Shown here: piece after piece, positions 1 through 64,000 of the stretch | Layout: every line of letters begins with the position of its first letter | Numbering within the stretch: the first letter of the stretch is position 1 | Source: Gemmatimonadaceae bacterium | Lineage (GTDB): Bacteria > Gemmatimonadota > Gemmatimonadetes > Gemmatimonadales > Gemmatimonadaceae | Reading direction: 5' to 3' | DNA length: 64,000 nt | Assembly (NCBI GenBank): GCA_052387735.1 | Contig: JBQTIW010000035.1 | Coordinates: forward strand, 24,626-88,625 | Notes under the pieces: generated by a model | Told to the model about the DNA's origin: nothing | What the model saw: the letters and a program-made list of their open reading frames with translations, nothing else | The model's database searches: none | Position numbers and translations under genes: made by a program

Positions 1-318
1 TACGAGGCCTACCTGACCCTGGTGCTGGAGACCTTCGTGACGAAGGAGCGGATTCTCGATCTGTATCTCAACCTGGCTGAATGGGGAGATGGCGTGTTCG
101 GGGCAGAGATCGCGGCGCGCACGCACTTCCGGAAACCCGCCAAGCAGCTCACGCGCGATGAGTCGGCACGCCTCGCAGCGGTGCTTCCTGCACCACGCCG
201 ATGGTCTCCCAAAGGCTCCATTGCATCGCGGCGTGCGTCGACCATCATCGCGCGGATGCAGTATGCGGCGCCACGAGGGGCACCGCAGGCGTCCGGTCCG
301 GCCCGTCGAACGCGCTAG
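1..318 (+). CDS. mtgA: monofunctional peptidoglycan glycosyltransferase (GT51), C-terminal part; 5' end lies outside the window
   Basis: Frame is open from nt 1 ([68 protein letters not shown]). This is the conserved C-terminal block of transglycosylase domains. Stop TAG at 316-318. Confidence 0.75.
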
Positions 319-474
319 GCGCACACCGCTCCCACGCCGCGAGCGTCTCGGCGAACGCGCGGTCATCGGCGCTGTCATGCTGCGAGGGGACGCTCTCCCC
401 CGTCGACGCGACCGTTGTCGTTCGTGAGGGAGGCGCGGCCGACCGTTCGCGTCCTCACATCTCGTAGCAGCCGG

Positions 475-2124
475 CTATATGTCTCCCCGCCTGGCAAACT
501 CGGCGATCTTCTCGCCCGCTCGAAAGGCGAGTGCCATGATCGTCATCGTCGGTTGGCCGCGTCCCGACGTCACCAGGCTCGAGCCATCACAGATAAACAG
601 GTTTCGGACGTCGTGCGTGCGATGATCCTTGTCGATCACGCTCTTCATCGGATCGGTGCCCATCCGGCACGTCCCCAGGAAATGGGCGCTTCCCCCGGAA
701 ACGCCGGGCTCATTCCCCCACGTGCGCTTCGCGCCGGCCGCATCGTGCATTTCCCTGGCGCGTGCGTTCAGGAACTTCATGATCCTGATGTCGTCCGGAT
801 GATCCTCGTACGTGATGCGGAGCGCCGGCAGGCCCCATTCATCCTTCAGCTTGGGATCGAGCGTGACGTTGTTCCGCTCCATGGGCAGAGACGTGGTGTG
901 GCTGTACATCGTCATCTGTCGCGTGTACACGTGCGCGAGCCACTTCTTGAACTCCGGCCCCCAGGACGGAATGCCCTTGGGCGGGTTGCGTAGCGCAAAA
1001 CCAATCGGCAGCGCCGCATCGAAGCGCGCATCGATCCCACCACCGCCATAGAAGCCCCGCTTCGGGTCGCTGTCATACCAGTCCATCACCAGCCGGGTTA
1101 CTTCGGCGCTCTTGTACTCGTTCAGCGGATGCTCGTACTCGCCCGCCAGCGTGGCGCCTCCGTTGAACATGAGGTTCCGCCCGACCATGCCTGACGAGTT
1201 GGCGAGACCATTGGGGAAGGCCTGGTTCTTCGACATGAACAGCAGACGCGGCGTCTCGACACCGTTGGCGCACAGGACCACCGCCTTGGCGCGCTGGAAC
1301 TGCTCGCGCTTGCCCTGATCGAAATAGACGACGCCCGTCGCGCGTCCTGCGTTGTCCAGCTGAACTTTCCGCACGTAGCTGTTGGGCCGGACCTCGCAGC
1401 GACCCGTCTTCTCCGCGACCGGGATGACGGTGGCGAGCGTCGAGCTCTTGGCGCCGTACTCGCACCCGTGTCCCATACAGAAGCCGCAGTGCTGGCATGG
1501 CAATCGACCGTTGTGCGGTTTCGACAGAATGGCCATTGGTGCTGGGACGGGCGTATATCCCAGCTTCCGCGCGCCGCGCTCGAGCAACACACCCGCTGAT
1601 TTGATGGGGAGCGGCGGCACCGGATACGGTCGCGAGCGCCGTCCCTCACCCGGATACGGTGCCCCGGACACGCCGATTTCCCAATCGACTTTGGTGTAGT
1701 ATGGCTCCAGCTCATCGTAGGTGATGGGCCAGTCGACGAGCGTGGTGCCCGCAATGGGACCAAGCTTCCTGCGTTCGACGAAATCGATCGGGCGGAAACG
1801 CCAGAAGTTTGCGGTGAAGTGCACGCTGCTCCCGCCCACCATGCGCGCGTACGACAGCCAGCCGGCGCGCTCCTTCGCCTCCTCGGTGGCTTTCTGACGC
1901 CAGGTGAAGGGCTCCTTTGTCGCCAGCTCGCTGTGGAACCAGTACTTCAGCTCGTCGTGGCCGAAGTGCTGTGGACCGAGTCGCGGACCCTGTTCGAGGA
2001 CTACCACGGAAAAGCCGCGCGTGGATAGCTCTTTGGCCACGATGCCGCCGGCCGCCCCCGATCCCACCACCACGAAGTCGACAGTCGAGGAAATGGGAAA
2101 CGTCACCCTGCCCTGTTGGGTCAT
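475..2124 (-). CDS. GMC-family FAD oxidoreductase (gluconate 2-dehydrogenase flavoprotein-like)
   Basis: 549 aa. N-terminal Rossmann motif DFVVVGSGAAGG..EL..RG..VVVLEQG. Immediately downstream of a Tat-signal small subunit, as in gluconate 2-dehydrogenase-type enzymes. Confidence 0.85.
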   Translation of the reverse strand: MTQQGRVTFPISSTVDFVVVGSGAAGGIVAKELSTRGFSVVVLEQGPRLGPQHFGHDELKYWFHSELATKEPFTWRQKATEEAKERAGWLSYARMVGGSSVHFTANFWRFRPIDFVERRKLGPIAGTTLVDWPITYDELEPYYTKVDWEIGVSGAPYPGEGRRSRPYPVPPLPIKSAGVLLERGARKLGYTPVPAPMAILSKPHNGRLPCQHCGFCMGHGCEYGAKSSTLATVIPVAEKTGRCEVRPNSYVRKVQLDNAGRATGVVYFDQGKREQFQRAKAVVLCANGVETPRLLFMSKNQAFPNGLANSSGMVGRNLMFNGGATLAGEYEHPLNEYKSAEVTRLVMDWYDSDPKRGFYGGGGIDARFDAALPIGFALRNPPKGIPSWGPEFKKWLAHVYTRQMTMYSHTTSLPMERNNVTLDPKLKDEWGLPALRITYEDHPDDIRIMKFLNARAREMHDAAGAKRTWGNEPGVSGGSAHFLGTCRMGTDPMKSVIDKDHRTHDVRNLFICDGSSLVTSGRGQPTMTIMALAFRAGEKIAEFARRGDI

Positions 2125-2127
2125 CGG

Positions 2128-2703
2128 TCAGCGCCCCTTCGCCGCTTCGGCGTCATAGTATCCAAAGGGTGGCGAGTGGGAGGCGCGCGGCTGGAAGTTG
2201 ATCAGTTTCCAGCCGACCTGGCCCCGATTGCCGCCGTACTCGGGATTGGCAAACATCCCGGACATGGTCATGAAACGGACGCCGCCGAACAGATCGCTGT
2301 CCTCCATGTCCTTGAGAATGGCATCCTGGTCGGCGGGTGAAAGCGCGGCAAAAGACGTGGCGCCCCTCATTCGACGTCCGACGCGTTTGCGCAGATCCGC
2401 CAGGCCCTGGCGCATATCCCCGATGTGTTCCTTCTCAAAGGTCGCGAACGCGCGATCCATGAAATAGATGACACCGGCTTCCTTCGCCCCCGGAGTGTCG
2501 GTCGTGGGCATGATGCGCTCGGCCATGGCCGATAGCTGTGCGGCCTCGTCGGGCGTGAGCACCTGAAACGGTGGAGGCGGCTGTTGCTTGACTGCTTGGC
2601 CGGCGTAGGCGGCCGCGGAGTTGATGGCCGCCCAATCGGCTACGAACCAAGCGGCGCCAACGCCGGCGAGGTTGGTCAGGAAGGTGCGACGCGAGGAGGT
2701 CAA
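2128..2703 (-). CDS. gluconate 2-dehydrogenase subunit 3 family protein (Tat-exported small subunit)
   Basis: 191 aa. Twin-arginine signal MTSSRRTFLTNLAGVGAAW. Its stop is 3 nt before the start of the GMC oxidoreductase gene. Confidence 0.8.
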   Translation of the reverse strand: MTSSRRTFLTNLAGVGAAWFVADWAAINSAAAYAGQAVKQQPPPPFQVLTPDEAAQLSAMAERIMPTTDTPGAKEAGVIYFMDRAFATFEKEHIGDMRQGLADLRKRVGRRMRGATSFAALSPADQDAILKDMEDSDLFGGVRFMTMSGMFANPEYGGNRGQVGWKLINFQPRASHSPPFGYYDAEAAKGR

Positions 2704-2785
2704 GGACGGGAGCCTGCAGCCGAGGGACAGAAGCCAGGAGACAGGAACAGGAGACGGCTCAACTCTGCCTGAGCCGACCAGGGAG

Positions 2786-4258
2786 TCAAGACTCGCGGGA
2801 GCCGTTGCGCACCGCGGAGGTGGCGGGGGGGAGAAGGGCTCTCGGGGCGCGGCCGTTTTCCCTGGCCCTGGTCACGATCGAGATGCGGTCCCACCAGTCA
2901 ACGACCGCGCGCGCGGCCCGGCCGAGTACCGCGCCCACGATGGTCGGATAGTCGACGGCCGAGCGGCCGTCGTCCATGTTGAGCGACCGGAGGATCTGCG
3001 AGCGCATTTTGATCGCAATCGGGGCGGCAAAGTCGATGGGGTTGAAGTGCGCGTCGTAGCGCACGCCCAGCCCCTCGATCAGCGCCGCCGTGCGGGCGAA
3101 GTAGACCATCTCGCTCGTCAGGCGGACCGGCCAGTCATAGAGCGTCGCCAACACCTCCTGCGCCAGCAGCTGTACACGCTCGGTCATGGTGGACGGCTGG
3201 TAGGCGATGCTCATGAGCCGGTCCGCGAGTGGACGCAGCTGTTCGTTGGTGGTCTCCGGTGCCAGCAGGCCTAACGAGCGGAATCCATCGAGAATGCCAT
3301 CCGTGTCGCGACGGATGGCGGCGAACACGGTAGCCACGAGATCGGCGCGCATCTGTCTGGACACGCGGATCACCATGCCGAAATCCAGGATGACGATGCG
3401 ACCGTCGGGCGCGACCAGAATGTTGCCGGGATGGGGGTCGGCGTGGAAGAAGCCGTCCACCAGCATCATCTTGAGGTAGAGCTCCATCACATGGCTCACG
3501 ACCCCTCGCGGATCGTGCGTGGAGTCACCATGGCGCGGGTGGATGCGGTCCACGCGCGTGCCCTCAACGTACTCGAGCACCAGGGCGCGCGGGCGTGTCA
3601 GCTCGGAAATGACTTCCGGGACGATGATGCGGGGATTCCCGCGGAAGTTTTCCCCGATCTCGATCGCATTGGCGGCCTCACGAACAAAGTCCATCTCCTC
3701 CCACACGCGAACGGCAAATTCCTCAATGACGATGCGTGCGTTGTGGATATGCGGATTGGGGAAGCGCCGTGCGAACCAGGCGACCAGGGGCCGGAACACG
3801 GCGAGATCCTGGCGCACCAGCTCCTCGACGCTGGGACGCAGGACCTTGATGACGACGTCGCGCCCGTGGTGACGCGCCCGATGCACCTGTCCTAACGAGG
3901 CCGCGGCAAGGGGCTCGTTCTCGAACATATCGAACAGCTGTTCGGGCGTGCGCCCGTAGGAGTGCTCGATCTCGTGACGGATCGCCGTGGTGGGGACCGG
4001 CGGGACCTGGTCGGTGAGGGCCGACAGCGCGCCGACGTATGGTTCCGGGATCAGGTCCGAGCGCGATGCGAAGATCTGCGCCATCTTCACAAACGAGGGG
4101 CCGAGCCTGGCGAGGGTCTCCACGACGCGTTCGGCGCGGACCTGGTGGAACTCCGGAGTGCGCTCGACACCCTTTCCCCACCAGATCCAGCGCCGCCAAT
4201 CCCGGATAAACGAGACGACCAGCGGAGTCAGGTAGCGGAGGATGACCAGCGCGCGCAT
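2786..4258 (-). CDS. ABC1/UbiB-family atypical protein kinase
   Basis: 490 aa with family motifs FVKMAQIFASRSDLIP, ASLGQVHRA, VIKVLRP, HADPHPGNILV, ILDFGM. Confidence 0.8.
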   Translation of the reverse strand: MRALVILRYLTPLVVSFIRDWRRWIWWGKGVERTPEFHQVRAERVVETLARLGPSFVKMAQIFASRSDLIPEPYVGALSALTDQVPPVPTTAIRHEIEHSYGRTPEQLFDMFENEPLAAASLGQVHRARHHGRDVVIKVLRPSVEELVRQDLAVFRPLVAWFARRFPNPHIHNARIVIEEFAVRVWEEMDFVREAANAIEIGENFRGNPRIIVPEVISELTRPRALVLEYVEGTRVDRIHPRHGDSTHDPRGVVSHVMELYLKMMLVDGFFHADPHPGNILVAPDGRIVILDFGMVIRVSRQMRADLVATVFAAIRRDTDGILDGFRSLGLLAPETTNEQLRPLADRLMSIAYQPSTMTERVQLLAQEVLATLYDWPVRLTSEMVYFARTAALIEGLGVRYDAHFNPIDFAAPIAIKMRSQILRSLNMDDGRSAVDYPTIVGAVLGRAARAVVDWWDRISIVTRARENGRAPRALLPPATSAVRNGSRES

Positions 4259-4319
4259 CTGACCAATCTACCCGGGTTTGGCGGCCAGCCTTCCCTCATT
4301 TTCCCCAACTCACTGCCAC

Positions 4320-4333
4320 GATCATGCATGATC
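4320..4333. promoter_or_regulatory. perfect 14-bp palindrome GATCATGCATGATC in a divergent intergenic region (candidate operator)
   Basis: Read directly. It lies between the divergent starts at 4258 (-) and 4353 (+). Confidence 0.3.
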
Positions 4334-4352
4334 GGGCCCACCGAGAACCCCT

Positions 4353-4859
4353 ATGTTTCAAACCGCCTGTCATGCCGCGGTCCTCGTCGGCGCGCTCGTG
4401 CTGCTGAGTACGCAGCCTCTCCCCGCGCAGCGCGCGGCGGACGATCGCGACGCCGCGGAAATTCGACGACGCCGCGAATCGTCGAATGCAGCGATCGCCC
4501 GTCACGATACGGCCGGAATCGCGGCGATCCTCGCACCGTCCGTCATGGTCCTGTCGTCCAACTCAGCGGCGATCCTGGGTCGCGACACCAACGCGCAGCG
4601 CCTCGCCGATCAGTTCCGGACCCGTCCGGACGTGGTGTATCGACGGACGCCGGAGCGGGTGAGGGTGTTCGGCCCGTGGCGGATGGCGAGCGAGCTGGGA
4701 CGCTGGACCGGCTCTTGGACGGACGCCGACGGTCGGCTGACGATTGGCGGGGCCTACTTCGCGAAGTGGCGCGAAATCAATGGTCAATGGCTTGTCGAGA
4801 GCGAAACCTACGTGCCCGAGAGCTGCGTCGGTGGGGCGTATTGCAGCAGGGTGCCGTAG
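4353..4859 (+). CDS. secreted SnoaL-like/DUF4440 (NTF2-fold) protein
   Basis: 168 aa. Signal peptide MFQTACHAAVLVGALVLLSTQPLPAQ. Shows the pattern typical of DUF4440/NTF2-like proteins (IRRRESSNAAIARHDTAGIAAILAP..., ...GGAYFAKWREINGQWLV). Confidence 0.55.
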   Translation: MFQTACHAAVLVGALVLLSTQPLPAQRAADDRDAAEIRRRRESSNAAIARHDTAGIAAILAPSVMVLSSNSAAILGRDTNAQRLADQFRTRPDVVYRRTPERVRVFGPWRMASELGRWTGSWTDADGRLTIGGAYFAKWREINGQWLVESETYVPESCVGGAYCSRVP

Positions 4860-4863
4860 GACC

Positions 4864-4941
4864 GAGACGGGAGACAAAGACCGGAGAGCGTGAGCCGCAC
4901 TCCGCAGCAGATCTCCACTCCTACCTCCCGTCTCCCGTCTC
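4864..4941. repeat. G-rich/C-rich inverted repeat between convergent genes (likely bidirectional terminator; member of the heptad repeat family)
   Basis: GAGACGGGAGAC (4864-4875) is the exact reverse complement of GTCTCCCGTCTC (4930-4941). Arms show 7-nt periodicity (CTCCCGT CTCCCGT). Confidence 0.5.
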
Positions 4942-5384
4942 TAGAACGGCAGCAGTGGCCGGTCCCATGGGATGAAGCCCAGAATCGACGCCAGTGCGAT
5001 TCCCCACCAGATCGTGGCCGTTTGAAATCGGCCGGAATCACTCTTCGCCTTCCGGACGCGCGAGAGCCCGATGTGCGTGAGCGCTACGGAGATCAGCATC
5101 ATCACGGGGTGCTCCACCACGATTTTTCGCATCGCCGGGTCCGACATCGCCGCGCCCATGTCCGCCATCCCCTGGCGGGTCAGGGGACTGACCGCGTAGA
5201 GCAGTACCCCAAGCACGAATTGCAGCGAGATCGTGGCCGCGAACGCCTTGCCGGCCTTCAGATCGGCGTCGGTCCACTGGGCTCGCTGCATCCAGCCGCG
5301 CCAGGCATGCCAGAACGCCCAGAGTCCGGCGAGCACGACGACCCACCTAACGAGATTGTGCGTGATAAGGATGGCGGAATACAT
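4941..5384 (-). CDS. hypothetical integral membrane protein (about 4 TM helices)
   Basis: ATG at 5384 (MYSAILITHNLVRWVVVLAGLWAFW...). The upstream part of the 241-aa track ORF is Arg/Gly-rich shadow sequence. Hydrophobic segments run throughout. Confidence 0.5.
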   Translation of the reverse strand: MYSAILITHNLVRWVVVLAGLWAFWHAWRGWMQRAQWTDADLKAGKAFAATISLQFVLGVLLYAVSPLTRQGMADMGAAMSDPAMRKIVVEHPVMMLISVALTHIGLSRVRKAKSDSGRFQTATIWWGIALASILGFIPWDRPLLPF

Positions 5385-5557
5385 GTGTGAGACGGGACGG
5401 GTGACGGGAGTTGACGTCGCGAATGCGGGTCGGTTGGCCTCGACGGTCCAAGCTACGGCCGAAGACCAGAGGGCTCCAGTCGTCATGTCACGCCCTTGGT
5501 GGGGATGTGCCCCTGGCGTACATTCGCGCGTCGCTGCCCGACCCTCACAACCTCGCC

Positions 5558-8167
5558 ATGCGCCGTCTCGTCCTTCCAGCCCTGCTCGCGGTCTTCGCCG
5601 GTTCTGCCGCAGCGCAGCACCCATACTCGGAGGCCGGCAGCACCTATGACCCGCGCGTGCCCACACCCCGGTCGGTCCTCGGTTACGACCTCGGCCAGCG
5701 CTTCACCACACACCGAGCCATGCTTCGCTACGTCGAGCGCGTCGCTTCCGCGTCACGGCGCGTGAAGGTGGACACGGTTGCTCGGTCGTTCGAAGGGCGT
5801 GAGATGTTGCTCATCACCGTCTCGTCGGAGGCGAACATGGCGCGCCTCGCCGACCTGCAGGTCGACGCCCGTCGCGTCGCCGACCCGCGGACCGGATCCA
5901 CGGCCGAAGTGGAGGCGGCCGTTAGGCGTAGCCCGTCGATCGTCTGGCTGGCGCACTCGGTGCACGGCGGCGAGGCGTCAGGCGTCGAAGCGGGGATCGC
6001 GCTCCTGTATCAGCTGGCCGCCGGAACCGACGCCGAGACACGCCTGGCGCTCGACAGCACGGTTGTCCTGATCGACCCCATGCAGAACCCGGATGGTCGG
6101 GAGCGTCACACCCACGACGTCGAACGCCTGTGGAGTTTCCGGTCGCTGCCCACCGAGCCCGGCGCGTTGAACAACGCCGGGTCATGGCCCGGACCACGCA
6201 CGAGCCACTACTCGTTCGATCTCAATCGCGACTGGTTCATCCTGTCGCATCCGGAATCGCAGGGACGTGTCGCGTCGTTTCTCAAATGGATGCCACACGT
6301 TGCGGTCGACCTGCATGAGCAGGGGTCGAGCGCGACCTTCTATTTCGCGCCACCCCGGGAGCCCGACAACCGCAACAATCCGAAGCATCTCTTCAAGTGG
6401 TTCGACATCTTTGCCGCGGCACACGGCGCGGCGTTCGATGCGCACGGCTGGTCGTACTTTCGTCGCGAAGGCTACGACTCCTTCTATCCGGGATACGGCG
6501 AAGGCTGGCCGATGCTCACCGGCTCGATCGGCATGCTGTTCGAGTCCGCCTCCTCGTCGGGCGGGGCGATCCGCCGCAACGACGGCACGCTACGCACGCT
6601 CAAGCAGGCCGCCTGGGAGCACTACACGGCGGAGTGGACCACCGTGCGCACATCCGCGCGGCGACGCGCTGAGCTCGTCAGCGACTACGCGAAGTCGCGT
6701 CGTGACGCCATCAGTATCCATGCCGCCGGACCCATGCGCAGCGTCGTCTTCGAGCGCGACGGCCAGGGCCGCGCCGACACCCTCGCGCTGCGATTGAAGG
6801 CCAACGGCATCGACGTGATGCGCCTGACGAGTGACGCGGACCTGCGCGACGCGACGTTGTTCGGTGAGAAGACGGCGGCACCGTCGACACGAGTGCGGGC
6901 CGGCGCGTACGTCGTGGACCTCGCGCAACCGCAGGGACACCTCGCCAAGGCGCTGCTCGAGCCCGACGCCGAGCTCGATTCCGCATTCATCAAGCTGGAA
7001 TTGGAAATGCGACGCACGGGTCAGCCTGACCGGTTCTACGATATCACGGCGTGGTCGCTGCCCTTCGCCTATCGCGTGAGGGCCTGGCATACCAGGACCC
7101 TGCCCCCCTCGCTGTCGGCGATGGGTGAGCTCCCCCGCGATGCCATGTCGCGTGCGACTCGCGCGCGCTACGGATATGCCTTCGAGCCCGGCACGGAAGC
7201 GTCCAACCGGCTGCTGGCAGCGCTGCTCGAGGACTCCGTGAGAGTCTGGCACGCACCGCGTCCGTTCACGTCCGGTGGCAAGCGGTTTACGAAGGGCGCC
7301 TTTCTTGTGCGCGTAGCGTTCAACGACTCGTCGGTGCACGACGTGGTAGCCGAGCAGGCGACGCTGGCCGGCGCCGCCGTCTACGCGATCGCGTCTGCCG
7401 GGGTGGAAGCAGGTACGGATCTCGGTTCCAACTCGGTGCGCCCGATTCGCGTGCCCAAAGTCGCACTCCTCAGTGGTACGCCGGTGAGCGGCAACTCCTG
7501 GGGATTCACGTGGTATGCGATGGACCAGCGCCTGGGTTATCCCACGACCCTGGTGGATGCGAGCTTCCTCACCGCTGGCCTCGACGGGTTCAATGTGCTG
7601 ATCGTGCCGTCCGTCCCGGGTGCCGCCCTGGACCGCACGTTAGGTGACGCCGGCCGGACGCGTGTGGGTGACTGGGTGCGCAATGGTGGCGTGCTCATCA
7701 CCATCGACGCCGCCACCGCCTGGCTGGCGCAGGAGAGCACGCGCCTCGCGCGCGTCCGCGTTCGCCGGGACACGACTCGCGCCGATAGTGCGGGGGGAGC
7801 GCCACTGCAGACCGACCTCCCCGGCGTGATCGCGCGGGCCACGATCGACACGCTCTCGCCCCTGCTCGCCGGAGTTGCCGAGCTCGAGATCCCCGTGTTC
7901 GCGAACTCCGATCGTGTGCTCACCGTTCCGAAGGACCTGACCGCCGGTGAAGCGGTGATCCGGTTCGCGCCGGAGGGTCGTGTACGGCTCGCTGGCTACT
8001 TCTGGCCGGAGATGCCGGCGCGCATCGCCCTGTCGCCGTGGCTATGGACCGAGCGCGTCGGCAGGGGACGGGTGATCGCGTTTGCGCACGACGTCAACTT
8101 CCGCGACCTGTTCCGTGGGCTGCTGCCGATCTTTGGTAACGCCGTGCTGCTCGGCGGGACCTTCTAA
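5558..8167 (+). CDS. secreted M14-family metallocarboxypeptidase-like protein (large, multidomain)
   Basis: Start at MRRLVLPALLAVFAGSAAAQ (signal peptide). HSVHGGEASG contains the HxxE zinc-ligand motif of M14. 869 aa. Confidence 0.75.
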   Translation: MRRLVLPALLAVFAGSAAAQHPYSEAGSTYDPRVPTPRSVLGYDLGQRFTTHRAMLRYVERVASASRRVKVDTVARSFEGREMLLITVSSEANMARLADLQVDARRVADPRTGSTAEVEAAVRRSPSIVWLAHSVHGGEASGVEAGIALLYQLAAGTDAETRLALDSTVVLIDPMQNPDGRERHTHDVERLWSFRSLPTEPGALNNAGSWPGPRTSHYSFDLNRDWFILSHPESQGRVASFLKWMPHVAVDLHEQGSSATFYFAPPREPDNRNNPKHLFKWFDIFAAAHGAAFDAHGWSYFRREGYDSFYPGYGEGWPMLTGSIGMLFESASSSGGAIRRNDGTLRTLKQAAWEHYTAEWTTVRTSARRRAELVSDYAKSRRDAISIHAAGPMRSVVFERDGQGRADTLALRLKANGIDVMRLTSDADLRDATLFGEKTAAPSTRVRAGAYVVDLAQPQGHLAKALLEPDAELDSAFIKLELEMRRTGQPDRFYDITAWSLPFAYRVRAWHTRTLPPSLSAMGELPRDAMSRATRARYGYAFEPGTEASNRLLAALLEDSVRVWHAPRPFTSGGKRFTKGAFLVRVAFNDSSVHDVVAEQATLAGAAVYAIASAGVEAGTDLGSNSVRPIRVPKVALLSGTPVSGNSWGFTWYAMDQRLGYPTTLVDASFLTAGLDGFNVLIVPSVPGAALDRTLGDAGRTRVGDWVRNGGVLITIDAATAWLAQESTRLARVRVRRDTTRADSAGGAPLQTDLPGVIARATIDTLSPLLAGVAELEIPVFANSDRVLTVPKDLTAGEAVIRFAPEGRVRLAGYFWPEMPARIALSPWLWTERVGRGRVIAFAHDVNFRDLFRGLLPIFGNAVLLGGTF

Positions 8168-8334
8168 CCCTCGGCCGCCGGCGCGGGTTCGGACCCGGTC
8201 AGGGGCTCGCCATCACCTGACGGCTGGCCTTCGACGTTGCGGCGTTGCTTCTCGGCGAGCTTGGCATCCTTTCTCGCTTTGCGCTCGAGTTCTTTCCTGC
8301 GCTTCTCAAAGTCGTAGTTTGGCTTTCTGGCCAC
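8164..8334 (-). CDS. small Lys/Arg-rich hypothetical protein (56 aa), absent from the ORF track
   Basis: GTG at 8334 preceded by GGAG. Translation VARKPNYDFEKRRKELERKARKDAKLAEKQRRNVEGQPSGDGEPLTGSEPAPAAEG*. Its stop overlaps the stop of the convergent M14 gene by 4 nt. Confidence 0.35.
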   Translation of the reverse strand: MARKPNYDFEKRRKELERKARKDAKLAEKQRRNVEGQPSGDGEPLTGSEPAPAAEG

Positions 8335-8476
8335 AATCGAGGCTCCACTCCGCTCCCGCGGAAAAGGGACTGTTCCGGTCGCTCGGGGTCACCAGGCGGT
8401 GGAGCACCGAATTGCCGTACCTGAAGCGTAGTGGGTATTGCCGCCTCGTGGGGGGATCTGAGGCAGGATTGCACGA

Positions 8477-8516
8477 GAAAAGGCGGGGCGGCGCTCGGCC
8501 GTCCCCGCCTTTCTCC
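8477..8516 (-). terminator. intrinsic terminator downstream of the 8527-9168 gene
   Basis: AAAGGCGGGG ... CCCCGCCTTT is a perfect 10-bp stem. On the minus strand it is followed by TTTTCTCGTG. It starts 11 nt after the stop codon. Confidence 0.65.
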
Positions 8517-8526
8517 CCAGGGGCGA

Positions 8527-9168
8527 CTACATCCCATTCGCGAACTTTGCGGGAAACTGTTTGGCGATCGCGTCCGCCAGCGGATCGGCGATGTTCTGCA
8601 TGTGCATCGCCGCCGTGCGAAGCGCCCCGAAGCTCGCCTTCGCGTCCATCGTTGCCTGAGCATCGATCACAGCCTTGAGCGTGAGGACGTGGTCCTTCAC
8701 CAGTGCGGCCACAGCATCCTTTGGCAGGTTGGGGTTTGCCGACGCGAGGAAGGCGCCGAAGTCCTGTGTGTACTGCACGAGATCGCCGACCGCTGTGTCG
8801 CTCTTGGCCCTGTTCTTCGTGGCCAGGCCCACTGTGTAGTCCACCACGAAGCCGATGTGCTTGCGCCACAGCGCCAGGAAGGCCTGCTCGGCGCCGGTGC
8901 CATAGACCGAACCGATCGCTTTGGACACGTCGACCGAGTTCATGTCGAGGGCGCCGGCCGCTGCCTCGAACTCCGCGTTACGACCGCCGAGCGCGGCGCC
9001 GGTGGCGTTGGCGGCGAGGAAGGCGTGCTCCTGCAGCAGTGTGCGCAGTGTGGCGCGCAGTGTGGACGACGCGCCGCCATGCGACATGTCCCCGTGTTGG
9101 GCCTGGCCGGTGATGGGTGAAAGAACAAGGGCGGCACTGACGCCCGCGATGCTCAGATTGCGGAACAT
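8527..9168 (-). CDS. secreted helical hypothetical protein with an N-terminal His/Met motif
   Basis: 213 aa. Signal peptide MFRNLSIAGVSAALVLSPITGQAQ, then HGDMSHGG. Ala/Leu-rich helical repeats. 13 nt downstream of the cupredoxin gene. Confidence 0.6.
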   Translation of the reverse strand: MFRNLSIAGVSAALVLSPITGQAQHGDMSHGGASSTLRATLRTLLQEHAFLAANATGAALGGRNAEFEAAAGALDMNSVDVSKAIGSVYGTGAEQAFLALWRKHIGFVVDYTVGLATKNRAKSDTAVGDLVQYTQDFGAFLASANPNLPKDAVAALVKDHVLTLKAVIDAQATMDAKASFGALRTAAMHMQNIADPLADAIAKQFPAKFANGM

Positions 9169-9181
9169 TTGGACTGATCTC

Positions 9182-9520
9182 CTAACGAGTTGAGGATACG
9201 ATGACCGTGCCCCGCATGAACTGGTGCCGGTCGCAGAAGTAGGTGTGCGTGCCCGCCCGGTCGAACCGTTTCGTCGCCGACCTGCCCGCGTCCCTCAGCA
9301 CGTGGTTCCACGCCGCTGTCCTGGCCTGGGGCGTGCCGCCGGTGACGGTATGCTCGACCTGGTCACGGTTCACCCAGGTGACCGCGGTACCGACCGCGAC
9401 ACGAGTGGTGTCTGGCGAGAACTGGAAGGTCTTCAGTTCTACGGTGACCGCTCGGTCGGAAAACGACGGCAAGGTCTGGATGCCAGCGGCAGCGGCGATG
9501 GCAAGGATCAGGGAGCGCAT
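9182..9520 (-). CDS. cupredoxin (plastocyanin/amicyanin-like type-1 copper protein)
   Basis: Signal peptide MRSLILAIAAAAG. Cu-ligand pattern ..VEHTV.. and YFCDRHQFMRG (C-x2-H-x2-M). An alternative GTG start at 9559 is possible. Confidence 0.7.
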   Translation of the reverse strand: MRSLILAIAAAAGIQTLPSFSDRAVTVELKTFQFSPDTTRVAVGTAVTWVNRDQVEHTVTGGTPQARTAAWNHVLRDAGRSATKRFDRAGTHTYFCDRHQFMRGTVIVSSTR

Positions 9521-9670
9521 AACGAGCGAGTTGAGGCGTGTCCACGGACGGGCGAACACACCCTGATTACGCCGCCGGAGACTGTCCGGATTGCCGCTGC
9601 GAGGTTCTCGGGGACTGGTGGATCGTCGCGCCGATGGTGATTGTCATCGCGCCCTGTGTGGAGAACGGCG

Positions 9671-10522
9671 ATGAGAGCTCGTGCGTCACGCTGGATACCC
9701 GCCCTGATGCTGGCTGTCGGATGCATCGGCACGAGCGCACGCTCGGGACCGGAGGCGACGTGGGAAGCGCATGCCGTTCGGTTCGCCACGATTCCAGGCT
9801 TCCGTGTGCGGTCGCTCATTCCGGGTGTGGACAGCGCTCGGCGCCTGGACATCGCCATGATGGTCTGGCCGCTCGTCGCGCCTAACGGTGACATCGTCCT
9901 GGTGGACGCGGGCTTCACGCGCCAGAAGTTCATCACCCAATGGAAACCTGCCGACTATGTCATGCCCGATTCGGCCCTCAGGCGCGGCGGGTTCGACCCG
10001 GCGCGGGTCACCGACATCGTGATCTCCCACATCCATTGGGATCACGCCGACGGCGTCGAGCGCTTTCCGGGAGCGCGCATCTGGCTCCAGCGCGAGGAGT
10101 TCGAGCACTACGTGGGAGCCACCGGCGAAGCGAAGCAGACTGCGATCGATCCCGAGGTCGCTGCGATGTACCGGCAGCTGTTCACCGCTGGTCGCATTCG
10201 ACTCGCCGAGGGTGACAGCGCCGAGATCCGGCCCGGCATCCGCGTGCACACCGGTGGCAAGCACACGTTCGCATCGCAGTTCGTCTCGGCCCGCACGCGC
10301 GGGGGCACCGTGGTCATCGCGTCGGACAACGCGTACCTCTACGAGAACCTCGAGCGGCAGCGTCCGATCGCGCAGACGCTGGACTCGCTGTCGAACCTTT
10401 CGGCCCAGCGCCGCATGCGGGCGATCGCCGCGCGCCCTGAGTGGGTGATCCCGGGACACGACCCCGCGGTATTCGCGCGCTTCCCCGTCACGCCGGCGGG
10501 TGTAGCGACCATCAGAGACTAG
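9671..10522 (+). CDS. metallo-beta-lactamase-fold hydrolase (N-acyl-homoserine-lactonase-like)
   Basis: GGAGA 6 nt upstream of the ATG at 9671. Signal-like N-terminus. HxHxDH motif SHIHWDHADG. Confidence 0.75.
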   Translation: MRARASRWIPALMLAVGCIGTSARSGPEATWEAHAVRFATIPGFRVRSLIPGVDSARRLDIAMMVWPLVAPNGDIVLVDAGFTRQKFITQWKPADYVMPDSALRRGGFDPARVTDIVISHIHWDHADGVERFPGARIWLQREEFEHYVGATGEAKQTAIDPEVAAMYRQLFTAGRIRLAEGDSAEIRPGIRVHTGGKHTFASQFVSARTRGGTVVIASDNAYLYENLERQRPIAQTLDSLSNLSAQRRMRAIAARPEWVIPGHDPAVFARFPVTPAGVATIRD

Positions 10523-10526
10523 GCGT

Positions 10527-12227
10527 TCACGACCTTCGCATTCGCTCCAGCTCGCGAACCACGCTCTCCGGCCCGACGCGACGCCCGAGGAACTGCTCCA
10601 ACACTTCGCGCGATGGCTTCGACTGACCGAACTGATAGAGCGCATCGCTGAGCCAGTCGTACAGCGTTGCACCACTGGTGGTGAACCCGCCGCGCTTCGC
10701 GCGCACACGTTCCCGCACATCGGCCGCGACCATCGCGCCTAACGCATAGTTCATCAGGTAGCCGGGACTCGACACCAGCTGACCTCGCATCGCCCACCAC
10801 GACCACTCGGGATGCGGTGCAATGCGCAGATACGTCCTGGTGATGTCGGTCCAGGTGACGTTCGGGTCCCGCCCGGGATCCTGGTGCATCCGCAGCTCGA
10901 ACAAGGCCCACGCCACGTCCATCATCACGGCGCTGTACCGTTCGCGGAGCGACTCGGCCGTCGTCACGGAATCGCCAAGGTACTTCTGTTGCCAGATTCC
11001 CTCGTAGGCTTCCCCTGCCGGGACGTCGGCCAGCCCCTCGGTGAATGGATCGCTGTCGGGCCAGTCGGCAAAGGCCGGTCGCGTGTCGACAGCGCCGATG
11101 TGAATCGCGTGCCCGGACTCGTGCAGAAGCTCGACCAGGCTCCCCAGTCCGCCCTCACGATACGTGGCGAACACCCAGGGATCGGCGCCTCGCGGCCCGT
11201 CGCGGGTGCGGCGCGGTAGCCCGCCGAACTGCGTGAATGCGACGGGGGTCTTTCCCTCCCGCGGCACCAGGTCGTAGCGGACGCCCAACGTGCGCGGCGA
11301 TGCGCCGAAGGCTGCGAAATACGTCTCGTTGATCCGCTCCAGCTCCCCCAGCGGTATACGGTTCGACAGACGCCGACTGGCCGATTCGTTCTCGTAATAC
11401 CAGTCCCACGGCTCGGTGAGGTCGTCGGACATCTGCCGGCGCCACGCATCCAGCATCGCGATGAGGACCCGTTCTACGGACAACGGATCCAGCCCTAACG
11501 AGCGTGCCGCGGCATCGACCGGCGAGCCGGATCGCCGCCACTGGTCGGCACTCAGGCGCACCAGCTCGCGGTAGGGACTTGCCGGCATGTTCGACCCGTT
11601 CACACTCTCCCACACCGGTCGCAGCGAGAGAAACAGCGCACGTCGTTTGGCCGCTGAGGGCTCGGTCCCCAGCCGCGACAGAACGGTCAGACGGTCAACC
11701 GTATCAGTCGAGGTGACCACATGCGTCGCCTGGTAGCCGTAGCAGGCATAGACTGGATCGGACAGGGCGCTGAATCCTGACTGCGCGGCATCGGCGACGC
11801 TGTAGTTGCAGACGCGGTGCTCGCGGCGATGCTGCCGGGAGGAAACGGGAGCCAGGTTGGCCCGCATCACCGTGATGGCCCGCTGGTCCTCTGCGCCAAA
11901 GCGAGCGGAGTCCAGAGCGTCCAGCCGTTCAATGGCGCGCTCCCGCAGCGCTTCGTAGCTGCGCACCAGCTCCTCCAGCGGGATGCCCCGGGTACTGCGG
12001 CCGGTGCCATTCGCCTCCGTCACCGCGACCTGGAAGTACAGGTCCCGGGCGTCCCCATAGAGCGACTCCGCTTCGGCGAGTCGTTGGGCGGGAGTCGCCT
12101 CCGTAGGGGGCTGGATGTACTGGATGCAGCTTGTGAGAAGGGCGACAAGGACGAGGCGGGCAGCAGTGCCGGGCACCCGGTCTCCCCATCCCTGACCCGC
12201 TCGTGGCCTGGCGTCTGTAGCTTTCAC
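10527..12227 (-). CDS. HEXXH zinc metallopeptidase lipoprotein
   Basis: GTG at 12227 preceded by GAGGAG. Lipobox LVALLTSC. LLHESGHAIH zinc-binding motif. Confidence 0.65.
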   Translation of the reverse strand: MKATDARPRAGQGWGDRVPGTAARLVLVALLTSCIQYIQPPTEATPAQRLAEAESLYGDARDLYFQVAVTEANGTGRSTRGIPLEELVRSYEALRERAIERLDALDSARFGAEDQRAITVMRANLAPVSSRQHRREHRVCNYSVADAAQSGFSALSDPVYACYGYQATHVVTSTDTVDRLTVLSRLGTEPSAAKRRALFLSLRPVWESVNGSNMPASPYRELVRLSADQWRRSGSPVDAAARSLGLDPLSVERVLIAMLDAWRRQMSDDLTEPWDWYYENESASRRLSNRIPLGELERINETYFAAFGASPRTLGVRYDLVPREGKTPVAFTQFGGLPRRTRDGPRGADPWVFATYREGGLGSLVELLHESGHAIHIGAVDTRPAFADWPDSDPFTEGLADVPAGEAYEGIWQQKYLGDSVTTAESLRERYSAVMMDVAWALFELRMHQDPGRDPNVTWTDITRTYLRIAPHPEWSWWAMRGQLVSSPGYLMNYALGAMVAADVRERVRAKRGGFTTSGATLYDWLSDALYQFGQSKPSREVLEQFLGRRVGPESVVRELERMRRS

Positions 12228-12288
12228 ACCGATCTCCTCCGCTTCATCAAGAACGCTGCAACACACGGTACACCTACTCCGACTCCCC

Positions 12289-14082
12289 GTGCCGACGTTT
12301 CACGCCCCCACCCAGGACTACCGGTTTCTCTTGACGGAAGTGTTCGACCTCCAACGTCTGTCGACGTACCCTGGTTACGAGGAGGCGACTTCCGATCTGC
12401 TGGTATCTGTGCTCGAGGAGGCGGGCGCGTTGTGCGAGGAACTGCTGTTCCCGCTCAACATGGCGGGTGACGCGGAAGGGTGCACCTGGGACAACGGCAC
12501 GGTGCGGACGCCAACGGGCTTCCGCGAGGCCTTCCGGCAGTACGCAGCCGGTGGATGGATCGGCCTTTCGAGCGATCCCGCGTACGGCGGGCAGGGCTTG
12601 CCCATCGTGATGCGTTATGTCATCGATGAAATGGTGTGCGCAGCCAACCTCTCGTTCGCCATGTATCCCGGTCTCACGCAGGGCGCGCTCGAGGCGATCC
12701 ACACGCACGGCACCGAGGACCTCCACGCGAAGTTCTTGCCGAAGATGACCACCGGCGAGTGGACGGGGACGATGTGCCTCACCGAAGCGCATGCGGGGAC
12801 GGACCTCGGGATGATCCGTACGCGCGCCCAACCGATGGACGATGGGAGCTGCAGCATTTCCGGCACGAAGATCTTCATCACGGCCGGCGAGCACGATCTG
12901 GCGAAGAACATCATTCACCTCGTCCTTGCCAAACTGCCCGATGCACCGGCCGGATCGCGCGGGATATCCATGTTCCTCGTGCCCAAGTTCCTGGTCAACG
13001 CCGATGGTTCGTTAGGCCCGCGCAACGGCGTGACCTGCGGTTCGATCGAACACAAGATGGGCATCAAGGGATCCGCGACGTGCGTCATCAACTTCGACAA
13101 CGCCAAGGGATGGCTGGTGGGCGAGGCGCACAAGGGCCTGCGCGCGATGTTCACGATGATGAACGGTGCGCGGCTCGGCGTCGGACTGCAGGGGCTGGGA
13201 CTCGCCCACGCGAGCTATCAGAGCGCAGTGGCCTACGCGCGCGAGCGGCTGCAGGGGCGCGCCCTGTCCGGACCGAAGAACGCCGGCGGGCCGGCCGACC
13301 CGATCATCGAACACGCGGACATTCGGCGCGGCCTGCTGGCCATGCGCGCGTTCATCGAAGGGGCGCGTGCGCTGGCAGTGTTCTGCGCGCTGCAACTCGA
13401 CGATGAACACATGCATCCCGACGCCAGCGTGCGCGAGCAGGCGGCGGATCTGGTGGCACTGCTCACGCCCATCATCAAAGCCTTGTTTACGGACCTCGGA
13501 TTCGAAAGCACCAACATCGGCATGCAGACGTTAGGTGGACACGGCTACATCCGCGAATACGGAATGGAGCAATACGTGCGCGATGCGCGCATCGGGCAGA
13601 TCTACGAGGGTACCAATCACGTGCAGGCGTTGGACCTGGTCGGGCGCAAACTGGGTGAGGGCAACGGGAGACTCCTCACACGGTATCTGGGGATCGTCGG
13701 CGGCGAGCTGGCGGCCGCGCGCTCGGTGCACGGCCTGGAAGAACACACCGCGACGCTCGCCGAGGCCGTCCAACGGCTGGAGCGTTCGACGCTGCAGATC
13801 GCGCAGCGGGCATTGAAGTCACCCGACGAAGTCGGAGCCGCGGCATCGGAGTACTTGCGGATGTTCGGCTTCGTCGCACTGGGCCACATGTGGTTGCGGA
13901 TGGCGCGCATCGCCGGCGAGCGCGCGCGATCCGGCGGCGCCCTGTCTGCCGACTTCTATCAGGCAAGGCTGGGCGTGGCCAGGTACTACTTCCAGCGTGT
14001 CATGCCGCAGACCGTGGCACTCGCCGCTGCGATCGAGGCGGGTGCTTCGCCGGTAGTGGACTTCCCGACCAGCTGGTTCTAG
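12289..14082 (+). CDS. long acyl-CoA dehydrogenase (with C-terminal extension domain)
   Basis: 597 aa. GTG start. MPTFHAPTQDYRFLL N-terminus and LTEAHAGTDLG, QTLGGHGYIREYGMEQYVRDARIGQIYEGTN motifs typical of ACADs. Confidence 0.85.
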   Translation: MPTFHAPTQDYRFLLTEVFDLQRLSTYPGYEEATSDLLVSVLEEAGALCEELLFPLNMAGDAEGCTWDNGTVRTPTGFREAFRQYAAGGWIGLSSDPAYGGQGLPIVMRYVIDEMVCAANLSFAMYPGLTQGALEAIHTHGTEDLHAKFLPKMTTGEWTGTMCLTEAHAGTDLGMIRTRAQPMDDGSCSISGTKIFITAGEHDLAKNIIHLVLAKLPDAPAGSRGISMFLVPKFLVNADGSLGPRNGVTCGSIEHKMGIKGSATCVINFDNAKGWLVGEAHKGLRAMFTMMNGARLGVGLQGLGLAHASYQSAVAYARERLQGRALSGPKNAGGPADPIIEHADIRRGLLAMRAFIEGARALAVFCALQLDDEHMHPDASVREQAADLVALLTPIIKALFTDLGFESTNIGMQTLGGHGYIREYGMEQYVRDARIGQIYEGTNHVQALDLVGRKLGEGNGRLLTRYLGIVGGELAAARSVHGLEEHTATLAEAVQRLERSTLQIAQRALKSPDEVGAAASEYLRMFGFVALGHMWLRMARIAGERARSGGALSADFYQARLGVARYYFQRVMPQTVALAAAIEAGASPVVDFPTSWF

Positions 14083-14365
14083 GCGGCGTCGCGAGCGGAA
14101 ATACCTGCCGCGCTCGATGTGAAGCGGCTCATCCACGCTGAGCACGCGTGCGTCGGCGCTGTGTACGCGGCGTTGGCCGGGGGGACGCCGTTGCACGGCT
14201 CGCTCTGACGTCGTAAGTTGGCCCGCCGGCCGCCACGGCATGCCGAAGGCGAGTGGACGTGAACCGTTCAGCCCTTCCGTTCCGGCTCCGTCGCGCAAAG
14301 CGCGGCGCCATCCGCCGCACCGCGTGGTCTGTGCCAGCACCTTCCCCCTCCTCCCAGAGAGCACG

Positions 14366-17300
14366 ATGCGATTGAGACTCGTAAGGGCCGCCGGAACCGT
14401 GGTTGTGTTCGCGGTGCTCGTCCTCCTCGCACCCGAGAGGTTGGCGGCACAAACCACTGGGACCGTCCAGGGTCGGGTCGTCGAGACGGGCTCGCAACAA
14501 CCCGTCGGAGATGTCCAGGTCAGTGTGGTTGGCACGACACTCGGCGGTCTGACGAACGCAGCCGGCGAATACACGGTGGCAAACGTTCCTGTCGGTGCGC
14601 AGCAGGTACGTGTGCGGCGGTTGGGCTTCCGCGCCGCAGATCAGAGCATCACCGTGGCCAGCGGAACGGTTGTGCGCGCGGACTTCACCATCGCGCCGTC
14701 GGCCGCGCAACTCGAGCAGGTCGTCGTCACCGGTACCACCGGCGCGGTTGAGCGGCGCACGGTTGGCAATTCCATCACGCAAGTCGCCGTTGCCGAGCTG
14801 ACCGAACGGAATTCGATCATGTCGGTTTCCGAGATTCTGCAGGGCAAGAGCCCGGGAGTCACGATTCTCCCCGGCTCAGGGGCCGCTGGCACTGCGGGCG
14901 AAATCCGTATTCGCGGCGCTGGCTCGATCAACGGGTATCAGCCCGTGGTCTTCATCGACGGGATCCGCTACAACATCGCTGACCTCGGCGGCTTCAGCGC
15001 GACCGGCGGGGGCACGCTGGGACTCGCACAGTCGTCGCAGGTGACATCCGCGCTCAACTGGCTCAACCCGAACGACATCGAGTCGATCGAAGTCATCAAG
15101 GGGCCGGCGGCATCCACGTTATATGGCGCCGAGGCCGCGAACGGCGTGATTCAAATCATCACGAAAAAGGGCTCGCGGGGACAGCAATCTTTGCGTTGGG
15201 GCTTTCGCGCCGAGCGCGGACAGAACGAGTGGAGGCTGTCCCCGGCCGACAATTACACGACCTGCGACGCCGTGAAGCAGGCGGCGACGGTTTCGGCAGC
15301 CGACCCGCGGCCTCTGTGGCCGGGGTGCCAGGGGAAGCCAGTCAACACGATCATCACCGGGAATCCCATGATGGACGACCCACGCGCACTGCGTGTGGGC
15401 GATCTGACGCGGCTCTCCATGACCGTTCGAGGCGGCGGCGATCGCTACTCGCTGTATCTCTCGGGCGACCGCGACATCGATCAGGGTGTGTTCTTCAACA
15501 ACGATGTGAATCGCACGTCGGTGCGCAGCAACTTTTCGTTCAACCCGAATGACAAGACGGATTTTTCGCTCACGACGAACTGGCAAAACGGCCGCATCCG
15601 GCTGCCGATTCAGGACGAGTCGGCGAACGGGCTCCTCCTGAGCGCTTTGCGCGGATTCCCTGGACGTGTGTCGTTGCTCGGGACTGGTAACGAGGGGTGG
15701 CGTACGATCGCCCCCGAACAGGCGAACCTCTATCGCAACTTCACGAGCTCGAGCCGGCTCACGATCGGCGCCACAGCGAACTACCGGCCGTTCTCATGGT
15801 TCCGCAATCGGGCGACGATCGGGATCGACAACACGACGACACAGGCGCAGCTGCTTTTCCTGCCCACTGAGATTTCGGCCGCACAGGACGCCGATGCGGC
15901 CGCGGGTGCCAATTTGCGGCGCACGCCGACGGCGCGCCTGACGACGCTGAACTACAACGGGGATCTCGATTGGCGGATCCGTACCGACCTTCAGTCGACG
16001 ACATCGTTCGGCGCACAGGTGGTCAGCGACGAGCGGAGACGCCTGGATGCGACAGGGATCGGTCTCGGTGCACCCGATGTGACCCTGGTCAATCTCGCCC
16101 AACGCACCACGGGCGGAGAGACGTTCAGCGAAGACAACTCCGTTGGTTACTACGTGCAGCAAGCGCTCCACTGGAAGGAGCGGCTGTACCTGACCGGTGC
16201 CGTGAGAGCAGACGACCATTCGTCGTTCGGCGAGAACTTCGACATCATTGTCTACCCGAAGGTGTCGGTCTCGTACATCATCTCGGACGAGCCGGCGGCG
16301 AAGGGGCTGATGACCGCGTTACGCCTGAACAGCCTCAAACTGCGCGGTGCGTGGGGGCAGGCCGGGCGCGCCCCGTCGGCCTACTCGGCGCCGCAAACGT
16401 ACACGGTCGATCGCGTCACGCTGGGGACGGCCACCGGTTCTGCGGCGCGCACGGCTTCGATCGGCAATCCGGACCTCAAGCCGGAAAAGGGTCAGGAGAT
16501 CGAGCTCGGCTTCGAGGCGAGCGGGTTTGGCGACCGCATCGGCGCTGACGTCACGTACTACAACAAGAAGACGAGCGACATGCTGCAGTCCATCTCGGTC
16601 GCGCCGTCGACGGGATTCATCAGCACGCGGCTGACGAATCTCGGTGAGGTCACGAACAAGGGCGTCGAACTGTCGCTGTTCGGGACGCCCGTCGATCTGC
16701 TCAACGTGAGATGGGAGACTCGGCTCAACTTGTCGACCAACTCCAACGAGCTGTTGAGCTTTGGCATCCCCGGCAAGATCCTCGAGACGCCTGGCGGTCA
16801 AGCCTATGGTGCCGTACAGCAGCACCGGCCCGGGTATCCGCTTGGCGGATTCTGGGTGACACCGCCACAGCGCGGGCCCGATGGGGCGGCCCTTCTCACA
16901 CCGGCCGGGGCCGCGATCTTCAACCCAGGCGACTCGGCGCGCCGCTACATCGGACCGTCGACGCCCACGCGCGAGATCGGCTTCTCGAACACGGTCACGC
17001 TCTTCAAATACTTCCGCTTGTACGGCCTCTTCGACTACAAGGGCGGCAACTACGTGTTCAACCTGCAGGAGCGGAACCGCTGCCAGGGGAGTGACAACTG
17101 TTGGCGTACCAACAATCCCCGAGCGCGTTTTCCGCAGACGGCCGCCGATTCAATCCTCTTCAAGGAGCTTGCGGTCTACCGCAACGCCTCGACATCACCG
17201 GAATGGATCCAGAAGGGTGATTTCATCAAGCTGCGTGAGATCTCTCTGACGTTCGATGCGCCGCGGCGCGTGGCCGCACGCATGAAGGCCCAGTCGCTGA

Positions 17301-17458
17301 GCTTCATATTCTCCGGTCGCAATCTCGCCTTGTGGAGCGACTATGAAGGCATCGACCCGGAAGTCAATTCCTACGGCGGCCGCAACTTTGTCCGCATCGA
17401 CGCCTACGCCGCGCCGATGATGCGGCGCCTGTCGGCGGCGATCAACCTCCAGTACTGA
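14366..17458 (+). CDS. SusC/RagA-family TonB-dependent outer-membrane receptor
   Basis: Signal peptide, then a carboxypeptidase-regulatory-like domain (TGTVQGRVVETGSQQPVGDVQVSVVGT), a plug (IEVIKGPAASTLYGAEAANGVIQIITKKG), and a C-terminal ...AAINLQY beta-barrel end. Confidence 0.85.
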   Translation: MRLRLVRAAGTVVVFAVLVLLAPERLAAQTTGTVQGRVVETGSQQPVGDVQVSVVGTTLGGLTNAAGEYTVANVPVGAQQVRVRRLGFRAADQSITVASGTVVRADFTIAPSAAQLEQVVVTGTTGAVERRTVGNSITQVAVAELTERNSIMSVSEILQGKSPGVTILPGSGAAGTAGEIRIRGAGSINGYQPVVFIDGIRYNIADLGGFSATGGGTLGLAQSSQVTSALNWLNPNDIESIEVIKGPAASTLYGAEAANGVIQIITKKGSRGQQSLRWGFRAERGQNEWRLSPADNYTTCDAVKQAATVSAADPRPLWPGCQGKPVNTIITGNPMMDDPRALRVGDLTRLSMTVRGGGDRYSLYLSGDRDIDQGVFFNNDVNRTSVRSNFSFNPNDKTDFSLTTNWQNGRIRLPIQDESANGLLLSALRGFPGRVSLLGTGNEGWRTIAPEQANLYRNFTSSSRLTIGATANYRPFSWFRNRATIGIDNTTTQAQLLFLPTEISAAQDADAAAGANLRRTPTARLTTLNYNGDLDWRIRTDLQSTTSFGAQVVSDERRRLDATGIGLGAPDVTLVNLAQRTTGGETFSEDNSVGYYVQQALHWKERLYLTGAVRADDHSSFGENFDIIVYPKVSVSYIISDEPAAKGLMTALRLNSLKLRGAWGQAGRAPSAYSAPQTYTVDRVTLGTATGSAARTASIGNPDLKPEKGQEIELGFEASGFGDRIGADVTYYNKKTSDMLQSISVAPSTGFISTRLTNLGEVTNKGVELSLFGTPVDLLNVRWETRLNLSTNSNELLSFGIPGKILETPGGQAYGAVQQHRPGYPLGGFWVTPPQRGPDGAALLTPAGAAIFNPGDSARRYIGPSTPTREIGFSNTVTLFKYFRLYGLFDYKGGNYVFNLQERNRCQGSDNCWRTNNPRARFPQTAADSILFKELAVYRNASTSPEWIQKGDFIKLREISLTFDAPRRVAARMKAQSLSFIFSGRNLALWSDYEGIDPEVNSYGGRNFVRIDAYAAPMMRRLSAAINLQY

Positions 17459-18810
17459 TGCGAGCGAGCCTAACCATGACCCATGACATGATGTCTCGCC
17501 ATATTGCGCGTCGTACCTCGGCAGCGCTTCTTGCTGCCGCACTCGGCGCCACGACGGCCTGCAACGATTTTCTCGTCGCCGAGAATCCTGGCGCCATCGA
17601 GGCCGTGGACCTGAACGCCCTCGGGTACGTCAGTCTCCTGGCCAACGGGCCAATCTTTGCCTTCCAGGCAGCCTATGATGACGTCGCCTACTGGAACGGG
17701 CAGTTGACGGACGAGTTGGTGAACCGCGGCAACAACAACCCGTTCGTGGAAGAAGGCCAGATCGATCGACGTGAGCTGTACTCGGACATGACGTACATCA
17801 ACGCGTTCCTGTATGCTCCGATGCAACGTGCGCGGTTTTCGGGGGAGGACGCCGCCGCGCGGCTCAAGATCATTCTGGCCGACTCGGCGTCGAGGGACCT
17901 GCGCGTCGCGCGATCGCTGGCGTATGCCGGGCACTCGTACGTGGCGCTCGGTGAAATGATGTGCGTGACGCCGATCGACCGCGGTGTGCCCAAGACGCCC
18001 GAGGAGATGTTCACCGACGCAATCGCGCGCTTCGACGAGGCCGTCACCGTGGCCAATGCTGCCAAGCAGCACGCCCTCGCCGCAACTCCGCCAAACTCGG
18101 GCCTTGCCAACGCGGCTGATTCCGTGCGCTACTTTGCGCTCGTCGGGTCCGCCCGCGCTGCGCTCAACCGGAACGACAAGGCACGGGCCATCACTTTCGC
18201 CAACCAGGTCCCCGCTGCCTTCATCTTCTGGGCTTACTACTCGGACAACTCGGCCGGTGAACGGAACCGCACGCACAACCGACTGACGTTAGGGAGCAAC
18301 GCCTGGCTCAACTTCACGCCGTTCGAAGCGATGGCGGCGGATCCGCGGATTCCGCGAATCACCGGCACCTCGGCACGCGCCGGAACACCGCTATCGCCAC
18401 CGTCGTACAGCACGTTCAACAACAGCGTCGCCGGGGCAAGCTTTATTCCGAATGTAGCCGTCCGCATCGCGAGCGGCCTGGAGGCACAGTACATCATCGC
18501 CGAGGCGCAGGGGCCGACCGCCGCGACGCTCGCCTTCGTCGACACACGGCGTGCAGCCGGCCTGCAGGCTCCCGTGACTCTCGCGGGCGATGCGCTTATG
18601 GCTGAGCTGCGGAGCCAGCGCTCACGCGACTTCTACCTCGACAACCACCGCCTCGGCGATCTGCGCCGCTACAAGCAATACTACAGCGTGGATCTGTTCC
18701 CCAAAGGACCGTATCCCGGGAGTACCTCGGGGCAGATCTATAACGAGTCCATCAGCTGCTGGCCGCTCCCCACCAACGAAATCAACGACAACCCGAACAT
18801 CCCGAAATAG
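17458..18810 (+). CDS. SusD/RagB-family nutrient-binding outer-membrane lipoprotein
   Basis: Start overlaps the SusC stop (TGATG). Lipobox GATTAC. 450 aa in the canonical position after SusC. Confidence 0.7.
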   Translation: MRASLTMTHDMMSRHIARRTSAALLAAALGATTACNDFLVAENPGAIEAVDLNALGYVSLLANGPIFAFQAAYDDVAYWNGQLTDELVNRGNNNPFVEEGQIDRRELYSDMTYINAFLYAPMQRARFSGEDAAARLKIILADSASRDLRVARSLAYAGHSYVALGEMMCVTPIDRGVPKTPEEMFTDAIARFDEAVTVANAAKQHALAATPPNSGLANAADSVRYFALVGSARAALNRNDKARAITFANQVPAAFIFWAYYSDNSAGERNRTHNRLTLGSNAWLNFTPFEAMAADPRIPRITGTSARAGTPLSPPSYSTFNNSVAGASFIPNVAVRIASGLEAQYIIAEAQGPTAATLAFVDTRRAAGLQAPVTLAGDALMAELRSQRSRDFYLDNHRLGDLRRYKQYYSVDLFPKGPYPGSTSGQIYNESISCWPLPTNEINDNPNIPK

Positions 18811-18960
18811 CGGGGAGCGGACGGCGGCCAGCGGGTAGAAGGGGGCTGGTCTCGCACACGCGCGGCCGGCCTTCTTCGTCTGTACCCTCTGGACCCGCCG
18901 ATTCGCGTGCCCGTTTCTCCGTTTCCGCGGTTTACCCGTCTCCCGCTCCCCGTTTGCCCC
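18811..18960. repeat. pair of inverted G-rich/C-rich heptad-repeat elements
   Basis: CGGGGAGCGG (18811-18820) is the reverse complement of CCGCTCCCCG (about 18943-18952). The C-rich arm has four C3-4 runs at 18935-18960 and abuts the next start codon. Confidence 0.45.
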
Positions 18961-18962
18961 TC

Positions 18963-19877
18963 ATGAGGCGCCGCATCCTCGCCGTCTTCGCGATCGTCAC
19001 CCTGCCTGCAAGCTGCACGGCCTGGCTGCTGCGCGATCCGGTGCCGTATTTCGAGTCGCGGCGTGATACGGCCTTCCGTTCGAGCGTCCTGGCGCAGGAC
19101 TCCGCGGCCGATCACGTCAACGAGCGCGTGCAGCTCGACGCGATCAATGGGCTGCGAGTACAGATGATCCTCCGTCGACCCCGGGCGGAAAGCGGTGTTG
19201 TGAGGCGCCCGCTCTTCATCGTTCTGGGTGGCTATGAAACGGGTGATCGGGCGGCGACGCTCATCCCGCATACGCACGGCAACATCATTGCAGCGCTCGC
19301 CTATCCCTACGACGGTGACCTGGGCGTGAAGGGGTTCGCGGTGCTACCTGCCGTGCCCAAACTGCGGAAGGCTGTTCTTGACACGCCGCCGGCCATCATG
19401 CTGGCGATCGATTACCTGCTGTCCCGCGGCGATGTCGACTCCTCGCGCATTGAGCTCGTGGGTGCCAGCTTCGGCACACCCTTCAGTACGGTCGTCGGAG
19501 CTCTCGATCCTCGGGTGTCGCGCGTGTGGTCGGTGCATGGCGCGGCATGGCCGTATCGACAGATCGAGCACAATCTCCAGGCGCGGATAGACTGGGCGCC
19601 TGCTCGCCAGGTCGTGGCCGGGCTGGCGACGCTGTTTGCGTCGGGTTGGCGCCTGGATCCCGAAGACTGGGCACCCCGCATCTCGCCACGACCGTTCATC
19701 ATGATCAACGCCCGGGAGGACGAGCGGATGCCGCGGGACGCCGTCGATGCGCTGTACGCGAGCGCGCGTGCACCCAAGGACATGATCTGGCTCGACGGCC
19801 CACACCTGCAGAGCAACCGCAAAGCCGTCTTGTCCGGCCTTGTGGAGACCGTCCTGCGTCGCGCGGCTACTCCTTGA
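18963..19877 (+). CDS. alpha/beta hydrolase (dienelactone-hydrolase-like)
   Basis: MRRRILAVFAIVTLPASC N-terminus. GASFG nucleophile-elbow-like motif. About 304 aa. Confidence 0.6.
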   Translation: MRRRILAVFAIVTLPASCTAWLLRDPVPYFESRRDTAFRSSVLAQDSAADHVNERVQLDAINGLRVQMILRRPRAESGVVRRPLFIVLGGYETGDRAATLIPHTHGNIIAALAYPYDGDLGVKGFAVLPAVPKLRKAVLDTPPAIMLAIDYLLSRGDVDSSRIELVGASFGTPFSTVVGALDPRVSRVWSVHGAAWPYRQIEHNLQARIDWAPARQVVAGLATLFASGWRLDPEDWAPRISPRPFIMINAREDERMPRDAVDALYASARAPKDMIWLDGPHLQSNRKAVLSGLVETVLRRAATP

Positions 19878-20487
19878 GCGGCGTCGCGTCACTGTAGTAC
19901 TCCCCACGACGGCGCGCGACGACGTACAGGTGGTGCTGATTGTGATAGAGGGTGAACATCAACATTTCCCGCGCCGTGATCCTGCCCAACAAGGGATGCG
20001 GCAGCTGCACGCCGTCCACCTGATGGCGAGTCCAGAGCGTGACACGTCTGGCGAGCGCTTGCACCTCCTGTCGATGCATGGCAAGGATTTGCCGGCGGTA
20101 GTCGGACGGGTCTCCCGTGACCGGCTGCGGCGAGGGCGCGAAACGCCCAGCCTGTCCTCCCTCACGGAGCTTGGTGTGGTATTTCGCCACCAGGACCTCG
20201 TACGCCAACGACACGCGCTTGGCGTTGCCGAACATGAGGCGCAACACGAACGTGGGTGTTCGCATGGCGTGTGAGACGGCGCGCACGGACTTGGTGAGAT
20301 GGCGGACGTGATCCGCCGGTGACCACGACGGGCCGAGCGGAGCAACGAACTCTTCATCCGGCATCGAGTTCCAGTACAGTTCGCTTGTGCCGCACACGCG
20401 TCGCAGTCCGTTCGCAATCTCGTTGCGATGATACGCGCTGACGGGCGGTGGAACGAGGTGTGCCAGTGAGCTGTGCGTCGCGGGCAT
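19867..20487 (-). CDS. DinB-family (DinB_2) protein
   Basis: 206 aa. His-containing helices (HVRHLTKS ... FTLYHNQHHLYVV) typical of the DinB four-helix bundle. Overlaps the convergent hydrolase gene by 11 nt. Confidence 0.65.
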   Translation of the reverse strand: MPATHSSLAHLVPPPVSAYHRNEIANGLRRVCGTSELYWNSMPDEEFVAPLGPSWSPADHVRHLTKSVRAVSHAMRTPTFVLRLMFGNAKRVSLAYEVLVAKYHTKLREGGQAGRFAPSPQPVTGDPSDYRRQILAMHRQEVQALARRVTLWTRHQVDGVQLPHPLLGRITAREMLMFTLYHNQHHLYVVARRRGEYYSDATPLKE

Positions 20488-20595
20488 GTGCAGCGTTGTA
20501 CGTGGTTAGGCGCAACCCCGACCTCGTCGAGTTCACGCTCCGAACCTTGAGTGTGGTGTACCGCCGAATGGCGCGCAATGTTCACATGTGAATGA

Positions 20596-20671
20596 GTGGG
20601 GTCGTGAGTAGTGGGTAGAGGGCGACGACCCGTGATCTCTCCCCGCCACCCAGTACCCGCTACCCACTCTC
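20596..20671. repeat. G-rich/C-rich inverted heptad repeat with G-quadruplex-type run spacing
   Basis: GTGGGTAG (20611-20618) pairs with CTACCCAC (20660-20667). The + strand has CCCC..CCC..CCC..CCC at 20641-20665, with 4-nt spacers. Confidence 0.5.
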
Positions 20672-20971
20672 CTCGTCGTCCAGCGCCTGGAAATGCTGAC
20701 GCTGCCGCGCTCGTTGGCGCGGTGTTGAGTCATAGAGTCCGACGATTTGACGTGTCTGCAGCCGGATCAGCCATCCGACGGTGTCCACGAACTCGATCCA
20801 CCGCGGCCTGAGGCGCCGTCCTGTCACGTCCGCGATCCAGGCCCCCACTGCGCGTGAGACACGGAGCGACCCGAAGTCACCCCACACCACTACGAACTCC
20901 TGAGTTGAGCGCCACGACCGCGTGGGCTCTCGCTCAATTGTCTTCCACATCATCATCATCATCTGGATCAC
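20660..20971 (-). CDS. hypothetical protein (103 aa) beginning with five tandem ATG codons
   Basis: GTG-ATC-CAG-(ATG)5-TGG. No recognisable family. Moderately high GC3. Confidence 0.4.
   Translation of the reverse strand: MIQMMMMMWKTIEREPTRSWRSTQEFVVVWGDFGSLRVSRAVGAWIADVTGRRLRPRWIEFVDTVGWLIRLQTRQIVGLYDSTPRQRARQRQHFQALDDEESG
20948..20962. repeat. (CAT)5 / (ATG)5 trinucleotide repeat
   Basis: catcatcatcatcat read directly. Lies at the 5' end of the 20660-20971 ORF. Confidence 0.9.
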
Positions 20972-20999
20972 CGTTCACGTTCTGTGAGGCCACAACACA

Positions 21000-21033
21000 A
21001 CGCCCCGCCGCGACCATCGTCGCGGCGGGGCGT
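21000..21033 (-). terminator. very stable hairpin (15-bp perfect stem, 4-nt loop), terminator-like on the minus strand
   Basis: ACGCCCCGCCGCGAC-catc-GTCGCGGCGGGGCGT. On the minus strand it is followed by TGTGTTGTGG. Confidence 0.5.
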
Positions 21034-21199
21034 GGGTCGAGCGTCGCTCGTTGCGCGCTCTATCCGACTCCTCCATCGCGATGACCAGCCCCTCCCCGAT
21101 CGGTGAGCCGATCGGGGGCAATGACGGCCGCAACGCACGTCCTGCGCGCTGGTTGCCGTTGCCATCTGTTGAGCTGTGCGAGATGCATACTCGTGTAAG

Positions 21200-21226
21200 A
21201 AAAACGTCCCGGGAATGACGCCCGGT
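21200..21226 (-). terminator. weak intrinsic terminator candidate after the LMW-PTP-like gene
   Basis: CCGGG/CCCGG 5-bp stem with a 7-nt loop. On the minus strand it is followed by GACGTTTTTCTT. Confidence 0.3.
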
Positions 21227-21291
21227 CACCACGGAGACCCCGACACCCCTGGTGCCGTCACAGGCATTCGGCGAGCGGGGATGAGGCGGTT

Positions 21292-21696
21292 CTACAGGTG
21301 CGCAGCCGCTGACATGAGGGCCGGTAGCCGGCTGACGATGGCGTCGCGGGCAGCCGCGTAGCCGTCACTGACTGCCGGCACGTCATCCCATCGTTCGACG
21401 TCCACTCCCGGTGGAATGATCTCCGACACGTCGCACGCAAATGACACCACGCGAACAGCGCCTCTGATTCTCGCACGCGTTGCGGCGCGCGGTCGCGGGT
21501 CGTGAAGCGGGGCCCCGTCCGATCGCAATCCGTCTACGACAGCCGGAGGGATGACCGCATCCGGCTCGATACCTAACGACTCCACGTCGAGGAGCACGCC
21601 GCGCTCCGTCGCCAATTTGCGCAGGTGCGCGGCAGCAATCTGGCTCTTGGCCGAGCCATGGAGACAGACGAACACCACACGAGGAACGTTCGGCAT
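21292..21696 (-). CDS. low-molecular-weight phosphatase / ArsC-like family protein
   Basis: 134 aa. N-terminal P-loop-like VVFVCLHGSAKSQIAAAHL. Its start overlaps the chrB stop by 1 nt. Confidence 0.65.
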   Translation of the reverse strand: MPNVPRVVFVCLHGSAKSQIAAAHLRKLATERGVLLDVESLGIEPDAVIPPAVVDGLRSDGAPLHDPRPRAATRARIRGAVRVVSFACDVSEIIPPGVDVERWDDVPAVSDGYAAARDAIVSRLPALMSAAAHL

Positions 21697-22685
21697 CAGG
21701 TGCCAGGCATGGGCTGCTGTTTTCGCTGGAACATCACGAGAAGGTCGTCGAATGCCGCGCTGCCGCGCTCGATCCGGATGGCGTCATCTTCGTGGGCGAG
21801 TGCTATGCCCTCGAGCAGCGCACCGATTCCCGCCGTTTCGTCGCGACCGAACCTGCCATCTCGCAGATCGAGATCGTGCACGACCTCACTCATCGCGATC
21901 AGCGCCGGATCGTGCAGATCAAAGCGGGTGAGGAGCGTTTCGAAGGTGCACCGGTCGCCTTCGTGGGTGAACTCCCCCGCAGCCATGTCGAACCGAAGCT
22001 CACCGGGAGCGACGCGACGCGTGGCCGGCTCCACAAACCGGAAGCGGGCCTCAGGGTCGATGAACCGCCGAATGAGCCAGGCGCTCGCGATGCGATCGAC
22101 GAACACACCGGACCGCGTGACCCAGGTGCGACCGTGATAGCTGCCTGCGGGAGCGCCCAATACCAATGGCAAGGAGGCAGATCCCGCAGTCTCGACGCGT
22201 CGTTCGACCTCAGCAATGGCAGCTTCGGCCTGACCTCGGCCCGGGGCGTCGAAGAAGTCAATCGCGCGGAGCTGTCCCATGCGGCGCTTGAGTCGCTGCA
22301 ACGCGCCTCGAGCAGCTGATTCCGGACCGCCGTCGGACACCGAACGCGATGTGCGCGCAGTCGCCTGAGCCGCCCTCGTGGCAAGGGCAGCATGCGCAAG
22401 GTCGCGGTAGCACGCGTCGCGCCTCTCGCGGAAGGTCGCGACGATGTCTGCGTCGGAAATACCCTCGACAAACGTCGCCTCACATACCAGAGCGTGTCCG
22501 CCGTCTGCCTCGATCGCCCGGCACAACGACCGAAACTGTCCCTGATTCCGGTCGCCCTCGGGAAGCACATAGACGGAATTCTTGAGCGCGAGCGCGCCGA
22601 ATCGCTCCAGGCTGCGGCGGACCTTGACGCGGAGATAGTCTGGTTTTGGAGGGATCTGATGGATTAGCAGTACCCAGCGGTTCAT
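21696..22685 (-). CDS. chrB: ChrB-domain chromate-resistance protein
   Basis: MNRWVLLIHQIPPKPDYLRVKVRRSLERFGALALKNSVYVLPE is the characteristic ChrB N-terminus. Divergent from chrA. Confidence 0.75.
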   Translation of the reverse strand: MNRWVLLIHQIPPKPDYLRVKVRRSLERFGALALKNSVYVLPEGDRNQGQFRSLCRAIEADGGHALVCEATFVEGISDADIVATFRERRDACYRDLAHAALATRAAQATARTSRSVSDGGPESAARGALQRLKRRMGQLRAIDFFDAPGRGQAEAAIAEVERRVETAGSASLPLVLGAPAGSYHGRTWVTRSGVFVDRIASAWLIRRFIDPEARFRFVEPATRRVAPGELRFDMAAGEFTHEGDRCTFETLLTRFDLHDPALIAMSEVVHDLDLRDGRFGRDETAGIGALLEGIALAHEDDAIRIERGSAAFDDLLVMFQRKQQPMPGT

Positions 22686-22690
22686 GGCAT

Positions 22691-22726
22691 CTTGTGGTAA
22701 CACAGTTGCTCTATTGATATCACAAG
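22691..22726. promoter_or_regulatory. imperfect 12-bp inverted repeat in the AT-rich chrB-chrA divergent region (candidate operator)
   Basis: CTTGTGGTAACA (22691-22702) matches the reverse complement of TGATATCACAAG (22715-22726) at 10/12 positions. Includes the 8-bp palindrome TGATATCA. Confidence 0.35.
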
Positions 22727-22867
22727 TGTATCAGGCGATGATAGTGACCGCTAGGCGGTTCACCGAGTGATCCTGGTCCGTTGGATGGCAGACAAGTGCC
22801 GCGATATATGATCGATGATGTCGCCATTTGTCGCCCTTACTGTGGGAATTTGGTAGTGAGCCATACG

Positions 22868-24016
22868 ATGATCCAGGGATATCGCGAGGCCAACTTCCGG
22901 ATTTTCCGCCGCTTCCTGAGGTTCGGAGCGCTGGCATGGGGCGGTCCGCTCGCCCAGATCGACATGCTGCGGCAGGAGTTGGTGGAGGAAGAGAAGTGGG
23001 TGACACCTGAGCACTTCAACCGCGCGCTGGCGGTCTACCAGGCGTTGCCGGGTCCAGAGGCGCACGAGATGTGTGTGTACTTCGGCATGCGAGTGGGGGG
23101 TCGGCTCGGAGGGCTGCTGGCCGGGCTGGGATTCATGCTCCCCGGGTTCCTGTTGATGTTTGCGCTCTCGTGGATGTACGTGACGTTTGGCGCCAACACC
23201 GCGGCGCTGGCGATGCTGTTCTACGGATGCAAGCCCGCGGTTCTCGCCCTGATCGTGCGCGCCGTCCACCGCATCGGCCGGCATGCACTTACCGATAGGT
23301 GGCTTCTGGGAATTGGCTTCGGTGCAGGCGCGGCGAGTCTCGCCGGCTGGAGCTTTCTGCTGACGCTGCCAGTGGCGGGCGTCGTTTATGCCCTCGTCCG
23401 GCGGGGAAGCCCCGGGTCCGCCGTCCACCTGAGTCTGTTCATGCCGCTCTCCGTATTGCAGACCGGAGCATCCGCGGCCGTTCCTTCGCTCGCCGCGCTC
23501 GTCGGGTACGGGTTGCGCAGCGGACTGCTCACCTTCGGCGGCGCGTATACGGTGATTCCGTTTCTACAACACGATGCCGTGGTGCGAGGCGGATGGATGA
23601 CGAATGCGCAGTTCCTCGATGGGCTCGCGCTCGGCGGCATCCTCCCCGCTCCACTTATCATCTTCTCGACGTTCGTGGGATACGTGGGCGGCGGACCGTT
23701 AGGCGCCTTGGCCCTCACGGCTGGCATTTTCCTCCCCGCGTTCGCGTTTACGTTGATCGGCCATCGGCACGTAGAGCGCCTGATTGCCAACCAGGCGGCG
23801 CACGCCTTTCTCGACGGGGTAACCGCGGGTGTCGTCGGGCTGATCGCTGTCACGGCAATCGGGCTGTCTACCGACGCGGTTTCCAGTGTCCCCATGTTCG
23901 CTATCTTTGTGCTCGCGCTTGCCGCCGCCTATCTGTGGAAGGCGCGGGTTGCGGTCGTGGGCATCATGTTCGGCGCCGGGCTGCTGGGATGGGTATTCTC
24001 CACGCTTGTGACATGA
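22868..24016 (+). CDS. chrA: chromate ion transporter (CHR family)
   Basis: MIQGYREANFRIFRRFLRFGALAWGGPLAQIDMLRQELVEE... plus a second repeated half (LLTFGGAYTVIPFLQHDAV). Multiple TM segments. Confidence 0.85.
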   Translation: MIQGYREANFRIFRRFLRFGALAWGGPLAQIDMLRQELVEEEKWVTPEHFNRALAVYQALPGPEAHEMCVYFGMRVGGRLGGLLAGLGFMLPGFLLMFALSWMYVTFGANTAALAMLFYGCKPAVLALIVRAVHRIGRHALTDRWLLGIGFGAGAASLAGWSFLLTLPVAGVVYALVRRGSPGSAVHLSLFMPLSVLQTGASAAVPSLAALVGYGLRSGLLTFGGAYTVIPFLQHDAVVRGGWMTNAQFLDGLALGGILPAPLIIFSTFVGYVGGGPLGALALTAGIFLPAFAFTLIGHRHVERLIANQAAHAFLDGVTAGVVGLIAVTAIGLSTDAVSSVPMFAIFVLALAAAYLWKARVAVVGIMFGAGLLGWVFSTLVT

Positions 24017-26196
24017 CCGGGATTCGGCGCCTTCTGACACTTGCCGTCACCACATCGATCGGTATTCAGCCGTTAGGCGCCCAGAGCGAGCTGTGGCCGC
24101 GCGTCTACCGGGCGCAACCGGGTGATGTCGCCCCAGTGCTCGACGGTTTGCTTGGCGAGGCGATCTGGGCTCGCGCGGATAGCGTCACCGACTTCACGCA
24201 ACGGGATCCCGACGAAGGCGAACCGGTCTCCGAGCGCACTGTGGTTCGGTTCGTTGGCACCTCGGGTGGACTCTGGGTCGGTATCTGGGCGTACGATCGC
24301 GCTCCCGCAGCGATCCGCCATGCGCAGCTGCGGCGCGATGCCGACTTCGAGACTGATGATTCTTTCACCCTGGCATTCGATGCCCAAAGCGACCGGAGAT
24401 CCGGACTTCTGTTCTCGGTGAACCCAAACGGTGCTCTGCAGGACGCCGAGATCCTGAATTTCGAGAACGAGAACGAGGAGTGGGATGGCATCTGGGATGC
24501 GCGGGCCCACATAACCTCCGACGGGTGGGTCGCCGAGCTGTTCATTCCCTGGCAGACCCTGCGCTATCCGGATGGCGCGGCGAGCTGGGGCTTGAACATG
24601 CAGCGCTTCATCCGGCGGAAGAACGAGCGGGCGTTGTGGCGCGCGTGGCGCCGTGGTGAGGGAATCCGGTTCCTCGAGCGCCAGGGGCGGCTCGATGGCC
24701 TCAGCGGGTTGCCTGGCCGCGCGCGGGCCGAGGTCCGTCCATATGTCCTGGCCACCGGCCGTCTTGCCGATCGCCGGTTCGATGACCTCGGTCGCGACTC
24801 CGTCACCTCCGCGGCGTCGCAGTCCGGCGACGTGGGCGTCGATGCGAAGCTCGCGGTCGCCAACACGCTCACACTCGACCTGACGTACAACACGGACTTC
24901 GCGCAGGCGGAGGTCGACCAGCAGATCGTCAATCTCACGCGCTTCCCCGTGTTCTTTCCCGAGACTCGGCAGTTTTTCAACGAGGGAGCGGGAATCTTCG
25001 AGTTCGGGCGACAGGGACAGACTCAGCTCTTCTACAGCCGCCGCATCGGCTTGCGCGCGGACGGGCGGCCGCTGCCGATCATTGGAGGGGCACGCCTCTC
25101 CGGCCGCGTGGGCCGGCAGCAGGTTGGTGCGCTGGTCGTGCGCACCGGCGGCTCCGAAGACGCCACGGCGTTCGCTGCTCGCGTCAAGCGGGACGTGCTG
25201 GGCCGTGGCTACGTTGGCGCCATGGTCAATGGGCGCGATGCCAGGAGCGAATCGGCCAACGTGGCCGGGGGCGTCGACGTCAACCTGCCATACATCGTAA
25301 ACGGGCAGAACCTGGTCTTCATCGCCAACACCGCGTGGAACCACGACAGTGCCCTGGGTCGACTGGCCAATCACTCACGGATCGTGATCGACTACCCTAA
25401 CGATCACGCCGACATCGTGTTTCGCTACGATCGTGTGGAAGAGGGGTTCCAGCCGGCGCTTGGTTTCGTTTCGCAGTCGGGCATCAATCGATTTGCCGGT
25501 CAGATCCTGCTGACGCCGCGTCCGGAGCGTTGGAGCATTCGTCGGCTCGTGTTTTCGGCTGGCACCTGGGACTGGGTGACGCGCCTCGACGGGGGGCTCG
25601 ACCATGGATGGTTCGAAGTGCTTCCGCTCGGCGCCGAGTTCGAGAGCGGCGACTCCTTCGAGTTGAACTTCCAGCGGCACTGGGATGTGCCACCTGAGCA
25701 GTTCGAGGTCTTCCCCGGGTCGAACATTCCGGCGGGACGCTACGCCTGGAATTTCGCACAGCTCAACGTCGAGGGTTCCGAGGGGCGCAATGTGGTGCCG
25801 GAGCTCTCGATCCGTGTTGGCGAGTTCTACGATGGGCGCGCCGTGGAGTGGAGCACGGCAATCGGTATTCGCCGCGAACCTCATGTGCTGCTCACCGGAG
25901 AGTATGAACAGTCGCGGATCACACGTGGGGCGCAGAGCTTCACCGCGAGCACGGCGCGACTGCGTGCGGACTACGCGGTGTCGCCACGACTGAACACGAC
26001 GGTGTTCGGCCAGTACGACAATGAGTCGGAACGACTCACATTCAATGCGCGCGTTCGCTGGACGCGCTCGCCGGGGAGCGACCTGTACGTCGTCTGGAAC
26101 AGCGGGTGGCCGTCGGGGCTCGATCGTGGCATTCCCTGGAGCCGCCCGACCCGTGGGGCGCTTGTGGTCAAGTACATCCAGTACTTCCGGATGTAG
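24013..26196 (+). CDS. secreted DUF5916 / carbohydrate-binding-family-9-like domain protein
   Basis: ATG overlaps the chrA stop (ATGA). Signal peptide MTGIRRLLTLAVTTSIGIQPLGAQ. N-terminal DGLLGEAIWARADSVTDFTQRDPDEGEP block. The upstream 238 codons of the track ORF are a shadow of chrA. Confidence 0.55.
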   Translation: MTGIRRLLTLAVTTSIGIQPLGAQSELWPRVYRAQPGDVAPVLDGLLGEAIWARADSVTDFTQRDPDEGEPVSERTVVRFVGTSGGLWVGIWAYDRAPAAIRHAQLRRDADFETDDSFTLAFDAQSDRRSGLLFSVNPNGALQDAEILNFENENEEWDGIWDARAHITSDGWVAELFIPWQTLRYPDGAASWGLNMQRFIRRKNERALWRAWRRGEGIRFLERQGRLDGLSGLPGRARAEVRPYVLATGRLADRRFDDLGRDSVTSAASQSGDVGVDAKLAVANTLTLDLTYNTDFAQAEVDQQIVNLTRFPVFFPETRQFFNEGAGIFEFGRQGQTQLFYSRRIGLRADGRPLPIIGGARLSGRVGRQQVGALVVRTGGSEDATAFAARVKRDVLGRGYVGAMVNGRDARSESANVAGGVDVNLPYIVNGQNLVFIANTAWNHDSALGRLANHSRIVIDYPNDHADIVFRYDRVEEGFQPALGFVSQSGINRFAGQILLTPRPERWSIRRLVFSAGTWDWVTRLDGGLDHGWFEVLPLGAEFESGDSFELNFQRHWDVPPEQFEVFPGSNIPAGRYAWNFAQLNVEGSEGRNVVPELSIRVGEFYDGRAVEWSTAIGIRREPHVLLTGEYEQSRITRGAQSFTASTARLRADYAVSPRLNTTVFGQYDNESERLTFNARVRWTRSPGSDLYVVWNSGWPSGLDRGIPWSRPTRGALVVKYIQYFRM

Positions 26197-26313
26197 CGGT
26201 CCTCAATTGGAACCGCGCACGGCCGACGCGCGTCGTCGCGCCGTTGGGGCGCCCATAGCGCGATGAGGCTCCGGCGCTACTTTCACCGCGCTGTCCCCAC
26301 ACGGTGCCGTCCA

Positions 26314-29300
26314 ATGCGCTCACTCCGTTTCTTCGCACTCACGCTCATCGCGTCGGTCCTGACCACACAGGCTCCCGCGCAGACACCTGCCCAGGCGGAC
26401 AGTGCTGCACGCGTCGCCACCCGGGTGAATTCGCTGTCGCTCATCCCCACGCGCACGCTCAAGTTCACGACGAACGAGGGAACCTGGATCTCGCTCGACG
26501 TCTCGCCGGACGGGCGAACGATCGTGTTCGAACTGCTCGGCGACCTCTACACGCTGCCGATCAGTGGGGGGACGGCGACACGCATAACGAGTGGCCAGGG
26601 CTACGACACGCAGCCACGCTATTCGCCCGACGGTACCCGACTCGTATTCCTGAGTGATCGGAACGGATCGGAAAACGTCTGGACGGCTCGTGCGGACGGG
26701 ACACAACCCCGGGCGCTCAGCCGCGGGGAGCGGCAGAACTTCGTGTCTCCCACCTGGACGCCGGATGGTCAGTATGTCGTCGTCACTCGGGGCGGGCAAT
26801 TGTGGTTGTATCACCGGGACGGCGGCTCCGGCGTGCAGATGACGGGTGTGCGGCCGGCCGGAACACCACCCACGGCGCCCCCCCTGCCGAACTTGTTAGG
26901 CTCGGCATTCTCGAGTGATCCGCGCTACATCTGGGTCAACGCCAGCGGCAACCTGGCCGGGGAGTTCCAGACCGGCATCCCGGCCGACCCCTTTGGACCG
27001 GCGTTCGGTCCTGATCACGCGCCGCGCAGCTCGGCGCGACGCATCGGCACGTATCAGATCGGGTTGTACGATCGCAGCGTAGGACGCACGGCCGTCCGCA
27101 CCAGCGAGTCAGAAGGCGCGTTCCGTCCGATGCCGAGCCCCGATGGACGCTGGCTCGTGTATGCCACGCGTTTCGACGCTCGCGAGGCACTCAAGCTCCT
27201 CGATCTCACGACCGGCGACGAGCGGTGGCTCGTCATGGACGTGCAGCGCGATGCGAGTCAGGGCGGCACCGACCGCGATGTGTACCCGGGGTCCGCGTTT
27301 ACGCCCGACTCACGGGCACTGATCACCGCTCATAGTGGCAAGATTTGGCGTGTGGAGATCCCGTCTGGTACGGCCACGCCCATCCCCTTCACCGCCGAGA
27401 TCGAGCAACAGATCGGCCCGCTCGCGAGGTTCGACTATCCGATCAACGACTCCGTGCTGACGGTCAGTCAGATCCGTGGAGCGCGGCCGTCGCCGGATGG
27501 ACGCCGCGTGGTGTTTGCGGCGCTCGATCGCCTGTGGGTCGCCGACCTTCCCCCTGGTCACGGTGGCGTGGGTCGTCCGTCGGGCGCGCCGGCGAATCAC
27601 ACCACGATCACCAATGCACGTCGCCTGACGAGTGCGAATGTCATCGAGCACGCCCCGGTCTGGTCGCCCGACGGGCAGTGGGTGGCGTACGTCACGTGGA
27701 GCGATTCCGCAGGGGGCGACATCTATCGCGCGCCTGCCAACGGCAGCGGGGCACCGCAGCGGCTCACCCCGCGCTCGGCGTTTTACGACAAGATCAGCTA
27801 CGCGCCTAACGGGCGTCGAGTGCTTGGCGTGCGAGGGTCGAGGAACCACCGCCTGCGCACGCTCGAAGACTTCGGCAGCCACGGCCCCACGGCCGAGCTC
27901 GAGATCGTCTGGCTGCCTTCCACTGGTGGCGAGGTCTCCCGCATCTCCTGGCTTGGCACGGGCGCGACGGAACAGGGCCGCAACGTACCGCACTTTGGAC
28001 CCGACAGCACGCGGGTCTACGTGTGGAGTGGTTCGGAGGGACTGGTGTCCATGCGCTTCGACGGCACCGATCGTCGCACGATGATCCGTGTGACGGGTCT
28101 CGCCCCGCCAGCCGGGCCCGGGGCTCCGGCCACCCCGGACGAAGTGGTGCTCTCCCCGGACGGCGCGCGAGCCGTCGTGCGCACCGATCGCAACGTTTTT
28201 CTCATTGCGGTGCCTCCGGTTGGTGGTCAGCCACCCACCATTGCGGTGACCTCAGGATCCAGCGTGCCGACCACGCGTCTGACGAGAGTCGGTGGGGACT
28301 TCATCGGTTGGAGCAACGACGGACGACAAGCCTTCTTCTCGATAGGCAAGAGCTTCTTCCAGCATGATCTCGCATTGGCCGACTCTCTCGTGCGCGACTC
28401 CGTCAGTCGAGCCGAAGCGCTGTCCGCCGCGCCAGCGGCGAGGCCCGACAGCGCGGCGCGCCCCGACTCGGCGCGGCGGCCGACACCTGCATACGAGCCG
28501 TATCGCGTCGACATCGCCATCGTTGCACGCAAGGACCGGCCGAGCGGCGTCGTGGCGCTCCGCGGCGCGCGAATCGTGACGATGAACGGGCAGGAAGTCA
28601 TTCCGTCGGGCGATATCGTCGTCCGCGACAATCGCATCATTGGCGTCGGGCCGCGTGGTCGAGTGCCCATTCCTTCAGGAGCAAGGATCATCGACGTCTC
28701 CGGCAAGACGATCCTCCCCGGATTCGTCGACATTCACGCCCACACCTGGATCGCGTGGGGTTTGCATCGCAATCAGGTCTCGCAGTTCCTCGCACAGCTG
28801 GCCTATGGCGTGACCACGCAACGCGATCCCCAGACGTCGTCCGAGGACATCGTGACGTACAGCGATCTCATGGAAACGGGGGAGCTGATCGGGCCACGAC
28901 TGTTCTCCACGGGTCCCGGCATCTTTGGTGCGGACAACATCAAGAGCCTCGATGAAGCGCGCGACGTCGTCCGTCGTTATGCGGATCACTTCAACACGCA
29001 GACGATCAAGCAGTACGTCGCCGGCGATCGGAAGGTGAGGCAATGGGTGATCACGGCGGCGCGGGAAATGGGACTGACGACCACGACGGAAGGTGCGTCG
29101 GACTTCGTCATGAACCTCACGCTGATGCAAGACGGGTATGCGGGGCTCGAGCACTCCCTGCCGATCAGCCCGCTGTACCGCGATGTCGTGCAACTGGCCA
29201 GTTTCAGCGGCATCACGTACACGCCCACGTTCATCGTAGCGTATGGAGGCCCGAGCGGTTTTTCGTCGTTCCTCACCAGCTACGACGTCGACCAGGACAG

Positions 29301-29778
29301 GCGCTTGCGCTACTTCACGCCGCACGACGAGTTGGACAAATGGAAGACGACCACGTTCTATCGTGCTGACCAGTACGTACACAAGCTGCACTCGCAGCAG
29401 ATCCCCAAACTGGTAGAAGCAGGAGGACGCGTCGGACTCGGCTCGCACGGCGAGTTGCAGGGGCTGGGCACGCACTGGGAGCTCTGGATGATGGCGGCGG
29501 GTGGTCTCAAGCCGCACGACGCGCTCCGCGCGGCGACGATTCACGGTGCCGAGGCCATCGGGTTGTCCAAGGACGTCGGTTCGCTGGAAGTCGGCAAGCT
29601 CGCGGACCTGATCGTCCTCGATCGCAATCCGCTGCTCGATCTGACCAACACGGTGTCGGTGCGCAGCGTGATGAAGAACGGCCGGCTCTATGACGCTGCC
29701 ACGCTCAACGAGGTCTGGCCGCGCACGAAGCCGCTGTCGGCGCAGTGGTGGTGGAAGGTGGAACCAACGCCTCGGTAG
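26314..29778 (+). CDS. TolB-like beta-propeller (PD40 repeats) fused to an amidohydrolase
   Basis: Signal peptide MRSLRFFALTLIASVLTTQAPAQ. PD40-type repeats (PRYSPDGTRLVFLSDRNGSENVW; SPTWTPDGQYVV; PVWSPDGQWVAYV). C-terminal amidohydrolase (ILPGFVDIHAHTW ... ADLIVLDRNPL). Confidence 0.8.
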   Translation: MRSLRFFALTLIASVLTTQAPAQTPAQADSAARVATRVNSLSLIPTRTLKFTTNEGTWISLDVSPDGRTIVFELLGDLYTLPISGGTATRITSGQGYDTQPRYSPDGTRLVFLSDRNGSENVWTARADGTQPRALSRGERQNFVSPTWTPDGQYVVVTRGGQLWLYHRDGGSGVQMTGVRPAGTPPTAPPLPNLLGSAFSSDPRYIWVNASGNLAGEFQTGIPADPFGPAFGPDHAPRSSARRIGTYQIGLYDRSVGRTAVRTSESEGAFRPMPSPDGRWLVYATRFDAREALKLLDLTTGDERWLVMDVQRDASQGGTDRDVYPGSAFTPDSRALITAHSGKIWRVEIPSGTATPIPFTAEIEQQIGPLARFDYPINDSVLTVSQIRGARPSPDGRRVVFAALDRLWVADLPPGHGGVGRPSGAPANHTTITNARRLTSANVIEHAPVWSPDGQWVAYVTWSDSAGGDIYRAPANGSGAPQRLTPRSAFYDKISYAPNGRRVLGVRGSRNHRLRTLEDFGSHGPTAELEIVWLPSTGGEVSRISWLGTGATEQGRNVPHFGPDSTRVYVWSGSEGLVSMRFDGTDRRTMIRVTGLAPPAGPGAPATPDEVVLSPDGARAVVRTDRNVFLIAVPPVGGQPPTIAVTSGSSVPTTRLTRVGGDFIGWSNDGRQAFFSIGKSFFQHDLALADSLVRDSVSRAEALSAAPAARPDSAARPDSARRPTPAYEPYRVDIAIVARKDRPSGVVALRGARIVTMNGQEVIPSGDIVVRDNRIIGVGPRGRVPIPSGARIIDVSGKTILPGFVDIHAHTWIAWGLHRNQVSQFLAQLAYGVTTQRDPQTSSEDIVTYSDLMETGELIGPRLFSTGPGIFGADNIKSLDEARDVVRRYADHFNTQTIKQYVAGDRKVRQWVITAAREMGLTTTTEGASDFVMNLTLMQDGYAGLEHSLPISPLYRDVVQLASFSGITYTPTFIVAYGGPSGFSSFLTSYDVDQDRRLRYFTPHDELDKWKTTTFYRADQYVHKLHSQQIPKLVEAGGRVGLGSHGELQGLGTHWELWMMAAGGLKPHDALRAATIHGAEAIGLSKDVGSLEVGKLADLIVLDRNPLLDLTNTVSVRSVMKNGRLYDAATLNEVWPRTKPLSAQWWWKVEPTPR

Positions 29779-29838
29779 GACGCAGGGAAGCGGCGGTGGT
29801 GCCGGCGCCAGGATCGGAAGTGGAGGCCCGGCGTCGGC

Positions 29839-30435
29839 CTAGGCCGTACCTAACGCGAGCATGAACCGTCGCGCCCGCTCGGCAGCGGGGCCCGGAGATC
29901 GCGGCCCTGCGCCACCCGGCGTGACGGCAATGTCCAGCAGCACAAATACCGGCCCATCGGTCGAGAGAACGTTCGGCAGCTCCTCGCTCCACCGCGCTGC
30001 GTCCGCGTAGCGGAAGACCCGCTCGATGCCGCACCCCCGTGCGACCATGGCGAGATCGGCACCCGCGGCAACCGCCGGGGTGGGTTGCGCTCCTGTCACT
30101 TCATAAGCCCCGTTGTCACCAACGATCAGCACCAGGTTCCGAGGGCGCTCGGCGGCAATGGTCACGAGCGAGCCGAGGTTCATCAGCATCGAGCCGTCAC
30201 CGTTGACCACGATGATGCGCCGGTCGGGCTGTGCGAGGGCCAGCCCCAGTCCTAACGAGGTTGCCTGGCCCATGCTCGACGGCACGAGGACGAAGTCGAG
30301 GGAGTGCAGTGGCCCCAGGGCGATCCAGTCACGGGCAGCCCCCATCGTCGTGATCACGATCTCCCGGTCGGTCCGTACCCGACGCAGCGCTGCGAGGGCT
30401 GCACCTAACGCGATCCGCGGCGGCGACACGGTCAT
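29839..30435 (-). CDS. sulfopyruvate/phosphonopyruvate decarboxylase beta-subunit-like (TPP-binding C-terminal module)
   Basis: MTVSPPRIALGAAL.... GDGSMLMNLGSLVT is the TPP Mg-binding GDG..N motif. Its start overlaps the alpha-like gene's stop by 4 nt. Confidence 0.7.
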   Translation of the reverse strand: MTVSPPRIALGAALAALRRVRTDREIVITTMGAARDWIALGPLHSLDFVLVPSSMGQATSLGLGLALAQPDRRIIVVNGDGSMLMNLGSLVTIAAERPRNLVLIVGDNGAYEVTGAQPTPAVAAGADLAMVARGCGIERVFRYADAARWSEELPNVLSTDGPVFVLLDIAVTPGGAGPRSPGPAAERARRFMLALGTA

Positions 30436-30947
30436 GCCTTGCCCTCGGCGACCAGCACCACACCCGGTCGGCCCGCCTCGCGGCAGCGCTGCAGATGAAG
30501 CGCTGCCGAGTCGAGTTGCGCCGCGCTGGTGACCAGGAGGTAGTCGAGCTTCCACGCGTCGAGGACCGGTTCGGTGAACACCAGGCAGGTATCTCCGGGC
30601 AGGGTATCCTGGTTCAGGAAGCTGCGATATCCGATGATACTCACGATCGGGAGCCTCCAGTCCTGCAGCACGTTCCGCAAGGCGTCACCGGATTCGAAGA
30701 AGCCCGTGCATTGGATGAGCACCAGGGGGCGGCGGCCCCCCAGGTGCAAGCCCATCGCCACGCCCCATGCTTCCCCCTCCCGGCAGACCCTAACTATGCG
30801 CAGGTTGGCAGCTTCGATCGCGGCGTCCCAGGGACCGATCGTGCTGTCCGGGACCGTCACCACGTCGGTGAAGCCGAGGCGGGTCAGCAAGCCGGCGATG
30901 GCATCACCGGTCATCGGGAGCATCCGGGCGGGGACCGGCGCTTCCAA
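30432..30947 (-). CDS. sulfopyruvate/phosphonopyruvate decarboxylase alpha-subunit-like (TPP N-terminal pyrimidine-binding module)
   Basis: 171 aa; ...VVTVPDSTIGPWDAAIE...VCREGEAWGVAMGLHLGG. Start uncertain: TTG 30947, or ATG 30923/30914. Confidence 0.65.
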   Translation of the reverse strand: MEAPVPARMLPMTGDAIAGLLTRLGFTDVVTVPDSTIGPWDAAIEAANLRIVRVCREGEAWGVAMGLHLGGRRPLVLIQCTGFFESGDALRNVLQDWRLPIVSIIGYRSFLNQDTLPGDTCLVFTEPVLDAWKLDYLLVTSAAQLDSAALHLQRCREAGRPGVVLVAEGKA

Positions 30948-30980
30948 CGGTCCTCATGGACGCGAACAGTCGCGCGCCGC

Positions 30981-31430
30981 TCAGCGCACGATGAACGTCA
31001 CGGTGTCCCGTCGCACGTCGCGCATGGGGACGTGATCCCCGGAGGCGAAGATCGCGATCACACGATGCGGGCCGGGCGTCAGAGAGTCGATGCGATACTC
31101 GGTCGCGCCGGTGCCCAGGTGAATCACCGCAGGGGGGGAGGGCAGTGGACTGCTGTCCGCCGGACCCTCACCATCGATGACGAGGTGGTGGTGTCCCTTC
31201 CCCGCTTCGACCTTGCCGCTCGCCGCGATCACCTCCACACCCACGACGCCGAGTCGGACCGTGACTGGAAGAGCGACGGAGTCTCCGTCCGCGGGGGCGG
31301 TGATCTCCACCAGAGACGGCGGCGCGGTCGTGGTCGTGTCCCCTTGGCCGGACTGCTCGGCACGCCCGCACGCGATGAGCATACAAGCTGCGCCATACGT
31401 TAGCCGCCACAGCTGTCTGGATGTCTGCAC
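30981..31430 (-). CDS. DUF4399-like lipoprotein
   Basis: AGGAGG 4 nt upstream of the GTG at 31430. Lipobox MLIACG. HHHLVIDG motif typical of DUF4399. Confidence 0.55.
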   Translation of the reverse strand: MQTSRQLWRLTYGAACMLIACGRAEQSGQGDTTTTAPPSLVEITAPADGDSVALPVTVRLGVVGVEVIAASGKVEAGKGHHHLVIDGEGPADSSPLPSPPAVIHLGTGATEYRIDSLTPGPHRVIAIFASGDHVPMRDVRRDTVTFIVR

Positions 31431-31587
31431 CGCTCCTCCTGTTGTTGGCCTGGTCTTGACTCAAGGTGCACGGGCGAGTCAGCCCGGGGAAGCACACGAC
31501 TGATCGCAGAATCTCGCTCTGGCTGCCTGCCACGGCAACCTGCAGGTCCGCGGGACACGATGTGACGCGATCGCACTTGCGGGTTTC

Positions 31588-33417
31588 ATGACGGCACGCG
31601 AACGTCGGGGGCGCATGCGCGAACTGACCCGATTCATCCGAGGTGCCGTAGCGCTCGCGCTGCTGAGTGCGGTGAGCACGGGCGCACGCGGGCAAGGACT
31701 GGCGACCGGCCACGACGCAATTCGCGTGAACCAGGTGGGCTACCTTCCCGACGCCCCCAAGGTCGCCGTGCTCTGTGCCCTGTCCCCGCGCCAGGTGACG
31801 TCGTTCCAGGTGGTGGACGCGTCCGGCCGGATTGTGTTGACGTCCCGATCGGTGACCGATGCGGGTGCCTTTGGACCTTGTATCAAGACGTATCGCCTTG
31901 CGTTCACCGCCGTTCGTCGGACGGGAACCTACCGCGACCGTGCCGGAGATCTCGAGTCCGGTCCGGCGCGCATTGGTCCGGACGTGTGGAAGGGCCTCGC
32001 CGATGTGCCGCTCGTATACATGCGCCAACAGCGTTCCGGATGGAATCCGGCGTTCGCGGCCACCGTGCACCCTAACGACGGCATTCTCGTTGATCATGCC
32101 ACGCGCACGGGCGAGGTCATTCACGCCAGCGGTGGGTGGGCGGACGCGTCGGACTACCTGCAGTATGTGACCACGTCGGCAACCGCGACCTATCAGCTGC
32201 TGCAGGCCTGGCGCGATCAGCCGTGGGCCTTTGGCGACACGCATCAGGCGGATGGTCGCCCTGGCGCGAACGGTCTGGCCGACGTGGCGGACGAGGCACG
32301 CCATGGCCTTGCCTGGTTGCTCAGAATGTTCCCCGACGATTCGCTGATGCTCAATCAAATCGGGGACGACCGGGATCATGCGTTCCACGACCTGCCGACG
32401 ACGGATTCGTCGGACTACGGATGGGGGAAGGGCCGCGAGCGCCCTCTCTATCCGTGCACGGGACAGCCACAGGGATTGTTGAAGCACAAGAACCGCGCGA
32501 GCGGTTCTGCGTCCACCGCCGGCAAACTCGCCGCGTCCTTCGCTCTCGGTGCACAGCTGTTCGCTTCACGCGAACCCGCCTTTGCCGATACGCTCACGCG
32601 CAAGGCGCGCGCGGCGTTTGCAGTCGGTGAGCGCTCGCCCGGCGCCTGCCAGACGGCACCGGCGGGGAGTCCGTACTTCTACGAGGAAGATGACTGGGCT
32701 GATGACATGGAGCTGGGCGCCGCGGCGCTCTTCGCGCTCACGGGCGAAACGCGGTTTCGCACGCTGGCGAGAGAGTACGCGGCGCGGGAACCGGTCAAGC
32801 CGTGGATGGGCGCCGACACAGCGTCTCACTACCAGTGGTACCCGTTTCACAACATTGGGCACTTCGAGCTGGCGCGGCGCGAGCGCGGTAGCGGGCGCGC
32901 CAGGATCGCCGGCTACTATCGCGAAGGATTGGAGCGGGTGGCCCGAAGGGCGACGAACGGCTTTGGCGTTGGCATTCCCTTCATCTGGTGCTCCAACGAC
33001 CTCATGACCTCGCTCGCCGTGCAGGCGATACTCTACCGCCGCCTCACACGTGACGCCCGCTTTCGCGAGTTGGAGCAGTCGGCGATCGACTGGCTCTTCG
33101 GCACGAACCCATGGGGCGTGTCGATGGTGATCGGCATTCCCCGAGACGGTCGCTTTCCCCTGGATCCACACTCCGACGTTGCACGGTTCATGAAATGGGA
33201 GCTCACCGGTGGGCTGGTCGACGGTCCGGTCTACCGGTCCATCTTCACTAACCTGCTCGGCATTCACCTCACGCGGCCTGACGAACTCGCGCCGTGGAAC
33301 ACCGGACACATCGTGTACCACGACAACTACGGCGACTACTCCACGAACGAGCCGATCATGGACGGTTCGGTCAACGTCCTCTTTCTTCTTTCGACCCTCG
33401 CGCCCGTGAACCGGTAG
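31588..33417 (+). CDS. glycoside hydrolase family 9 (endoglucanase-like) with an N-terminal Ig-like domain
   Basis: IRVNQVGYLPDAPKVAV (CelD_N-like), GGWADASDYLQY and HDNYGDYSTNEPIMDGS resemble GH9 catalytic signatures. Confidence 0.7.
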   Translation: MTARERRGRMRELTRFIRGAVALALLSAVSTGARGQGLATGHDAIRVNQVGYLPDAPKVAVLCALSPRQVTSFQVVDASGRIVLTSRSVTDAGAFGPCIKTYRLAFTAVRRTGTYRDRAGDLESGPARIGPDVWKGLADVPLVYMRQQRSGWNPAFAATVHPNDGILVDHATRTGEVIHASGGWADASDYLQYVTTSATATYQLLQAWRDQPWAFGDTHQADGRPGANGLADVADEARHGLAWLLRMFPDDSLMLNQIGDDRDHAFHDLPTTDSSDYGWGKGRERPLYPCTGQPQGLLKHKNRASGSASTAGKLAASFALGAQLFASREPAFADTLTRKARAAFAVGERSPGACQTAPAGSPYFYEEDDWADDMELGAAALFALTGETRFRTLAREYAAREPVKPWMGADTASHYQWYPFHNIGHFELARRERGSGRARIAGYYREGLERVARRATNGFGVGIPFIWCSNDLMTSLAVQAILYRRLTRDARFRELEQSAIDWLFGTNPWGVSMVIGIPRDGRFPLDPHSDVARFMKWELTGGLVDGPVYRSIFTNLLGIHLTRPDELAPWNTGHIVYHDNYGDYSTNEPIMDGSVNVLFLLSTLAPVNR

Positions 33418-33423
33418 CGCGGT

Positions 33424-33933
33424 TCACGGCGTTCGGACGGGGACTTCCGCAAGGAGCGCCTGCACGTCGAGCGGCTGCGTCCCCATGATCAGTGATCCAT
33501 CGGCGGCACGCGGCCACTCGTCCCTCGGACGGTCGCGGTACAACTCGATCCCGTTGTCGTCCGGATCCCGGAGATAGAGCGCCTCGCTCACGCCGTGATC
33601 GCTGGCTCCATCGAGCTGGATCCCCGCCTCGATCAAACGCTGCAGCGCCTCGGCCAGCGCCTTGCGCGTGGGGTAGCGTATCGCGACATGATACAACCCC
33701 GTCGTGCCGCGCGGCGGAGGCGAACCGCCGCGGCTCTCCCAGGTATTGAGGCCAATGTGGTGATGATACCCGCCGGCAGAAACAAACGCCGCCTGCGTGC
33801 CATACCTCTGCTGCAGCTCGAACCCGAGCACGTTCGTGTAGAAGTCAAGCGCGCGCTGCAGGTCGCTCACCTTGAGGTGGACATGACCGATGTCCGCACC
33901 GGGATCGATCGGTCGGCCGGACGACGCACTCAT
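33424..33933 (-). CDS. VOC-family (glyoxalase/dioxygenase fold) protein
   Basis: IGHVHLKVSDLQRALDFYTNVLGFEL...HHIGLNTW...LYHVAIRYP...EALYLRDPDDNGIELY. Its start overlaps the M28 gene's stop. Confidence 0.75.
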   Translation of the reverse strand: MSASSGRPIDPGADIGHVHLKVSDLQRALDFYTNVLGFELQQRYGTQAAFVSAGGYHHHIGLNTWESRGGSPPPRGTTGLYHVAIRYPTRKALAEALQRLIEAGIQLDGASDHGVSEALYLRDPDDNGIELYRDRPRDEWPRAADGSLIMGTQPLDVQALLAEVPVRTP

Positions 33934-35522
33934 TGGGCGACGCGCGGGCTCGGCATTGCCTTGCGCGGGAGTTTCTCGTCCCGCATCGCCGTGTTATACG
34001 CGAACCAGGCGACCACCGTCGCCATCTGTTTCATATCGGCACTCTGCACGTGGTCCACGGTATCCATGTTGGAATGATGGGTGCGCGAGTTGTACTCCAG
34101 CCGTTCCTGGATAAACTGAAACCCCGGTATTCCCACGCCGTCGAAAGCCATGTGGTCGGTGCTGCTGACCGAACGGGGGCCGAGGGTGTTCACGTCCAGA
34201 TCCTTCAAAGGCTCGATCCACTGCTTGAAGATCGGCGCGACGCCATCGTTCTGCTGCATCCAGATCCCGCGGATCTTGCCGGTGCCGTTGTCGATGTTGT
34301 AGTACGCCGAGATCTTCTGGTAGTCCGGCCTGGTCTGCATCGTCGCGGCGTCGGCGAAATGCTGCTTCACGTACTCGCGCGCGCCGAGCAGGCCTTGTTC
34401 CTCTCCGCCCCACAGTGCGATGCGGATCGTGCGGCGCGGCTTCACACCCAGCGTCTTGAGAATGCGCATCGCCTCCATCATCGCCGCGCTGCCCGAGGCG
34501 TTGTCGGTAGCACCGGTCCCCGCGTGCCAGGAATCGAAGTGGGCGCCAATCATCACCACCTCGTCCTTGAGCGCCGGGTCGGTCCCCGGAATCTCGGCCA
34601 CCACGTTGAAGGCGTTAGGCGCCGATTCGTCGTGGAACTGTACGCGCACGTCGAGCTCCACCCTGACGGGCACGCCTTTCTGGAGAACGCGCACCATCCG
34701 ATTGTAGTGCTCCACGGCCAGCGTAATCTGCACCGGCACCGGCGGTGCGTTGGGTTCGCGGCCTCCTCCCGAGCCGACGAAGACTGTACCACCGTCGACG
34801 CGCTGCGTCTGCCACGACATGTCACTGCCCCCGGCGGACATGTCCGTGTCCGAGCCCCGGTCCAGCACCGCCACCACACCTTCATCGAGGTAAAACTTGT
34901 TCAGCTGGGCCTGCGAAATGGCCGGCGGCCGGAAGCCAGGGCCTGCAGCCTGACCTGGAATCGGCAGGGACTCGGCTTCCTTCTGCTCCTTTTCACCCAT
35001 GCGCAGCACGATCGGCCCGTCGAGCAGCCGGACATCGCGCTCGCGCTGCGGAAGAACGACCTTGCCGCGTAGCTTGCCCTTGAACCTCTCCAGGTCCGGC
35101 GCGCTGCTGATCAGGACCTGTACGACCTCACCCGCCACTACACCGTTGGTGCCCGGTGTCCAGGCCTTGGGATAGCCGATCAGCGGCTGAATCTGAGGTT
35201 CGATCATGTGACCGCTAAACCGTTCGAGCGACCAGGAGCGCCCCATGCTCCACGGCTCGACCTTCACGTTGGCCAACCCCCACCTGTTCATCGTCTCTAC
35301 GGCCCATTGGCCGGCGCCCTTGAATCCGGGACTTCCCGTTAGGCGCGGCCCGTGCACGTCAGCCATCCAGGACATGAGGTCCATGACCTGCGAGCGCTGC
35401 AACCCTTCGTCACGGATGCGGCCCAGCATGATGTAATCGAGTTTCTCCGGCGCCTGCGGGCGGACCGGGCTGGGAGTTGCGGCTGCGAGAACAGCCAGGG
35501 CAACGCGGGCGACGACGCGCAT
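33930..35522 (-). CDS. secreted M28-family aminopeptidase with PA domain
   Basis: Signal peptide. NVVAEIPGTDP...VMIGAHFDSWHAGTGATDNASGSAAMMEAMR...ALWGGEEQGLLGAREY are canonical M28 metal-ligand blocks. Confidence 0.8.
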   Translation of the reverse strand: MRVVARVALAVLAAATPSPVRPQAPEKLDYIMLGRIRDEGLQRSQVMDLMSWMADVHGPRLTGSPGFKGAGQWAVETMNRWGLANVKVEPWSMGRSWSLERFSGHMIEPQIQPLIGYPKAWTPGTNGVVAGEVVQVLISSAPDLERFKGKLRGKVVLPQRERDVRLLDGPIVLRMGEKEQKEAESLPIPGQAAGPGFRPPAISQAQLNKFYLDEGVVAVLDRGSDTDMSAGGSDMSWQTQRVDGGTVFVGSGGGREPNAPPVPVQITLAVEHYNRMVRVLQKGVPVRVELDVRVQFHDESAPNAFNVVAEIPGTDPALKDEVVMIGAHFDSWHAGTGATDNASGSAAMMEAMRILKTLGVKPRRTIRIALWGGEEQGLLGAREYVKQHFADAATMQTRPDYQKISAYYNIDNGTGKIRGIWMQQNDGVAPIFKQWIEPLKDLDVNTLGPRSVSSTDHMAFDGVGIPGFQFIQERLEYNSRTHHSNMDTVDHVQSADMKQMATVVAWFAYNTAMRDEKLPRKAMPSPRVAQ

Positions 35523-35721
35523 CGGTCGGCTCCATCAGGGTAAAGCACATGCTCCGGGCCGTGTCCCGGCCATGGCTGGCACCAGTGTCCGTGCCATACA
35601 ACCACTGGGGTTCCTGCCTGCGCGGGAACCCAAGGCTCTAACGATGTCGCGGTGTACGATTTCGCGTGAGGGGCCGGCGCTTGCGTCCGTGAGGTCCGGC
35701 GCTTCTCCCGGAACCCAGGGG

Positions 35722-36392
35722 CTACCGTCCGGGGCGCAGTCGCGCGACGCGAGACGGAATACGACCTGGCGATGCTCCATACGCGAGCCACACGTCGCCG
35801 TTCCTCGCATCGACAGTGATGTGCCGCACCATCGCACCACGACTCGGCAGAGGATAGGTGGTGAACCTGGAGGTCGTGGGGTCGAAGGAGAGCACGACAT
35901 CCGCTGCCCCCGAGCCGATCCACAGCCGCCCATTGCGCGGATCCGCGCGCACCACGTAGGGAAGCGCATCGGTGAAGGGGAGCGGATACCGCTTGAACCG
36001 GCCGGGGCCGGGTTCGAATCGGACGAGCTCGCCGCCGGAATTAGGCAAGAATCCAGAGCGTACCGGCGCGGTCGATGTCGAAGCGGCGCGGACCGCTATG
36101 CGTCATCGGCATACCATAAGGCGCGCGTCTGCCGTGTGGCAGGATCGAGCGAGACGATGCGGTTCCCGCCGAGCTCCGACATCCACACGATGCCGTTAGG
36201 CGCAACACGAATCTCGTAGGGAATGGGTCCGCCGGGCACATTGCTCAACGCCGGATGCCGTGGCAAGTCAAACGCGGTGCCCTGCCCGGTGGGGTCACGC
36301 GGCTCACGCGCACCGGATCGCTCGTGAAGTGTCCGTTCGCCCAGGCGTTGTCCTCGGCGTCCGAACACGATTACAGGACGAAGACCGGTCAT
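35722..36392 (-). pseudogene. frameshifted Vgb (streptogramin-lyase)-like beta-propeller gene remnant
   Basis: Three ORFs in three different frames (36096-36392, 36041-36241, 35722-36048) join into one coherent repeat protein: ...PYEIRVAPNGIVWMSELGGNRIVSLDPATRQTRA|PYGMPMTHSGPRRFDIDRAGTLWI|LPNSGGELVRFEPGPGRFKRYPLP...RADPRNGRLWIGS...VVLSFDPTTSRFTTYPLP...DARNGDVWLAYG. No signal peptide or intact N-terminus. Confidence 0.55.
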
Positions 36393-36512
36393 CGTTAGGT
36401 CTGGACGGACCGGGCAGGATCGCGTGGCACACAGCCCGGGTCGAGCAGACAGGGACGAACCGAGCGTGAGCCGCCGGTCAGTCGTCGGTGACCGGGTGCA
36501 TTCCGCGGGTAC

Positions 36513-36962
36513 TCAGCCCGTGCGGAGTGCCTCCCCAAGGCGCGCGAGGCATCCGTCCCACCCCTGACCGTGCCCATCGCGACTTCCCTCTGAGGTGAAG
36601 CGCGTGTGCCGCAGCAGCAGCTCGGACCCCTGCGGCGCCCCAATGAACTCGAGCGTGACCAGCGTCTCACCATCCTGGGGCTTGTTTTCCCATCGCCACG
36701 TGAACGAGAGCCGGTTGGGCGCCCTCACTTCGTGGTAGGTGCCGGTCACGATATGCGTCTCACCGGCTGGTGGCCGCATTTCGATTCGATAGGCCCCACC
36801 CTCCCGCAGGTCCAGCGCGTGCACGATCGTCGTCATCTCCGCCGTTGGCGCGAACCACGTGCCTAACGCTTCCGGGTCGGTCCACGCGGCGAAGAGCTCG
36901 GCCGGCGTGGCGTCATAGGTGCGTCGGATCTCGAGGCGGAGGTCTTGTGCGGTGGTTTCCAT
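36513..36962 (-). CDS. SRPBCC-superfamily (AHSA1/START-like) protein
   Basis: METTAQDLRLEIRRTYDATPAELFAAWTDPEALGTWFAP...LSFTWRWE.... The typical partner gene of ArsR-family regulators. Confidence 0.75.
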   Translation of the reverse strand: METTAQDLRLEIRRTYDATPAELFAAWTDPEALGTWFAPTAEMTTIVHALDLREGGAYRIEMRPPAGETHIVTGTYHEVRAPNRLSFTWRWENKPQDGETLVTLEFIGAPQGSELLLRHTRFTSEGSRDGHGQGWDGCLARLGEALRTG

Positions 36963-37300
36963 GTTGACGATCCAGTTGTGGAGCGCTGGAGGTAGCGATC
37001 CAGCGAATCGAGTTGTCCCTGCCAGAAGTCGCGATAGTGCGACAGCCACTTATCGACCGAGGCCAGCGGTTTCGGGACGAGACGACAGATACGCGTCCGG
37101 CCCTCCTTCCGCGCACGCACGAGCCCCGCCCGCTCCAGATATCGCACATGCTTGAGCATGGCAGCGAGTGTGATCGCGTGTGGCGCCGCAAGCTCACCGA
37201 CGGAGGCTTCACCTCCGCGCAGCTGACCGAGCATGGTGCGCCGCACGGGGTCGGCCAGCGCGGAGAATGTGGTATCGAGTGTCGACGAATAGTTTACCAT
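36863..37300 (-). CDS. ArsR/SmtB-family transcriptional regulator
   Basis: MVNYSSTLDTTFSALADPVRRTMLGQL..GEASVGELAAPHAITLAAMLKHVRYLERAGLV (wHTH). The 3' tail overlaps the SRPBCC gene by about 100 nt and looks like shadow-frame read-through. Confidence 0.7.
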   Translation of the reverse strand: MVNYSSTLDTTFSALADPVRRTMLGQLRGGEASVGELAAPHAITLAAMLKHVRYLERAGLVRARKEGRTRICRLVPKPLASVDKWLSHYRDFWQGQLDSLDRYLQRSTTGSSTWKPPHKTSASRSDAPMTPRRPSSSPRGPTRKR

Positions 37301-37313
37301 TGGGTATAGTATT
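37288..37313. promoter_or_regulatory. AT-rich imperfect inverted repeat across the arsR-like start codon (candidate autoregulatory operator)
   Basis: AATAGTTTACC-ATTG-GGTATAGTATT, arms matching 9/11. Confidence 0.35.
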
Positions 37314-37443
37314 GGAGTGAACGCGTGGAGTGTCAAGGCGCACGGTTCCCAGTTGCGAGAACGAACCGCGGACCAATGGCGCAAGCCGTGTCACGCGTCC
37401 GACCGTGCGGCCCGTCCGCCGGCGCGCCCGTGTGCCTCCACGG

Positions 37444-38331
37444 TCAGCCGTCCAGTTCGTCGATCGACCTTGGCCAATCACCCTTCAGCAGGCGCGAGAG
37501 CGCGCGATCGGCGAGCAGGCGACCCTCGGTCTGGCAGCGCGCACAATAGTTGGTCTCGTTATCAGCGTAGCGAATGCGCTGGACCGGTGCGCCGCAATCG
37601 GGACAGGGCTGGCCGTACCTGCCGTGCACGGCCATGCCTTCTCGAAATGCCGTGACGGTCTCGGGAAATCCACCACCGATCTCGGTTCGAAAACGCTCGA
37701 TCCACTGGTGGAGGACCGTTTGCGTCGAGCGATGGAGCGTGTCGATCTGTGCGTCTGTCATGCGAGCCGTGGTGAGCAACGGCGAAAGTCGAGCGTGATG
37801 CAGAATCTCGTCGGAGTACGCGTTGCCAACGCCGCTGAAGAGCCGCGGATCGGTGAGCGAGCGTTTGAGTGTGTGGTTTTCCTTACGTAGGCGCTCGGCG
37901 AACTGGTCGCGGGTGGCGGCCAGAACCTCCAGCCCGCCGCGGTCAATTGTGGCGAGCGCCTGGCGCCCACGCACCACCGTGAGGGAGGCACGACGCTTCG
38001 TTCCCGCTTCGGTGAGAATGAGCCACCCGTGGGCGAACTCGAACGTCGCCAGCGCCGCACGGCCTGGCGCCTTCCCACCGGGCGGCCGCCAGCGGAGACG
38101 CCCAGCGATCATCAGGTGAATGACGAGATGGAGATCACCGTCGAACGAGAGCACGATCCGTTTCCCGATCCGTTCGAGGCCTGCAACATGCCGGCCAACC
38201 AGGGCGCTGATCGGGGGGTCGACCGACCGCACGAGAAACGGACTCGTCAGGCGAAGTGCCGTCAGCTCGTGCGCCACCACGTGTCGCTGAAGCCCCTCGA
38301 GATAGGCAATGATGTCGGGCAGTTCGGGCAT
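37444..38331 (-). CDS. Fpg/Nei-family DNA glycosylase/AP lyase
   Basis: N-terminal MPELPDI (catalytic Pro2/Glu3), H2TH region, C-terminal zinc finger CPDCGAPVQRIRYADNETNYCARCQ. Confidence 0.8.
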   Translation of the reverse strand: MPELPDIIAYLEGLQRHVVAHELTALRLTSPFLVRSVDPPISALVGRHVAGLERIGKRIVLSFDGDLHLVIHLMIAGRLRWRPPGGKAPGRAALATFEFAHGWLILTEAGTKRRASLTVVRGRQALATIDRGGLEVLAATRDQFAERLRKENHTLKRSLTDPRLFSGVGNAYSDEILHHARLSPLLTTARMTDAQIDTLHRSTQTVLHQWIERFRTEIGGGFPETVTAFREGMAVHGRYGQPCPDCGAPVQRIRYADNETNYCARCQTEGRLLADRALSRLLKGDWPRSIDELDG

Positions 38332-38423
38332 CGGTTCTGGGACGCAGGGACGGCTGGCAACCACGTTCCGTCAATCATCGCGACTCAGCAACTTGTATCG
38401 CGAGCCAGTGTACCTGCGTCCCC

Positions 38424-40961
38424 TTGCCCCTGAGTCGCCCATTGTCCCTCCCCATCCTTCCGGTCACGGAGGCGCTGCCCGAGCTCGAGCGCTCCTTGGC
38501 GAGCGGCATGAACGCCGTGCTCGAGGCACCTCCGGGCGCCGGGAAGACGACCCTGGTCCCTCTCGCGATCCGCGACGCGTCCTGGTTGGCCGGGAAGCGG
38601 ATCGTGATGCTCGAGCCTCGTCGCCTGGCCGCCCGCGCGGCGGCGCATCGGATGGCCGTGCTGCTCGGGGAGCGCGTCGGTGAGACGGTAGGATACCGCA
38701 TGAGGCGCGACACGCGCGTTGGACCGCGCACGCGCATCGAGGTCGTCACGGAGGGCGTGCTCGCGCGGATGCTCAACAGTGATCCCACGCTCGACGGCAC
38801 GGGGTTGGTGATCTTCGACGAGTACCACGAACGATCGCTCCACGCCGACCTGGGCCTGGCCCTGGCGTTGCATTCGCAGCGCCTGGTGCGCGAAGACCTG
38901 CGCCTGTTGGTGATGTCTGCGACGCTGTCCGCCCAGGCCATCGCGCGCTTGTTAGGCAGGGTCGCAACCGTCAAGAGCGAGGGGCGCACCTTTCCCGTGG
39001 ACGTGCGCTATCTGCCGCGACGCGCAGACCAGCGCATGGAGGGCGCGGCAGCGGCCGCGGTTCACCGCGCCTTGCGCGAGAGCGACGGCGACGTGCTCGT
39101 GTTTCTTCCCGGACAGCGGGAGATCGGACGCACGCTCGCGGCCCTCCAGGAGTCCGGTCTCGAGGCCGACGTGTATCCCCTATACGGCGATCTTCCGTTC
39201 GACCAGCAGGACCGGGCCATCGCCGCGTCGCCGCCAGGTCGGCGGAAGGTGGTACTCGCGACCTCCATCGCTGAATCGAGCCTGACCATAGAGGGACTGC
39301 AATGTGTGGTGGACCTTGGACTCGCCCGGGTGCCGCGGTTCTCTCCCCGCACCGGCATGACGCGGCTGGAAACCGTTCGCGTGTCCAACGCGTCCGCGGA
39401 CCAGCGCGCTGGCCGCGCCGGTCGCCAGGCGCCCGGCATCTGCTACCGCCTGTGGGCCGTCGAGGAACAGCGCAACCTTCTCGCCTTCTCGACACCCGAG
39501 ATCCTGGAGGCCGATCTGGCACCGCTGGCGCTCGAGCTCGCGGCGTCAGGCATTGCGGATCCTGCTGAGCTCAGCTGGCTCGATGCCCCACCGGCCGGAG
39601 CATTGGCCCAAGCGCGCTCGCTCCTCGACTGGCTCGACGCGCTCGAGCCTGACGGCCGCATTACGCGCCACGGGGCGGCGCTCGCCGGTCTGGGCACGCA
39701 TCCGCGCATTGCCCACATGCTCGTGCGGGGACGGGAACTGGGACATGGACCAATGGCGTGTGATCTCGCTGCGCTGCTCGAGGAACGCGACGTCGTCCGC
39801 ACAGACGGATCTCACCACGACGCCGACCTGCGACTCCGCGTCGACCTGGTGCGACACGCCCGCCGTCGTGAGCGCGTCCCCGGCATGCCGAACGGCATGC
39901 GCGTGTCGCGCGACGCGCTGAGCAGAATCACCGAGCGCGCGCGGACATGGCGGCGTGAGCTGCGGCTCGCGCCCGATGATGACTGGTCAGATGATGCCAC
40001 CGTGGGTCGTGTGCTGGCGCTCGCGTTCCCGGATCGAGTAGCGCAGCGTCGTGCTGGACAGACCGCTCGCTTTCTCCTTCGAAACGGCTCCGGCACCGCG
40101 TTCCGGGACTCACCGTCTCTCGCACGCGAAGACTGGATCGTGGTGGCCGAGACTGACGGTCGGACACCGGAGAGCGGTGTCTATCTCGCCGCGCCACTCA
40201 CGGTCGACGACATCCGCGCCGACTTCGCCGACCAGATCGTCATCGAGGAAGCCGTGCGCTGGGACGAGGCCGCTGACTCGGTGCGTGCCGTTCGACGAGA
40301 GTCGTTAGGCGCCCTCGTCCTCAGCGAATCCGTGCAGCGCACGCCCGCTGACGCACTCGCCCATCACGCGATGCTGAGCGCGATCCGCGCGTCGGGGCTC
40401 ACGTTGCTGCCGTGGAGTGAATCGGCGCAGCGGACTCGGGAACGACTGGCCTTCGTTCACCATCACGACGCGACCTGGCCCGACGTCACCGACGCGGCCC
40501 TCCTGGCGCAGTTGGACCACTGGCTCGCCCCGCACCTCGGTGGCGTGCACTCCCGGGCGGAGCTCAATCGCCTCGACCTGGGGACCCTGCTCCTCGAGTT
40601 GGTGGACTGGCCACGCCGCGCGCGCCTCGATGCGCTGGCGCCAACGCACTTCACCGCGCCCACGGGGTCCCGCCTCTCCATCGACTATGCAGACCCCGCG
40701 ACCCCCGTGGTGCGGGTGCGACTGCAGGAGATGTTCGGCCTACGTGATACGCCGCGTGTACTCGACGGTCGAGTCCCGGTGACGCTCCACCTGCTCTCCC
40801 CCGCCCAACGTCCCGTGCAGGTCACCAGGGATCTCGCCGGGTTCTGGCGCACGTCGTACTTCGATGTGAAAAAAGAACTGAAGGGACGCTACCCACGCCA
40901 CCAGTGGCCCGACGACCCATCGGTCGCCGAACCGACACGCCGGGCAAAACCCCGGCCCTAG
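38424..40961 (+). CDS. hrpB: ATP-dependent RNA helicase HrpB (DEAH-box)
   Basis: 845 aa. LEAPPGAGKTT (Walker A), FDEYHERS (DEAH-like), and a C-terminal HrpB-specific region ending ...KGRYPRHQWPDDP. TTG start is uncertain. Confidence 0.85.
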   Translation: MPLSRPLSLPILPVTEALPELERSLASGMNAVLEAPPGAGKTTLVPLAIRDASWLAGKRIVMLEPRRLAARAAAHRMAVLLGERVGETVGYRMRRDTRVGPRTRIEVVTEGVLARMLNSDPTLDGTGLVIFDEYHERSLHADLGLALALHSQRLVREDLRLLVMSATLSAQAIARLLGRVATVKSEGRTFPVDVRYLPRRADQRMEGAAAAAVHRALRESDGDVLVFLPGQREIGRTLAALQESGLEADVYPLYGDLPFDQQDRAIAASPPGRRKVVLATSIAESSLTIEGLQCVVDLGLARVPRFSPRTGMTRLETVRVSNASADQRAGRAGRQAPGICYRLWAVEEQRNLLAFSTPEILEADLAPLALELAASGIADPAELSWLDAPPAGALAQARSLLDWLDALEPDGRITRHGAALAGLGTHPRIAHMLVRGRELGHGPMACDLAALLEERDVVRTDGSHHDADLRLRVDLVRHARRRERVPGMPNGMRVSRDALSRITERARTWRRELRLAPDDDWSDDATVGRVLALAFPDRVAQRRAGQTARFLLRNGSGTAFRDSPSLAREDWIVVAETDGRTPESGVYLAAPLTVDDIRADFADQIVIEEAVRWDEAADSVRAVRRESLGALVLSESVQRTPADALAHHAMLSAIRASGLTLLPWSESAQRTRERLAFVHHHDATWPDVTDAALLAQLDHWLAPHLGGVHSRAELNRLDLGTLLLELVDWPRRARLDALAPTHFTAPTGSRLSIDYADPATPVVRVRLQEMFGLRDTPRVLDGRVPVTLHLLSPAQRPVQVTRDLAGFWRTSYFDVKKELKGRYPRHQWPDDPSVAEPTRRAKPRP

Positions 40962-40994
40962 CGGGCTGTCGTCCCCTCCGGCCGCACGTGATTA

Positions 40995-41012
40995 TTCAAC
41001 CGCATGGTTGAA
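40995..41012. promoter_or_regulatory. perfect 7-4-7 inverted repeat TTCAACC-GCAT-GGTTGAA spanning the start codon of the second arsR-like gene (candidate operator)
   Basis: Read directly. The ATG at 41004 lies in the centre. Confidence 0.4.
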
Positions 41013-41333
41013 CGTGTGGTGCCACTCGATGTCGTCTTCACCGCCCTCGGCGATCCGACGCGCCGTGCGATCCTCGGCAGGTTGCGCAAGACGCCCGCAA
41101 CGGTCACCGAAATCGCCGCGCCGTTCGCGGTCTCCCTCAATGCCATCTCCAAACACGTGAAGGTGCTGGAGCGCGCTGGCCTCGTGACGCGTCGGCGAGT
41201 CGGCCGCGCGCACCATCTCTCGCTCAACGCCGCTCCGCTGGGGCGCGCTGCCCGGTGGCTCACCGACTATCAGGCGTTCTGGGAGACCAGTCTCGATCGC
41301 ATGGAACGCCTGCTCTCGCGCAAACATTCCTGA
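41004..41333 (+). CDS. ArsR/SmtB-family transcriptional regulator (paralogue of 36863-37300)
   Basis: MVERVVPLDVVFTALGDPTRRAILGRLRKTPATVTEIAAPFAVSLNAISKHVKVLERAGLV... Confidence 0.8.
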   Translation: MVERVVPLDVVFTALGDPTRRAILGRLRKTPATVTEIAAPFAVSLNAISKHVKVLERAGLVTRRRVGRAHHLSLNAAPLGRAARWLTDYQAFWETSLDRMERLLSRKHS

Positions 41334-41584
41334 CAAGGACATTCATGACGATCAACAGACCCGACAGGCTCGCCGGCGAGAGCACCGCGGAGATCATTGG
41401 GCTGCTGGCGAAGGTCGTGGCCCTGGCCATCGTCCCGGGGAAATGCGAGACGCCGCGAAAAAAACGGGCCTGACGCGACCGACGTCCTGTCTCCATCATT
41501 CATCTGACACCAGGCCCGGGGAGCTGGCGAGAGCCTCCCCGACATCAGCCATCCTCGCCAGGTCTTCCATCTGCACCGCGCATC

Positions 41585-42028
41585 GTGGCGCTGCATCAAC
41601 GCGACTACATCCTTCGCCTGATCGAGCGCGTCGCGGCCGCGCTTGCGCGCGTGCGCAAACGGAGAGAGGACGGTGACCACGCCGGTGCGCGCCGCGAGGT
41701 GGCGGAGACCACGGTCGAGCTGCTCGGACCGAGCGCTCCCATGATTCCTCTGGTCGACTCGACCACTGCTGCAAATCTGTTGTCTGATCCGCAGCGCATC
41801 GCCCTCTACAGCCGCTTGCTGGAAACGGACGCGGATCTGCTCGCGGCCATGGGCCAGGGCACGGCCGCCACTGCCGCACGCCGCCGCGCTCTGGAACTGC
41901 TGCTCGAGCTGGTACTGCGCAGGACCGAGCTCCCCGAGGAGACGGCCGACCAGCTGCGCGCGCTCCTCGCCATCGTGGATGTCACGCAGCTCGGTCCGCG
42001 CTACCAGCAGGCGAAGGCCACGCTCTGA
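41585..42028 (+). CDS. hypothetical helical protein (147 aa)
   Basis: GTG start. Coding-like GC3. Ala/Leu/Arg-rich helices. No family recognised. Confidence 0.4.
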   Translation: MALHQRDYILRLIERVAAALARVRKRREDGDHAGARREVAETTVELLGPSAPMIPLVDSTTAANLLSDPQRIALYSRLLETDADLLAAMGQGTAATAARRRALELLLELVLRRTELPEETADQLRALLAIVDVTQLGPRYQQAKATL

Positions 42029-42040
42029 GCGAGCACCCCG

Positions 42041-42853
42041 TCAGCGCGGGACCAGGGCAATCGCCCGCAACGGCCCGCCGGATCCCCCTTCGATCTTCAT
42101 AGGAAGGGCGATGATCGTCGCGCCACGGGCGGGTAGCGATCCCACGTTGGCCAGGTTCTCCAGACCGAGGACCCCGGCACCGGCTGCGATCTGGTGCACG
42201 ATGAAGTCCTTGGACGCACCGTAGTCGATCGACGCCACGTCCGCACCTAACGCTGAAGCGCCTCGCTCGTTGACAAGGAGGCGCGCCGCTTCGGCGCCGT
42301 AGCTGGGAAAGTGCAGTCGCGAGGCGTCCCCGGGCGTGTCGTCGCCGAAGTACGCCTTCGCATCGGGCCATTTCGTTCCCCAGCCAGTACGCAACACCAC
42401 GATCGCACCGCGCGGGATCGGTCCGTTACGGGCTTCCCAGGCCAGGACGTCGTTTCGCGCAAGTCGATAGTCCGCGTCTCGGCCGGTCTGCGCGGAGACG
42501 TCGATGACGACGGCAGGCCCGATGAACTGTTCGACCGGAATCCTGTCGGCGGCCACTCCGTTCTTCGCGAAGTGAATCGGCGCGTCCAGGTGCGTGCCAC
42601 CGTGCTCGGGCGCCGCGTACGCGTACGACGAATAGAACCAGCCCCCCGGCGTCGCGCCGAACGCGAGCTGCTCGAGCTTGAAGCCCGTGGTGGCTGTTGG
42701 CCAATAGAGCGTTTTCGCGTTGAACGGATGCGTGAGGTCGACCACCCGATACCGGGAGAGGTCGATAGTCTGGGCGCGCACGTCCTCGGCGGCGAGCCCA
42801 ACGAGCGCAGCGACCACAATGTGTCGCCTGACCATGTACTTAGGATTCGACAT
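42041..42853 (-). CDS. cyclase-family protein (kynurenine-formamidase-like)
   Basis: Signal-like N-terminus. EHGGTHLDAPIHF metal-binding motif of the putative cyclase family. Overlaps the upstream NhaC gene by 14 nt. Confidence 0.75.
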   Translation of the reverse strand: MSNPKYMVRRHIVVAALVGLAAEDVRAQTIDLSRYRVVDLTHPFNAKTLYWPTATTGFKLEQLAFGATPGGWFYSSYAYAAPEHGGTHLDAPIHFAKNGVAADRIPVEQFIGPAVVIDVSAQTGRDADYRLARNDVLAWEARNGPIPRGAIVVLRTGWGTKWPDAKAYFGDDTPGDASRLHFPSYGAEAARLLVNERGASALGADVASIDYGASKDFIVHQIAAGAGVLGLENLANVGSLPARGATIIALPMKIEGGSGGPLRAIALVPR

Positions 42854-44243
42854 CTGACCCTCCTGGAGAGACTTCCGCCGCGTCGTTCCGGCCGAATCCC
42901 GTGATGATGGCGAGGGGCACAGCGAGCACCAGTGCCCACGAGTAGGTATTCGCCAGCCCGACCGCGAGCGGTGAGACGCGTGGCATGCCGAAGTCGGCCC
43001 CGGCGGCGCTCGCGCTCGACGCGAGGATAGTGGGCAGGAAGTACGGGAGCAGAAAGGGCCAGGTGCAGACCGTCATGTCCAGCAGGTTGGCGCGCCGGTA
43101 CGCGGAAATCCCGGCTCGCCCACCGATCTCGCGCACAATCGCGCCCACAGTGAGCATTGCCACGACGCTATGAGTAGTGAGGAGGACCGCCGCGGAGACG
43201 ACGCCGACGATCCACCACTCTGCCTGGCGCGGCAGGACGATGTCGCGCTGCGTCCGTGTCATGAAACGATCCACCACGTTCGAAGCCTGTACGGTACCCA
43301 CCAGGCCCATCAGAAGCAGTGTAAAGACCGAAACGCCCACGCCCCGTCCCAACCCGTCGATGATGAGCCCCCTTGCCCCGAAGGCTGTGCGATCGACAAA
43401 GAACACCTGATCCATGGGAAGGGTGCGCAAGGCCGTGCCTAACGCGAGCGCGGCGACGATTCCGGCAAACAGTCCCTCGAGCAGATGTCGCTTGCGCACC
43501 AGGAGGGCGATGACGACGATGGGAACGGCGAGCATCGGAAGCGCGTCAGCCGATCCGGCAACCGTCGCCGACGAGCCGCCGGGCCCTCCCGATCTGCCCG
43601 CGGCCAGCGCCACGCTGGCGCACAGCGCCGCGAGCCCGGCCGGCATGACGTACTTGAGCCGGCTGCGCACCGTGCCCGGCACGTCTGTGAGCTGCGATCC
43701 GGCACTCGCAATCGATGTATCGGACACTGGTGAGATCGAATCGCCCCAGGTGGCTCCGGCGAGAATCGCACCCATCAGCACGACAGGGTCGGCGCCGAGT
43801 GCGCCGCCCGCCGGATAGAGCAACGGTCCGGCGATCATGAGCGTGCCAAACGAGGTCCCGGTCGACGTGGAGACTACCGCGCAGATGAGAAACGAGACCC
43901 CGACGTACAGCGCGGGGCCAAGGTGCAACCGACGCGCGACCCAAACGAGTGATTGCACCATGCCGGACTCGTTGAGCAGAATGCCCAGCACGCCCGAGAG
44001 CATCCAGGCAAGGACCATCAACGCCACGATGGGTTGACTCATCGACTCGATCACCGTGTTGGCGTATCGCGACCGGTCGCGGGCCAGGGCCAGTCCAAGC
44101 GCCAGCGCGGCGAGCAGGATTGGCCAGAACCCTCGCTCATCGGGTGCGCCCGCGAGGGCAAGCGAGATGACTCCGCCCAGAAACACCACGAACGGCGCGA
44201 GCGCGCCGATCACACCACCGTGAAACTCGAGTCGGGATGACAC
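42840..44243 (-). CDS. NhaC-family Na+/H+ antiporter-like membrane transporter
   Basis: 467 aa. 11-12 hydrophobic segments. Typical NhaC-like layout. Confidence 0.7.
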   Translation of the reverse strand: MSSRLEFHGGVIGALAPFVVFLGGVISLALAGAPDERGFWPILLAALALGLALARDRSRYANTVIESMSQPIVALMVLAWMLSGVLGILLNESGMVQSLVWVARRLHLGPALYVGVSFLICAVVSTSTGTSFGTLMIAGPLLYPAGGALGADPVVLMGAILAGATWGDSISPVSDTSIASAGSQLTDVPGTVRSRLKYVMPAGLAALCASVALAAGRSGGPGGSSATVAGSADALPMLAVPIVVIALLVRKRHLLEGLFAGIVAALALGTALRTLPMDQVFFVDRTAFGARGLIIDGLGRGVGVSVFTLLLMGLVGTVQASNVVDRFMTRTQRDIVLPRQAEWWIVGVVSAAVLLTTHSVVAMLTVGAIVREIGGRAGISAYRRANLLDMTVCTWPFLLPYFLPTILASSASAAGADFGMPRVSPLAVGLANTYSWALVLAVPLAIITGFGRNDAAEVSPGGSDVES

Positions 44244-44287
44244 GGCGGTATCATATTCCGCCTCATCCCGAGAGGAAGGAGCACCGC

Positions 44288-44629
44288 ATGCCCGTGCCTG
44301 ACGATGCGTTCACGCTGTATGACTTGCGGGTCGAAGTGGTGGCGACCGAACGACCAATGGTCTGCAACCACCAGCCGGGAGACTGGTTCGAGCTCTCAGG
44401 AGAAGACCTGCGATTCCCCGACGGTCAGACGTTCCCGCTGTACCCGCTCGCCGCGCTGCTCCCGATCCTCCCCGCCAAGCAGCGCATGACGCATCCCGCG
44501 GATTGGATGACGACCGACACTGACATCGCGTGTCCCGATCCGAACTGCGGCGGACGATTTCGCATCACCCGCGGGCGGGCGCGCACGTTCCGGCATGACG
44601 ACGTGACGGCGGTGCCGATGAGTGGGTAG
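44288..44629 (+). CDS. TIGR04076-family small Cys-containing protein
   Basis: MPVPDDAFTLYDLRVEVVATERPMVCNHQPGDWFELSGEDLRFPDGQTFPLYPLAALLPILPAKQR...CPDPNCGG. Confidence 0.55.
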   Translation: MPVPDDAFTLYDLRVEVVATERPMVCNHQPGDWFELSGEDLRFPDGQTFPLYPLAALLPILPAKQRMTHPADWMTTDTDIACPDPNCGGRFRITRGRARTFRHDDVTAVPMSG

Positions 44630-44723
44630 TGGGTCGTCGGTAGCGGGTGGAATGGCGGTGGTGTGGGTTGCTGTCAACGCCGGCAGACACGTTGGTTCCG
44701 GCTGCGTACCACTCCGCTACGCC
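44620..44723. repeat. G-rich heptad repeat (GAGTGGG TAGTGGG TCGTCGG TAGCGGG) with an imperfect C-rich partner
   Basis: GTAGCGG (about 44640-44646) pairs with CCGCTAC within 44709-44723. Related to the 20596-20671 element (GAGTGGGTAGCGGGT core). Confidence 0.4.
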
Positions 44724-44798
44724 TCCGCGTGCTCCCATCGTCATCTCCAGGTAGGTAGATTCGATGGCTCGTCTCATTCCTCACCGGAGTGGATTTCC

Positions 44799-45359
44799 AT
44801 GCGCGCTTTCTCGTGTTCACTCGTCGCGATTTCCGTTGGGCTCGCGATGTCCGCGGCACCTGCCGCGGCGCAAAAGACCGGATCGGTGGTTGCCGACCTC
44901 GTGAAGGACGTGTCTGAAGTCGAGGAGAAGCTCGTCGGGCTCGCCAAGGCGATACCTGCCGACAAGTACGGCTGGCGTCCCGGGCAGGGTGTGCGTTCCA
45001 TCGGCGAGGTCGTCATGCACGTTGCCAGCGACAACTGGTTCATCCCCGGTGCTACGGGCACGGCGATTCCGGCCGCGACCGGCATCAAGCCGGATGACTA
45101 CAAGACCGTTGTTGCCTACGAGGGCCGAAGTGTCACGCCTGATGCCGCCGTACAGGAGCTGCAGTCGTCCTTTGCCTACCTCAAGAAGGCCATGCGGGAC
45201 ACCCCCGAGGCGAGCATGAGCGTAACGAAAAAGGTGTTCGGACAGGACTTCACGATGCAGCAGGTGTGGATCATGGCGACCACACACCTGCACGAGCACC
45301 TCGGCCAGCTGATCGCGTACGCGCGCAGCAATGGCGTGGTGCCGCCCTGGAGCAAGTGA
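44799..45359 (+). CDS. secreted DinB-family protein
   Basis: Signal peptide MRAFSCSLVAISVGLAMSAAPAAAQ. HVASDNW...HLHEHLGQLIAYAR His-triad pattern. Confidence 0.7.
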   Translation: MRAFSCSLVAISVGLAMSAAPAAAQKTGSVVADLVKDVSEVEEKLVGLAKAIPADKYGWRPGQGVRSIGEVVMHVASDNWFIPGATGTAIPAATGIKPDDYKTVVAYEGRSVTPDAAVQELQSSFAYLKKAMRDTPEASMSVTKKVFGQDFTMQQVWIMATTHLHEHLGQLIAYARSNGVVPPWSK

Positions 45360-45404
45360 GCGCACGCGCGGCACGACGGTGGCGCGCGACGCGTCGCCGG
45401 CGGC

Positions 45405-46457
45405 GTGCCTGAGGTTCCCCGAATCGACCTGGCCCCCGGGTACCGTATCGCTCGGCTGATCAAAGGTGGTTGGCAGCTGGCCGGGGGCCACGGCGTTGTA
45501 GATCGCGCATCGGCGTTGCGGGACATGGCGGCGTTCGTGGCGGCGGGGATCACGACCTTCGACTGCGCCGACATCTATACGGGCGTCGAAGCACTCATCG
45601 GGGAGTTTCTCTCGGGGAACCCCGGAGCAGGTCTGCAGGTGCACACCAAGTACGTGCCCGATCTCGCCGAACTCTCCGCGCTCACGCCCGCCGCGATCGA
45701 GCGCTCCGTGGACCGGTCACGCGCGCGGCTGCGCCGGGACCGACTGGACGTCGTGCAGCTGCACTGGTGGGACTACGGCGCAGGCGACTTTCAGAGGGCG
45801 GGACGCGAGCTCGCCCGCCTCGTAGGGATCGGAAAGCTGCGCCACGTGGGCGTGACAAACTTTGGAACGCGGCAACTGCGCTCGCTCGTGCAGGGCGGCG
45901 TTCCGGTCGTGTCGCACCAGGTGCAGTACTCGTTGCTCGACCGTCGCCCGGCCGGCCCGATGAGTCGTCTGTGCCAGGATCATGGCATTGGGCTCCTCTG
46001 CTATGGCAGCCTAGCCGGCGGCTTTCTGGGCGAGCGCTGGTTAGGCGCACCGGAACCCCAGAGTCCGCTGGAGAATCGTTCGCTCGTCAAGTACAAGTTG
46101 ATCATCGACGAGTTTGGCGGCTGGGCGCGATTCCAGGAGCTGCTGCGTGTCTTGCACGCCATCGCCGAAGCGCACACCGTGGCCATCGGGTCCGTGGCGA
46201 TCCGATGGGTGCTCGAACAGCCCGCTGTGGCCGCGGCAATCATCGGAGCGCGAAACACGTCGCATCTCGACGATACGGTCGCTGCCTTCGGGTTCGAGCT
46301 GACCGCCGCCGACCGCGCGCGTATCGAGGCCCTGCTGGCGCAGGCGAAGGGGCCGGTGGGTGACGTATACGAACTGGAGCGCGATCGGGAAGGTCCGCAT
46401 GGGCGCATCATGCGGTACTCCCTGAACGCGGGGGCGCTAGGCCCGCGATCCTCTTGA
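45405..46457 (+). CDS. aldo/keto reductase
   Basis: 350 aa. FDCADIYTG, VQLHWWD, VGVTNF, QVQYSLLDRR motifs. Confidence 0.85.
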   Translation: MPEVPRIDLAPGYRIARLIKGGWQLAGGHGVVDRASALRDMAAFVAAGITTFDCADIYTGVEALIGEFLSGNPGAGLQVHTKYVPDLAELSALTPAAIERSVDRSRARLRRDRLDVVQLHWWDYGAGDFQRAGRELARLVGIGKLRHVGVTNFGTRQLRSLVQGGVPVVSHQVQYSLLDRRPAGPMSRLCQDHGIGLLCYGSLAGGFLGERWLGAPEPQSPLENRSLVKYKLIIDEFGGWARFQELLRVLHAIAEAHTVAIGSVAIRWVLEQPAVAAAIIGARNTSHLDDTVAAFGFELTAADRARIEALLAQAKGPVGDVYELERDREGPHGRIMRYSLNAGALGPRSS

Positions 46458-46530
46458 ATCAGTGTGCTGTGGGGGGTATTGTGCGTTCCCCGACCATTGG
46501 GACTTCCCTCCTGAGTGACGCTCCCCGGTG

Positions 46531-46590
46531 ATGTTCCTTCACGTTGAACTCTGGCTCGCAGGCAACAGCTGGCGCTGGTGGCGCCACTAA
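46531..46590 (+). promoter_or_regulatory. Trp-rich leader peptide ORF (trpL-like) of a putative trpEG attenuator
   Basis: ATG TTC CTT CAC GTT GAA CTC TGG CTC GCA GGC AAC AGC TGG CGC TGG TGG CGC CAC TAA = MFLHVELWLAGNSWRWWRH*. Ends 90 nt upstream of trpE. GC-rich alternative hairpins overlap and follow the Trp codons. Confidence 0.55.
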
Positions 46591-46679
46591 ATCGTCCTGC
46601 GCCCGCGCGCGGCCCGTAGCGCGCCCACGCCACTTCAACGCTCAGGGGTTCCGGCCCCACACATCAGGAGCAGACTGCC

Positions 46680-48164
46680 ATGCACGACGCGGACTTCGCG
46701 CGCCTTGCCGCTCAGGGATACAACCGAATCCCGCTCGTGCTCGAGACCTTCGCCGATCTCGAGACACCGCTCACGATCTACCTCAAGCTGGCGGCAGGCG
46801 CGTATTCGTACCTGCTCGAATCGGTGCAGGGGGGCGAGCGCTTTGCGCGCTACTCGTTCATCGGGCTTCCGGCGGCGAGCCGCGTGGTCATTCGCGATCG
46901 CGCGGTGCAGATCCTACATGGGGAGAGCGTTACAGAAGCCCTGACAGTCGACGACCCCCTCCAGTTCGTGCGCGAATACCTCGCGCGCTTTCGCGTCGCG
47001 CCGGTGCCGGGCCTGCCGCGCTTCTGCGGCGGATTGGTCGGCTACTTCGGGTACGAGGCCGTCCGTTGGATCGAGCGAAAGCTCGACGCCTACGCACCCA
47101 AACCGGATCCCATCGGCGCTCCCGACGCCGTGCTGCTCTTGTCCGAGGAAGTCGCCATCGTCGACAATCTCTCGGGGAAGCTCTACCTCGTGGTCTTCGT
47201 GGATCCGCGCAATCCCATGGCCCTGCGCCACGGGCGCGATCGGCTGGCGCAGCTTCACCAGCGATTGCGGCAGCCACTGGTGGCGCCTGCGCATCGCCCC
47301 GTCCCTCACGCGGCCGCATCATCGGACATCGGTGAGGCAGCATATCTCGCCGCTGTCGCCACCGCCAAACAGTACATCGTGGACGGTGACGTGATGCAGG
47401 TGCAGATCTCGCAGCGGCTGTCCCGGCCCTTCGCTGGCGATCCGCTCGCGCTCTACCGCTGCCTGCGCACGCTCAATCCATCGCCGTACATGATGTACTT
47501 CGATCTCCGCGACCTGCACATCGTGAGCGCGTCGCCCGAGATCCTGGTACGGAAAGAGGGACACAAAGTCACCGTACGGCCGATCGCCGGGACGCGCCGC
47601 CGTGGCGTCACAGCTGAACAGGACGCGCAGCTCGCCCAGGACCTGCTCGCCGATCCCAAGGAGCGTGCCGAACATGTGATGCTCATCGATCTGGGACGCA
47701 ACGACGTGGGGCGCATTGCCAAGGTGGGATCGGTCAAGGTCACCGAACAGATGGTGATTGAACGGTACTCGCACGTGATGCACATCGTGTCCAATGTCGA
47801 AGGCGCCATTCCTCCCACCTGTGACGCAGTGGACGTGCTGCGAGCCACGTTCCCGGCGGGCACGGTCACTGGCGCTCCCAAGGTGCGCGCGATGGAGATC
47901 ATCGACGAGCTGGAATCGGTGAAGCGCGGGATCTACTCAGGTGCGGCGGGCTATCTGGGATTCCAGGGTGACATGGACGTCGCCATTGCGATCCGGACGG
48001 CCGTCGTGAAGGACGGACTCCTCCATGTACAGGCAGCGGCCGGCATCGTGGCCGACAGCGTACCTGCCAGCGAGTGGGAGGAGACGAACATCAAGGCGCG
48101 CGCGCTGCTGCGTGCGGCGGAGATGGCTAGCGCCGGGCTCGACGAGGATCGGAGGGAGCCATGA
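46680..48164 (+). CDS. trpE: anthranilate synthase component I
   Basis: 494 aa. [23 protein letters not shown], and the C-terminal chorismate-binding block [15 protein letters not shown]...[10 protein letters not shown]. Confidence 0.9.
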
Positions 48165-48733
48165 TCGTGATGATCGACAATTACGACTCGTTCACCTGGA
48201 ACCTCGTGCAGTACCTCGGAGAACTCGGGGCCGAGGTGCGGGTGGTGCGCAACGATGCGACCACCGTGGACGAGCTGATCGCCCTGGACCCGGAGCGGGT
48301 GGTGATCTCGCCTGGCCCCTGCTCACCTAACGAAGCGGGTGTGTCGCTCGAAGTGATCACCCGGTTCGCAGGGCGGGTCCCCGTACTGGGTGTCTGTCTG
48401 GGTCACCAGGCCATCGGGCAGGCGTTCGGCGGGCGCGTGGTGCACGCAAAGACCCTGATGCATGGAAAGGTCGCGCCGATCGAGCACACGGGTGTGGGAG
48501 TTTTTCGCGACCTCCCTACGCCGTTCGCCGCAACACGCTATCACTCGCTCGCCGTCGAGCGGGCCAATCTTCCGGACTGCCTCGAGGTCACCGCGTGGAC
48601 GGCGGATGGGGAGATCATGGGCTTGCGGCACAGGGAGTACGCCGTCGAGGGTGTGCAGTTCCATCCGGAATCGATCCTTACCGAACATGGACACGCCCTT
48701 CTGAGGAACTTTCTGTCGCTCCAGGCCGGGTAG
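48161..48733 (+). CDS. trpG: anthranilate synthase component II / glutamine amidotransferase
   Basis: [23 protein letters not shown]..., [10 protein letters not shown] (catalytic Cys), VQFHPES. ATGA overlap with trpE. Confidence 0.9.
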
Positions 48734-48780
48734 GGCTCGCCCGTTCCCCCGTCACCGGAGGGAGCGCCAATCCCTATTGC

Positions 48781-48805
48781 GCGACAGCGGATGTCGCTCC
48801 TTCTC
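48781..48805 (+). terminator. weak terminator candidate after trpG
   Basis: GCGACA-gcgga-TGTCGC (6-bp stem) followed by TCCTTCTC. Confidence 0.3.
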
Positions 48806-49010
48806 ATGCGTCCCATCCCCTTACGTACATCGACGGCGTGATCGCGTTCCTCGAGGACGTCGACACGGGGAAGATGTGGGACCGGGGACTGGACGCTCGC
48901 CTCGGAGGACCGACGACACCGGCTCGGCGCAGGCCTCGCTCAGGCTCGCGTGGCCGCTGACCTCGGGCTCCAGCGCAGAGCGGGAGCCGGCGTCTTTCGT
49001 GGGTGTCTGG

Positions 49011-50132
49011 TCACGGTCCGAGCAGGGCGTCGGCGATGGTGGCGATTTCGTCGGCCTCACGCCACGCCGCCGCGAGTTCTTCGAGTTCGCCCTCCATGGC
49101 GCGGCGCTCGCTCTCTTCATGCGCGGCAATTTCGAGCGCCACACGATCGACCAGCGGCACTTCGAGAAGCGCGGTGGCCGGATCGCTGCCAATGCCGCCG
49201 CGCCCCCAGAACGTCCGACCGGTGAGCCGCCAGGCAAGTCGCTCGGTCTGGGTCGTCGCGATTTCCAGGGCCTGGACGTCGGTGACCCGGGACTCCTCGG
49301 CGTTCTCTCGACCCCATGACGATCGGAGCGCGATGGTCAACACGCGGTTGAAGTAGCTGTCGGGACGAGCCGACTCGTCGACCTTGGACACGGCCGCGGA
49401 GAGCAGCTCGTGCGAGAAGCCGGCTCCCCGTTCGGTTCCGTTGATGATCGCCAGCATGCGCGCCACGGCACGCACCCCCGCCTCACCTTCCAGGGTCAGC
49501 AGTCCCTGATCGTGCGGGACTGCAAGCGACCATGGGCGCCCTGGTTCGGGTCGTACAAGGCTCGCACGGACCAGATGGCGCAGCCGAATGACCGCGATGG
49601 GAATATCCGCCGAGTCGGCCCCCCGTCGCGGGAGCTGCACCACATCTGCGACTTTGTCTCCGTAGACGCCAAGCAACAGGTCGGCGAGCGCTTTGCGCGC
49701 GTAGTGGTGGCGGCCATCGGGTTGCGACGACAGGAGAGCGCGCGCGCCGGCGACCATGAACGATGCCACCTGTCCAAGCGCACGCGAGGCTACCGGCCGG
49801 CGGTGCCGCAGCATACGCCCATATCGCCAGGCGGCGACCTCGGGACGCAGCGCAGGGCCAATGCGGATCAGGTCGACGTCGCCCTTGAGCCACGCCAGGC
49901 CGATGTTGCCTGACGAGTAGCGGAGTGCGGTCGCACGGAAGCGCCGTTCGCACTCGTCAACCGTTTCCCATCGCTCTTCGATCGGTGCGAGATTCCACCG
50001 CGCACAGACCGGACACACGGCCCAGAGGCAGGCCTTCAGTGGATCGAACGCCACACGCCGGGATACCGCAAAAGTCTCCAGCACCTGATTCTCGCCCAGG
50101 CTGGCGTAACAGAAAGTGCAGGTGGCGTACAT
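49011..50132 (-). CDS. hypothetical protein with an N-terminal CxxC...CxxC zinc-ribbon
   Basis: 373 aa. MYATCTFCYASLG...AVCPVCARWNL. No family recognised. High GC3. Confidence 0.55.
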   Translation of the reverse strand: MYATCTFCYASLGENQVLETFAVSRRVAFDPLKACLWAVCPVCARWNLAPIEERWETVDECERRFRATALRYSSGNIGLAWLKGDVDLIRIGPALRPEVAAWRYGRMLRHRRPVASRALGQVASFMVAGARALLSSQPDGRHHYARKALADLLLGVYGDKVADVVQLPRRGADSADIPIAVIRLRHLVRASLVRPEPGRPWSLAVPHDQGLLTLEGEAGVRAVARMLAIINGTERGAGFSHELLSAAVSKVDESARPDSYFNRVLTIALRSSWGRENAEESRVTDVQALEIATTQTERLAWRLTGRTFWGRGGIGSDPATALLEVPLVDRVALEIAAHEESERRAMEGELEELAAAWREADEIATIADALLGP

Positions 50133-50225
50133 GCGCCGTGGTCTGCCCGGAATTCAGGTGAGCGTCGCTCTCGACTCACGCTACACGACCCGCCCATCGG
50201 ACACCAGATGCTCGGGACCAGCCGA

Positions 50226-50254
50226 GGGGAGCGAAGGGTGGGTGGCGGGTGGGG
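50226..50254 (+). other. canonical G-quadruplex-forming motif
   Basis: GGGGAGCGAAGGGTGGGTGGCGGGTGGGG: five G3-4 runs with loops of 7 nt or fewer. Shares the GGGGAGCG core with the intergenic repeat family. Confidence 0.5.
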
Positions 50255-50467
50255 CGCCCTCCCGTACGACGCGCTGTACCCACGACCCAACGCCCGATCG
50301 GCCACCTGCGACGTGGGCGGTCTTTACCCGATCCGCCGGTCCAAGGGTAAGCGTGCCCTGCATGTGGCGGCGGCTCTCGGCGCGGGGCTGCCGGGATTCT
50401 TGTGTCAGGTTGCTGCCGATCAGGGATGGACGCTGTTTCAGCGTATCGGCACAAATCGGAGCACTGG

Positions 50468-50496
50468 TTGCACTCGACCATTGCCCCCCGTTTACT
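50468..50496 (+). promoter_or_regulatory. sigma70-like promoter candidate TTGCAC-N17-TTTACT upstream of the HTH gene
   Basis: Spacing counted directly. Lies in a locally lower-GC stretch. Confidence 0.3.
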
Positions 50497-50554
50497 GGAG
50501 AGGTACGGTTTAGCTGCCTCCCTCGTATCACTCCCTCCTTCCGTCTCCCTCCCT

Positions 50555-50974
50555 ATGGCCGCACGCCCTCGTCGCCGCCAGAAAGCCTCCTCCGGGACAG
50601 GCGCCCGCAGAAAGCCGTCACGCAGCTCCTCATCAGGCTCCCGGAAAACGAAGCGTAGTCCAAACCAGGGGTTCCCTAAAGGCAGCAAGCATCCGTCGGC
50701 ACAGCTCACGATTCAGCAGGTGCGTGCGCTCCGCGCCGGTCGTTATGACGACAAGCCGTTCTCCGAACTCGCGGCCCGGTGGGGCGTGAGTCCAGCGGCG
50801 GTGTCGCTGGCGCGAACGGGAAAGACCTGGTCGTGGCTCCCGGGAGCGCGCAAGCCGATCAAGCCGACCGATCCCAAACGTCATCGCGGTCCGGCGGTTG
50901 TCCTCGACTGGCGCAGGGTTCTTGGCAAGGACGGAAGACCGGCGGGCGCCCGAGCAAGACCCCGCAGTCGGTAG
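50555..50974 (+). CDS. highly basic protein with a phage/homing-endonuclease-type HTH module
   Basis: KHPSAQLTIQQVRALRAGRYDDKPFSELAARWGVSPAAVSLARTGKTWSWL resembles the 'HPxAKLT..QV..IR....S...LA..YGVS...I..I..G.TW' module of phage HNH/NUMOD-type proteins. Lower GC3 than neighbours. No SD; a C-rich tract precedes the ATG. Confidence 0.5.
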   Translation: MAARPRRRQKASSGTGARRKPSRSSSSGSRKTKRSPNQGFPKGSKHPSAQLTIQQVRALRAGRYDDKPFSELAARWGVSPAAVSLARTGKTWSWLPGARKPIKPTDPKRHRGPAVVLDWRRVLGKDGRPAGARARPRSR

Positions 50975-51140
50975 CTTCGCAGGACGCACGGTCCTAGCGC
51001 GATCGCTCTCGTCGTCAGACGGTCCCTCTCGCGTCAGACCGTTTCGGTGGTGCCGGTTCCGTCTGCCGCTGCTACTCGCCGGCCTTGTGTCCGGCGCGCA
51101 GACGCGTGGTATTCAACCCCGGTGGTGCTGGCCCCGCCCC

Positions 51141-51190
51141 GGAGACACTCGTGCACCGGTCGAGCGACGCGCTCGAACGGGAGTGTCTCT
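51141..51190 (+). other. long nested hairpin between the HTH gene and the lysozyme-like gene
   Basis: GGAGACACTC...GAGTGTCTC(T) outer stem encloses a TCGAGCG-acg-CGCTCGA inner stem. Confidence 0.4.
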
Positions 51191-51316
51191 GAACGGGAGG
51201 GCATCGTGACGCACATTGTGCGGGCGGAAGCGCGGAGGCATCCCCGCCCGCGCTCGGGCCGCGATGCCCCGAGCGGCCGGACGCTCGTCACGCAGCGTTG
51301 GACCAGGAGACGAACC

Positions 51317-51916
51317 ATGCAGGTCGATCACGCGAAGTTCTTCGACGGGTACCGGGCGGCATTCGGGAAAATGAGGCAGACCACCGTCGCCGGAATCGAG
51401 TTGTTAGGAACGCACATGCAACAGGATCCCGACCTGACCGATGTGCGCTGGGCAGCGTACATGCTGGCCACGGTGAAACACGAGTGCGCCAACCGATGGC
51501 TTCCCATCACCGAGTTCGGACCGCGGGAATACTTCGCGAAGTATGAAAGCGGCACGAAGCTGGGCAAACAGCTCGGCAACACGCAGCCTGACGATGGGTT
51601 TCGCTTTCGCGGACGCGGATACGTGCAGATCACCGGGCGTGCCAACTATCGGCGGCTGTCCGAGGCCCTCGCCCTGGGAAGTCTGCTCGAGGACGATCCG
51701 GACCACGCGCTGAGGCCGCAGGTGGCCTACCGCATCATGTCGGTCGGCATGCGCAAGGGGATGTTCACCGGCAAGAAGCTCAGCGACTACATCAACGAGA
51801 CCGCCTGCGACTACAAGAACGCGCGCCGCGTCATCAATGGCACCGACCAGTGGGAGCGGATCACGGGCTACGCCGAGGCACTGGAGCAGGTGCTTCGACT
51901 CACGGTGTCAATGTGA
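51317..51916 (+). CDS. glycoside hydrolase family 19 / COG3179 'predicted chitinase' (phage-endolysin-like)
   Basis: GGAGA SD 6 nt upstream of the ATG. FRFRGRGYVQITGRANY and ...ARRVINGTDQ... blocks are typical of GH19 lysozyme-like proteins. 199 aa, no signal peptide. Confidence 0.7.
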   Translation: MQVDHAKFFDGYRAAFGKMRQTTVAGIELLGTHMQQDPDLTDVRWAAYMLATVKHECANRWLPITEFGPREYFAKYESGTKLGKQLGNTQPDDGFRFRGRGYVQITGRANYRRLSEALALGSLLEDDPDHALRPQVAYRIMSVGMRKGMFTGKKLSDYINETACDYKNARRVINGTDQWERITGYAEALEQVLRLTVSM

Positions 51917-52138
51917 GCGCGACGCGCCGCACCATCGCTCCGTGACCGTGCGCGCCCCCTTGTAGGAGCGCCCGGACCGACGCCAACGTTGCCCGCACCG
52001 ACCTCCGTGGTTCCATCGCATGCGCTCGCCAGGCAAGCACGAGTGCGGTGAAATCCTGCGACATGCCGGGGCGGGCGGATTGGCGGCAGGTTCGCGTCCG
52101 TTCTACGGCCGCCGGACGCCAGCCGCAGGGGCTCGGGA

Positions 52139-52182
52139 TTGACAGATCGGTCGTTGAAACCAAATGCTCCTTTTGGCGATCT
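52139..52182 (+). promoter_or_regulatory. TTGACA -35-like hexamer followed by a nested palindrome (candidate PadR operator)
   Basis: TTGACA (52139-52144). AGATCG (52144-52149) ... CCAAA/TTTGG ... CGATCT (52177-52182). AAGGAG SD follows, then the ATG at 52194. Confidence 0.35.
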
Positions 52183-52193
52183 AAAGGAGTGTC

Positions 52194-52529
52194 ATGTCAA
52201 CCGCGCGATCCGAGGTGCTCCAGGGCACCCTTGAAATGCTGGTGCTCAAGCTCCTGACCATCGAGCCGGCGCATGGCTGGGGACTCTCCTTTCGCTTACG
52301 ACAGATTTCCCGTGACGTGTTCGATGTCAACCAGGGGTCGCTGTATCCGGCGCTGCAACGGCTGTTGCGCAAGGGGCTGATTCGCTCCGAGTGGCGCACC
52401 AGTGAGAACAACCGACGCGCGCGGTACTACGAGATCACACGCGAAGGGCGCCGCTGCCTCGAGAGCGACGTTTCCGAGTGGGAGCGCTCGTCAGGCGCGG
52501 TGAATCGCGTGTTGCGTTTCGCGCAGTGA
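52194..52529 (+). CDS. PadR-family transcriptional regulator
   Basis: LQGTLEMLVLKLLTIEPAHGWGLSFRLRQISRDVFDVNQGSLYPALQRLLRKGLIRSEWRTSENNRRARYYEIT. Confidence 0.85.
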   Translation: MSTARSEVLQGTLEMLVLKLLTIEPAHGWGLSFRLRQISRDVFDVNQGSLYPALQRLLRKGLIRSEWRTSENNRRARYYEITREGRRCLESDVSEWERSSGAVNRVLRFAQ

Positions 52530-52536
52530 GGGCTCG

Positions 52537-55233
52537 ATGGCCTGGTATCATCACCTGACGTCGGCGATTCAATCGCAGCTGCGCCGTCGCCACGCCGATC
52601 GCGAGCTCGCGGAGGAAATGCGACACCATGTCGACCTGGAAGCCGAATGGAACATGCGACAGGGACTTTCACCGGAGGCGGCTCGGCAGCGTGCGCTGCG
52701 GTCGTTTGGAGGCATGGAGCGATATGCTGACGAAGTACGCGACGAGCGCGGGGCACGATTCCTCGAGACGCTGCGGCAGGACCTGAGGTTCGCATGGCGA
52801 TCGCTGCGACGGCGCGCCGGATTCACCTCGCTCGTGGTCCTGACACTGGCGTTCGGAATCGGCGCGACGGCGACGCTCTTCGCGGTCGTGCGAAGCGTAC
52901 TGCTCACGCCGCTGCCGTACGGCCGCACCGAGGGCATCGCCGTCCTCTGGAGCGCGTGGAAGGGGTTTCCCAAAACCTGGCTCTCCTACGACGAGTACGA
53001 AGCATGGGACGCTGACATTCCGGCCATCAGCGACGTGGGCCTGTACACCGATGGCGCAGCGAACCTGACCGGCGGCGACCAGCCCGAGCGCGTGCGGGCG
53101 GCCAGCGTTGGCGCGAATGTCTTCTCCGTGCTTGGCGTGGCACCGATGCTCGGACGCGGGTTCAGCGCCGAAGAGGATCGGCCTAACGGCGCGCGGGCCG
53201 CGATCCTCAGCTACGAGGCGTGGCAGCGGCGACACGGCGGCGATCTCTCGGTGGTCGGACGCAGCATCCAGGTCAACGGCGAGGCAGTGCCCATGATTGG
53301 CGTCATGCCGCCGGGCTTCAAGCTGCCTGGCGACTTCACGGCCGCCGGACCCACGGACCTCTACTTCCCGCTTGCGACCGACGCCGCGAGCCAGGGCGTG
53401 CCCCCCGGCCCGACGTTCAACCAGGGCGGGGGCAACCACGGCTTCCTCGCCGTCGCCCGTCTCGCGCCTAACGCGGATGTGCACGTGGTCAACACGCAGC
53501 TCACCGAGTACGTGGCACGTCTGGTCCGGGAGAATGTCTTCAGCCGTGAGTTTCAGTTCCGGGCCTTTGCGGTCTCCATCGAGGACGAAATCACTGGCAG
53601 CGTGCGTGGTCCCTTGCTCGTGCTTCTGGGTGCGGTGGGCATCGTGTTGCTGATCGCGTGCGCGAACGTCGCCGGACTGCTCCTGGTGCGCGGCGAACGG
53701 CGCCGGCGGGAACTGGCCGTTCGCGTCGCGCTCGGCGCCGAGGGGCCACGCCTCACGCGTCTGCTCTTCGCCGAGAGTGCGATGCTCGCGTCCCTTGGCG
53801 CGGTGGCCGGGTGCGCACTCACCTGGGGGGGTATCGTGATCCTGAGGCGTGCCGCCCCTGACACGCTGCCCCGAGTCGGCGAGACCCACATCGAACCCGC
53901 ACTGCTCGTGTTCGTACTCCTCATCGCGTCGCTCGTAGCGCTCCTCACCGGGGTGCTGCCGGCCGTGCAAGCGACACGAGTTGCACCGTCGGACGAGCTC
54001 AAGGAAGGAGGCAAGAGCGCAACGGCAGGAGGTGCCAGGCTCAAGTGGCGACAGGCCCTGGTCACGGCCGAGATCGCACTCGCGGTGCTCCTTGTCATCG
54101 GGGCCGGCCTGATGGTGCGCAGCGTCGCGAACCTCCTGGCGATCGACCCTGGCTTCAATCCCAGGGGGGTACTTACCATGCGGCTGTCGACGCCATCGGC
54201 GTGGTATCCGGATTCAGTCCGGGTCGCCGCGTTCTGGGAGGGACTACAGACGAAAGTGGCACAACTGCCACAGGTGCAATCGGTGGGTGCCGTGTTGCTC
54301 TTGCCGCTCGCGACGGAAATGGGTGACTGGGGGCTCCAGGTGGAGGGGTACACTCCGCCGCCGAACACGGGCACGCCGGGTGATTGGCAGGTGGTTACTC
54401 CCGGATACTTCGAGACGTTTGGACTGCGGCTCGCGTCGGGCCGATTCTTCGATGCCCGCGACGACATCAACGGCCCGCTAGCGATGATCGTGAACAAGCG
54501 CTTCACCGAGCTATACCTGGCTGGTCGACCACCGCTCGGCACGCGTGTGCGTATCGGCGGGAGCCCGGACAGCGTGTCGTACACCATTGTGGGGGTTGTG
54601 GACAACGTGAAGCACAACGCGTTGACGCGAGAGGTGAAGGCACAGTTCTACGCTCCGCTCGCGCAGTTCGCCCGCGCACCGGGGAATACGATGCGAAGCA
54701 TGAGCCTCGCGGTGAAGACCAACGCCGATCCACGGTCGCTGATCGCCCCGGTCAGATCGATCATCCGCGCGATCGACGCGCGGCTCCCGGTCGCCGACGT
54801 TCGGACACTGGAGGACGTCGTAGGAGCGTCGATCGCAGCTCCACGGTTTGCGATGCAGCTACTCGCCGCTTTCGGCATCATCGCGCTCACGCTGTCCGCA
54901 ATTGGAGTCTTCGGCGTGGTGTCACAGGTGGTGGCAATGCGCGAGCAGGAGTTCGGTATCCGCGCCGCTCTGGGCGCACGGCCGATCGAGCTGGTGCGGC
55001 TCAGTCTCGCGACGGGTCTTCGCCAGACACTCGCCGGGCTTGCGATCGGTGTCGTCGGTGCGCTGGCCGCGACGAGGCTTCTGGGCCGTCTGCTCGAGGG
55101 CGTGAAGCCGACGGATCCGCTGACCTTTGCAGCAGTCGTCGTGGTGACCGCAGCGGTTGCCCTGCTTGCGAGTGCGCTGCCTGCGCGGCGCGCCGCGAAG
55201 GCGCAACCTGGCAGCGTACTGAGGTCGGACTAG
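52537..55233 (+). CDS. ADOP-family duplicated FtsX/MacB-type permease
   Basis: 898 aa. Characteristic N-terminus ...ELAEEMRHHVDLEAEWNMRQGLSPEAARQRALRSFGGMERYADEVRDERGARFLETLRQDLRFAWRSLRRRAGFT. Two FtsX permease modules. Directly follows PadR. Confidence 0.85.
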   Translation: MAWYHHLTSAIQSQLRRRHADRELAEEMRHHVDLEAEWNMRQGLSPEAARQRALRSFGGMERYADEVRDERGARFLETLRQDLRFAWRSLRRRAGFTSLVVLTLAFGIGATATLFAVVRSVLLTPLPYGRTEGIAVLWSAWKGFPKTWLSYDEYEAWDADIPAISDVGLYTDGAANLTGGDQPERVRAASVGANVFSVLGVAPMLGRGFSAEEDRPNGARAAILSYEAWQRRHGGDLSVVGRSIQVNGEAVPMIGVMPPGFKLPGDFTAAGPTDLYFPLATDAASQGVPPGPTFNQGGGNHGFLAVARLAPNADVHVVNTQLTEYVARLVRENVFSREFQFRAFAVSIEDEITGSVRGPLLVLLGAVGIVLLIACANVAGLLLVRGERRRRELAVRVALGAEGPRLTRLLFAESAMLASLGAVAGCALTWGGIVILRRAAPDTLPRVGETHIEPALLVFVLLIASLVALLTGVLPAVQATRVAPSDELKEGGKSATAGGARLKWRQALVTAEIALAVLLVIGAGLMVRSVANLLAIDPGFNPRGVLTMRLSTPSAWYPDSVRVAAFWEGLQTKVAQLPQVQSVGAVLLLPLATEMGDWGLQVEGYTPPPNTGTPGDWQVVTPGYFETFGLRLASGRFFDARDDINGPLAMIVNKRFTELYLAGRPPLGTRVRIGGSPDSVSYTIVGVVDNVKHNALTREVKAQFYAPLAQFARAPGNTMRSMSLAVKTNADPRSLIAPVRSIIRAIDARLPVADVRTLEDVVGASIAAPRFAMQLLAAFGIIALTLSAIGVFGVVSQVVAMREQEFGIRAALGARPIELVRLSLATGLRQTLAGLAIGVVGALAATRLLGRLLEGVKPTDPLTFAAVVVVTAAVALLASALPARRAAKAQPGSVLRSD

Positions 55234-55263
55234 AACACCCAGGAGTCACGCGCGGAGGGAAGG

Positions 55264-57921
55264 ATGTTGCGACTAGGGTTCGCGGTAGCGATTGCACTTG
55301 GTGGATTGCAGGTGCTGCGCGCACAGTCGTTCCCCGCCCGCGACGCCGGCTGGCAATCCGATATCGATTTCTTGCTGCAGCAACTCGGGAAGCAGCACCT
55401 GGTGCTGAGTCGACGACCGCTCCCCGCACCGCTGGTGCAGGCAGCAGCGCGACTCAAGGACTCGGTGCGTGTGTTCAGCGACGAGCGCATGCTCATTGAA
55501 CTGCAGCGTCTCGCCGCTTTCGCCGGCGACGGGCACACCTACGTGCTTCCGATGGGCGCCGAGCGCGCGCAATCGACGGTGCTTCCATTGCGCTTCTATG
55601 CATTCTCCGATGGACTCCATGTGATCGATGCCCAGCCGGGCCACGAGCAATGGATCGGCAGCCGAGTTCTGCGTTTCGGCTCGCTCCCAGCCGAACACGC
55701 GATGCGCAAGGTGCGAGAACTCATCAGTCGCGACAACGCGATGGGTGTGCAATGGGTCGGTCCGTTCTTCCTCGGCTTCCGTGGAACGCTCGAGGCGTTG
55801 ACCGACGCGGTGGATCTCAGGAGTGCGGAGCTCACCTTGCACACACGTGAGGGGCGGACCACCACGACTCGGCTTCCGTTTGTTGCTCCACCTCGCATGC
55901 GCGGTATTCCCAAGCTGCCGGCACCACGACAATCATCTGCGCCGGCCGCACCACGCTGGTTAGGCAACGTCGACACACCCTACTGGTTCGACTCGCTCCA
56001 GAGCGGAACGATGTTCGTGCAGTTCAATCAGGTGATGGACGCTCCGGCCGAGCCGATCGAGCAGTTCGCCACACGGCTGGCGGCGGCCATTGCCTGGCAG
56101 CGTCCTCGTGTCGTGATCGTGGATGTGCGGCACAACAACGGAGGAAGCAAGGAACTGCTGCCCCCGCTCACGCGCGTGCTGCGGGAGTTCGACCAGAGTC
56201 GCCCCGACGCCCGGCTGTATGTACTGACGGGACGCAACACCTTCTCCGCAGCGCAGGTGTTCATCGCGCAATTGGCGCGTGACACGAAGGCCGTGTTCGC
56301 CGGAGAAGCGAGCAGCTCGCGTCCCAACTTTGTGGGGGAAGAGAATGCGGTGGTGCTGCCCTGGAGCGGTGCGATGGCAAGTGTCTCCAACCGCGAGCAC
56401 ATCAGCATCCCCGGCGATCGCCGGGAGCTCATCCCGCCATCGCTTCCCGTAGCGCTCCGCGCGGCCGACTACTTTGGCGGGCGCGACCCGGTGCTCGAGG
56501 CGGTGCTACGCGATTCCCGGAGCCGGAACCTGGCCCCGGAGCCGGACCTCGCGATCACCAACGTGACGGTGGTTGAGCCGGGGCCCGGCGCGCGATCGCT
56601 GACTGGTCAAACCATACTGATCCGCGGAGGGATGATCGAAACGGTGGGCCCCAGCCCCACGACGCCAGTGCCTCGCGGAATACGACGCGTCGATGCGCGC
56701 GGCAAGTATGCCATTCCTGGACTGTGGGACATGCACGTTCACTTCATGAACACTGGGGTGAGCGCGTTGCCGCTGCTGGTGGCTCACGGTGTCACGACAG
56801 TTCGAGAGATGGGAGGCTTCATCGACAGCACGCGCGCGTGGCAGGCGCGGATGCGCGCGGGTGCGCTGACTGGCCCGCGCATTCTCACGGCCGGCCCCAT
56901 TCTCGAGAGCCCGCGTTACTTGCAAGGTGTTCGCGATCGCAGTGTCCGCGACCCCCGACTGGCACAGCGGGTGCTGCCATATCGCATCTCCGTGGGGGGA
57001 GAGGACGACGCACGGCGCGCCATCGATTCGCTGGTGGCGCTCGGCGTCGACTTCGTGAAGGTTCGCACCACGGCATCTCCGCAGGCGTACTACGCGATCC
57101 TGCGGGAGGCGCGGCGCGCGCGATTGACGGTCACGGGGCACCAGCCGACCGCCGTGTCGTTAGGCGCAGCGCTGGACTCCGGACAGTCGGACATCTCGCA
57201 TGCCCTGTTCCCGATCCTCGCCCGCCTTCCCCCCGGAGCGCGTGACTCGATCTATCGCCGGTTCCTGGCGGCGCGGGCCTGGTATACGCCGACCCTCGTA
57301 GTGTCGCGGGCGGCGTCACTGCCGGGCGATTCGGCCGACCGGGCCATTTTTAGCGCGGAGGCTCGTCGCGGCGATCCGCGGCGAGCGTTTGCCTCGCCCT
57401 GGCTGCTGGAGTGGTGGCAGATGCAGGTCGATGAACGCAAGCTCGATACGGGCACAGCGCGGTGGGCCGAAGTGCGCGAAGGCTATCGCAGCAGCGTGGC
57501 CGATGTGCGACGGATGCAGGAACTCGGCGTGCCGATCCTGGCCGGCACCGACGCGGGATCAGTGCTGGTGTATCCCGGAATCAGTCTTCACGAAGAGCTG
57601 CAGCTGCTGGTCGAGGACGCCGGGTTGAGTCCTGCACAGGCTCTTTGGAGCGCGACCCTTGGCCCCGCGCAGTTCACCGGGAGGGCCGATTCACTCGGCC
57701 TGATCGCGGTGGGGAAAACCGCGGACCTCGTCCTGTTGGATGCGAATCCGATCGCCAACATCCGCAACACCCGTCGCATCGCCGCGGTGGTGAAAGGGGG
57801 CCACCTGCTGGATCGCCGGGCATTGGACGTCATGCTTCGCACGGTCCGTTCGGGAGAGGTACCGTCGTCTGGGTCTCGCGACGGTCCGACCGCGCCTACC
57901 GTCTCCCCAGCGCGCCAATAG
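55264..57921 (+). CDS. fusion of an S41-peptidase-like module and an amidohydrolase
   Basis: Signal peptide. S41-like blocks VIVDVRHNNGGS and VLTGRNTFSAAQVF. C-terminal amidohydrolase (ITNVTVVEP...AIPGLWDMHVHF...ADLVLLDANPI). Confidence 0.7.
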   Translation: MLRLGFAVAIALGGLQVLRAQSFPARDAGWQSDIDFLLQQLGKQHLVLSRRPLPAPLVQAAARLKDSVRVFSDERMLIELQRLAAFAGDGHTYVLPMGAERAQSTVLPLRFYAFSDGLHVIDAQPGHEQWIGSRVLRFGSLPAEHAMRKVRELISRDNAMGVQWVGPFFLGFRGTLEALTDAVDLRSAELTLHTREGRTTTTRLPFVAPPRMRGIPKLPAPRQSSAPAAPRWLGNVDTPYWFDSLQSGTMFVQFNQVMDAPAEPIEQFATRLAAAIAWQRPRVVIVDVRHNNGGSKELLPPLTRVLREFDQSRPDARLYVLTGRNTFSAAQVFIAQLARDTKAVFAGEASSSRPNFVGEENAVVLPWSGAMASVSNREHISIPGDRRELIPPSLPVALRAADYFGGRDPVLEAVLRDSRSRNLAPEPDLAITNVTVVEPGPGARSLTGQTILIRGGMIETVGPSPTTPVPRGIRRVDARGKYAIPGLWDMHVHFMNTGVSALPLLVAHGVTTVREMGGFIDSTRAWQARMRAGALTGPRILTAGPILESPRYLQGVRDRSVRDPRLAQRVLPYRISVGGEDDARRAIDSLVALGVDFVKVRTTASPQAYYAILREARRARLTVTGHQPTAVSLGAALDSGQSDISHALFPILARLPPGARDSIYRRFLAARAWYTPTLVVSRAASLPGDSADRAIFSAEARRGDPRRAFASPWLLEWWQMQVDERKLDTGTARWAEVREGYRSSVADVRRMQELGVPILAGTDAGSVLVYPGISLHEELQLLVEDAGLSPAQALWSATLGPAQFTGRADSLGLIAVGKTADLVLLDANPIANIRNTRRIAAVVKGGHLLDRRALDVMLRTVRSGEVPSSGSRDGPTAPTVSPARQ

Positions 57922-57931
57922 CTTGAAGGAC

Positions 57932-58405
57932 ATGCGCGTGCGCCTTCTTCCCCCGGTCCTTCTCGCCACGAGTGGATGCATCCAGGAACCGAGCGTTCCA
58001 AAGGTCGGACTCGATCCGGTCTCGATCAGTCTGACGGTGTCCACACAGACGTTGCGGCCGGGCATCCCAGACACGATACGGGTCACGGTACAAAACAACC
58101 TCGAGCAACCCGTCCGGATCTCATTCGACAATCTGTGCCAGGTCTTCGTGACGATTCGCAACCAGGCAGGTGACGTCGTGACGCCGCGTAACGGTCGACC
58201 ACAATGCCTCCCCGTTCAATCACAGCTGACCCTGGTTTCCCTGGGCAGGCAAGTCTTCACGACGGTTTGGACCGGTGGATTTGACTTCGCCCCACCTGAC
58301 ACCCAGGCAAAGGTGCCTCCGGGCGCGTACTTCGTGTCCGCGGAGCTTCGTGCCCTTGGCTACTCGACCCTCGCGCCTGCTTTCAAGGTCGACGTCATCC
58401 CCTAG
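57932..58405 (+). CDS. lipoprotein resembling the BsuPI intracellular-proteinase-inhibitor fold
   Basis: Lipobox LLATSGC. Pattern TIRVTVQNNLEQPVRISFDNLCQVFVTIRNQAGDVVTP...LTLVSLGRQVFTTVWTG resembles BsuPI-type domains. The call is tentative. Confidence 0.45.
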   Translation: MRVRLLPPVLLATSGCIQEPSVPKVGLDPVSISLTVSTQTLRPGIPDTIRVTVQNNLEQPVRISFDNLCQVFVTIRNQAGDVVTPRNGRPQCLPVQSQLTLVSLGRQVFTTVWTGGFDFAPPDTQAKVPPGAYFVSAELRALGYSTLAPAFKVDVIP

Positions 58406-58457
58406 GTCCACTTGTGGACTCGGGAGTCGTCACGCAACACAACACGCAACGCCTCGC

Positions 58458-59720
58458 ATGCCCATGACGCGTTTCTTCGTTATCGCTTTCCTGTCTCTCA
58501 TTGCCCTTCCCGCGGCTGCGCAGGACCCTCACGTAGCCAAGGCCAGGCGCGTGCTTCGCAGCACGCCGCTGATCGATGGGCACAACGACTTGCCGTGGGT
58601 CATCAGGAACTTCCGCAGCGCGCCTCTGAGCGTGGATGCCTATGATCTGACGAAGCGCACAGCCGGTCACACGGACATTGCGCGGCTCCGCACGGGAATG
58701 GTCGGTGGCCAGTTCTGGTCGGTCTACATTCCGGGTGACATCAGAGACTCGGGCTTTGCCAAGGTGCAACTGGAACAGATCGACATCGCGAAGCAGGTGT
58801 TCCGGAAGTACCCCAGCGTGTTTCAGGAAGCATTGACCGCTGCCGCCATGCGGCGGGCCTTTGCATCCGGCCGAATCGGTTCGGTGATGGGAATGGAAGG
58901 GGGGCATGCCATCGAGAATTCGTTAGGCGCCTTGCGTGGGTTCTATGACATGGGAGTTCGCTACCTGACGCTCACGCACAACGTCACGCTGGACTGGGCC
59001 GACGCGGGCAATGGTGAACAGAAGCACGGCGGACTCACGAAGTTCGGTGAGGAAGTGGTCCGTGAGATGAACCGCCTGGGCATGCTTGTGGACCTGGCGC
59101 ACACCTCGCCAGCGACCATGAGCGACGCGCTGAATGTGTCCGAGGCGCCGGTTATCTGGTCGCATGCCTGCGCTCGCGCGATCACCGACGTGCCGCGCAA
59201 TGTGCCGGATTCGATCATCGCCCGCCTGCCGAAGAACGGTGGTGTGCTCATGGTGACGTTCGTGCCCGGCTTCCTCTCGCAGAAGGTTGCTGACTACGCC
59301 ATCGTCGCACGCGCCAAGCGCATTCAGTTCCGTACGGAGTTCGGCAGTGACACCACGGCGGTGAATCGCGCGCTCGCCGGTTGGCGCCAGACCAATCCTC
59401 CGCCCCGTGCCACGATCCAGGATGTTGCAGACCACATCGATCACGTTCGGAAGGTGGCTGGCGTCGATCATGTGGGGATCGGATCCGACTTTGACGGCGT
59501 CGACGAGTTGCCCGAGGGACTCGAGGACGTATCCAAATACCCGGCGCTCCTTGCCGAACTCTCGCGGCGTGGCTGGAGTGAGCGCGACCTGCGCAAGGTC
59601 GCCGGCGAGAACGTGCTGCGGGCACTCGCAGAGGCGGAGCGAGTCGCCGCTCGATTGCAGAGAACGCGACGCCCGTCGACGAAGACGATCGCGGAGCTGG
59701 ACGGCCGGACCCGGATGTAG
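58458..59720 (+). CDS. membrane dipeptidase (peptidase family M19)
   Basis: Signal peptide. PLIDGHNDLPW, GGQFWSVY, MGMEGGHAIE..YLTLTHN, VDLAHTS, GIGSDFDG motifs. Confidence 0.85.
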   Translation: MPMTRFFVIAFLSLIALPAAAQDPHVAKARRVLRSTPLIDGHNDLPWVIRNFRSAPLSVDAYDLTKRTAGHTDIARLRTGMVGGQFWSVYIPGDIRDSGFAKVQLEQIDIAKQVFRKYPSVFQEALTAAAMRRAFASGRIGSVMGMEGGHAIENSLGALRGFYDMGVRYLTLTHNVTLDWADAGNGEQKHGGLTKFGEEVVREMNRLGMLVDLAHTSPATMSDALNVSEAPVIWSHACARAITDVPRNVPDSIIARLPKNGGVLMVTFVPGFLSQKVADYAIVARAKRIQFRTEFGSDTTAVNRALAGWRQTNPPPRATIQDVADHIDHVRKVAGVDHVGIGSDFDGVDELPEGLEDVSKYPALLAELSRRGWSERDLRKVAGENVLRALAEAERVAARLQRTRRPSTKTIAELDGRTRM

Positions 59721-59937
59721 CGCTTTCCCGACTCGGAGTTCCCCCAGCATACACGGCGCGTTCGTACGGCGAGGTTGATGAGACGCGACAGACCAACTTT
59801 GGCGTGCATGAGAGTTGATTCTGCGCACCGCGTGTTCTAGCGGTTGAGTTCGTCAGCAGCGCCGCCACTTGCCCGGATGGCCACGGGACAGCAGCGTTGC
59901 TGAGTCCGTCCTGCGCTCCAGGGGGAGGTGCCCCCGA

Positions 59938-61533
59938 ATGTCCCGCCTGCCGTTCACCGTTAGCGCGCTCTGTTTCGCGCTGCTCGTTCCTCCGCTTCAC
60001 GCGCAGTCGCCGCGTCTCGGCCGCATTGTCTTTCCGACGTCGGGCCGGGCCGAGGCGCAGCCGCTGTTCATCCGCGGCGTACTCTATCTGCACAGCTTCG
60101 AGTACGATTCGGCGGCAAGCGCCTTTCGGGAAGCGCAGCGGCTTGACCCGAACTATGCCATGGCGTTCTGGGGCGAGGCCATGACGTACACACATCCGGT
60201 GTGGTATCAGCAGGACCTCTCCGCGGCGCGCGCTGCCCTGCAACGTTTCGCGTCGACGGTCGCGGAGCGCCGCTCGAAGGCGCCCACCGCGCGCGAGAAG
60301 CGGTGGTTCGACGCGATCGAAGTCCTGTATGGTGATGGGGCCAAGGAGGAGCGCGACACGCTGTACGCCAGGGAGATGGAGCGATTCGCCCGTGATTACC
60401 CGGGCGACCACGAGGTGCAGACGCTCTACGCGTTGTCCCTGCTGGGCTTGTCGAGCCGCGGTCGGGATGCCCCGACCTACATGCGGGCAGCAGCAATCGC
60501 CGAGGAAGTGTATCGGGAGAATCCCGAGCATCCTGGCGCACTCCACATCCTCATTCACTCGTACGACGATCCGGTGCACGCCCCCCTCGGGATGCGCGCC
60601 GCGCGCGCGTACTCGGTCGTGGCACCCAGCGCCGCCCATGCGCAGCACATGACCTCGCACATCTTCGTGTCGATGGGGATGTGGGATGACGTGGAGCGGG
60701 CCAACATCGCCGCCTGGGAGGCGTCCAACAGGCGGAACGGCCATTACACGCACTGGCTGTCATACGGCTACCTGCAGAAGGGCCGGGTCAAGGACGCGCG
60801 CACCTTCGTGGCGGCGGTCATGAGCGACGCGGCGAGCGACCCGACGCCGTACAAGCTCGGCTACATGAACACGATGCTGGCCGGTTACCTGATGGATGCG
60901 GAGGAGTGGAACAGCCCCTGGGCGCGGTTCGCCGCGGATTCGGCGAAGCGAGCGGGAGGTCCCGGCGCCTTTCATCCCGCGGCCGTTGCGCTCGATTTTG
61001 CCGCGGGTGTTGCGGCACTCAAACGAGGCGACGCAGCAACGGCACGGCGTCTGCGCGGTTCACTCGCCGCTCGCGTGGGCGCCGCGCGCGCACCAGCCGG
61101 AGATGGCTATGTCCCCGGACGCGCCAGCGCTGAAATCATGGGCCAGATGCTGGACGCCCTCACGTTGGCCAGCACGGGGCAGATGGATGCCGCGATCAGC
61201 GTAACACGTGACGCGGCGACGCGTGAGGCATCGCTGCCGTTCGAGTTCGGCCCGCCGGAAACCATCAAACCACCCTACGAGCTGCTCGGCGAACTGCTGC
61301 TCACCGCGGAACGCGCGGCCGATGCGAGGGCCGCATTTGAGCAGGCCCTCTCACGCACACCCAACCGCTCGCGATCTGTCCTCGGTCTCGCGCGCGCCTA
61401 CGCAGCCCTGGGGAACATGCCTGCCGGTGCACAGCACTACGCTCGCTTCCTCGCCAACTGCGCTGGGGCCGAGGAACGCAGTCAGGACATGAAGGAAGCG
61501 GAGGCATTCTTGTCCAAGGCGGAGCGACGATAG
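59938..61533 (+). CDS. secreted TPR-repeat protein
   Basis: GGGGGAGG SD. Signal peptide MSRLPFTVSALCFALLVPPLHAQ. Helical repeat content (e.g. AFREAQRLDPNYAMAFWGEA). Confidence 0.6.
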   Translation: MSRLPFTVSALCFALLVPPLHAQSPRLGRIVFPTSGRAEAQPLFIRGVLYLHSFEYDSAASAFREAQRLDPNYAMAFWGEAMTYTHPVWYQQDLSAARAALQRFASTVAERRSKAPTAREKRWFDAIEVLYGDGAKEERDTLYAREMERFARDYPGDHEVQTLYALSLLGLSSRGRDAPTYMRAAAIAEEVYRENPEHPGALHILIHSYDDPVHAPLGMRAARAYSVVAPSAAHAQHMTSHIFVSMGMWDDVERANIAAWEASNRRNGHYTHWLSYGYLQKGRVKDARTFVAAVMSDAASDPTPYKLGYMNTMLAGYLMDAEEWNSPWARFAADSAKRAGGPGAFHPAAVALDFAAGVAALKRGDAATARRLRGSLAARVGAARAPAGDGYVPGRASAEIMGQMLDALTLASTGQMDAAISVTRDAATREASLPFEFGPPETIKPPYELLGELLLTAERAADARAAFEQALSRTPNRSRSVLGLARAYAALGNMPAGAQHYARFLANCAGAEERSQDMKEAEAFLSKAERR

Positions 61534-61539
61534 AGCAGA

Positions 61540-61680
61540 CGGAGCAGCGAGCAGGGAGAAGGGAGCGGGGAGCGGGCAGCGGGCAGCGGAGAGGAGAGCG
61601 GGGAGCGAACGGTCGATCGGGAGTGGGAGCTGGCCCAGAACTCTGCGTTCCGCTCTCCGCTCCCTGCTCTCCGCTCCCCC
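61540..61680. repeat. long imperfect G-rich/C-rich inverted heptad repeat between convergent genes (likely bidirectional terminator; G4-type run spacing)
   Basis: GGG runs at 61554, 61561, 61567, 61574 and 61581 with 3-4-nt spacers ((GGGNAGC)n). The C-rich partner CGCTCTCCGCTCCCTGCTCTCCGCTCCCCCC lies at about 61650-61680. Confidence 0.55.
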
Positions 61681-61686
61681 CTTGCT

Positions 61687-63006
61687 TCACCGCACCTTCG
61701 CCCGCTCGATCAGCTGTGCTCTCGCGCTGCGATCGAACACGCGTCCGTTCGCAATGACGACATGAATGCGACGTACGTTGGCGATATCGGCGAGCGGGTT
61801 GGCGTCGAGCACCACCAGATCGGCGAGCTTGCCCGCGGCCACGGTGCCCAGGGAGTCAGTTGCACCCAAGTACCGCGCCGGTTCCCACGTGGCAGCGCGC
61901 AGTGCTTGTGCCGGCGTGAGGCCACCACGCACCAAAAGGCCGAGCTCCTCGTGAATGGCCTCGCCCGGCAGGGCCGGAGCGACCGGCGTGTCGGAGCCGG
62001 TGAGAAGTGGCACGCCGGCGCGGGCGAGCGCACCTGCCATGGTGATGCGGCGCTCGTATACGGCGGCGCCGAGCTCTCGCTCGGCTGCAGTCGGGTTCTG
62101 TGGAACTCGCATCACGACCGCGAGCAGCGCCATCAGTGAGTCATTGTAGAACTGGCTGAGTCGATCACCCAGCGCGACTGGCGTGCGAAACTCGACGACC
62201 GAGCGCTGCACGATGAGCGTCGGGGTAATCCAGGTCCCGTTGTGCGCCAGGGCCTGGTAGATCGGGAACTGCGGGACCTGGGTACAGTTGCCCATCAGAA
62301 AGCGATGGAGCGGGTGCGCCGAGGCGAATCGCACCGAATCAGTCACAGAGCACTCGTTAGGAAATCCCGAGAGGTGCTCCTGACTGCGCTGTCCCGAATC
62401 GGACGCCTGGAGTGGAGTCACGGGCGGGAAGACATGCCCGGCGAAAGCAATGCCCCGCTCGCGTGCGCGCCGTGCGACGGCGAAGTAGGCCGACGGCGTG
62501 AGCCCGTTGTGTACCTTGATGAAGTCCACGCCCAGACCGATCAGCGAGTCGACCGCGGCGGCTCCTTCCGCGGAGGTGCCGGCGAACACATGCGGCAGCG
62601 GCACGCGCGCTCCCACCACATACGGCCCCGAAATCACCATGCGCGGACCGACGCGCGACCCGACCGATATCTCGCGCTGCCACGACCGCAGGACCGCGAG
62701 ACGACCATCCATGTCGCGAGCCCCCGTGACGCCGTGAGCGACATACAGCGGCAACAACCCATCACCGCCCGGTACGTCGTTATGCACGTGCATGTCCCAC
62801 AGTCCGGGAATGACAAACTTGCCACGTCCGTCGATCACCGTGGCGTTCTGCGGAACACGTGCCTGATTCGCGGCTGCTACCAGTTCCACACGTACACCGC
62901 GGATTACGATGGTCTGTCCGGGATGGATGCGGCCGCTGGAGGGGTCGACGACCGTGGTGTTGGTGATGGCAACCAGCTGCAGGAGTAGGGCAGTGTGGGC
63001 GATCAT
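61687..63006 (-). CDS. amidohydrolase-family protein (paralogue of the C-terminal module of 55264-57921)
   Basis: ITNTTVVDPSSG...VIPGLWDMHVHN...LADLVVLDANPL. Confidence 0.8.
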   Translation of the reverse strand: MIAHTALLLQLVAITNTTVVDPSSGRIHPGQTIVIRGVRVELVAAANQARVPQNATVIDGRGKFVIPGLWDMHVHNDVPGGDGLLPLYVAHGVTGARDMDGRLAVLRSWQREISVGSRVGPRMVISGPYVVGARVPLPHVFAGTSAEGAAAVDSLIGLGVDFIKVHNGLTPSAYFAVARRARERGIAFAGHVFPPVTPLQASDSGQRSQEHLSGFPNECSVTDSVRFASAHPLHRFLMGNCTQVPQFPIYQALAHNGTWITPTLIVQRSVVEFRTPVALGDRLSQFYNDSLMALLAVVMRVPQNPTAAERELGAAVYERRITMAGALARAGVPLLTGSDTPVAPALPGEAIHEELGLLVRGGLTPAQALRAATWEPARYLGATDSLGTVAAGKLADLVVLDANPLADIANVRRIHVVIANGRVFDRSARAQLIERAKVR

Positions 63007-63129
63007 TGTTGTGAAGAGCCAGGCATCTGGCTGGTTGTGTCACGCCCCGTCCGAGAATGAAGAACGCGGACGTCACTCCCAACGACGCCCGCGCTCTCCG
63101 TGTTTCGACAGGTGGCCGGGTGACCGGCG

Positions 63130-64000
63130 TTAGCGGCTGAACCGGACCTCGAACCGTCCGGAGTCGGTCTGCCCGTCGCCATGCATGGACTCGACGGTCG
63201 ACGCGTTCCGCGTCAACTCCACGCGTCCGCGGGCCCGGAGCTCGTTCACGTGCGTCAGCTCCACTCGCAACCGATCGCCCGACCCCGACCAGCGGCCCCG
63301 AAGGCGGACCGTCTGCCTGCGCCCTTCGAGCTGGATCGTCGCATCCCGATTCTGGTCCAGCGTCACCCGCATCCGATCGAATGACAGCGCGGGTCCGACA
63401 TCCTGCCGGAGCCAGCCGCTACCCCGATCATCGGACTCGAAACCGAAATCACGTCCCGAGCCCCAGTCCCAACCATCGCTGTCGCGACCACGAGACCGCC
63501 CATCGAAGTCCAGCTGCCAACTCCCGTTGCCGCTGCTCCCAGAGCCGTTGATCCGCTCCACTATGTCACGATCCCGCATCGTCACGACAATCTCACCCGA
63601 TCCGCCGTACCCGAACACGTCGGTGACACGCGCGATGACACGATTGTGACGGATGTTGGTGATCTCGGCGCGTAGCGTTCCTCGCGTGGGACGTTCGAAC
63701 TCGAGGCGCATGTCGCGGTTGGTACCGAGGTGAGCACGAACCGTGGTGAGACGTCCGTCGCGGATCCCGGACAGGCGAAGGAGTCCGTTCCCCTCTGTGA
63801 CGGCGTCGATGTCGCGATACAATCGGTTGCCGCGTCCCAGCTCGAAGTCGCCCCGACGATCGTCACGCGAGCCTTCCCACTCGTCGTTGCGCGCATCAGA
63901 GATCTCCGCACGGAACCTGCCATCGGCGGTGTGCCCCTCCAGGATGAGCCGCTCCGGAGTGCCGGCATTCGATCCATAGGAAAGGCTGCCGCTCCCACTC
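63130..64000 (-). CDS. hypothetical Arg/Asp/Gly-rich repeat protein; 5' end beyond the window
   Basis: The frame stays open from the track's TTG (63822) up to nt 64000 (...SGSGSLSYGSNAGTPERLILEGHTADGRFRAEISDARNDEWEGSRDDRRGDFELGRGNRLYRDIDAV...). Internal repeats (RAEI[ST][DN]..., R.ELT..N). Confidence 0.5.
   Translation of the reverse strand, partial: SGSGSLSYGSNAGTPERLILEGHTADGRFRAEISDARNDEWEGSRDDRRGDFELGRGNRLYRDIDAVTEGNGLLRLSGIRDGRLTTVRAHLGTNRDMRLEFERPTRGTLRAEITNIRHNRVIARVTDVFGYGGSGEIVVTMRDRDIVERINGSGSSGNGSWQLDFDGRSRGRDSDGWDWGSGRDFGFESDDRGSGWLRQDVGPALSFDRMRVTLDQNRDATIQLEGRRQTVRLRGRWSGSGDRLRVELTHVNELRARGRVELTRNASTVESMHGDGQTDSGRFEVRFSR

Follow-up and report, generated by a model that had tools for sequence, protein, structure and literature searches.

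DNA uptake signals of the Pasteurellaceae (USS) and Neisseriaceae (DUS) are short asymmetric words, each confined to one family, with a core flanked by weaker preferences and hundreds to thousands of copies at about one per kb. They occur in two orientations without replication polarity, are over-represented between genes, show a strong frame bias within genes that inflates the encoded peptides and codons, and are scarce in genes of foreign origin (PMC2817400). In Haemophilus and Neisseria, genes without homologs also lack uptake sequences, and in the known USS genomes the favoured frames ride on preferred codons (PMC2817400). HIP1 (GCGATCGC) of cyanobacteria is a palindromic octamer, enriched 15- to 300-fold, that is embedded in coding sequence, overlaps conserved orphan methyltransferase sites, is kept at orthologous sites, for which selection has been inferred (PMC5861425), and is patchy among relatives (PMC4390886). 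What it does is still debated, and recent work links it to transformation (bioRxiv 10.1101/2024.09.10.611283). The attC/attI core sites of integrons are part of imperfect hairpins of 57-141 nt at cassette boundaries. Chi and KOPS, which act on duplex DNA, are over-represented 7-8-mers of kb-scale density, and about 75-90% of their copies are co-oriented with replication.

The word described here, CGTTAGGY, resembles each of these in part. The earlier note had likened it to DUS/USS, and as a matter of sequence statistics the likeness holds: the word is short and asymmetric, has the number, density and flanking pattern listed above, is evenly spaced without polarity, is in excess between genes and biased in frame within them, is depleted in mobile genes and is limited to certain lineages. 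Unlike USS and DUS, its core is merely 7-8 bp and its copies are not paired as terminator inverted repeats; the genome exceeds 65% GC and the rarest codon, TTA, is forced. The uptake words of Neisseriaceae and Pasteurellaceae drift and do not vanish, whereas here no dialects are seen and non-carriers are nested among carriers. Like HIP1, the word is coding-embedded, kept at orthologous sites and patchy, but it is asymmetric, and neither m6A nor m4C was detected at it in strain KBS708. Unlike attC/attI core sites, more than 95% of its copies lie isolated in ordinary genes and, unlike Chi and KOPS, it is not co-oriented with replication.

Census of the word in the window

The window is a stretch of 64,000 nt from a Gemmatimonadaceae MAG (contig JBQTIW010000035.1). 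It contains CGTTAGG/CCTAACG in 35 exact copies, split 15:20 between the + and - strands; 27 conform to the full word CGTTAGGY, and the extended form CGTTAGGCGC is found 12 times, matching the dozen or so reported earlier. All 34 heptamer coordinates in the earlier note are correct, one + strand copy (34613) having been overlooked, and its eight hexamer-only copies were verified, with the entry at 46039 actually beginning at 46040. CCTAACG ranks top among the 7-mer outliers of the window (p = 1.7e-34). The zero-order expectation is 7.5, close to the previous estimate of about 7, Markov models of orders 1-3 predict 1.6-4.0 copies, and dinucleotide shuffles give a mean of 3.1 and a maximum of 7. 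A codon-aware null and matched control words had been proposed as possible refutations. Per-gene synonymous codon shuffles yield a mean of 6.3 (sd 1.7, maximum 12) against the 35 observed, a conservative null because the TTA/CCT codon pools, inflated by the motif, and the four copies outside coding sequence were retained; control words matched in composition occur 0-8 times each.

By the present gene calls, 19 copies are read as NCG-TTA-GGN on the strand of their gene. TCG-TTA-GGC stands at 3270-3276 (gene 2786-4258(-)), 13010-13016 (acyl-CoA dehydrogenase gene 12289-14082(+)), 40303-40309 (HrpB-type helicase gene 38424-40961(+)), 57158-57164 (gene 55264-57921(+)) and 58921-58927 (gene 58458-59720(+)), TCG-TTA-GGA at 3891-3897 (gene 2786-4258(-)) and 30251-30257 (gene 29839-30435(-)), and TCG-TTA-GGG at 11494-11500 (gene 10527-12266(-)). 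GCG-TTA-GGC is found at 10738-10744 (gene 10527-12266(-)), 36862-36868 (gene 36513-36962(-)) and 43438-43444 (gene 42840-44243(-)), and GCG-TTA-GGT at 29849-29855 and 30404-30410 (both in gene 29839-30435(-)) and 42246-42252 (gene 42041-42853(-)). The remainder are ACG-TTA-GGT at 7638-7644 (gene 5507-8167(+)) and at 13529-13535 in the acyl-CoA dehydrogenase gene, where L082 and L083 have identical codons at the orthologous site, ACG-TTA-GGG at 18287-18293 (gene 17458-18810(+)), and CCG-TTA-GGC at 23697-23703 (gene 22781-24016(+)) and 24071-24077 (gene 23989-26196(+)). Twenty such copies had been claimed, the difference being one ORF that was not called here.

Nine copies lie opposite to their gene, whose strand reads CCT-AAC-G (Pro-Asn): 9881-9887 (gene 9707-10522(+)), 25396-25402 (gene 23989-26196(+)), 27805-27811 (gene 26314-29778(+)), 32071-32077 (gene 31588-33417(+)), 34613-34619 (gene 33930-35522(-)), 48326-48332 (gene 48161-48733(+), read as TrpG-like), 53182-53188 and 53467-53473 (gene 52537-55233(+)) and 62355-62361 (gene 61687-63006(-)). 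Two are read as C-GTT-AGG (Val-Arg), at 5346-5352 on the - strand (gene 4941-5486(-)) and 5920-5926 on the + strand (gene 5507-8167(+)), and one, at 35337-35343 on the + strand, as C-CTA-ACG (Leu-Thr) on the strand of gene 33930-35522(-). The cupredoxin gene 9182-9559(-) has as its stop codon the TAG of the - strand copy at 9181-9187. The three intergenic copies are at 21572-21578 (- strand) and, within a non-coding stretch of about 1 kb (35523-36512), at 36194-36200 and 36393-36399 (both + strand). Of the 31 coding copies, 28 share a single codon phase, and the description of the word as occurring in several reading frames was overstated. The motif contains 19 of the 28 TTA codons of the window.

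Carrier lineages and the cost of the word

In carrier genomes, which belong to soil bacteria of the Gemmatimonadaceae, the word recurs every 1-2 kb or so, in both orientations and at odds with the usual codon choice. Plasmid 1 (1.1 Mb) of a cultured carrier, Gemmatirosa kalamazoonensis, contains 801 copies against 32-38 expected from Markov orders 1-2, a 21-25-fold excess; 778 of them read CGTTAGGC, the Gemmatirosa form being CGTTAGGCR. Its coding copies number 538, compared with 37 ± 6.8 under the codon-shuffle null, and 295 of its 373 TTA codons are inside the word. Compatible peptide sites are occupied at 25-35% for [SPTA]LG and 47-66% for PN[GADEV], and the second open phase is 5-10 times emptier after correction for peptides compatible with the 8-mer. 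A pyrimidine (C or T) occupies position +8 in 90% of copies, and intergenic copies favour A or T at position -1. The core is all-or-none: variants one base off stay around background level, and none of these neighbours is depleted.

Related loci fall into two classes, word present and word absent: some 40 from metagenomes and MAGs carry it at densities of 0.2-2 per kb, and others lack it. In unrelated high-GC loci (1.2 Mb) the density is 0.013 per kb. The core is identical in deeply separated clades, and non-carrier lineages are nested among carriers, e.g. L081, which groups beside the window. Assemblies made independently from Illumina, PacBio and metagenome data contain the word.

Placement and conservation

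No strand polarity is seen on plasmid 1 (416 vs 385 copies; 52.8% along the G-rich strand, p = 0.15), nor any per-locus skew among 22 loci (chi-square p = 0.37), and a 50:50 orientation model outscores a 75:25 model by 14.8 log-likelihood units. Spacing on plasmid 1 is more even than random (CV 0.836 vs 0.998 ± 0.038), with short and long gaps alike under-represented, and the CV lies below random in 9 of 10 loci. Non-coding DNA of all intergenic classes is 2.7-3 times denser in the word, whereas integron cassette bodies are four-fold depleted (0.17 copies per kb vs 0.68 elsewhere, P = 1e-5). Where alignments show 80-88% identity, motif sites persist in 85% of cases, compared with 34% for control 7-mers. 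The acyl-CoA dehydrogenase (ACAD) has CCT-AAC-G at two sites, in 25 loci each, with CCC or CCG at the same position in sister lineages that lack the word; one of these sites lies in a variable loop and seems to owe its CCT-AAC-G to the fixation of an Asn there.

The word and the integron core site

The word is identical in sequence to the core site of integron attC: GTTAGGC/GCCTAAC fits the core pattern GTTRRRY (inverse RYYYAAC) exactly (PMC3053210). Plasmid 1 bears an array of 85 cassettes whose attC sites (n = 85) carry GCCTAACG...CGTTAGGC; CGTTAGGC is the exact R-box (GTTRRRY plus the flanking C), and the array uses the word at R'' and R' alike. Within it, R' boxes that are near-cognate (GTTAGC, GTTAGA, GTTGGG and others) remain unconverted, and a search for an intI gene near it found none. 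Outside the array there are about 10 convergent pairs, and more than 95% of copies are without attC partner or hairpin.

Possible origins of the word

CGTTAGGY is a duplex-DNA word kept at about 0.5-1 per kb all through the resident DNA of some Gemmatimonadaceae, and it is maintained by a force on the DNA itself rather than on protein or RNA. The earlier proposal of a DNA-level constraint over a dipeptide preference is strongly supported by the codon-shuffle nulls, the non-coding density and the choice of TTA, the rarest Leu codon. By analogy with USS and DUS, we tentatively suggest, as the likeliest of the readings considered, that the word may be a species-group self-recognition tag for DNA exchange. 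A putative DNA receptor of the natural-transformation machinery, on the cell surface or in the periplasm, would favour word-bearing fragments, so that alleles with the word would enter cells and recombine more often. The word would build up where coding constraint allows, i.e. in intergenic DNA, stop codons, variable residues and the tolerant peptides [S/P/T/A]-Leu-Gly and Pro-Asn-[G/A/D/E/V], leaving about one copy for each kb-sized fragment. Several points count against such a tag: no report of natural competence in any Gemmatimonadota was found in the literature searched, dialects are absent and non-carriers nested, and the favoured frame falls on the rarest codon, TTA.

All the statistical properties would also fit the binding site of an abundant chromosomal protein. 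A putative cytoplasmic duplex-DNA-binding protein, with a regular site density selected for nucleoid structuring, scanning or self-marking for defence or repair (cf. the role proposed for HIP1), is a rather doubtful alternative. Xu et al. argued for nucleoid-related selection on HIP1 (PMC5861425) from features that the word shares (evenly spaced, conserved sites and no polarity), and the all-or-none core is likewise consistent with such a binder. For the nucleoid- or recombination-protein reading in the earlier note, the identity between the word and the attC core site, including the R-box of the 85 Gemmatirosa sites (PMC3053210), offers a lead and makes a tyrosine recombinase or IntI-like protein one candidate binder. 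However, an active integrase with about 700 perfect core sites per Mb at its disposal would probably harm the cell, favouring avoidance rather than enrichment, and neither the mobile-cassette depletion nor the three-fold intergenic excess is a specific prediction of such a binder. The same identity with the attC/attI consensus (PMC3053210), and the array with the word at R'' and R', might suggest that copies genome-wide are secondary attachment sites or relics of integron recombination. This is very improbable, as nearly all copies lack an attC partner or hairpin and sit as synonymous codons in conserved genes, which insertion would destroy, and no intI was located near the array.

It is improbable that the word accumulates neutrally, without a function of its own, through an m5C methyltransferase and a very-short-patch-type endonuclease that repair near-cognate mismatches toward CGTTAGGC, as in Elhai's model for HIP1. 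The enzyme-like exactness of the 7-8 bp core, the CpG within it and a patchy distribution like that of restriction-modification modules are consistent with such a drive, and m5C is not reported by standard SMRT analysis of the kind used for KBS708. Yet short-patch repair restores G:C pairs, while the rarity of the word lies in its central TTA; the E. coli Dcm/Vsr bias shifts word counts about two-fold, not 20-fold. One-off neighbours are undepleted, near-cognate R' boxes survive in the attC array, a site-blind drive does not give even spacing, and the site conservation also counts against it. The methyltransferase site suggested earlier is contradicted for m6A and m4C, neither of which is found at the word in published SMRT data of the carrier strain KBS708, whose methylome paper gives m6A motifs only (PMC3974934). 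A polar guide such as Chi (RecBCD/AddAB) or KOPS (FtsK) would suit a word of 7-8 bp with one copy in roughly 1.4-1.8 kb, but was rejected as exceedingly improbable, strand skew being absent in the window (15:20), among 22 loci and on both replichores of the 1.1-Mb replicon. Codon usage, dipeptide preference, chance or assembly artefact, which do account for some other outliers such as GAAGTAC, are refuted by the codon-shuffle nulls, the rarest codons, the denser non-coding DNA and the recurrence of the word across independent assemblies, leaving them a negligible probability.

In L081, the GAAGTAC outlier corresponds to the in-phase preferred codons AAG-TAC and TAC-TTC.

Enrichment of the heptamer

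The heptamer CGTTAGG/CCTAACG occurs in 35 exact copies in the 64-kb window, 15 on the plus strand and 20 on the minus strand. The 34 positions listed in the earlier note, which was made from the sequence alone, are all correct; the copy at 34613 (plus strand) had been overlooked. The eight additional sites that contain only the hexamer GTTAGG/CCTAAC and the twelve copies extended to CGTTAGGCGC were verified as well. A zero-order composition model predicts 7.5 copies, Markov models of orders 1-3 predict 1.6-4.0, and dinucleotide-preserving shuffles gave a mean of 3.1 with a maximum of 7. Per-gene synonymous codon shuffles, the codon-aware null that the earlier note had asked for, yielded 6.3 ± 1.7 copies with a maximum of 12, and the claimed excess persists under it. 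This null is conservative, because the four non-coding copies are held fixed and the TTA and CCT pools that it reuses are themselves inflated by the motif. Compositionally matched words, among them the CGTTACG and CGATAGG of the earlier note, have 0-8 copies each. In a de novo scan of the 7-mers of the window, CCTAACG is the strongest outlier by far (p = 1.7e-34), and 49 of the 58 TTAG tetramers lie within GTTAG.

Plasmid 1 of the cultured strain Gemmatirosa kalamazoonensis KBS708, scanned over its whole length (1,106,233 bp, 72.7% GC), carries 801 copies, divided 416 to 385 between the strands (0.72 per kb), compared with 32-38 expected from Markov models of orders 1-2. Coding copies number 538, against 37 ± 6.8 under the codon-aware null. 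Of the 801 copies, 778 read CGTTAGGC, the top 8-mer of the plasmid, and 93% have G or A at position +9. Plasmid 2, scanned over its first 50 kb, contains 20 copies, all of them CGTTAGGC. In 25 representative metagenome loci that carry the word, 74% of copies have C and 16% have T at position +8. This preference is alike in intergenic copies and in copies of all frames, and the word is thus CGTTAGGY. Codon usage and assembly were both rejected as sources of an artefact. A nanopore or methylation basecalling artefact was likewise rejected, as the word is just as enriched in JGI contigs and a finished PacBio genome as in a Logan contig, which was assembled from one public sequencing run.

A second word is enriched in the plasmid 1 pieces (L167, L169-L190), with 120 copies of GGACTGAA (6.5 expected) and 84 of AGGACTGA. 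The window shows no such enrichment (1 copy), and this second word may be part of a repeat element.

Reading frames and codon usage

Gene calling yielded 49 genes that cover 88.7% of the window. Nineteen copies are read as NCG-TTA-GGN and nine as CCT-AAC-G on the gene strand; two are read as C-GTT-AGG and one as C-CTA-ACG, which is one synonymous step away from common Leu codons. One copy spans the TAG stop of the cupredoxin gene (9181), and three are intergenic. The motif had been described as falling in several reading frames. Multiple frames are indeed present, but the two favoured ones are a single codon phase, read on either strand, in which positions 2 and 5 of the motif fall at wobble sites, and one phase dominates. 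The word occupies 19 of the 61 [S/P/T/A]-Leu-Gly sites and 9 of the 18 Pro-Asn-G.. sites of the window, and holds 19 of its 28 TTA codons. On plasmid 1 it holds 295 of the 373 TTA codons and provides, as CC-TAA-CG, 41 of the 74 TAA stops. Codon usage is reshaped, most TTA codons and more than half of the plasmid 1 TAA stops being owed to the word. The TAG share of stop codons in the 25 carrier loci is 37% (84/224, by our own gene calls), which is high for genomes of >65% GC; the word accounts for part of it.

With the count limited to 8-mer-compatible peptides, the frames of the dominant phase are occupied at 25.8% and 49.7% of sites, compared with 4.2% and 5.0% for the other open phase. Part of the phase bias stems from peptide compatibility with the 8-mer, and a 5-10 fold surplus of the dominant phase persists beyond it. 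The frame pattern in the window had prompted the idea of a mutational drive specific to one position (N to A at position 5 of the motif). This idea was weakened by the larger set, in which enrichment over a rough expectation hand-derived from codon frequencies is at least 10-fold in each of the four open frames. A role at the RNA level was rejected, since sense copies (78) match antisense copies (82) in number. A promoter -10-like or Shine-Dalgarno role was also rejected, as the copies show no peak near start codons and the classes of intergenic spacer are similar in density (tandem 0.94, divergent 0.78 and convergent 0.92 per kb).

Orientation, spacing and conservation

The lack of orientation bias suggested from the window holds at the replicon scale. 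Over the two GC-skew replichores of plasmid 1, 52.8% of copies are co-oriented with the G-rich strand (p = 0.15). Strand skew is also absent per locus (heterogeneity p = 0.37), with a 50:50 model ahead of a 75:25 model by 14.8 log units. Polar guide words of the Chi/KOPS type, which are strongly co-oriented with replication, were rejected both per locus and on plasmid 1. A single locus, L087 (JAABUZ0100009360.1), has all eight of its motif copies on one strand; in the same locus, CCCCCCC runs number 22, with 2.3 expected.

Spacing on plasmid 1 is more even than under random placement, with a coefficient of variation of 0.836 compared with 0.998 ± 0.038; 135 gaps are shorter than 500 bp (198 expected) and 14 are longer than 5 kb (23 expected). 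In the window, coding and non-coding DNA do not differ in density (0.55 per kb). Non-coding DNA is the denser on plasmid 1 (1.53 vs 0.57 per kb) and across 25 loci (~1.4-1.8 vs 0.61 per kb). Integron cassette bodies (35.7 kb) hold only 6 copies, or 0.17 per kb, compared with 0.68 elsewhere (P = 1e-5).

Motif sites are retained well beyond control 7-mers, at 85% vs 34% in alignments of 80-88% identity and at 87% vs 53% in alignments of 88-95% identity. Two Pro-Asn sites in the gene for acyl-CoA dehydrogenase (ACAD) have CCT-AAC-G, each in 25 loci, and non-carrier sisters have CCC-AAC or CCG-AAC. At one of these sites, the Asn lies in a variable loop and appears to be imposed by the DNA word. 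A force that acts on duplex DNA, independently of strand and transcription, keeps CGTTAGGY fairly regularly placed in resident DNA and overrides codon bias and weak protein constraints.

Distribution among relatives

The ACAD of the window is identical to a protein from a Gemmatimonadaceae MAG, encoded on a contig of 106 kb. The loci of about 20 kb reached through ACAD homologues split in two: in about 40 the word is present at 0.2-2 per kb and usually ranks first among 7-mers, and the remainder have none. As a negative control, 80 unrelated high-GC loci (1.2 Mb, mostly Burkholderiales), fetched via TrpE of the betaproteobacterial type, contain 16 copies (0.013 per kb). The carriers fall into three groups in a neighbour-joining tree of ACAD, a single gene that leaves the number of gains and losses uncertain. 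One group is a large monophyletic clade from soil and rhizosphere, and the word is conserved over a large clade of soil Gemmatimonadaceae. Another comprises the window, L082, L165 and L163 and encloses two nested non-carriers, L081 and L084, and the third is the isolated locus L087. The core is identical in all three, and the outgroups of the tree contain no copies.

A search of non-carrier relatives for an alternative 'dialect' word found none. Of the candidates considered, GAAGTAC in L081 is built from in-phase preferred codons, and ACAGGAT in the non-carrier L096 proved to form local tandem clusters. The latter, on a Gemmatimonadota-like contig, consist of tandem and inverted GACAGGATT units in intergenic DNA (L096:13025-13309 and L096:20000-20083; ACAGGAT x14 in total) and look like binding-site arrays.

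Identity with the integron core site

Plasmid 1 contains, at 810,274-856,147 (L184:10274 to L185:6147), 85 attC-like repeats of ~100 nt in the same orientation, 0.3-1.3 kb apart. Each is an imperfect hairpin of the form GCCTAACG...CAGCTGCAACGATTCGTTAGGC, which opens with GCCTAACG and closes with CGTTAGGC or near variants. The region is a typical array of integron cassettes. The array cores match the GTTRRRY and RYYYAAC cores of attC sites (PMC3053210), and the genome-wide word thus equals the attC R-box. A partial search for intI, which covered ORFs on the left side of the array, found none, and the array may be an attC cluster that lacks an integrase.

Paired cores that enclose an imperfect hairpin of 57-141 nt, as in attC, were found solely at the 85 array sites. 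Outside the array, about 10 convergent pairs occur among 687 copies, and >95% have neither partner nor hairpin; these copies are located in conserved genes as synonymous codons. An origin of the copies as relics of integron insertion was rejected. The core-site identity may be coincidental, may stem from one recognition protein that serves both, or may mean that attC sites conform to the host word, and it poses the question of the origin of attC sites.

Possible functions of the word

To our knowledge, genome-wide, unpolarised and selected short words occur in only a few bacterial lineages, namely the uptake sequences of Pasteurellaceae (USS) and Neisseriaceae (DUS) and the iterated octamer HIP1 of cyanobacteria. 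Each of these has offered a way to study self-recognition of DNA in bacteria. A search of the available literature for the heptamer, or for uptake sequences, iterated sequences or methylation motifs in Gemmatimonadota, returned nothing relevant. The word is best filed as a genome-wide iterated short word, a known class.

Like USS and DUS, it is a single short word with hundreds of copies or more per Mb-scale replicon, in both orientations and without replication polarity, and it is sparse in mobile genes (integron cassettes). Its site conservation between genomes beyond neutral expectation is shared with HIP1. HIP1, however, is a palindrome, whereas the reverse complement of CGTTAGGC is GCCTAACG; and HIP1 overlaps a resident methyltransferase site, whereas the present word matches no SMRT motif of KBS708 (m6A/m4C). 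The SMRT methylome of this strain consists of only three motifs, RGATCY, ATGCAC and CCAGN7TCA, all m6A (PMC3974934), none of which fits the word. The methyltransferase site proposed in the earlier note is thus contradicted in a carrier as far as m6A and m4C are concerned, to which the finding is limited.

Our best reading, held tentatively and at less than even probability, is that the word would be an uptake-signal-type mark of self-recognition. Its full property set is the statistical signature of USS and DUS, which comprises absence of polarity, even spacing, intergenic excess, frame bias, inflated peptides and codons, depletion from mobile genes, graded flanks and lineage restriction (PMC2817400). 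This reading fits poorly with the lack of dialects and with non-carriers nested among carriers. Spacing and conservation are explained equally well if the word is bound by an abundant cytoplasmic protein and selected as its site, as argued for HIP1 and the nucleoid (PMC5861425), and the integron-core lead also points in that direction; we regard such a site as unlikely. Neutral replenishment driven by repair (PMC4390886) is a still more improbable origin, given that the word is free of m6A and m4C, its centre is A:T-rich, its one-off neighbours are not depleted, near-cognate sites in the attC array remain unconverted and the spacing is even. With rather low probability, the word could constitute a third independently evolved uptake-signal family, the first outside Proteobacteria, or alternatively an integrase-related protein could have been recruited to read it.

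As an uptake signal, the word would imply that Gemmatimonadota, an abundant and genetically intractable soil phylum, undergo sequence-selective natural transformation, and cassettes flanked by attC would bear built-in uptake tags, as the word is the canonical integron core site. We know of no genetic tools for this phylum at present, and adding the word to constructs could in that case open its genetics. The carrier KBS708 is cultivable, which makes the uptake hypothesis directly testable. Whatever its function, the word can serve in the binning of metagenomic contigs as a strong marker of lineage, flags foreign DNA in carrier genomes and calls for caution in inferences based on codon usage and TTA.

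Other features of the window

About 1 kb at 35523-36512 has no called gene and contains the motif copies at 36194 and 36393; the earlier note had placed the edge of a pseudogene here. Genes resembling trpE and trpG lie at 46680-48733, and the 1.5-kb trpE is devoid of motif copies. The nearest homologues of this anthranilate synthase gene are from Burkholderiales (64-77% amino-acid identity, 79 loci), and the sole Gemmatimonadaceae match is 82% identical, a pattern of similarity that suggests an old transfer from Betaproteobacteria.

What the first reader, a model, noticed from the sequence alone, without database searches (positions are those of the whole stretch)
4864..61680. Family of G-rich/C-rich, 7-nt-periodic inverted repeats at gene ends, with G-quadruplex-type spacing
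Intergenic spacers at 2711-2760, 4864-4941, 5392-5413, 18811-18960, 20596-20671, 44620-44723, 50226-50254 and 61540-61680 share related G-rich words. Examples are CGGGGAGCGGG, GAGACGGGAGAC and GAGTGGGTAGCGGGT.

The words are arranged with a 7-nt period, for example GGGGAGC GGGCAGC GGGCAGC, GAGTGGG TAGTGGG TAGCGGG, and CTCCCGT CTCCCGT. Most have a C-rich partner 40-110 nt away that can base-pair with them:
- a 12-bp perfect pairing at 4864/4930
- a 10-bp pairing at 18811/18943
- an 8-bp pairing at 20611/20660

Several copies satisfy the G3+N1-7 x4 quadruplex rule: 61554-61583 and 50226-50254 on the + strand, and 20641-20665 and 18935-18960 on the - strand.

They sit mostly between convergent genes or directly after stop codons, and some include the stop codon itself. 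That placement fits REP/BIME-like terminator or mRNA-stabilising elements.

Two C-rich arms abut start codons that lack a Shine-Dalgarno sequence (ATG 18963 and ATG 50555).
Basis: seen in the sequence. Interest (0 to 1): 0.6.

Follow-up and report, generated by a model that had tools for sequence, protein, structure and literature searches.

The report
Hairpins with tandem-heptamer arms between genes
The G-rich and C-rich words between these genes are the two arms of long hairpins built from tandem 7- or 8-base repeats, a repeat class already described in Xanthomonas and cyanobacteria that here fills a soil bacterium's gene gaps, is gained and lost quickly, and shares its design with small cassettes carrying a four-helix-bundle gene.

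Summary
This 5.5-Mb, 66% GC genome is probably Gemmatimonadaceae. It holds about 360 tandem arrays of period 7 or 8 with 88 different units; GGGAGAC is the commonest. It also holds about 150-220 hairpins whose 5' arm is a G-rich array and whose 3' arm is its reverse complement.

- **Polarity:** 153 of 414 arrays have a complementary partner downstream, 1 upstream.
- **Anatomy:** arms have a median of 21 nt. Loops have a median of 60 nt and are unrelated between loci. The G arm starts a median 4 nt after a stop codon.
- **Not REP/RAYT, MITE or canonical terminators:** there is no shared core, no target duplication and no U tract.
- **G-quadruplex rule:** only a minority meet it, and there is no preference for four tracts.
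- **Closest published class:** the quadruplex-forming heptamer repeats of Xanthomonas and Nostoc (Rehm 2015) and cyanobacterial STRR.
- **IVP link:** the genome's two PF05635 (23S-rRNA-IVS protein, Avd-like) genes sit inside the same kind of hairpin. So do 66 of 74 such genes in the order.
- **RNase III:** this enzyme excises rRNA IVSs, but it was not found here or in 60 of 61 genomes of the order.

This scan has reported the same class and the PF05635 link on other genomes before.

The parts
4864..4941 (.). Hairpin element, unit GGGAGAC. G arm 4864-4875, 54-nt loop, C arm 4930-4941. It fills the spacer between convergent genes 4353-4859 (+) and 4941-5384 (-).
   Evidence: 12-bp perfect inverted repeat. 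RNA fold -33.8 kcal/mol, z -3.0. Gene calls.
18811..18957 (.). Hairpin element, unit about GGGGAGC. G arm 18811-18827 starts 1 nt after the TAG of the SusD-like gene. C arm 18936-18952 ends 10 nt before ATG 18963.
   Evidence: 17 nt, 82% inverted repeat (I12). Fold -81.8 kcal/mol, z -5.0. PQS on the - strand at 18935-18960.
20594..20669 (.). Hairpin element, unit GGGTAGT/GGGTAGA, beside the stop of the minus-strand ORF 20660-20971. The gene call to its left (19867-20487, -) leaves about 100 nt uncalled.
   Evidence: Fold -35.8 kcal/mol, z -2.4, with the closing stem GAGUGGG/CCCACUC. PQS on the - strand at 20641-20665.
61541..61691 (.). Hairpin element, unit GGAGCGG (9.9 copies). C array 61649-61678. 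It fills the 153-nt spacer between convergent genes 59938-61533 (+) and 61687-63006 (-).
   Evidence: TRF and inverted-repeat score 38. Fold -84 kcal/mol, z -3.6. The orthologous spacer in a close relative is only 16 nt and empty.
44620..44723 (.). G array AGTGGGT x4 (44621-44648) that includes the TGA stop of 44288-44629. Only a weak C-rich partner at about 44709-44723.
   Evidence: TRF. Fold not better than shuffles, z -0.9. The orthologous spacer in relative L169 is 35 nt without an array.
2726..2755 (+). Solo array GACAGGA x4.4 in the spacer between two minus-strand genes. It is G-rich on + at the left of the spacer, so C-rich in the leader of 2128-2703.
   Evidence: TRF score 39. No hairpin, z +0.4.
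5385..5413 (+). Solo G-rich run (GACGGGA-type words) directly upstream of the minus-strand start at 5384, so a C-rich leader in that gene's sense.
   Evidence: Sequence. Below the TRF threshold.
50226..50254 (+). G-rich quadruplex-rule stretch in a long spacer. No convincing partner. Absent from the homologous spacer of L169.
   Evidence: PQS. Fold z -0.8. Comparison with L169 13206-13619.
50520..50554 (+). Conserved C-rich leader in front of ATG 50555. Not a hairpin arm.
   Evidence: Nearly the same leader and start in L169 13590-13621.

Best explanation
The spacers hold members of a fast-evolving class of intergenic hairpin elements. Each has a G-rich tandem array of 7- or 8-nt units, a locus-specific loop, and then the reverse-complement C-rich array.

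**Shown**
- The architecture.
- The strict G-first polarity, whatever the orientation of the flanking genes.
- The tight fit to stop codons.
- The lack of any shared core.
- Presence or absence differences between relatives.
- The same bracket around nearly every PF05635 (IVS-protein, Avd-like) gene in this bacterial order, including this genome's two copies. The arms of those two copies are the commonest 7-nt unit family and the largest single 8-nt unit family.

**Inferred**
- The gene-less hairpins and the PF05635 cassettes are one element system. They enter or arise in spacers by a process that writes the arms.
- Copy number then drifts by slippage.
- The two arms are kept complementary by arm-to-arm copying (template switching or gene conversion).
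- When transcribed from either strand, the RNA folds into a stem of about 21 bp. No RNase III gene is detectable here, so the stem should persist in the transcript.
- There it most likely acts as a barrier to 3' exonucleases and an insulator between neighbouring genes, not as a canonical terminator.
- G-quadruplex potential is a side effect of GGG-containing units.
For: **Periodicity and abundance**
-.

**Polarity**
- 153 downstream partners against 1 upstream.
- Inverted repeats scoring 28 or more: 208 G-first against 9 C-first.
- The C-first cases are in-gene chance matches or ordinary terminators. None has tandem arms.
- Solo and paired arrays both lie G-left and C-right in tandem, convergent and divergent spacers.

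**Anatomy**
- Arm median 21 nt, loop median 60 nt, stop-to-arm distance 4 nt.

**Turnover**
- Loops are unrelated between loci.
- (GGGAGAC)x3 occurs 50 times here and 0 times in six same-genus genomes. Those genomes instead carry 88-295 copies of a 9-nt family, against 33 here.
- Spacers that hold elements here are empty in relative L169: 16 nt and 35 nt, against 153 nt and 217 nt here.

**PF05635 cassettes**
- Both own copies are bracketed.
- 13 of 14 and 53 of 60 loci in the order are bracketed.
- 21 of 22 tandem-armed cassettes are G-first.
- The pth-IVP-ychF cassette is conserved in the genus, but its arms have switched from a 9-nt to a 7-nt unit. Each genome's two arms are still complementary.

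**Published parallels**
- PMC4692102, read.
- PMC4990558, read.
Against: - Loops share nothing with the cassettes, and there are no PF05635 remnants in loops (2 hits genome-wide). Descent of the gene-less hairpins from cassettes is therefore not shown.
- There are 88 units but only two PF05635 genes.
- PF05635 similarity predicts arm unit only weakly (rho -0.18). Cassettes 50-60% identical already differ in unit.
- PF05635 copy number correlates only weakly with array count across 61 genomes (rho 0.26, p 0.04, genomes not independent).
- No target-site duplication, so the insertion mechanism is unknown.
- No RNA data: the one run found is DNA contigs. Transcription, 3' ends and stabilisation are untested.
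- More than half of the arrays have no detectable partner.
Confidence: 0.55

Rival explanations
1. G-quadruplex regulatory repeats. The G-rich arms fold into G4 in DNA or RNA and act through that structure on transcription, termination or translation, as proposed for GGGNATC repeats in Xanthomonas and Nostoc.
For: - PQS density is 394 per Mb in non-coding DNA against 56 per Mb in coding DNA.
- Non-coding DNA holds 237 PQS against 161 +/- 8 in shuffles.
- Four window sites meet the rule.
- Rehm et al. showed G4 formation by CD for related units.
Against: - There is no preference for four tracts: counts for 3, 4, 5 and 6 tracts are 190, 59, 21 and 5.
- Many abundant units have no GGG.
- Most arms have a complementary partner nearby that would compete as a duplex.
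- Relatives use a 9-nt GYACGRGNN unit that is a poor G4 former.
Confidence: 0.12
2. Hairpin-dependent, U-tract-independent transcription terminators, bidirectional between convergent genes, under selection for a stem at each gene end.
For: - Arms start a median 4 nt after stops.
- Convergent spacers are enriched: 24% of elements against 14% of all spacers.
- Few canonical terminators exist in the genome: 52 under strict criteria.
- The orthologous site in G005 holds a simple GC hairpin.
Against: - 63% of elements lie between co-directional genes and 12% between divergent genes.
- Loops have a median of 60 nt and there is no U tract.
- The orthologous convergent spacer in close relative L169 is 16 nt with no comparable hairpin.
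- Selection for a stem does not explain tandem periodicity or G-first polarity.
Confidence: 0.15
3. Pure replication-slippage microsatellites arising in situ, with no element identity and no function. Inverted pairs are incidental.
For: - The distribution of tract number is monotonic and roughly geometric.
- Copy number varies widely.
- Contigs often break in arrays.
Against: - Slippage does not produce a reverse-complement array 20-150 nt away: 153 downstream partners against 1 upstream.
- It does not produce a strict G-first order.
- It does not produce a preference for periods 7-9.
- It does not explain the constant bracket around PF05635 genes.
Confidence: 0.08
4. REP/BIME-type elements mobilised by a RAYT (Y1 transposase).
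For: - Intergenic location, palindromic, abundant.
- One PF01797 gene is present.
Against: - No conserved repeat sequence or GTAG head, and the units are diverse.
- The Y1 gene sits at a contig end, resembles IS200 tnpA and is not flanked by arrays.
Confidence: 0.03

Closest known systems
Quadruplex-forming heptamer repeats GGGNATC of Xanthomonas and Nostoc (Rehm et al. 2015, PMC4692102)
   Same: - Tandem G-rich heptamers, over-represented in non-coding DNA.
- Within 50 bp of the stop on the sense strand, or upstream of an ORF on the antisense strand.
- 70-75 convergent plus/minus pairs per Xanthomonas genome, able to form stem-loops.
- Repeat length differs between species.
- The units GGGATTC and GGGGATT also occur here.
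   Different: - Here there is not one unit but 88, and 8-nt units are as common as 7-nt units. Same-genus relatives use 9-nt units.
- No preference for four units.
- Different phylum.
- The paper does not mention PF05635 cassettes, in the parts I read.
STRR (short tandemly repeated repetitive) heptamers of filamentous cyanobacteria, and TAACTGA repeats of Beggiatoaceae (MacGregor 2015, PMC4679880)
   Same: Intergenic tandem heptamers, species-specific units, often close to start codons, function unknown.
   Different: Those are mostly direct arrays: 169 direct sets against 1 indirect set in the Beggiatoa genome. Here the inverted G-first/C-second pair is the characteristic form.
ORF-bearing 23S rRNA intervening sequences (Coxiella, Leptospira; Warrier et al. 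2016, PMC4990558)
   Same: - Terminal inverted repeats forming a stem of about 28 bp.
- Tandem heptamers in the 5' arm, with copy number varying between strains.
- A PF05635/S23p ORF in the loop.
- This genome's two PF05635 genes have exactly this layout.
   Different: - Here the elements lie between protein-coding genes, not in rRNA, and most carry no ORF.
- RNase III, which excises IVSs, was not found in this genome or in 60 of 61 genomes of the order.
REP/BIME elements of enterobacteria and pseudomonads
   Same: Abundant intergenic palindromes at gene ends. REPs stabilise upstream mRNA against 3' exonucleases (my own knowledge), which is the role I infer here.
   Different: REPs are conserved about-35-nt sequences linked to RAYT transposases. 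These elements have no conserved sequence and no RAYT link.

Membership tests
G-rich heptamer repeats of the Rehm 2015 type | Tandem G-rich units of 7 nt enriched in non-coding DNA | tested here: met
   Period 7 is 5-10 times enriched over neighbouring periods in non-coding DNA. There are 221 period-7 arrays.
G-rich heptamer repeats of the Rehm 2015 type | G-rich on the sense strand just after stops and C-rich on the sense strand before starts, with convergent inverted pairs | tested here: met
   119 against 44 near stops and 104 against 53 near starts. Pairs.
G-rich heptamer repeats of the Rehm 2015 type | Preference for four units, matching the G4 requirement | tested here: not met
   Monotonic decline with no peak at four.
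G-rich heptamer repeats of the Rehm 2015 type | G4 formation of the unit oligonucleotides | not testable with these tools
   Needs CD or G4-seq. Only the sequence rule was checked.
IVS-type PF05635 cassette | PF05635 ORF inside the hairpin | tested here: not met
   None of the window's elements carries an ORF; loops are 20-110 nt. Two cassettes elsewhere in the genome do.
IVS-type PF05635 cassette | Terminal inverted repeats with tandem heptamers forming a stem of 20 bp or more | tested here: met
   Arm median 21 nt. Folds. Published comparison in PMC4990558.
IVS-type PF05635 cassette | Excision by RNase III | tested here: not met
   No PF14622 or PF00636 hit, no tblastn hit and no PS00517 motif in the own genome. 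Found in 1 of 61 genomes of the order. Cleavage itself is untestable here.
IVS-type PF05635 cassette | Location inside a 23S rRNA gene | tested here: not met
   All the elements examined, including both cassettes, lie between or beside protein-coding genes, for example pth and ychF.
REP/BIME | Conserved about-35-nt palindromic consensus shared by all copies | tested here: not met
   88 units. Loops are unrelated.
REP/BIME | Cognate RAYT gene flanked by the repeats | tested here: not met
   One Y1_Tnp gene, IS200-like, at a contig end. The readable flank has no arrays.
MITE | Target-site duplication and a conserved internal sequence | tested here: not met
   TSD counts equal shifted controls. 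No loop similarity.
Canonical intrinsic terminator | Short GC stem, loop of 3-8 nt, U tract | tested here: not met
   Loop median 60 nt. 5 or more T in 10 nt after the arm in 6% of cases.

The most novel reading that the evidence does not exclude
The heptamer-armed hairpins are non-autonomous members of an uncharacterised, phylum-spanning mobile system whose autonomous form is the PF05635 (Avd-like) cassette. The arms are written onto host 3' ends at insertion, for example by target-primed copying of the repeat-ended cassette RNA with an Avd-like cofactor. That would explain why the G-rich strand always runs 5'-to-3' towards the loop, why an orthologous cassette can change its arm unit and period while its two arms stay complementary, and why relatives differ so sharply. 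In this order the system works without RNase III.
Probability: 0.25. Interest if true: 0.8.

Novelty: new member of a known kind. Interest (0 to 1): 0.5.

Why it matters
Heptamer repeats (STRR, GGGNATC, TAACTGA) have been known since 1990 without a mechanism or a function. This genome adds four things.

- **Inverted G-first pair:** this form, not the G-quadruplex rule, is the constant feature.
- **Fast turnover:** the period can be 7, 8 or 9 nt, and the unit is replaced within a genus even at an orthologous cassette.
- **A candidate partner protein:** nearly every PF05635 gene in the order sits in such a hairpin.
- **No detectable RNase III:** the only enzyme known to process the rRNA version is missing in this order, so either another nuclease acts or the stems persist.

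For annotation, these elements explain long structured spacers, C-terminal extensions of genes (pth here) and contig breaks in soil metagenome bins.

Tried and rejected
rejected, because arms and loops share no sequence between loci. I used direct genome-wide scans instead.
- **Loop-against-loop BLAST:** only 10 short hits.
- **Target-site duplications:** none above controls.
- **RAYT link:** one IS200-like gene, unlinked.
- **U tract after arms:** absent.
- **Peak at four G tracts:** absent.
- **Leader selection as the cause of G-first polarity:** rejected as sole cause, because polarity is just as strict in convergent spacers, 42 against 4.
- **General G-rich 3' UTR composition:** absent once arrays are masked.
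- **PF05635-to-unit specificity:** only a weak signal.
- **Reverse transcriptases:** two group II intron RTs and one partial RT, none next to a cassette.
- **Near-identical strains:** no identical proteins on record.
- **Sequencing runs:** only one DNA run kept as contigs, and no RNA run was listed in this kind-any search.
- **Rfam:** no family in the window.
- **Taxon names:** names from the protein search are mixed MAG labels. Gemmatimonadaceae is the best-supported label.
Full report
**1. Setting**

The window is contig C35:24626-88625 of a 5.52-Mb draft genome with 361 contigs, 65.8% GC and 98% completeness.
- Best protein matches are to Gemmatimonadota and Acidobacteriota bins.
- TrpE is 82% identical to a "Gemmatimonadaceae bacterium" protein on a 424-kb contig. 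I treat the organism as probably Gemmatimonadaceae.
- No gene caller was available, so I wrote a codon-usage ORF caller. It gave 4595 genes and 88% coding. Stops are exact; starts are approximate.

**2.

Sites in the window:
- The 12-bp perfect pairing at 4864/4930 is there.
- The imperfect pairings at 18811/18936 and 61541/61650 are there.
- The four quadruplex-rule matches are there.
- RNA folds of four sites beat dinucleotide shuffles, with z from -2.4 to -5.0. The sites at 44620, 50226 and 2711 do not. These three are solo or weakly paired arrays.

Genome-wide:
- Three GGG tracts spaced 7 nt apart occur at 0.26 per kb of non-coding DNA, and at 0.18 per kb for 8-nt spacing. Other spacings give 0.03-0.05 per kb.
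- At TRF score 50 or more there are 122 arrays of period 7 and 102 of period 8, against at most 10 for each of periods 3-6, 9, 10 and 11.
- At score 40 or more there are 221 period-7 arrays with 41 units and 137 period-8 arrays with 47 units.
- GGGAGAC and its one-mismatch variants make up 105 of the 221 period-7 arrays.

**3. Anatomy**

Pairing and polarity:
- I oriented 414 arrays G-rich and looked for reverse-complement matches (score 24 or more) within 300 nt. 153 have one downstream and 1 has one upstream. Direct-repeat controls are equally rare on both sides.
- An independent inverted-repeat scan gives 208 G-first against 9 C-first pairs at score 28 or more.
- The C-first pairs are in-gene chance matches or short ordinary terminators. 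None has tandem arms.

Dimensions, after merging overlaps into 150 G-first elements (219 at a looser cut):
- Arm median 21 nt, loop median 60 nt, span median 111 nt.
- The G arm begins a median 4 nt after a stop codon. The C arm ends a median 20 nt before a start.

Context:
- 63% lie between co-directional genes, 24% between convergent genes (background 14%) and 12% between divergent genes.
- Solo and paired arrays alike lie G-left and C-right in all three contexts. The polarity therefore belongs to the element, not to the direction of transcription.

Other properties:
- Loops of different elements share no sequence.
- There is no target-site duplication.
- No U tract follows the 3' arm.
- TAG is over-represented as the adjacent stop: 63 of 118, against 34% genome-wide.

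**4. The G-quadruplex reading**

- Quadruplex-rule motifs are 7 times denser in non-coding than in coding DNA, and 1.5 times more frequent than in shuffled spacers.
- This follows from GGGNNNN arrays. Loop lengths of 4 and 5 nt dominate.
- The number of consecutive G tracts falls steadily with no excess at four.
- Many abundant units have no GGG.
- Same-genus relatives use GYACGRGNN.
- I conclude that the G4 rule is met by a minority of arms and is not what defines the family.

**5. What is known**

- Rehm et al. (PMC4692102) described GGGAATC heptamers in Xanthomonas. They reported the same placement: within 50 bp after the stop on the sense strand, or upstream of ORFs on the antisense strand. 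They found 70-75 convergent plus/minus pairs per genome and showed G4 formation by CD.
- STRR repeats and the TAACTGA repeats (PMC4679880) are related direct arrays.
- The class is therefore published. This genome is a new, unusually diverse member.
- This scan has reported the same class on other genomes several times, including a Gemmatimonadales genome, and tied it to PF05635 genes. I treated that as a lead and tested it here.

**6. The PF05635 link holds in this genome and order**

Own genome. It has two PF05635 genes:
- One lies between pth and ychF. It is bracketed by (GGGAGAC)3, which encodes the last residues of Pth, and by GTCTCCC-type arrays that end at the ychF start.
- The other is bracketed by (GGCGCACT)3 and (GCGCCTGT)9.
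- These arms belong to the commonest 7-nt unit family and the largest single 8-nt unit family of the genome.

Across 61 genomes of the order:
- 53 carry PF05635, with 0-13 copies each.
- 13 of 14 and then 53 of 60 inspected loci are bracketed by inverted repeats spanning about 470-690 nt.
- 22 of the 53 have clearly tandem arms, and 21 of those 22 are G-first.
- Different cassettes in one genome have different units.

Published parallel:
- The Coxiella 23S rRNA IVS has the same design: a 28-bp terminal stem, GACAGAT repeats whose number varies between strains, an S23p ORF and an RNase III cut (PMC4990558).

**7. Turnover**

Unit replacement within the genus:
- (GGGAGAC)x3 occurs 50 times here and never in six same-genus genomes.
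- Those genomes carry 88-295 matches to a 9-nt family, often as plus/minus pairs, against 33 here.

The pth-PF05635-ychF cassette:
- It is present in five of six same-genus genomes.
- There its arms are the 9-nt unit. Here they are GGGAGAC. In every genome the two arms match each other.
- This genome's PF05635 protein is also the outlier: 42-47% identical to the others, which are 54-94% identical among themselves. Pth is 71-78% identical. Either the cassette was replaced at the same site, or gene and arms changed together.
- A genome of another genus (G009) has an empty 70-nt pth-ychF spacer.
- G001 has lost the gene but keeps G arrays, which shows one way solo arrays can arise.

A closer relative (L169, TrpE 87% identical):
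- It is syntenic over 21 kb.
- Its spacers corresponding to the 61541 and 44620 elements are 16 nt and 35 nt and empty.
- It has octamer arrays before trpE, where this window has none.

Across the order:
- Counts of GGG-N4 x4 range from 1 to 1280 per genome.
- These tallies include G013, which is unpublished. Nothing here rests on it alone.

**8. RNase III**

The rRNA version of this design is cut by RNase III, so I looked for the enzyme.
- Neither PF14622 nor PF00636 finds it in this genome.
- tblastn with a bona fide RNase III from G050 gives nothing better than E = 3, and the PS00517 signature is absent from all six frames.
- In the order, 1 of 61 genomes has a hit, on a 1.5-kb contig. 8 of 14 control genomes have a hit.
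- The stems are therefore unlikely to be processed the way IVSs are.

**9. Translation context**

- Only 31% of starts have an SD-like 4-mer.
- Leaders are C-rich and G-poor even after arrays are masked. Regions after stops are not G-rich once arrays are masked.
- C arms in front of starts thus fit the genome's normal leader composition.
- Polarity is equally strict in convergent spacers, so leader selection cannot be its only cause.

**10. Conclusion**

- The finding is a real, already described kind of repeat in a new lineage, not a REP/BIME family.
- My best reading is one element system with the PF05635 cassettes (inferred). The arms grow by slippage and are kept complementary by copying between arms.
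- The RNA stems persist and most likely protect 3' ends and insulate neighbouring genes (inferred, untested).
- How the arms are written, why they are 7-9 nt, and why the G arm comes first remain unexplained.

Noticed in passing
whole genome G000 and 60 relatives: No RNase III gene was found in this genome by Pfam models, tblastn or the signature motif. It was found in only 1 of 61 genomes of the order, on a 1.5-kb contig, while 8 of 14 control genomes ring.
   Followed up: partly
G000:C145:16843-17447 (L076 808-1407): The last ten residues of peptidyl-tRNA hydrolase (GRETGDGRPE) are encoded by the (GGGAGAC)3 arm of the PF05635 cassette. The array has been absorbed into the reading frame.
   Followed up: partly
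window 55264-57921 against L169 17181-17269: The 885-aa S41-like/amidohydrolase gene of the window has no counterpart in the otherwise syntenic relative contig L169. There the FtsX-type permease is followed directly by the 157-aa gene.
   Followed up: no
L169 9698-9794: The relative has C-rich octamer arrays (CCGTCGCT x5.6, CGTCCGTA x5.8) in the spacer before trpE. The window has none there.
   Followed up: no
genome-wide, next to elements: TAG is the stop codon beside 63 of 118 elements, against 34% of all genes. This is about 4 standard deviations above expectation by my own arithmetic. Units containing TAG, or arrays beginning with G, may create or select it.
   Followed up: no
window 21000-21033: A 15-bp perfect GC hairpin with a 4-nt loop. 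It is an ordinary terminator-like hairpin unrelated to the heptamer family, and one of the few C-first inverted repeats.
   Followed up: no
G000:C293:43-399: A single IS200-like Y1 transposase gene at a contig end. Downstream of it lies a GAAGCACGG-type G-first hairpin resembling the 9-nt family of the same-genus relatives.
   Followed up: partly
G000:C145 PF05635 protein (L076 1432-1827, minus strand): Where the five same-genus orthologues read NIVEG or NIAEG, this copy reads NVAVG. It may be decaying or diverging in function.
   Followed up: no
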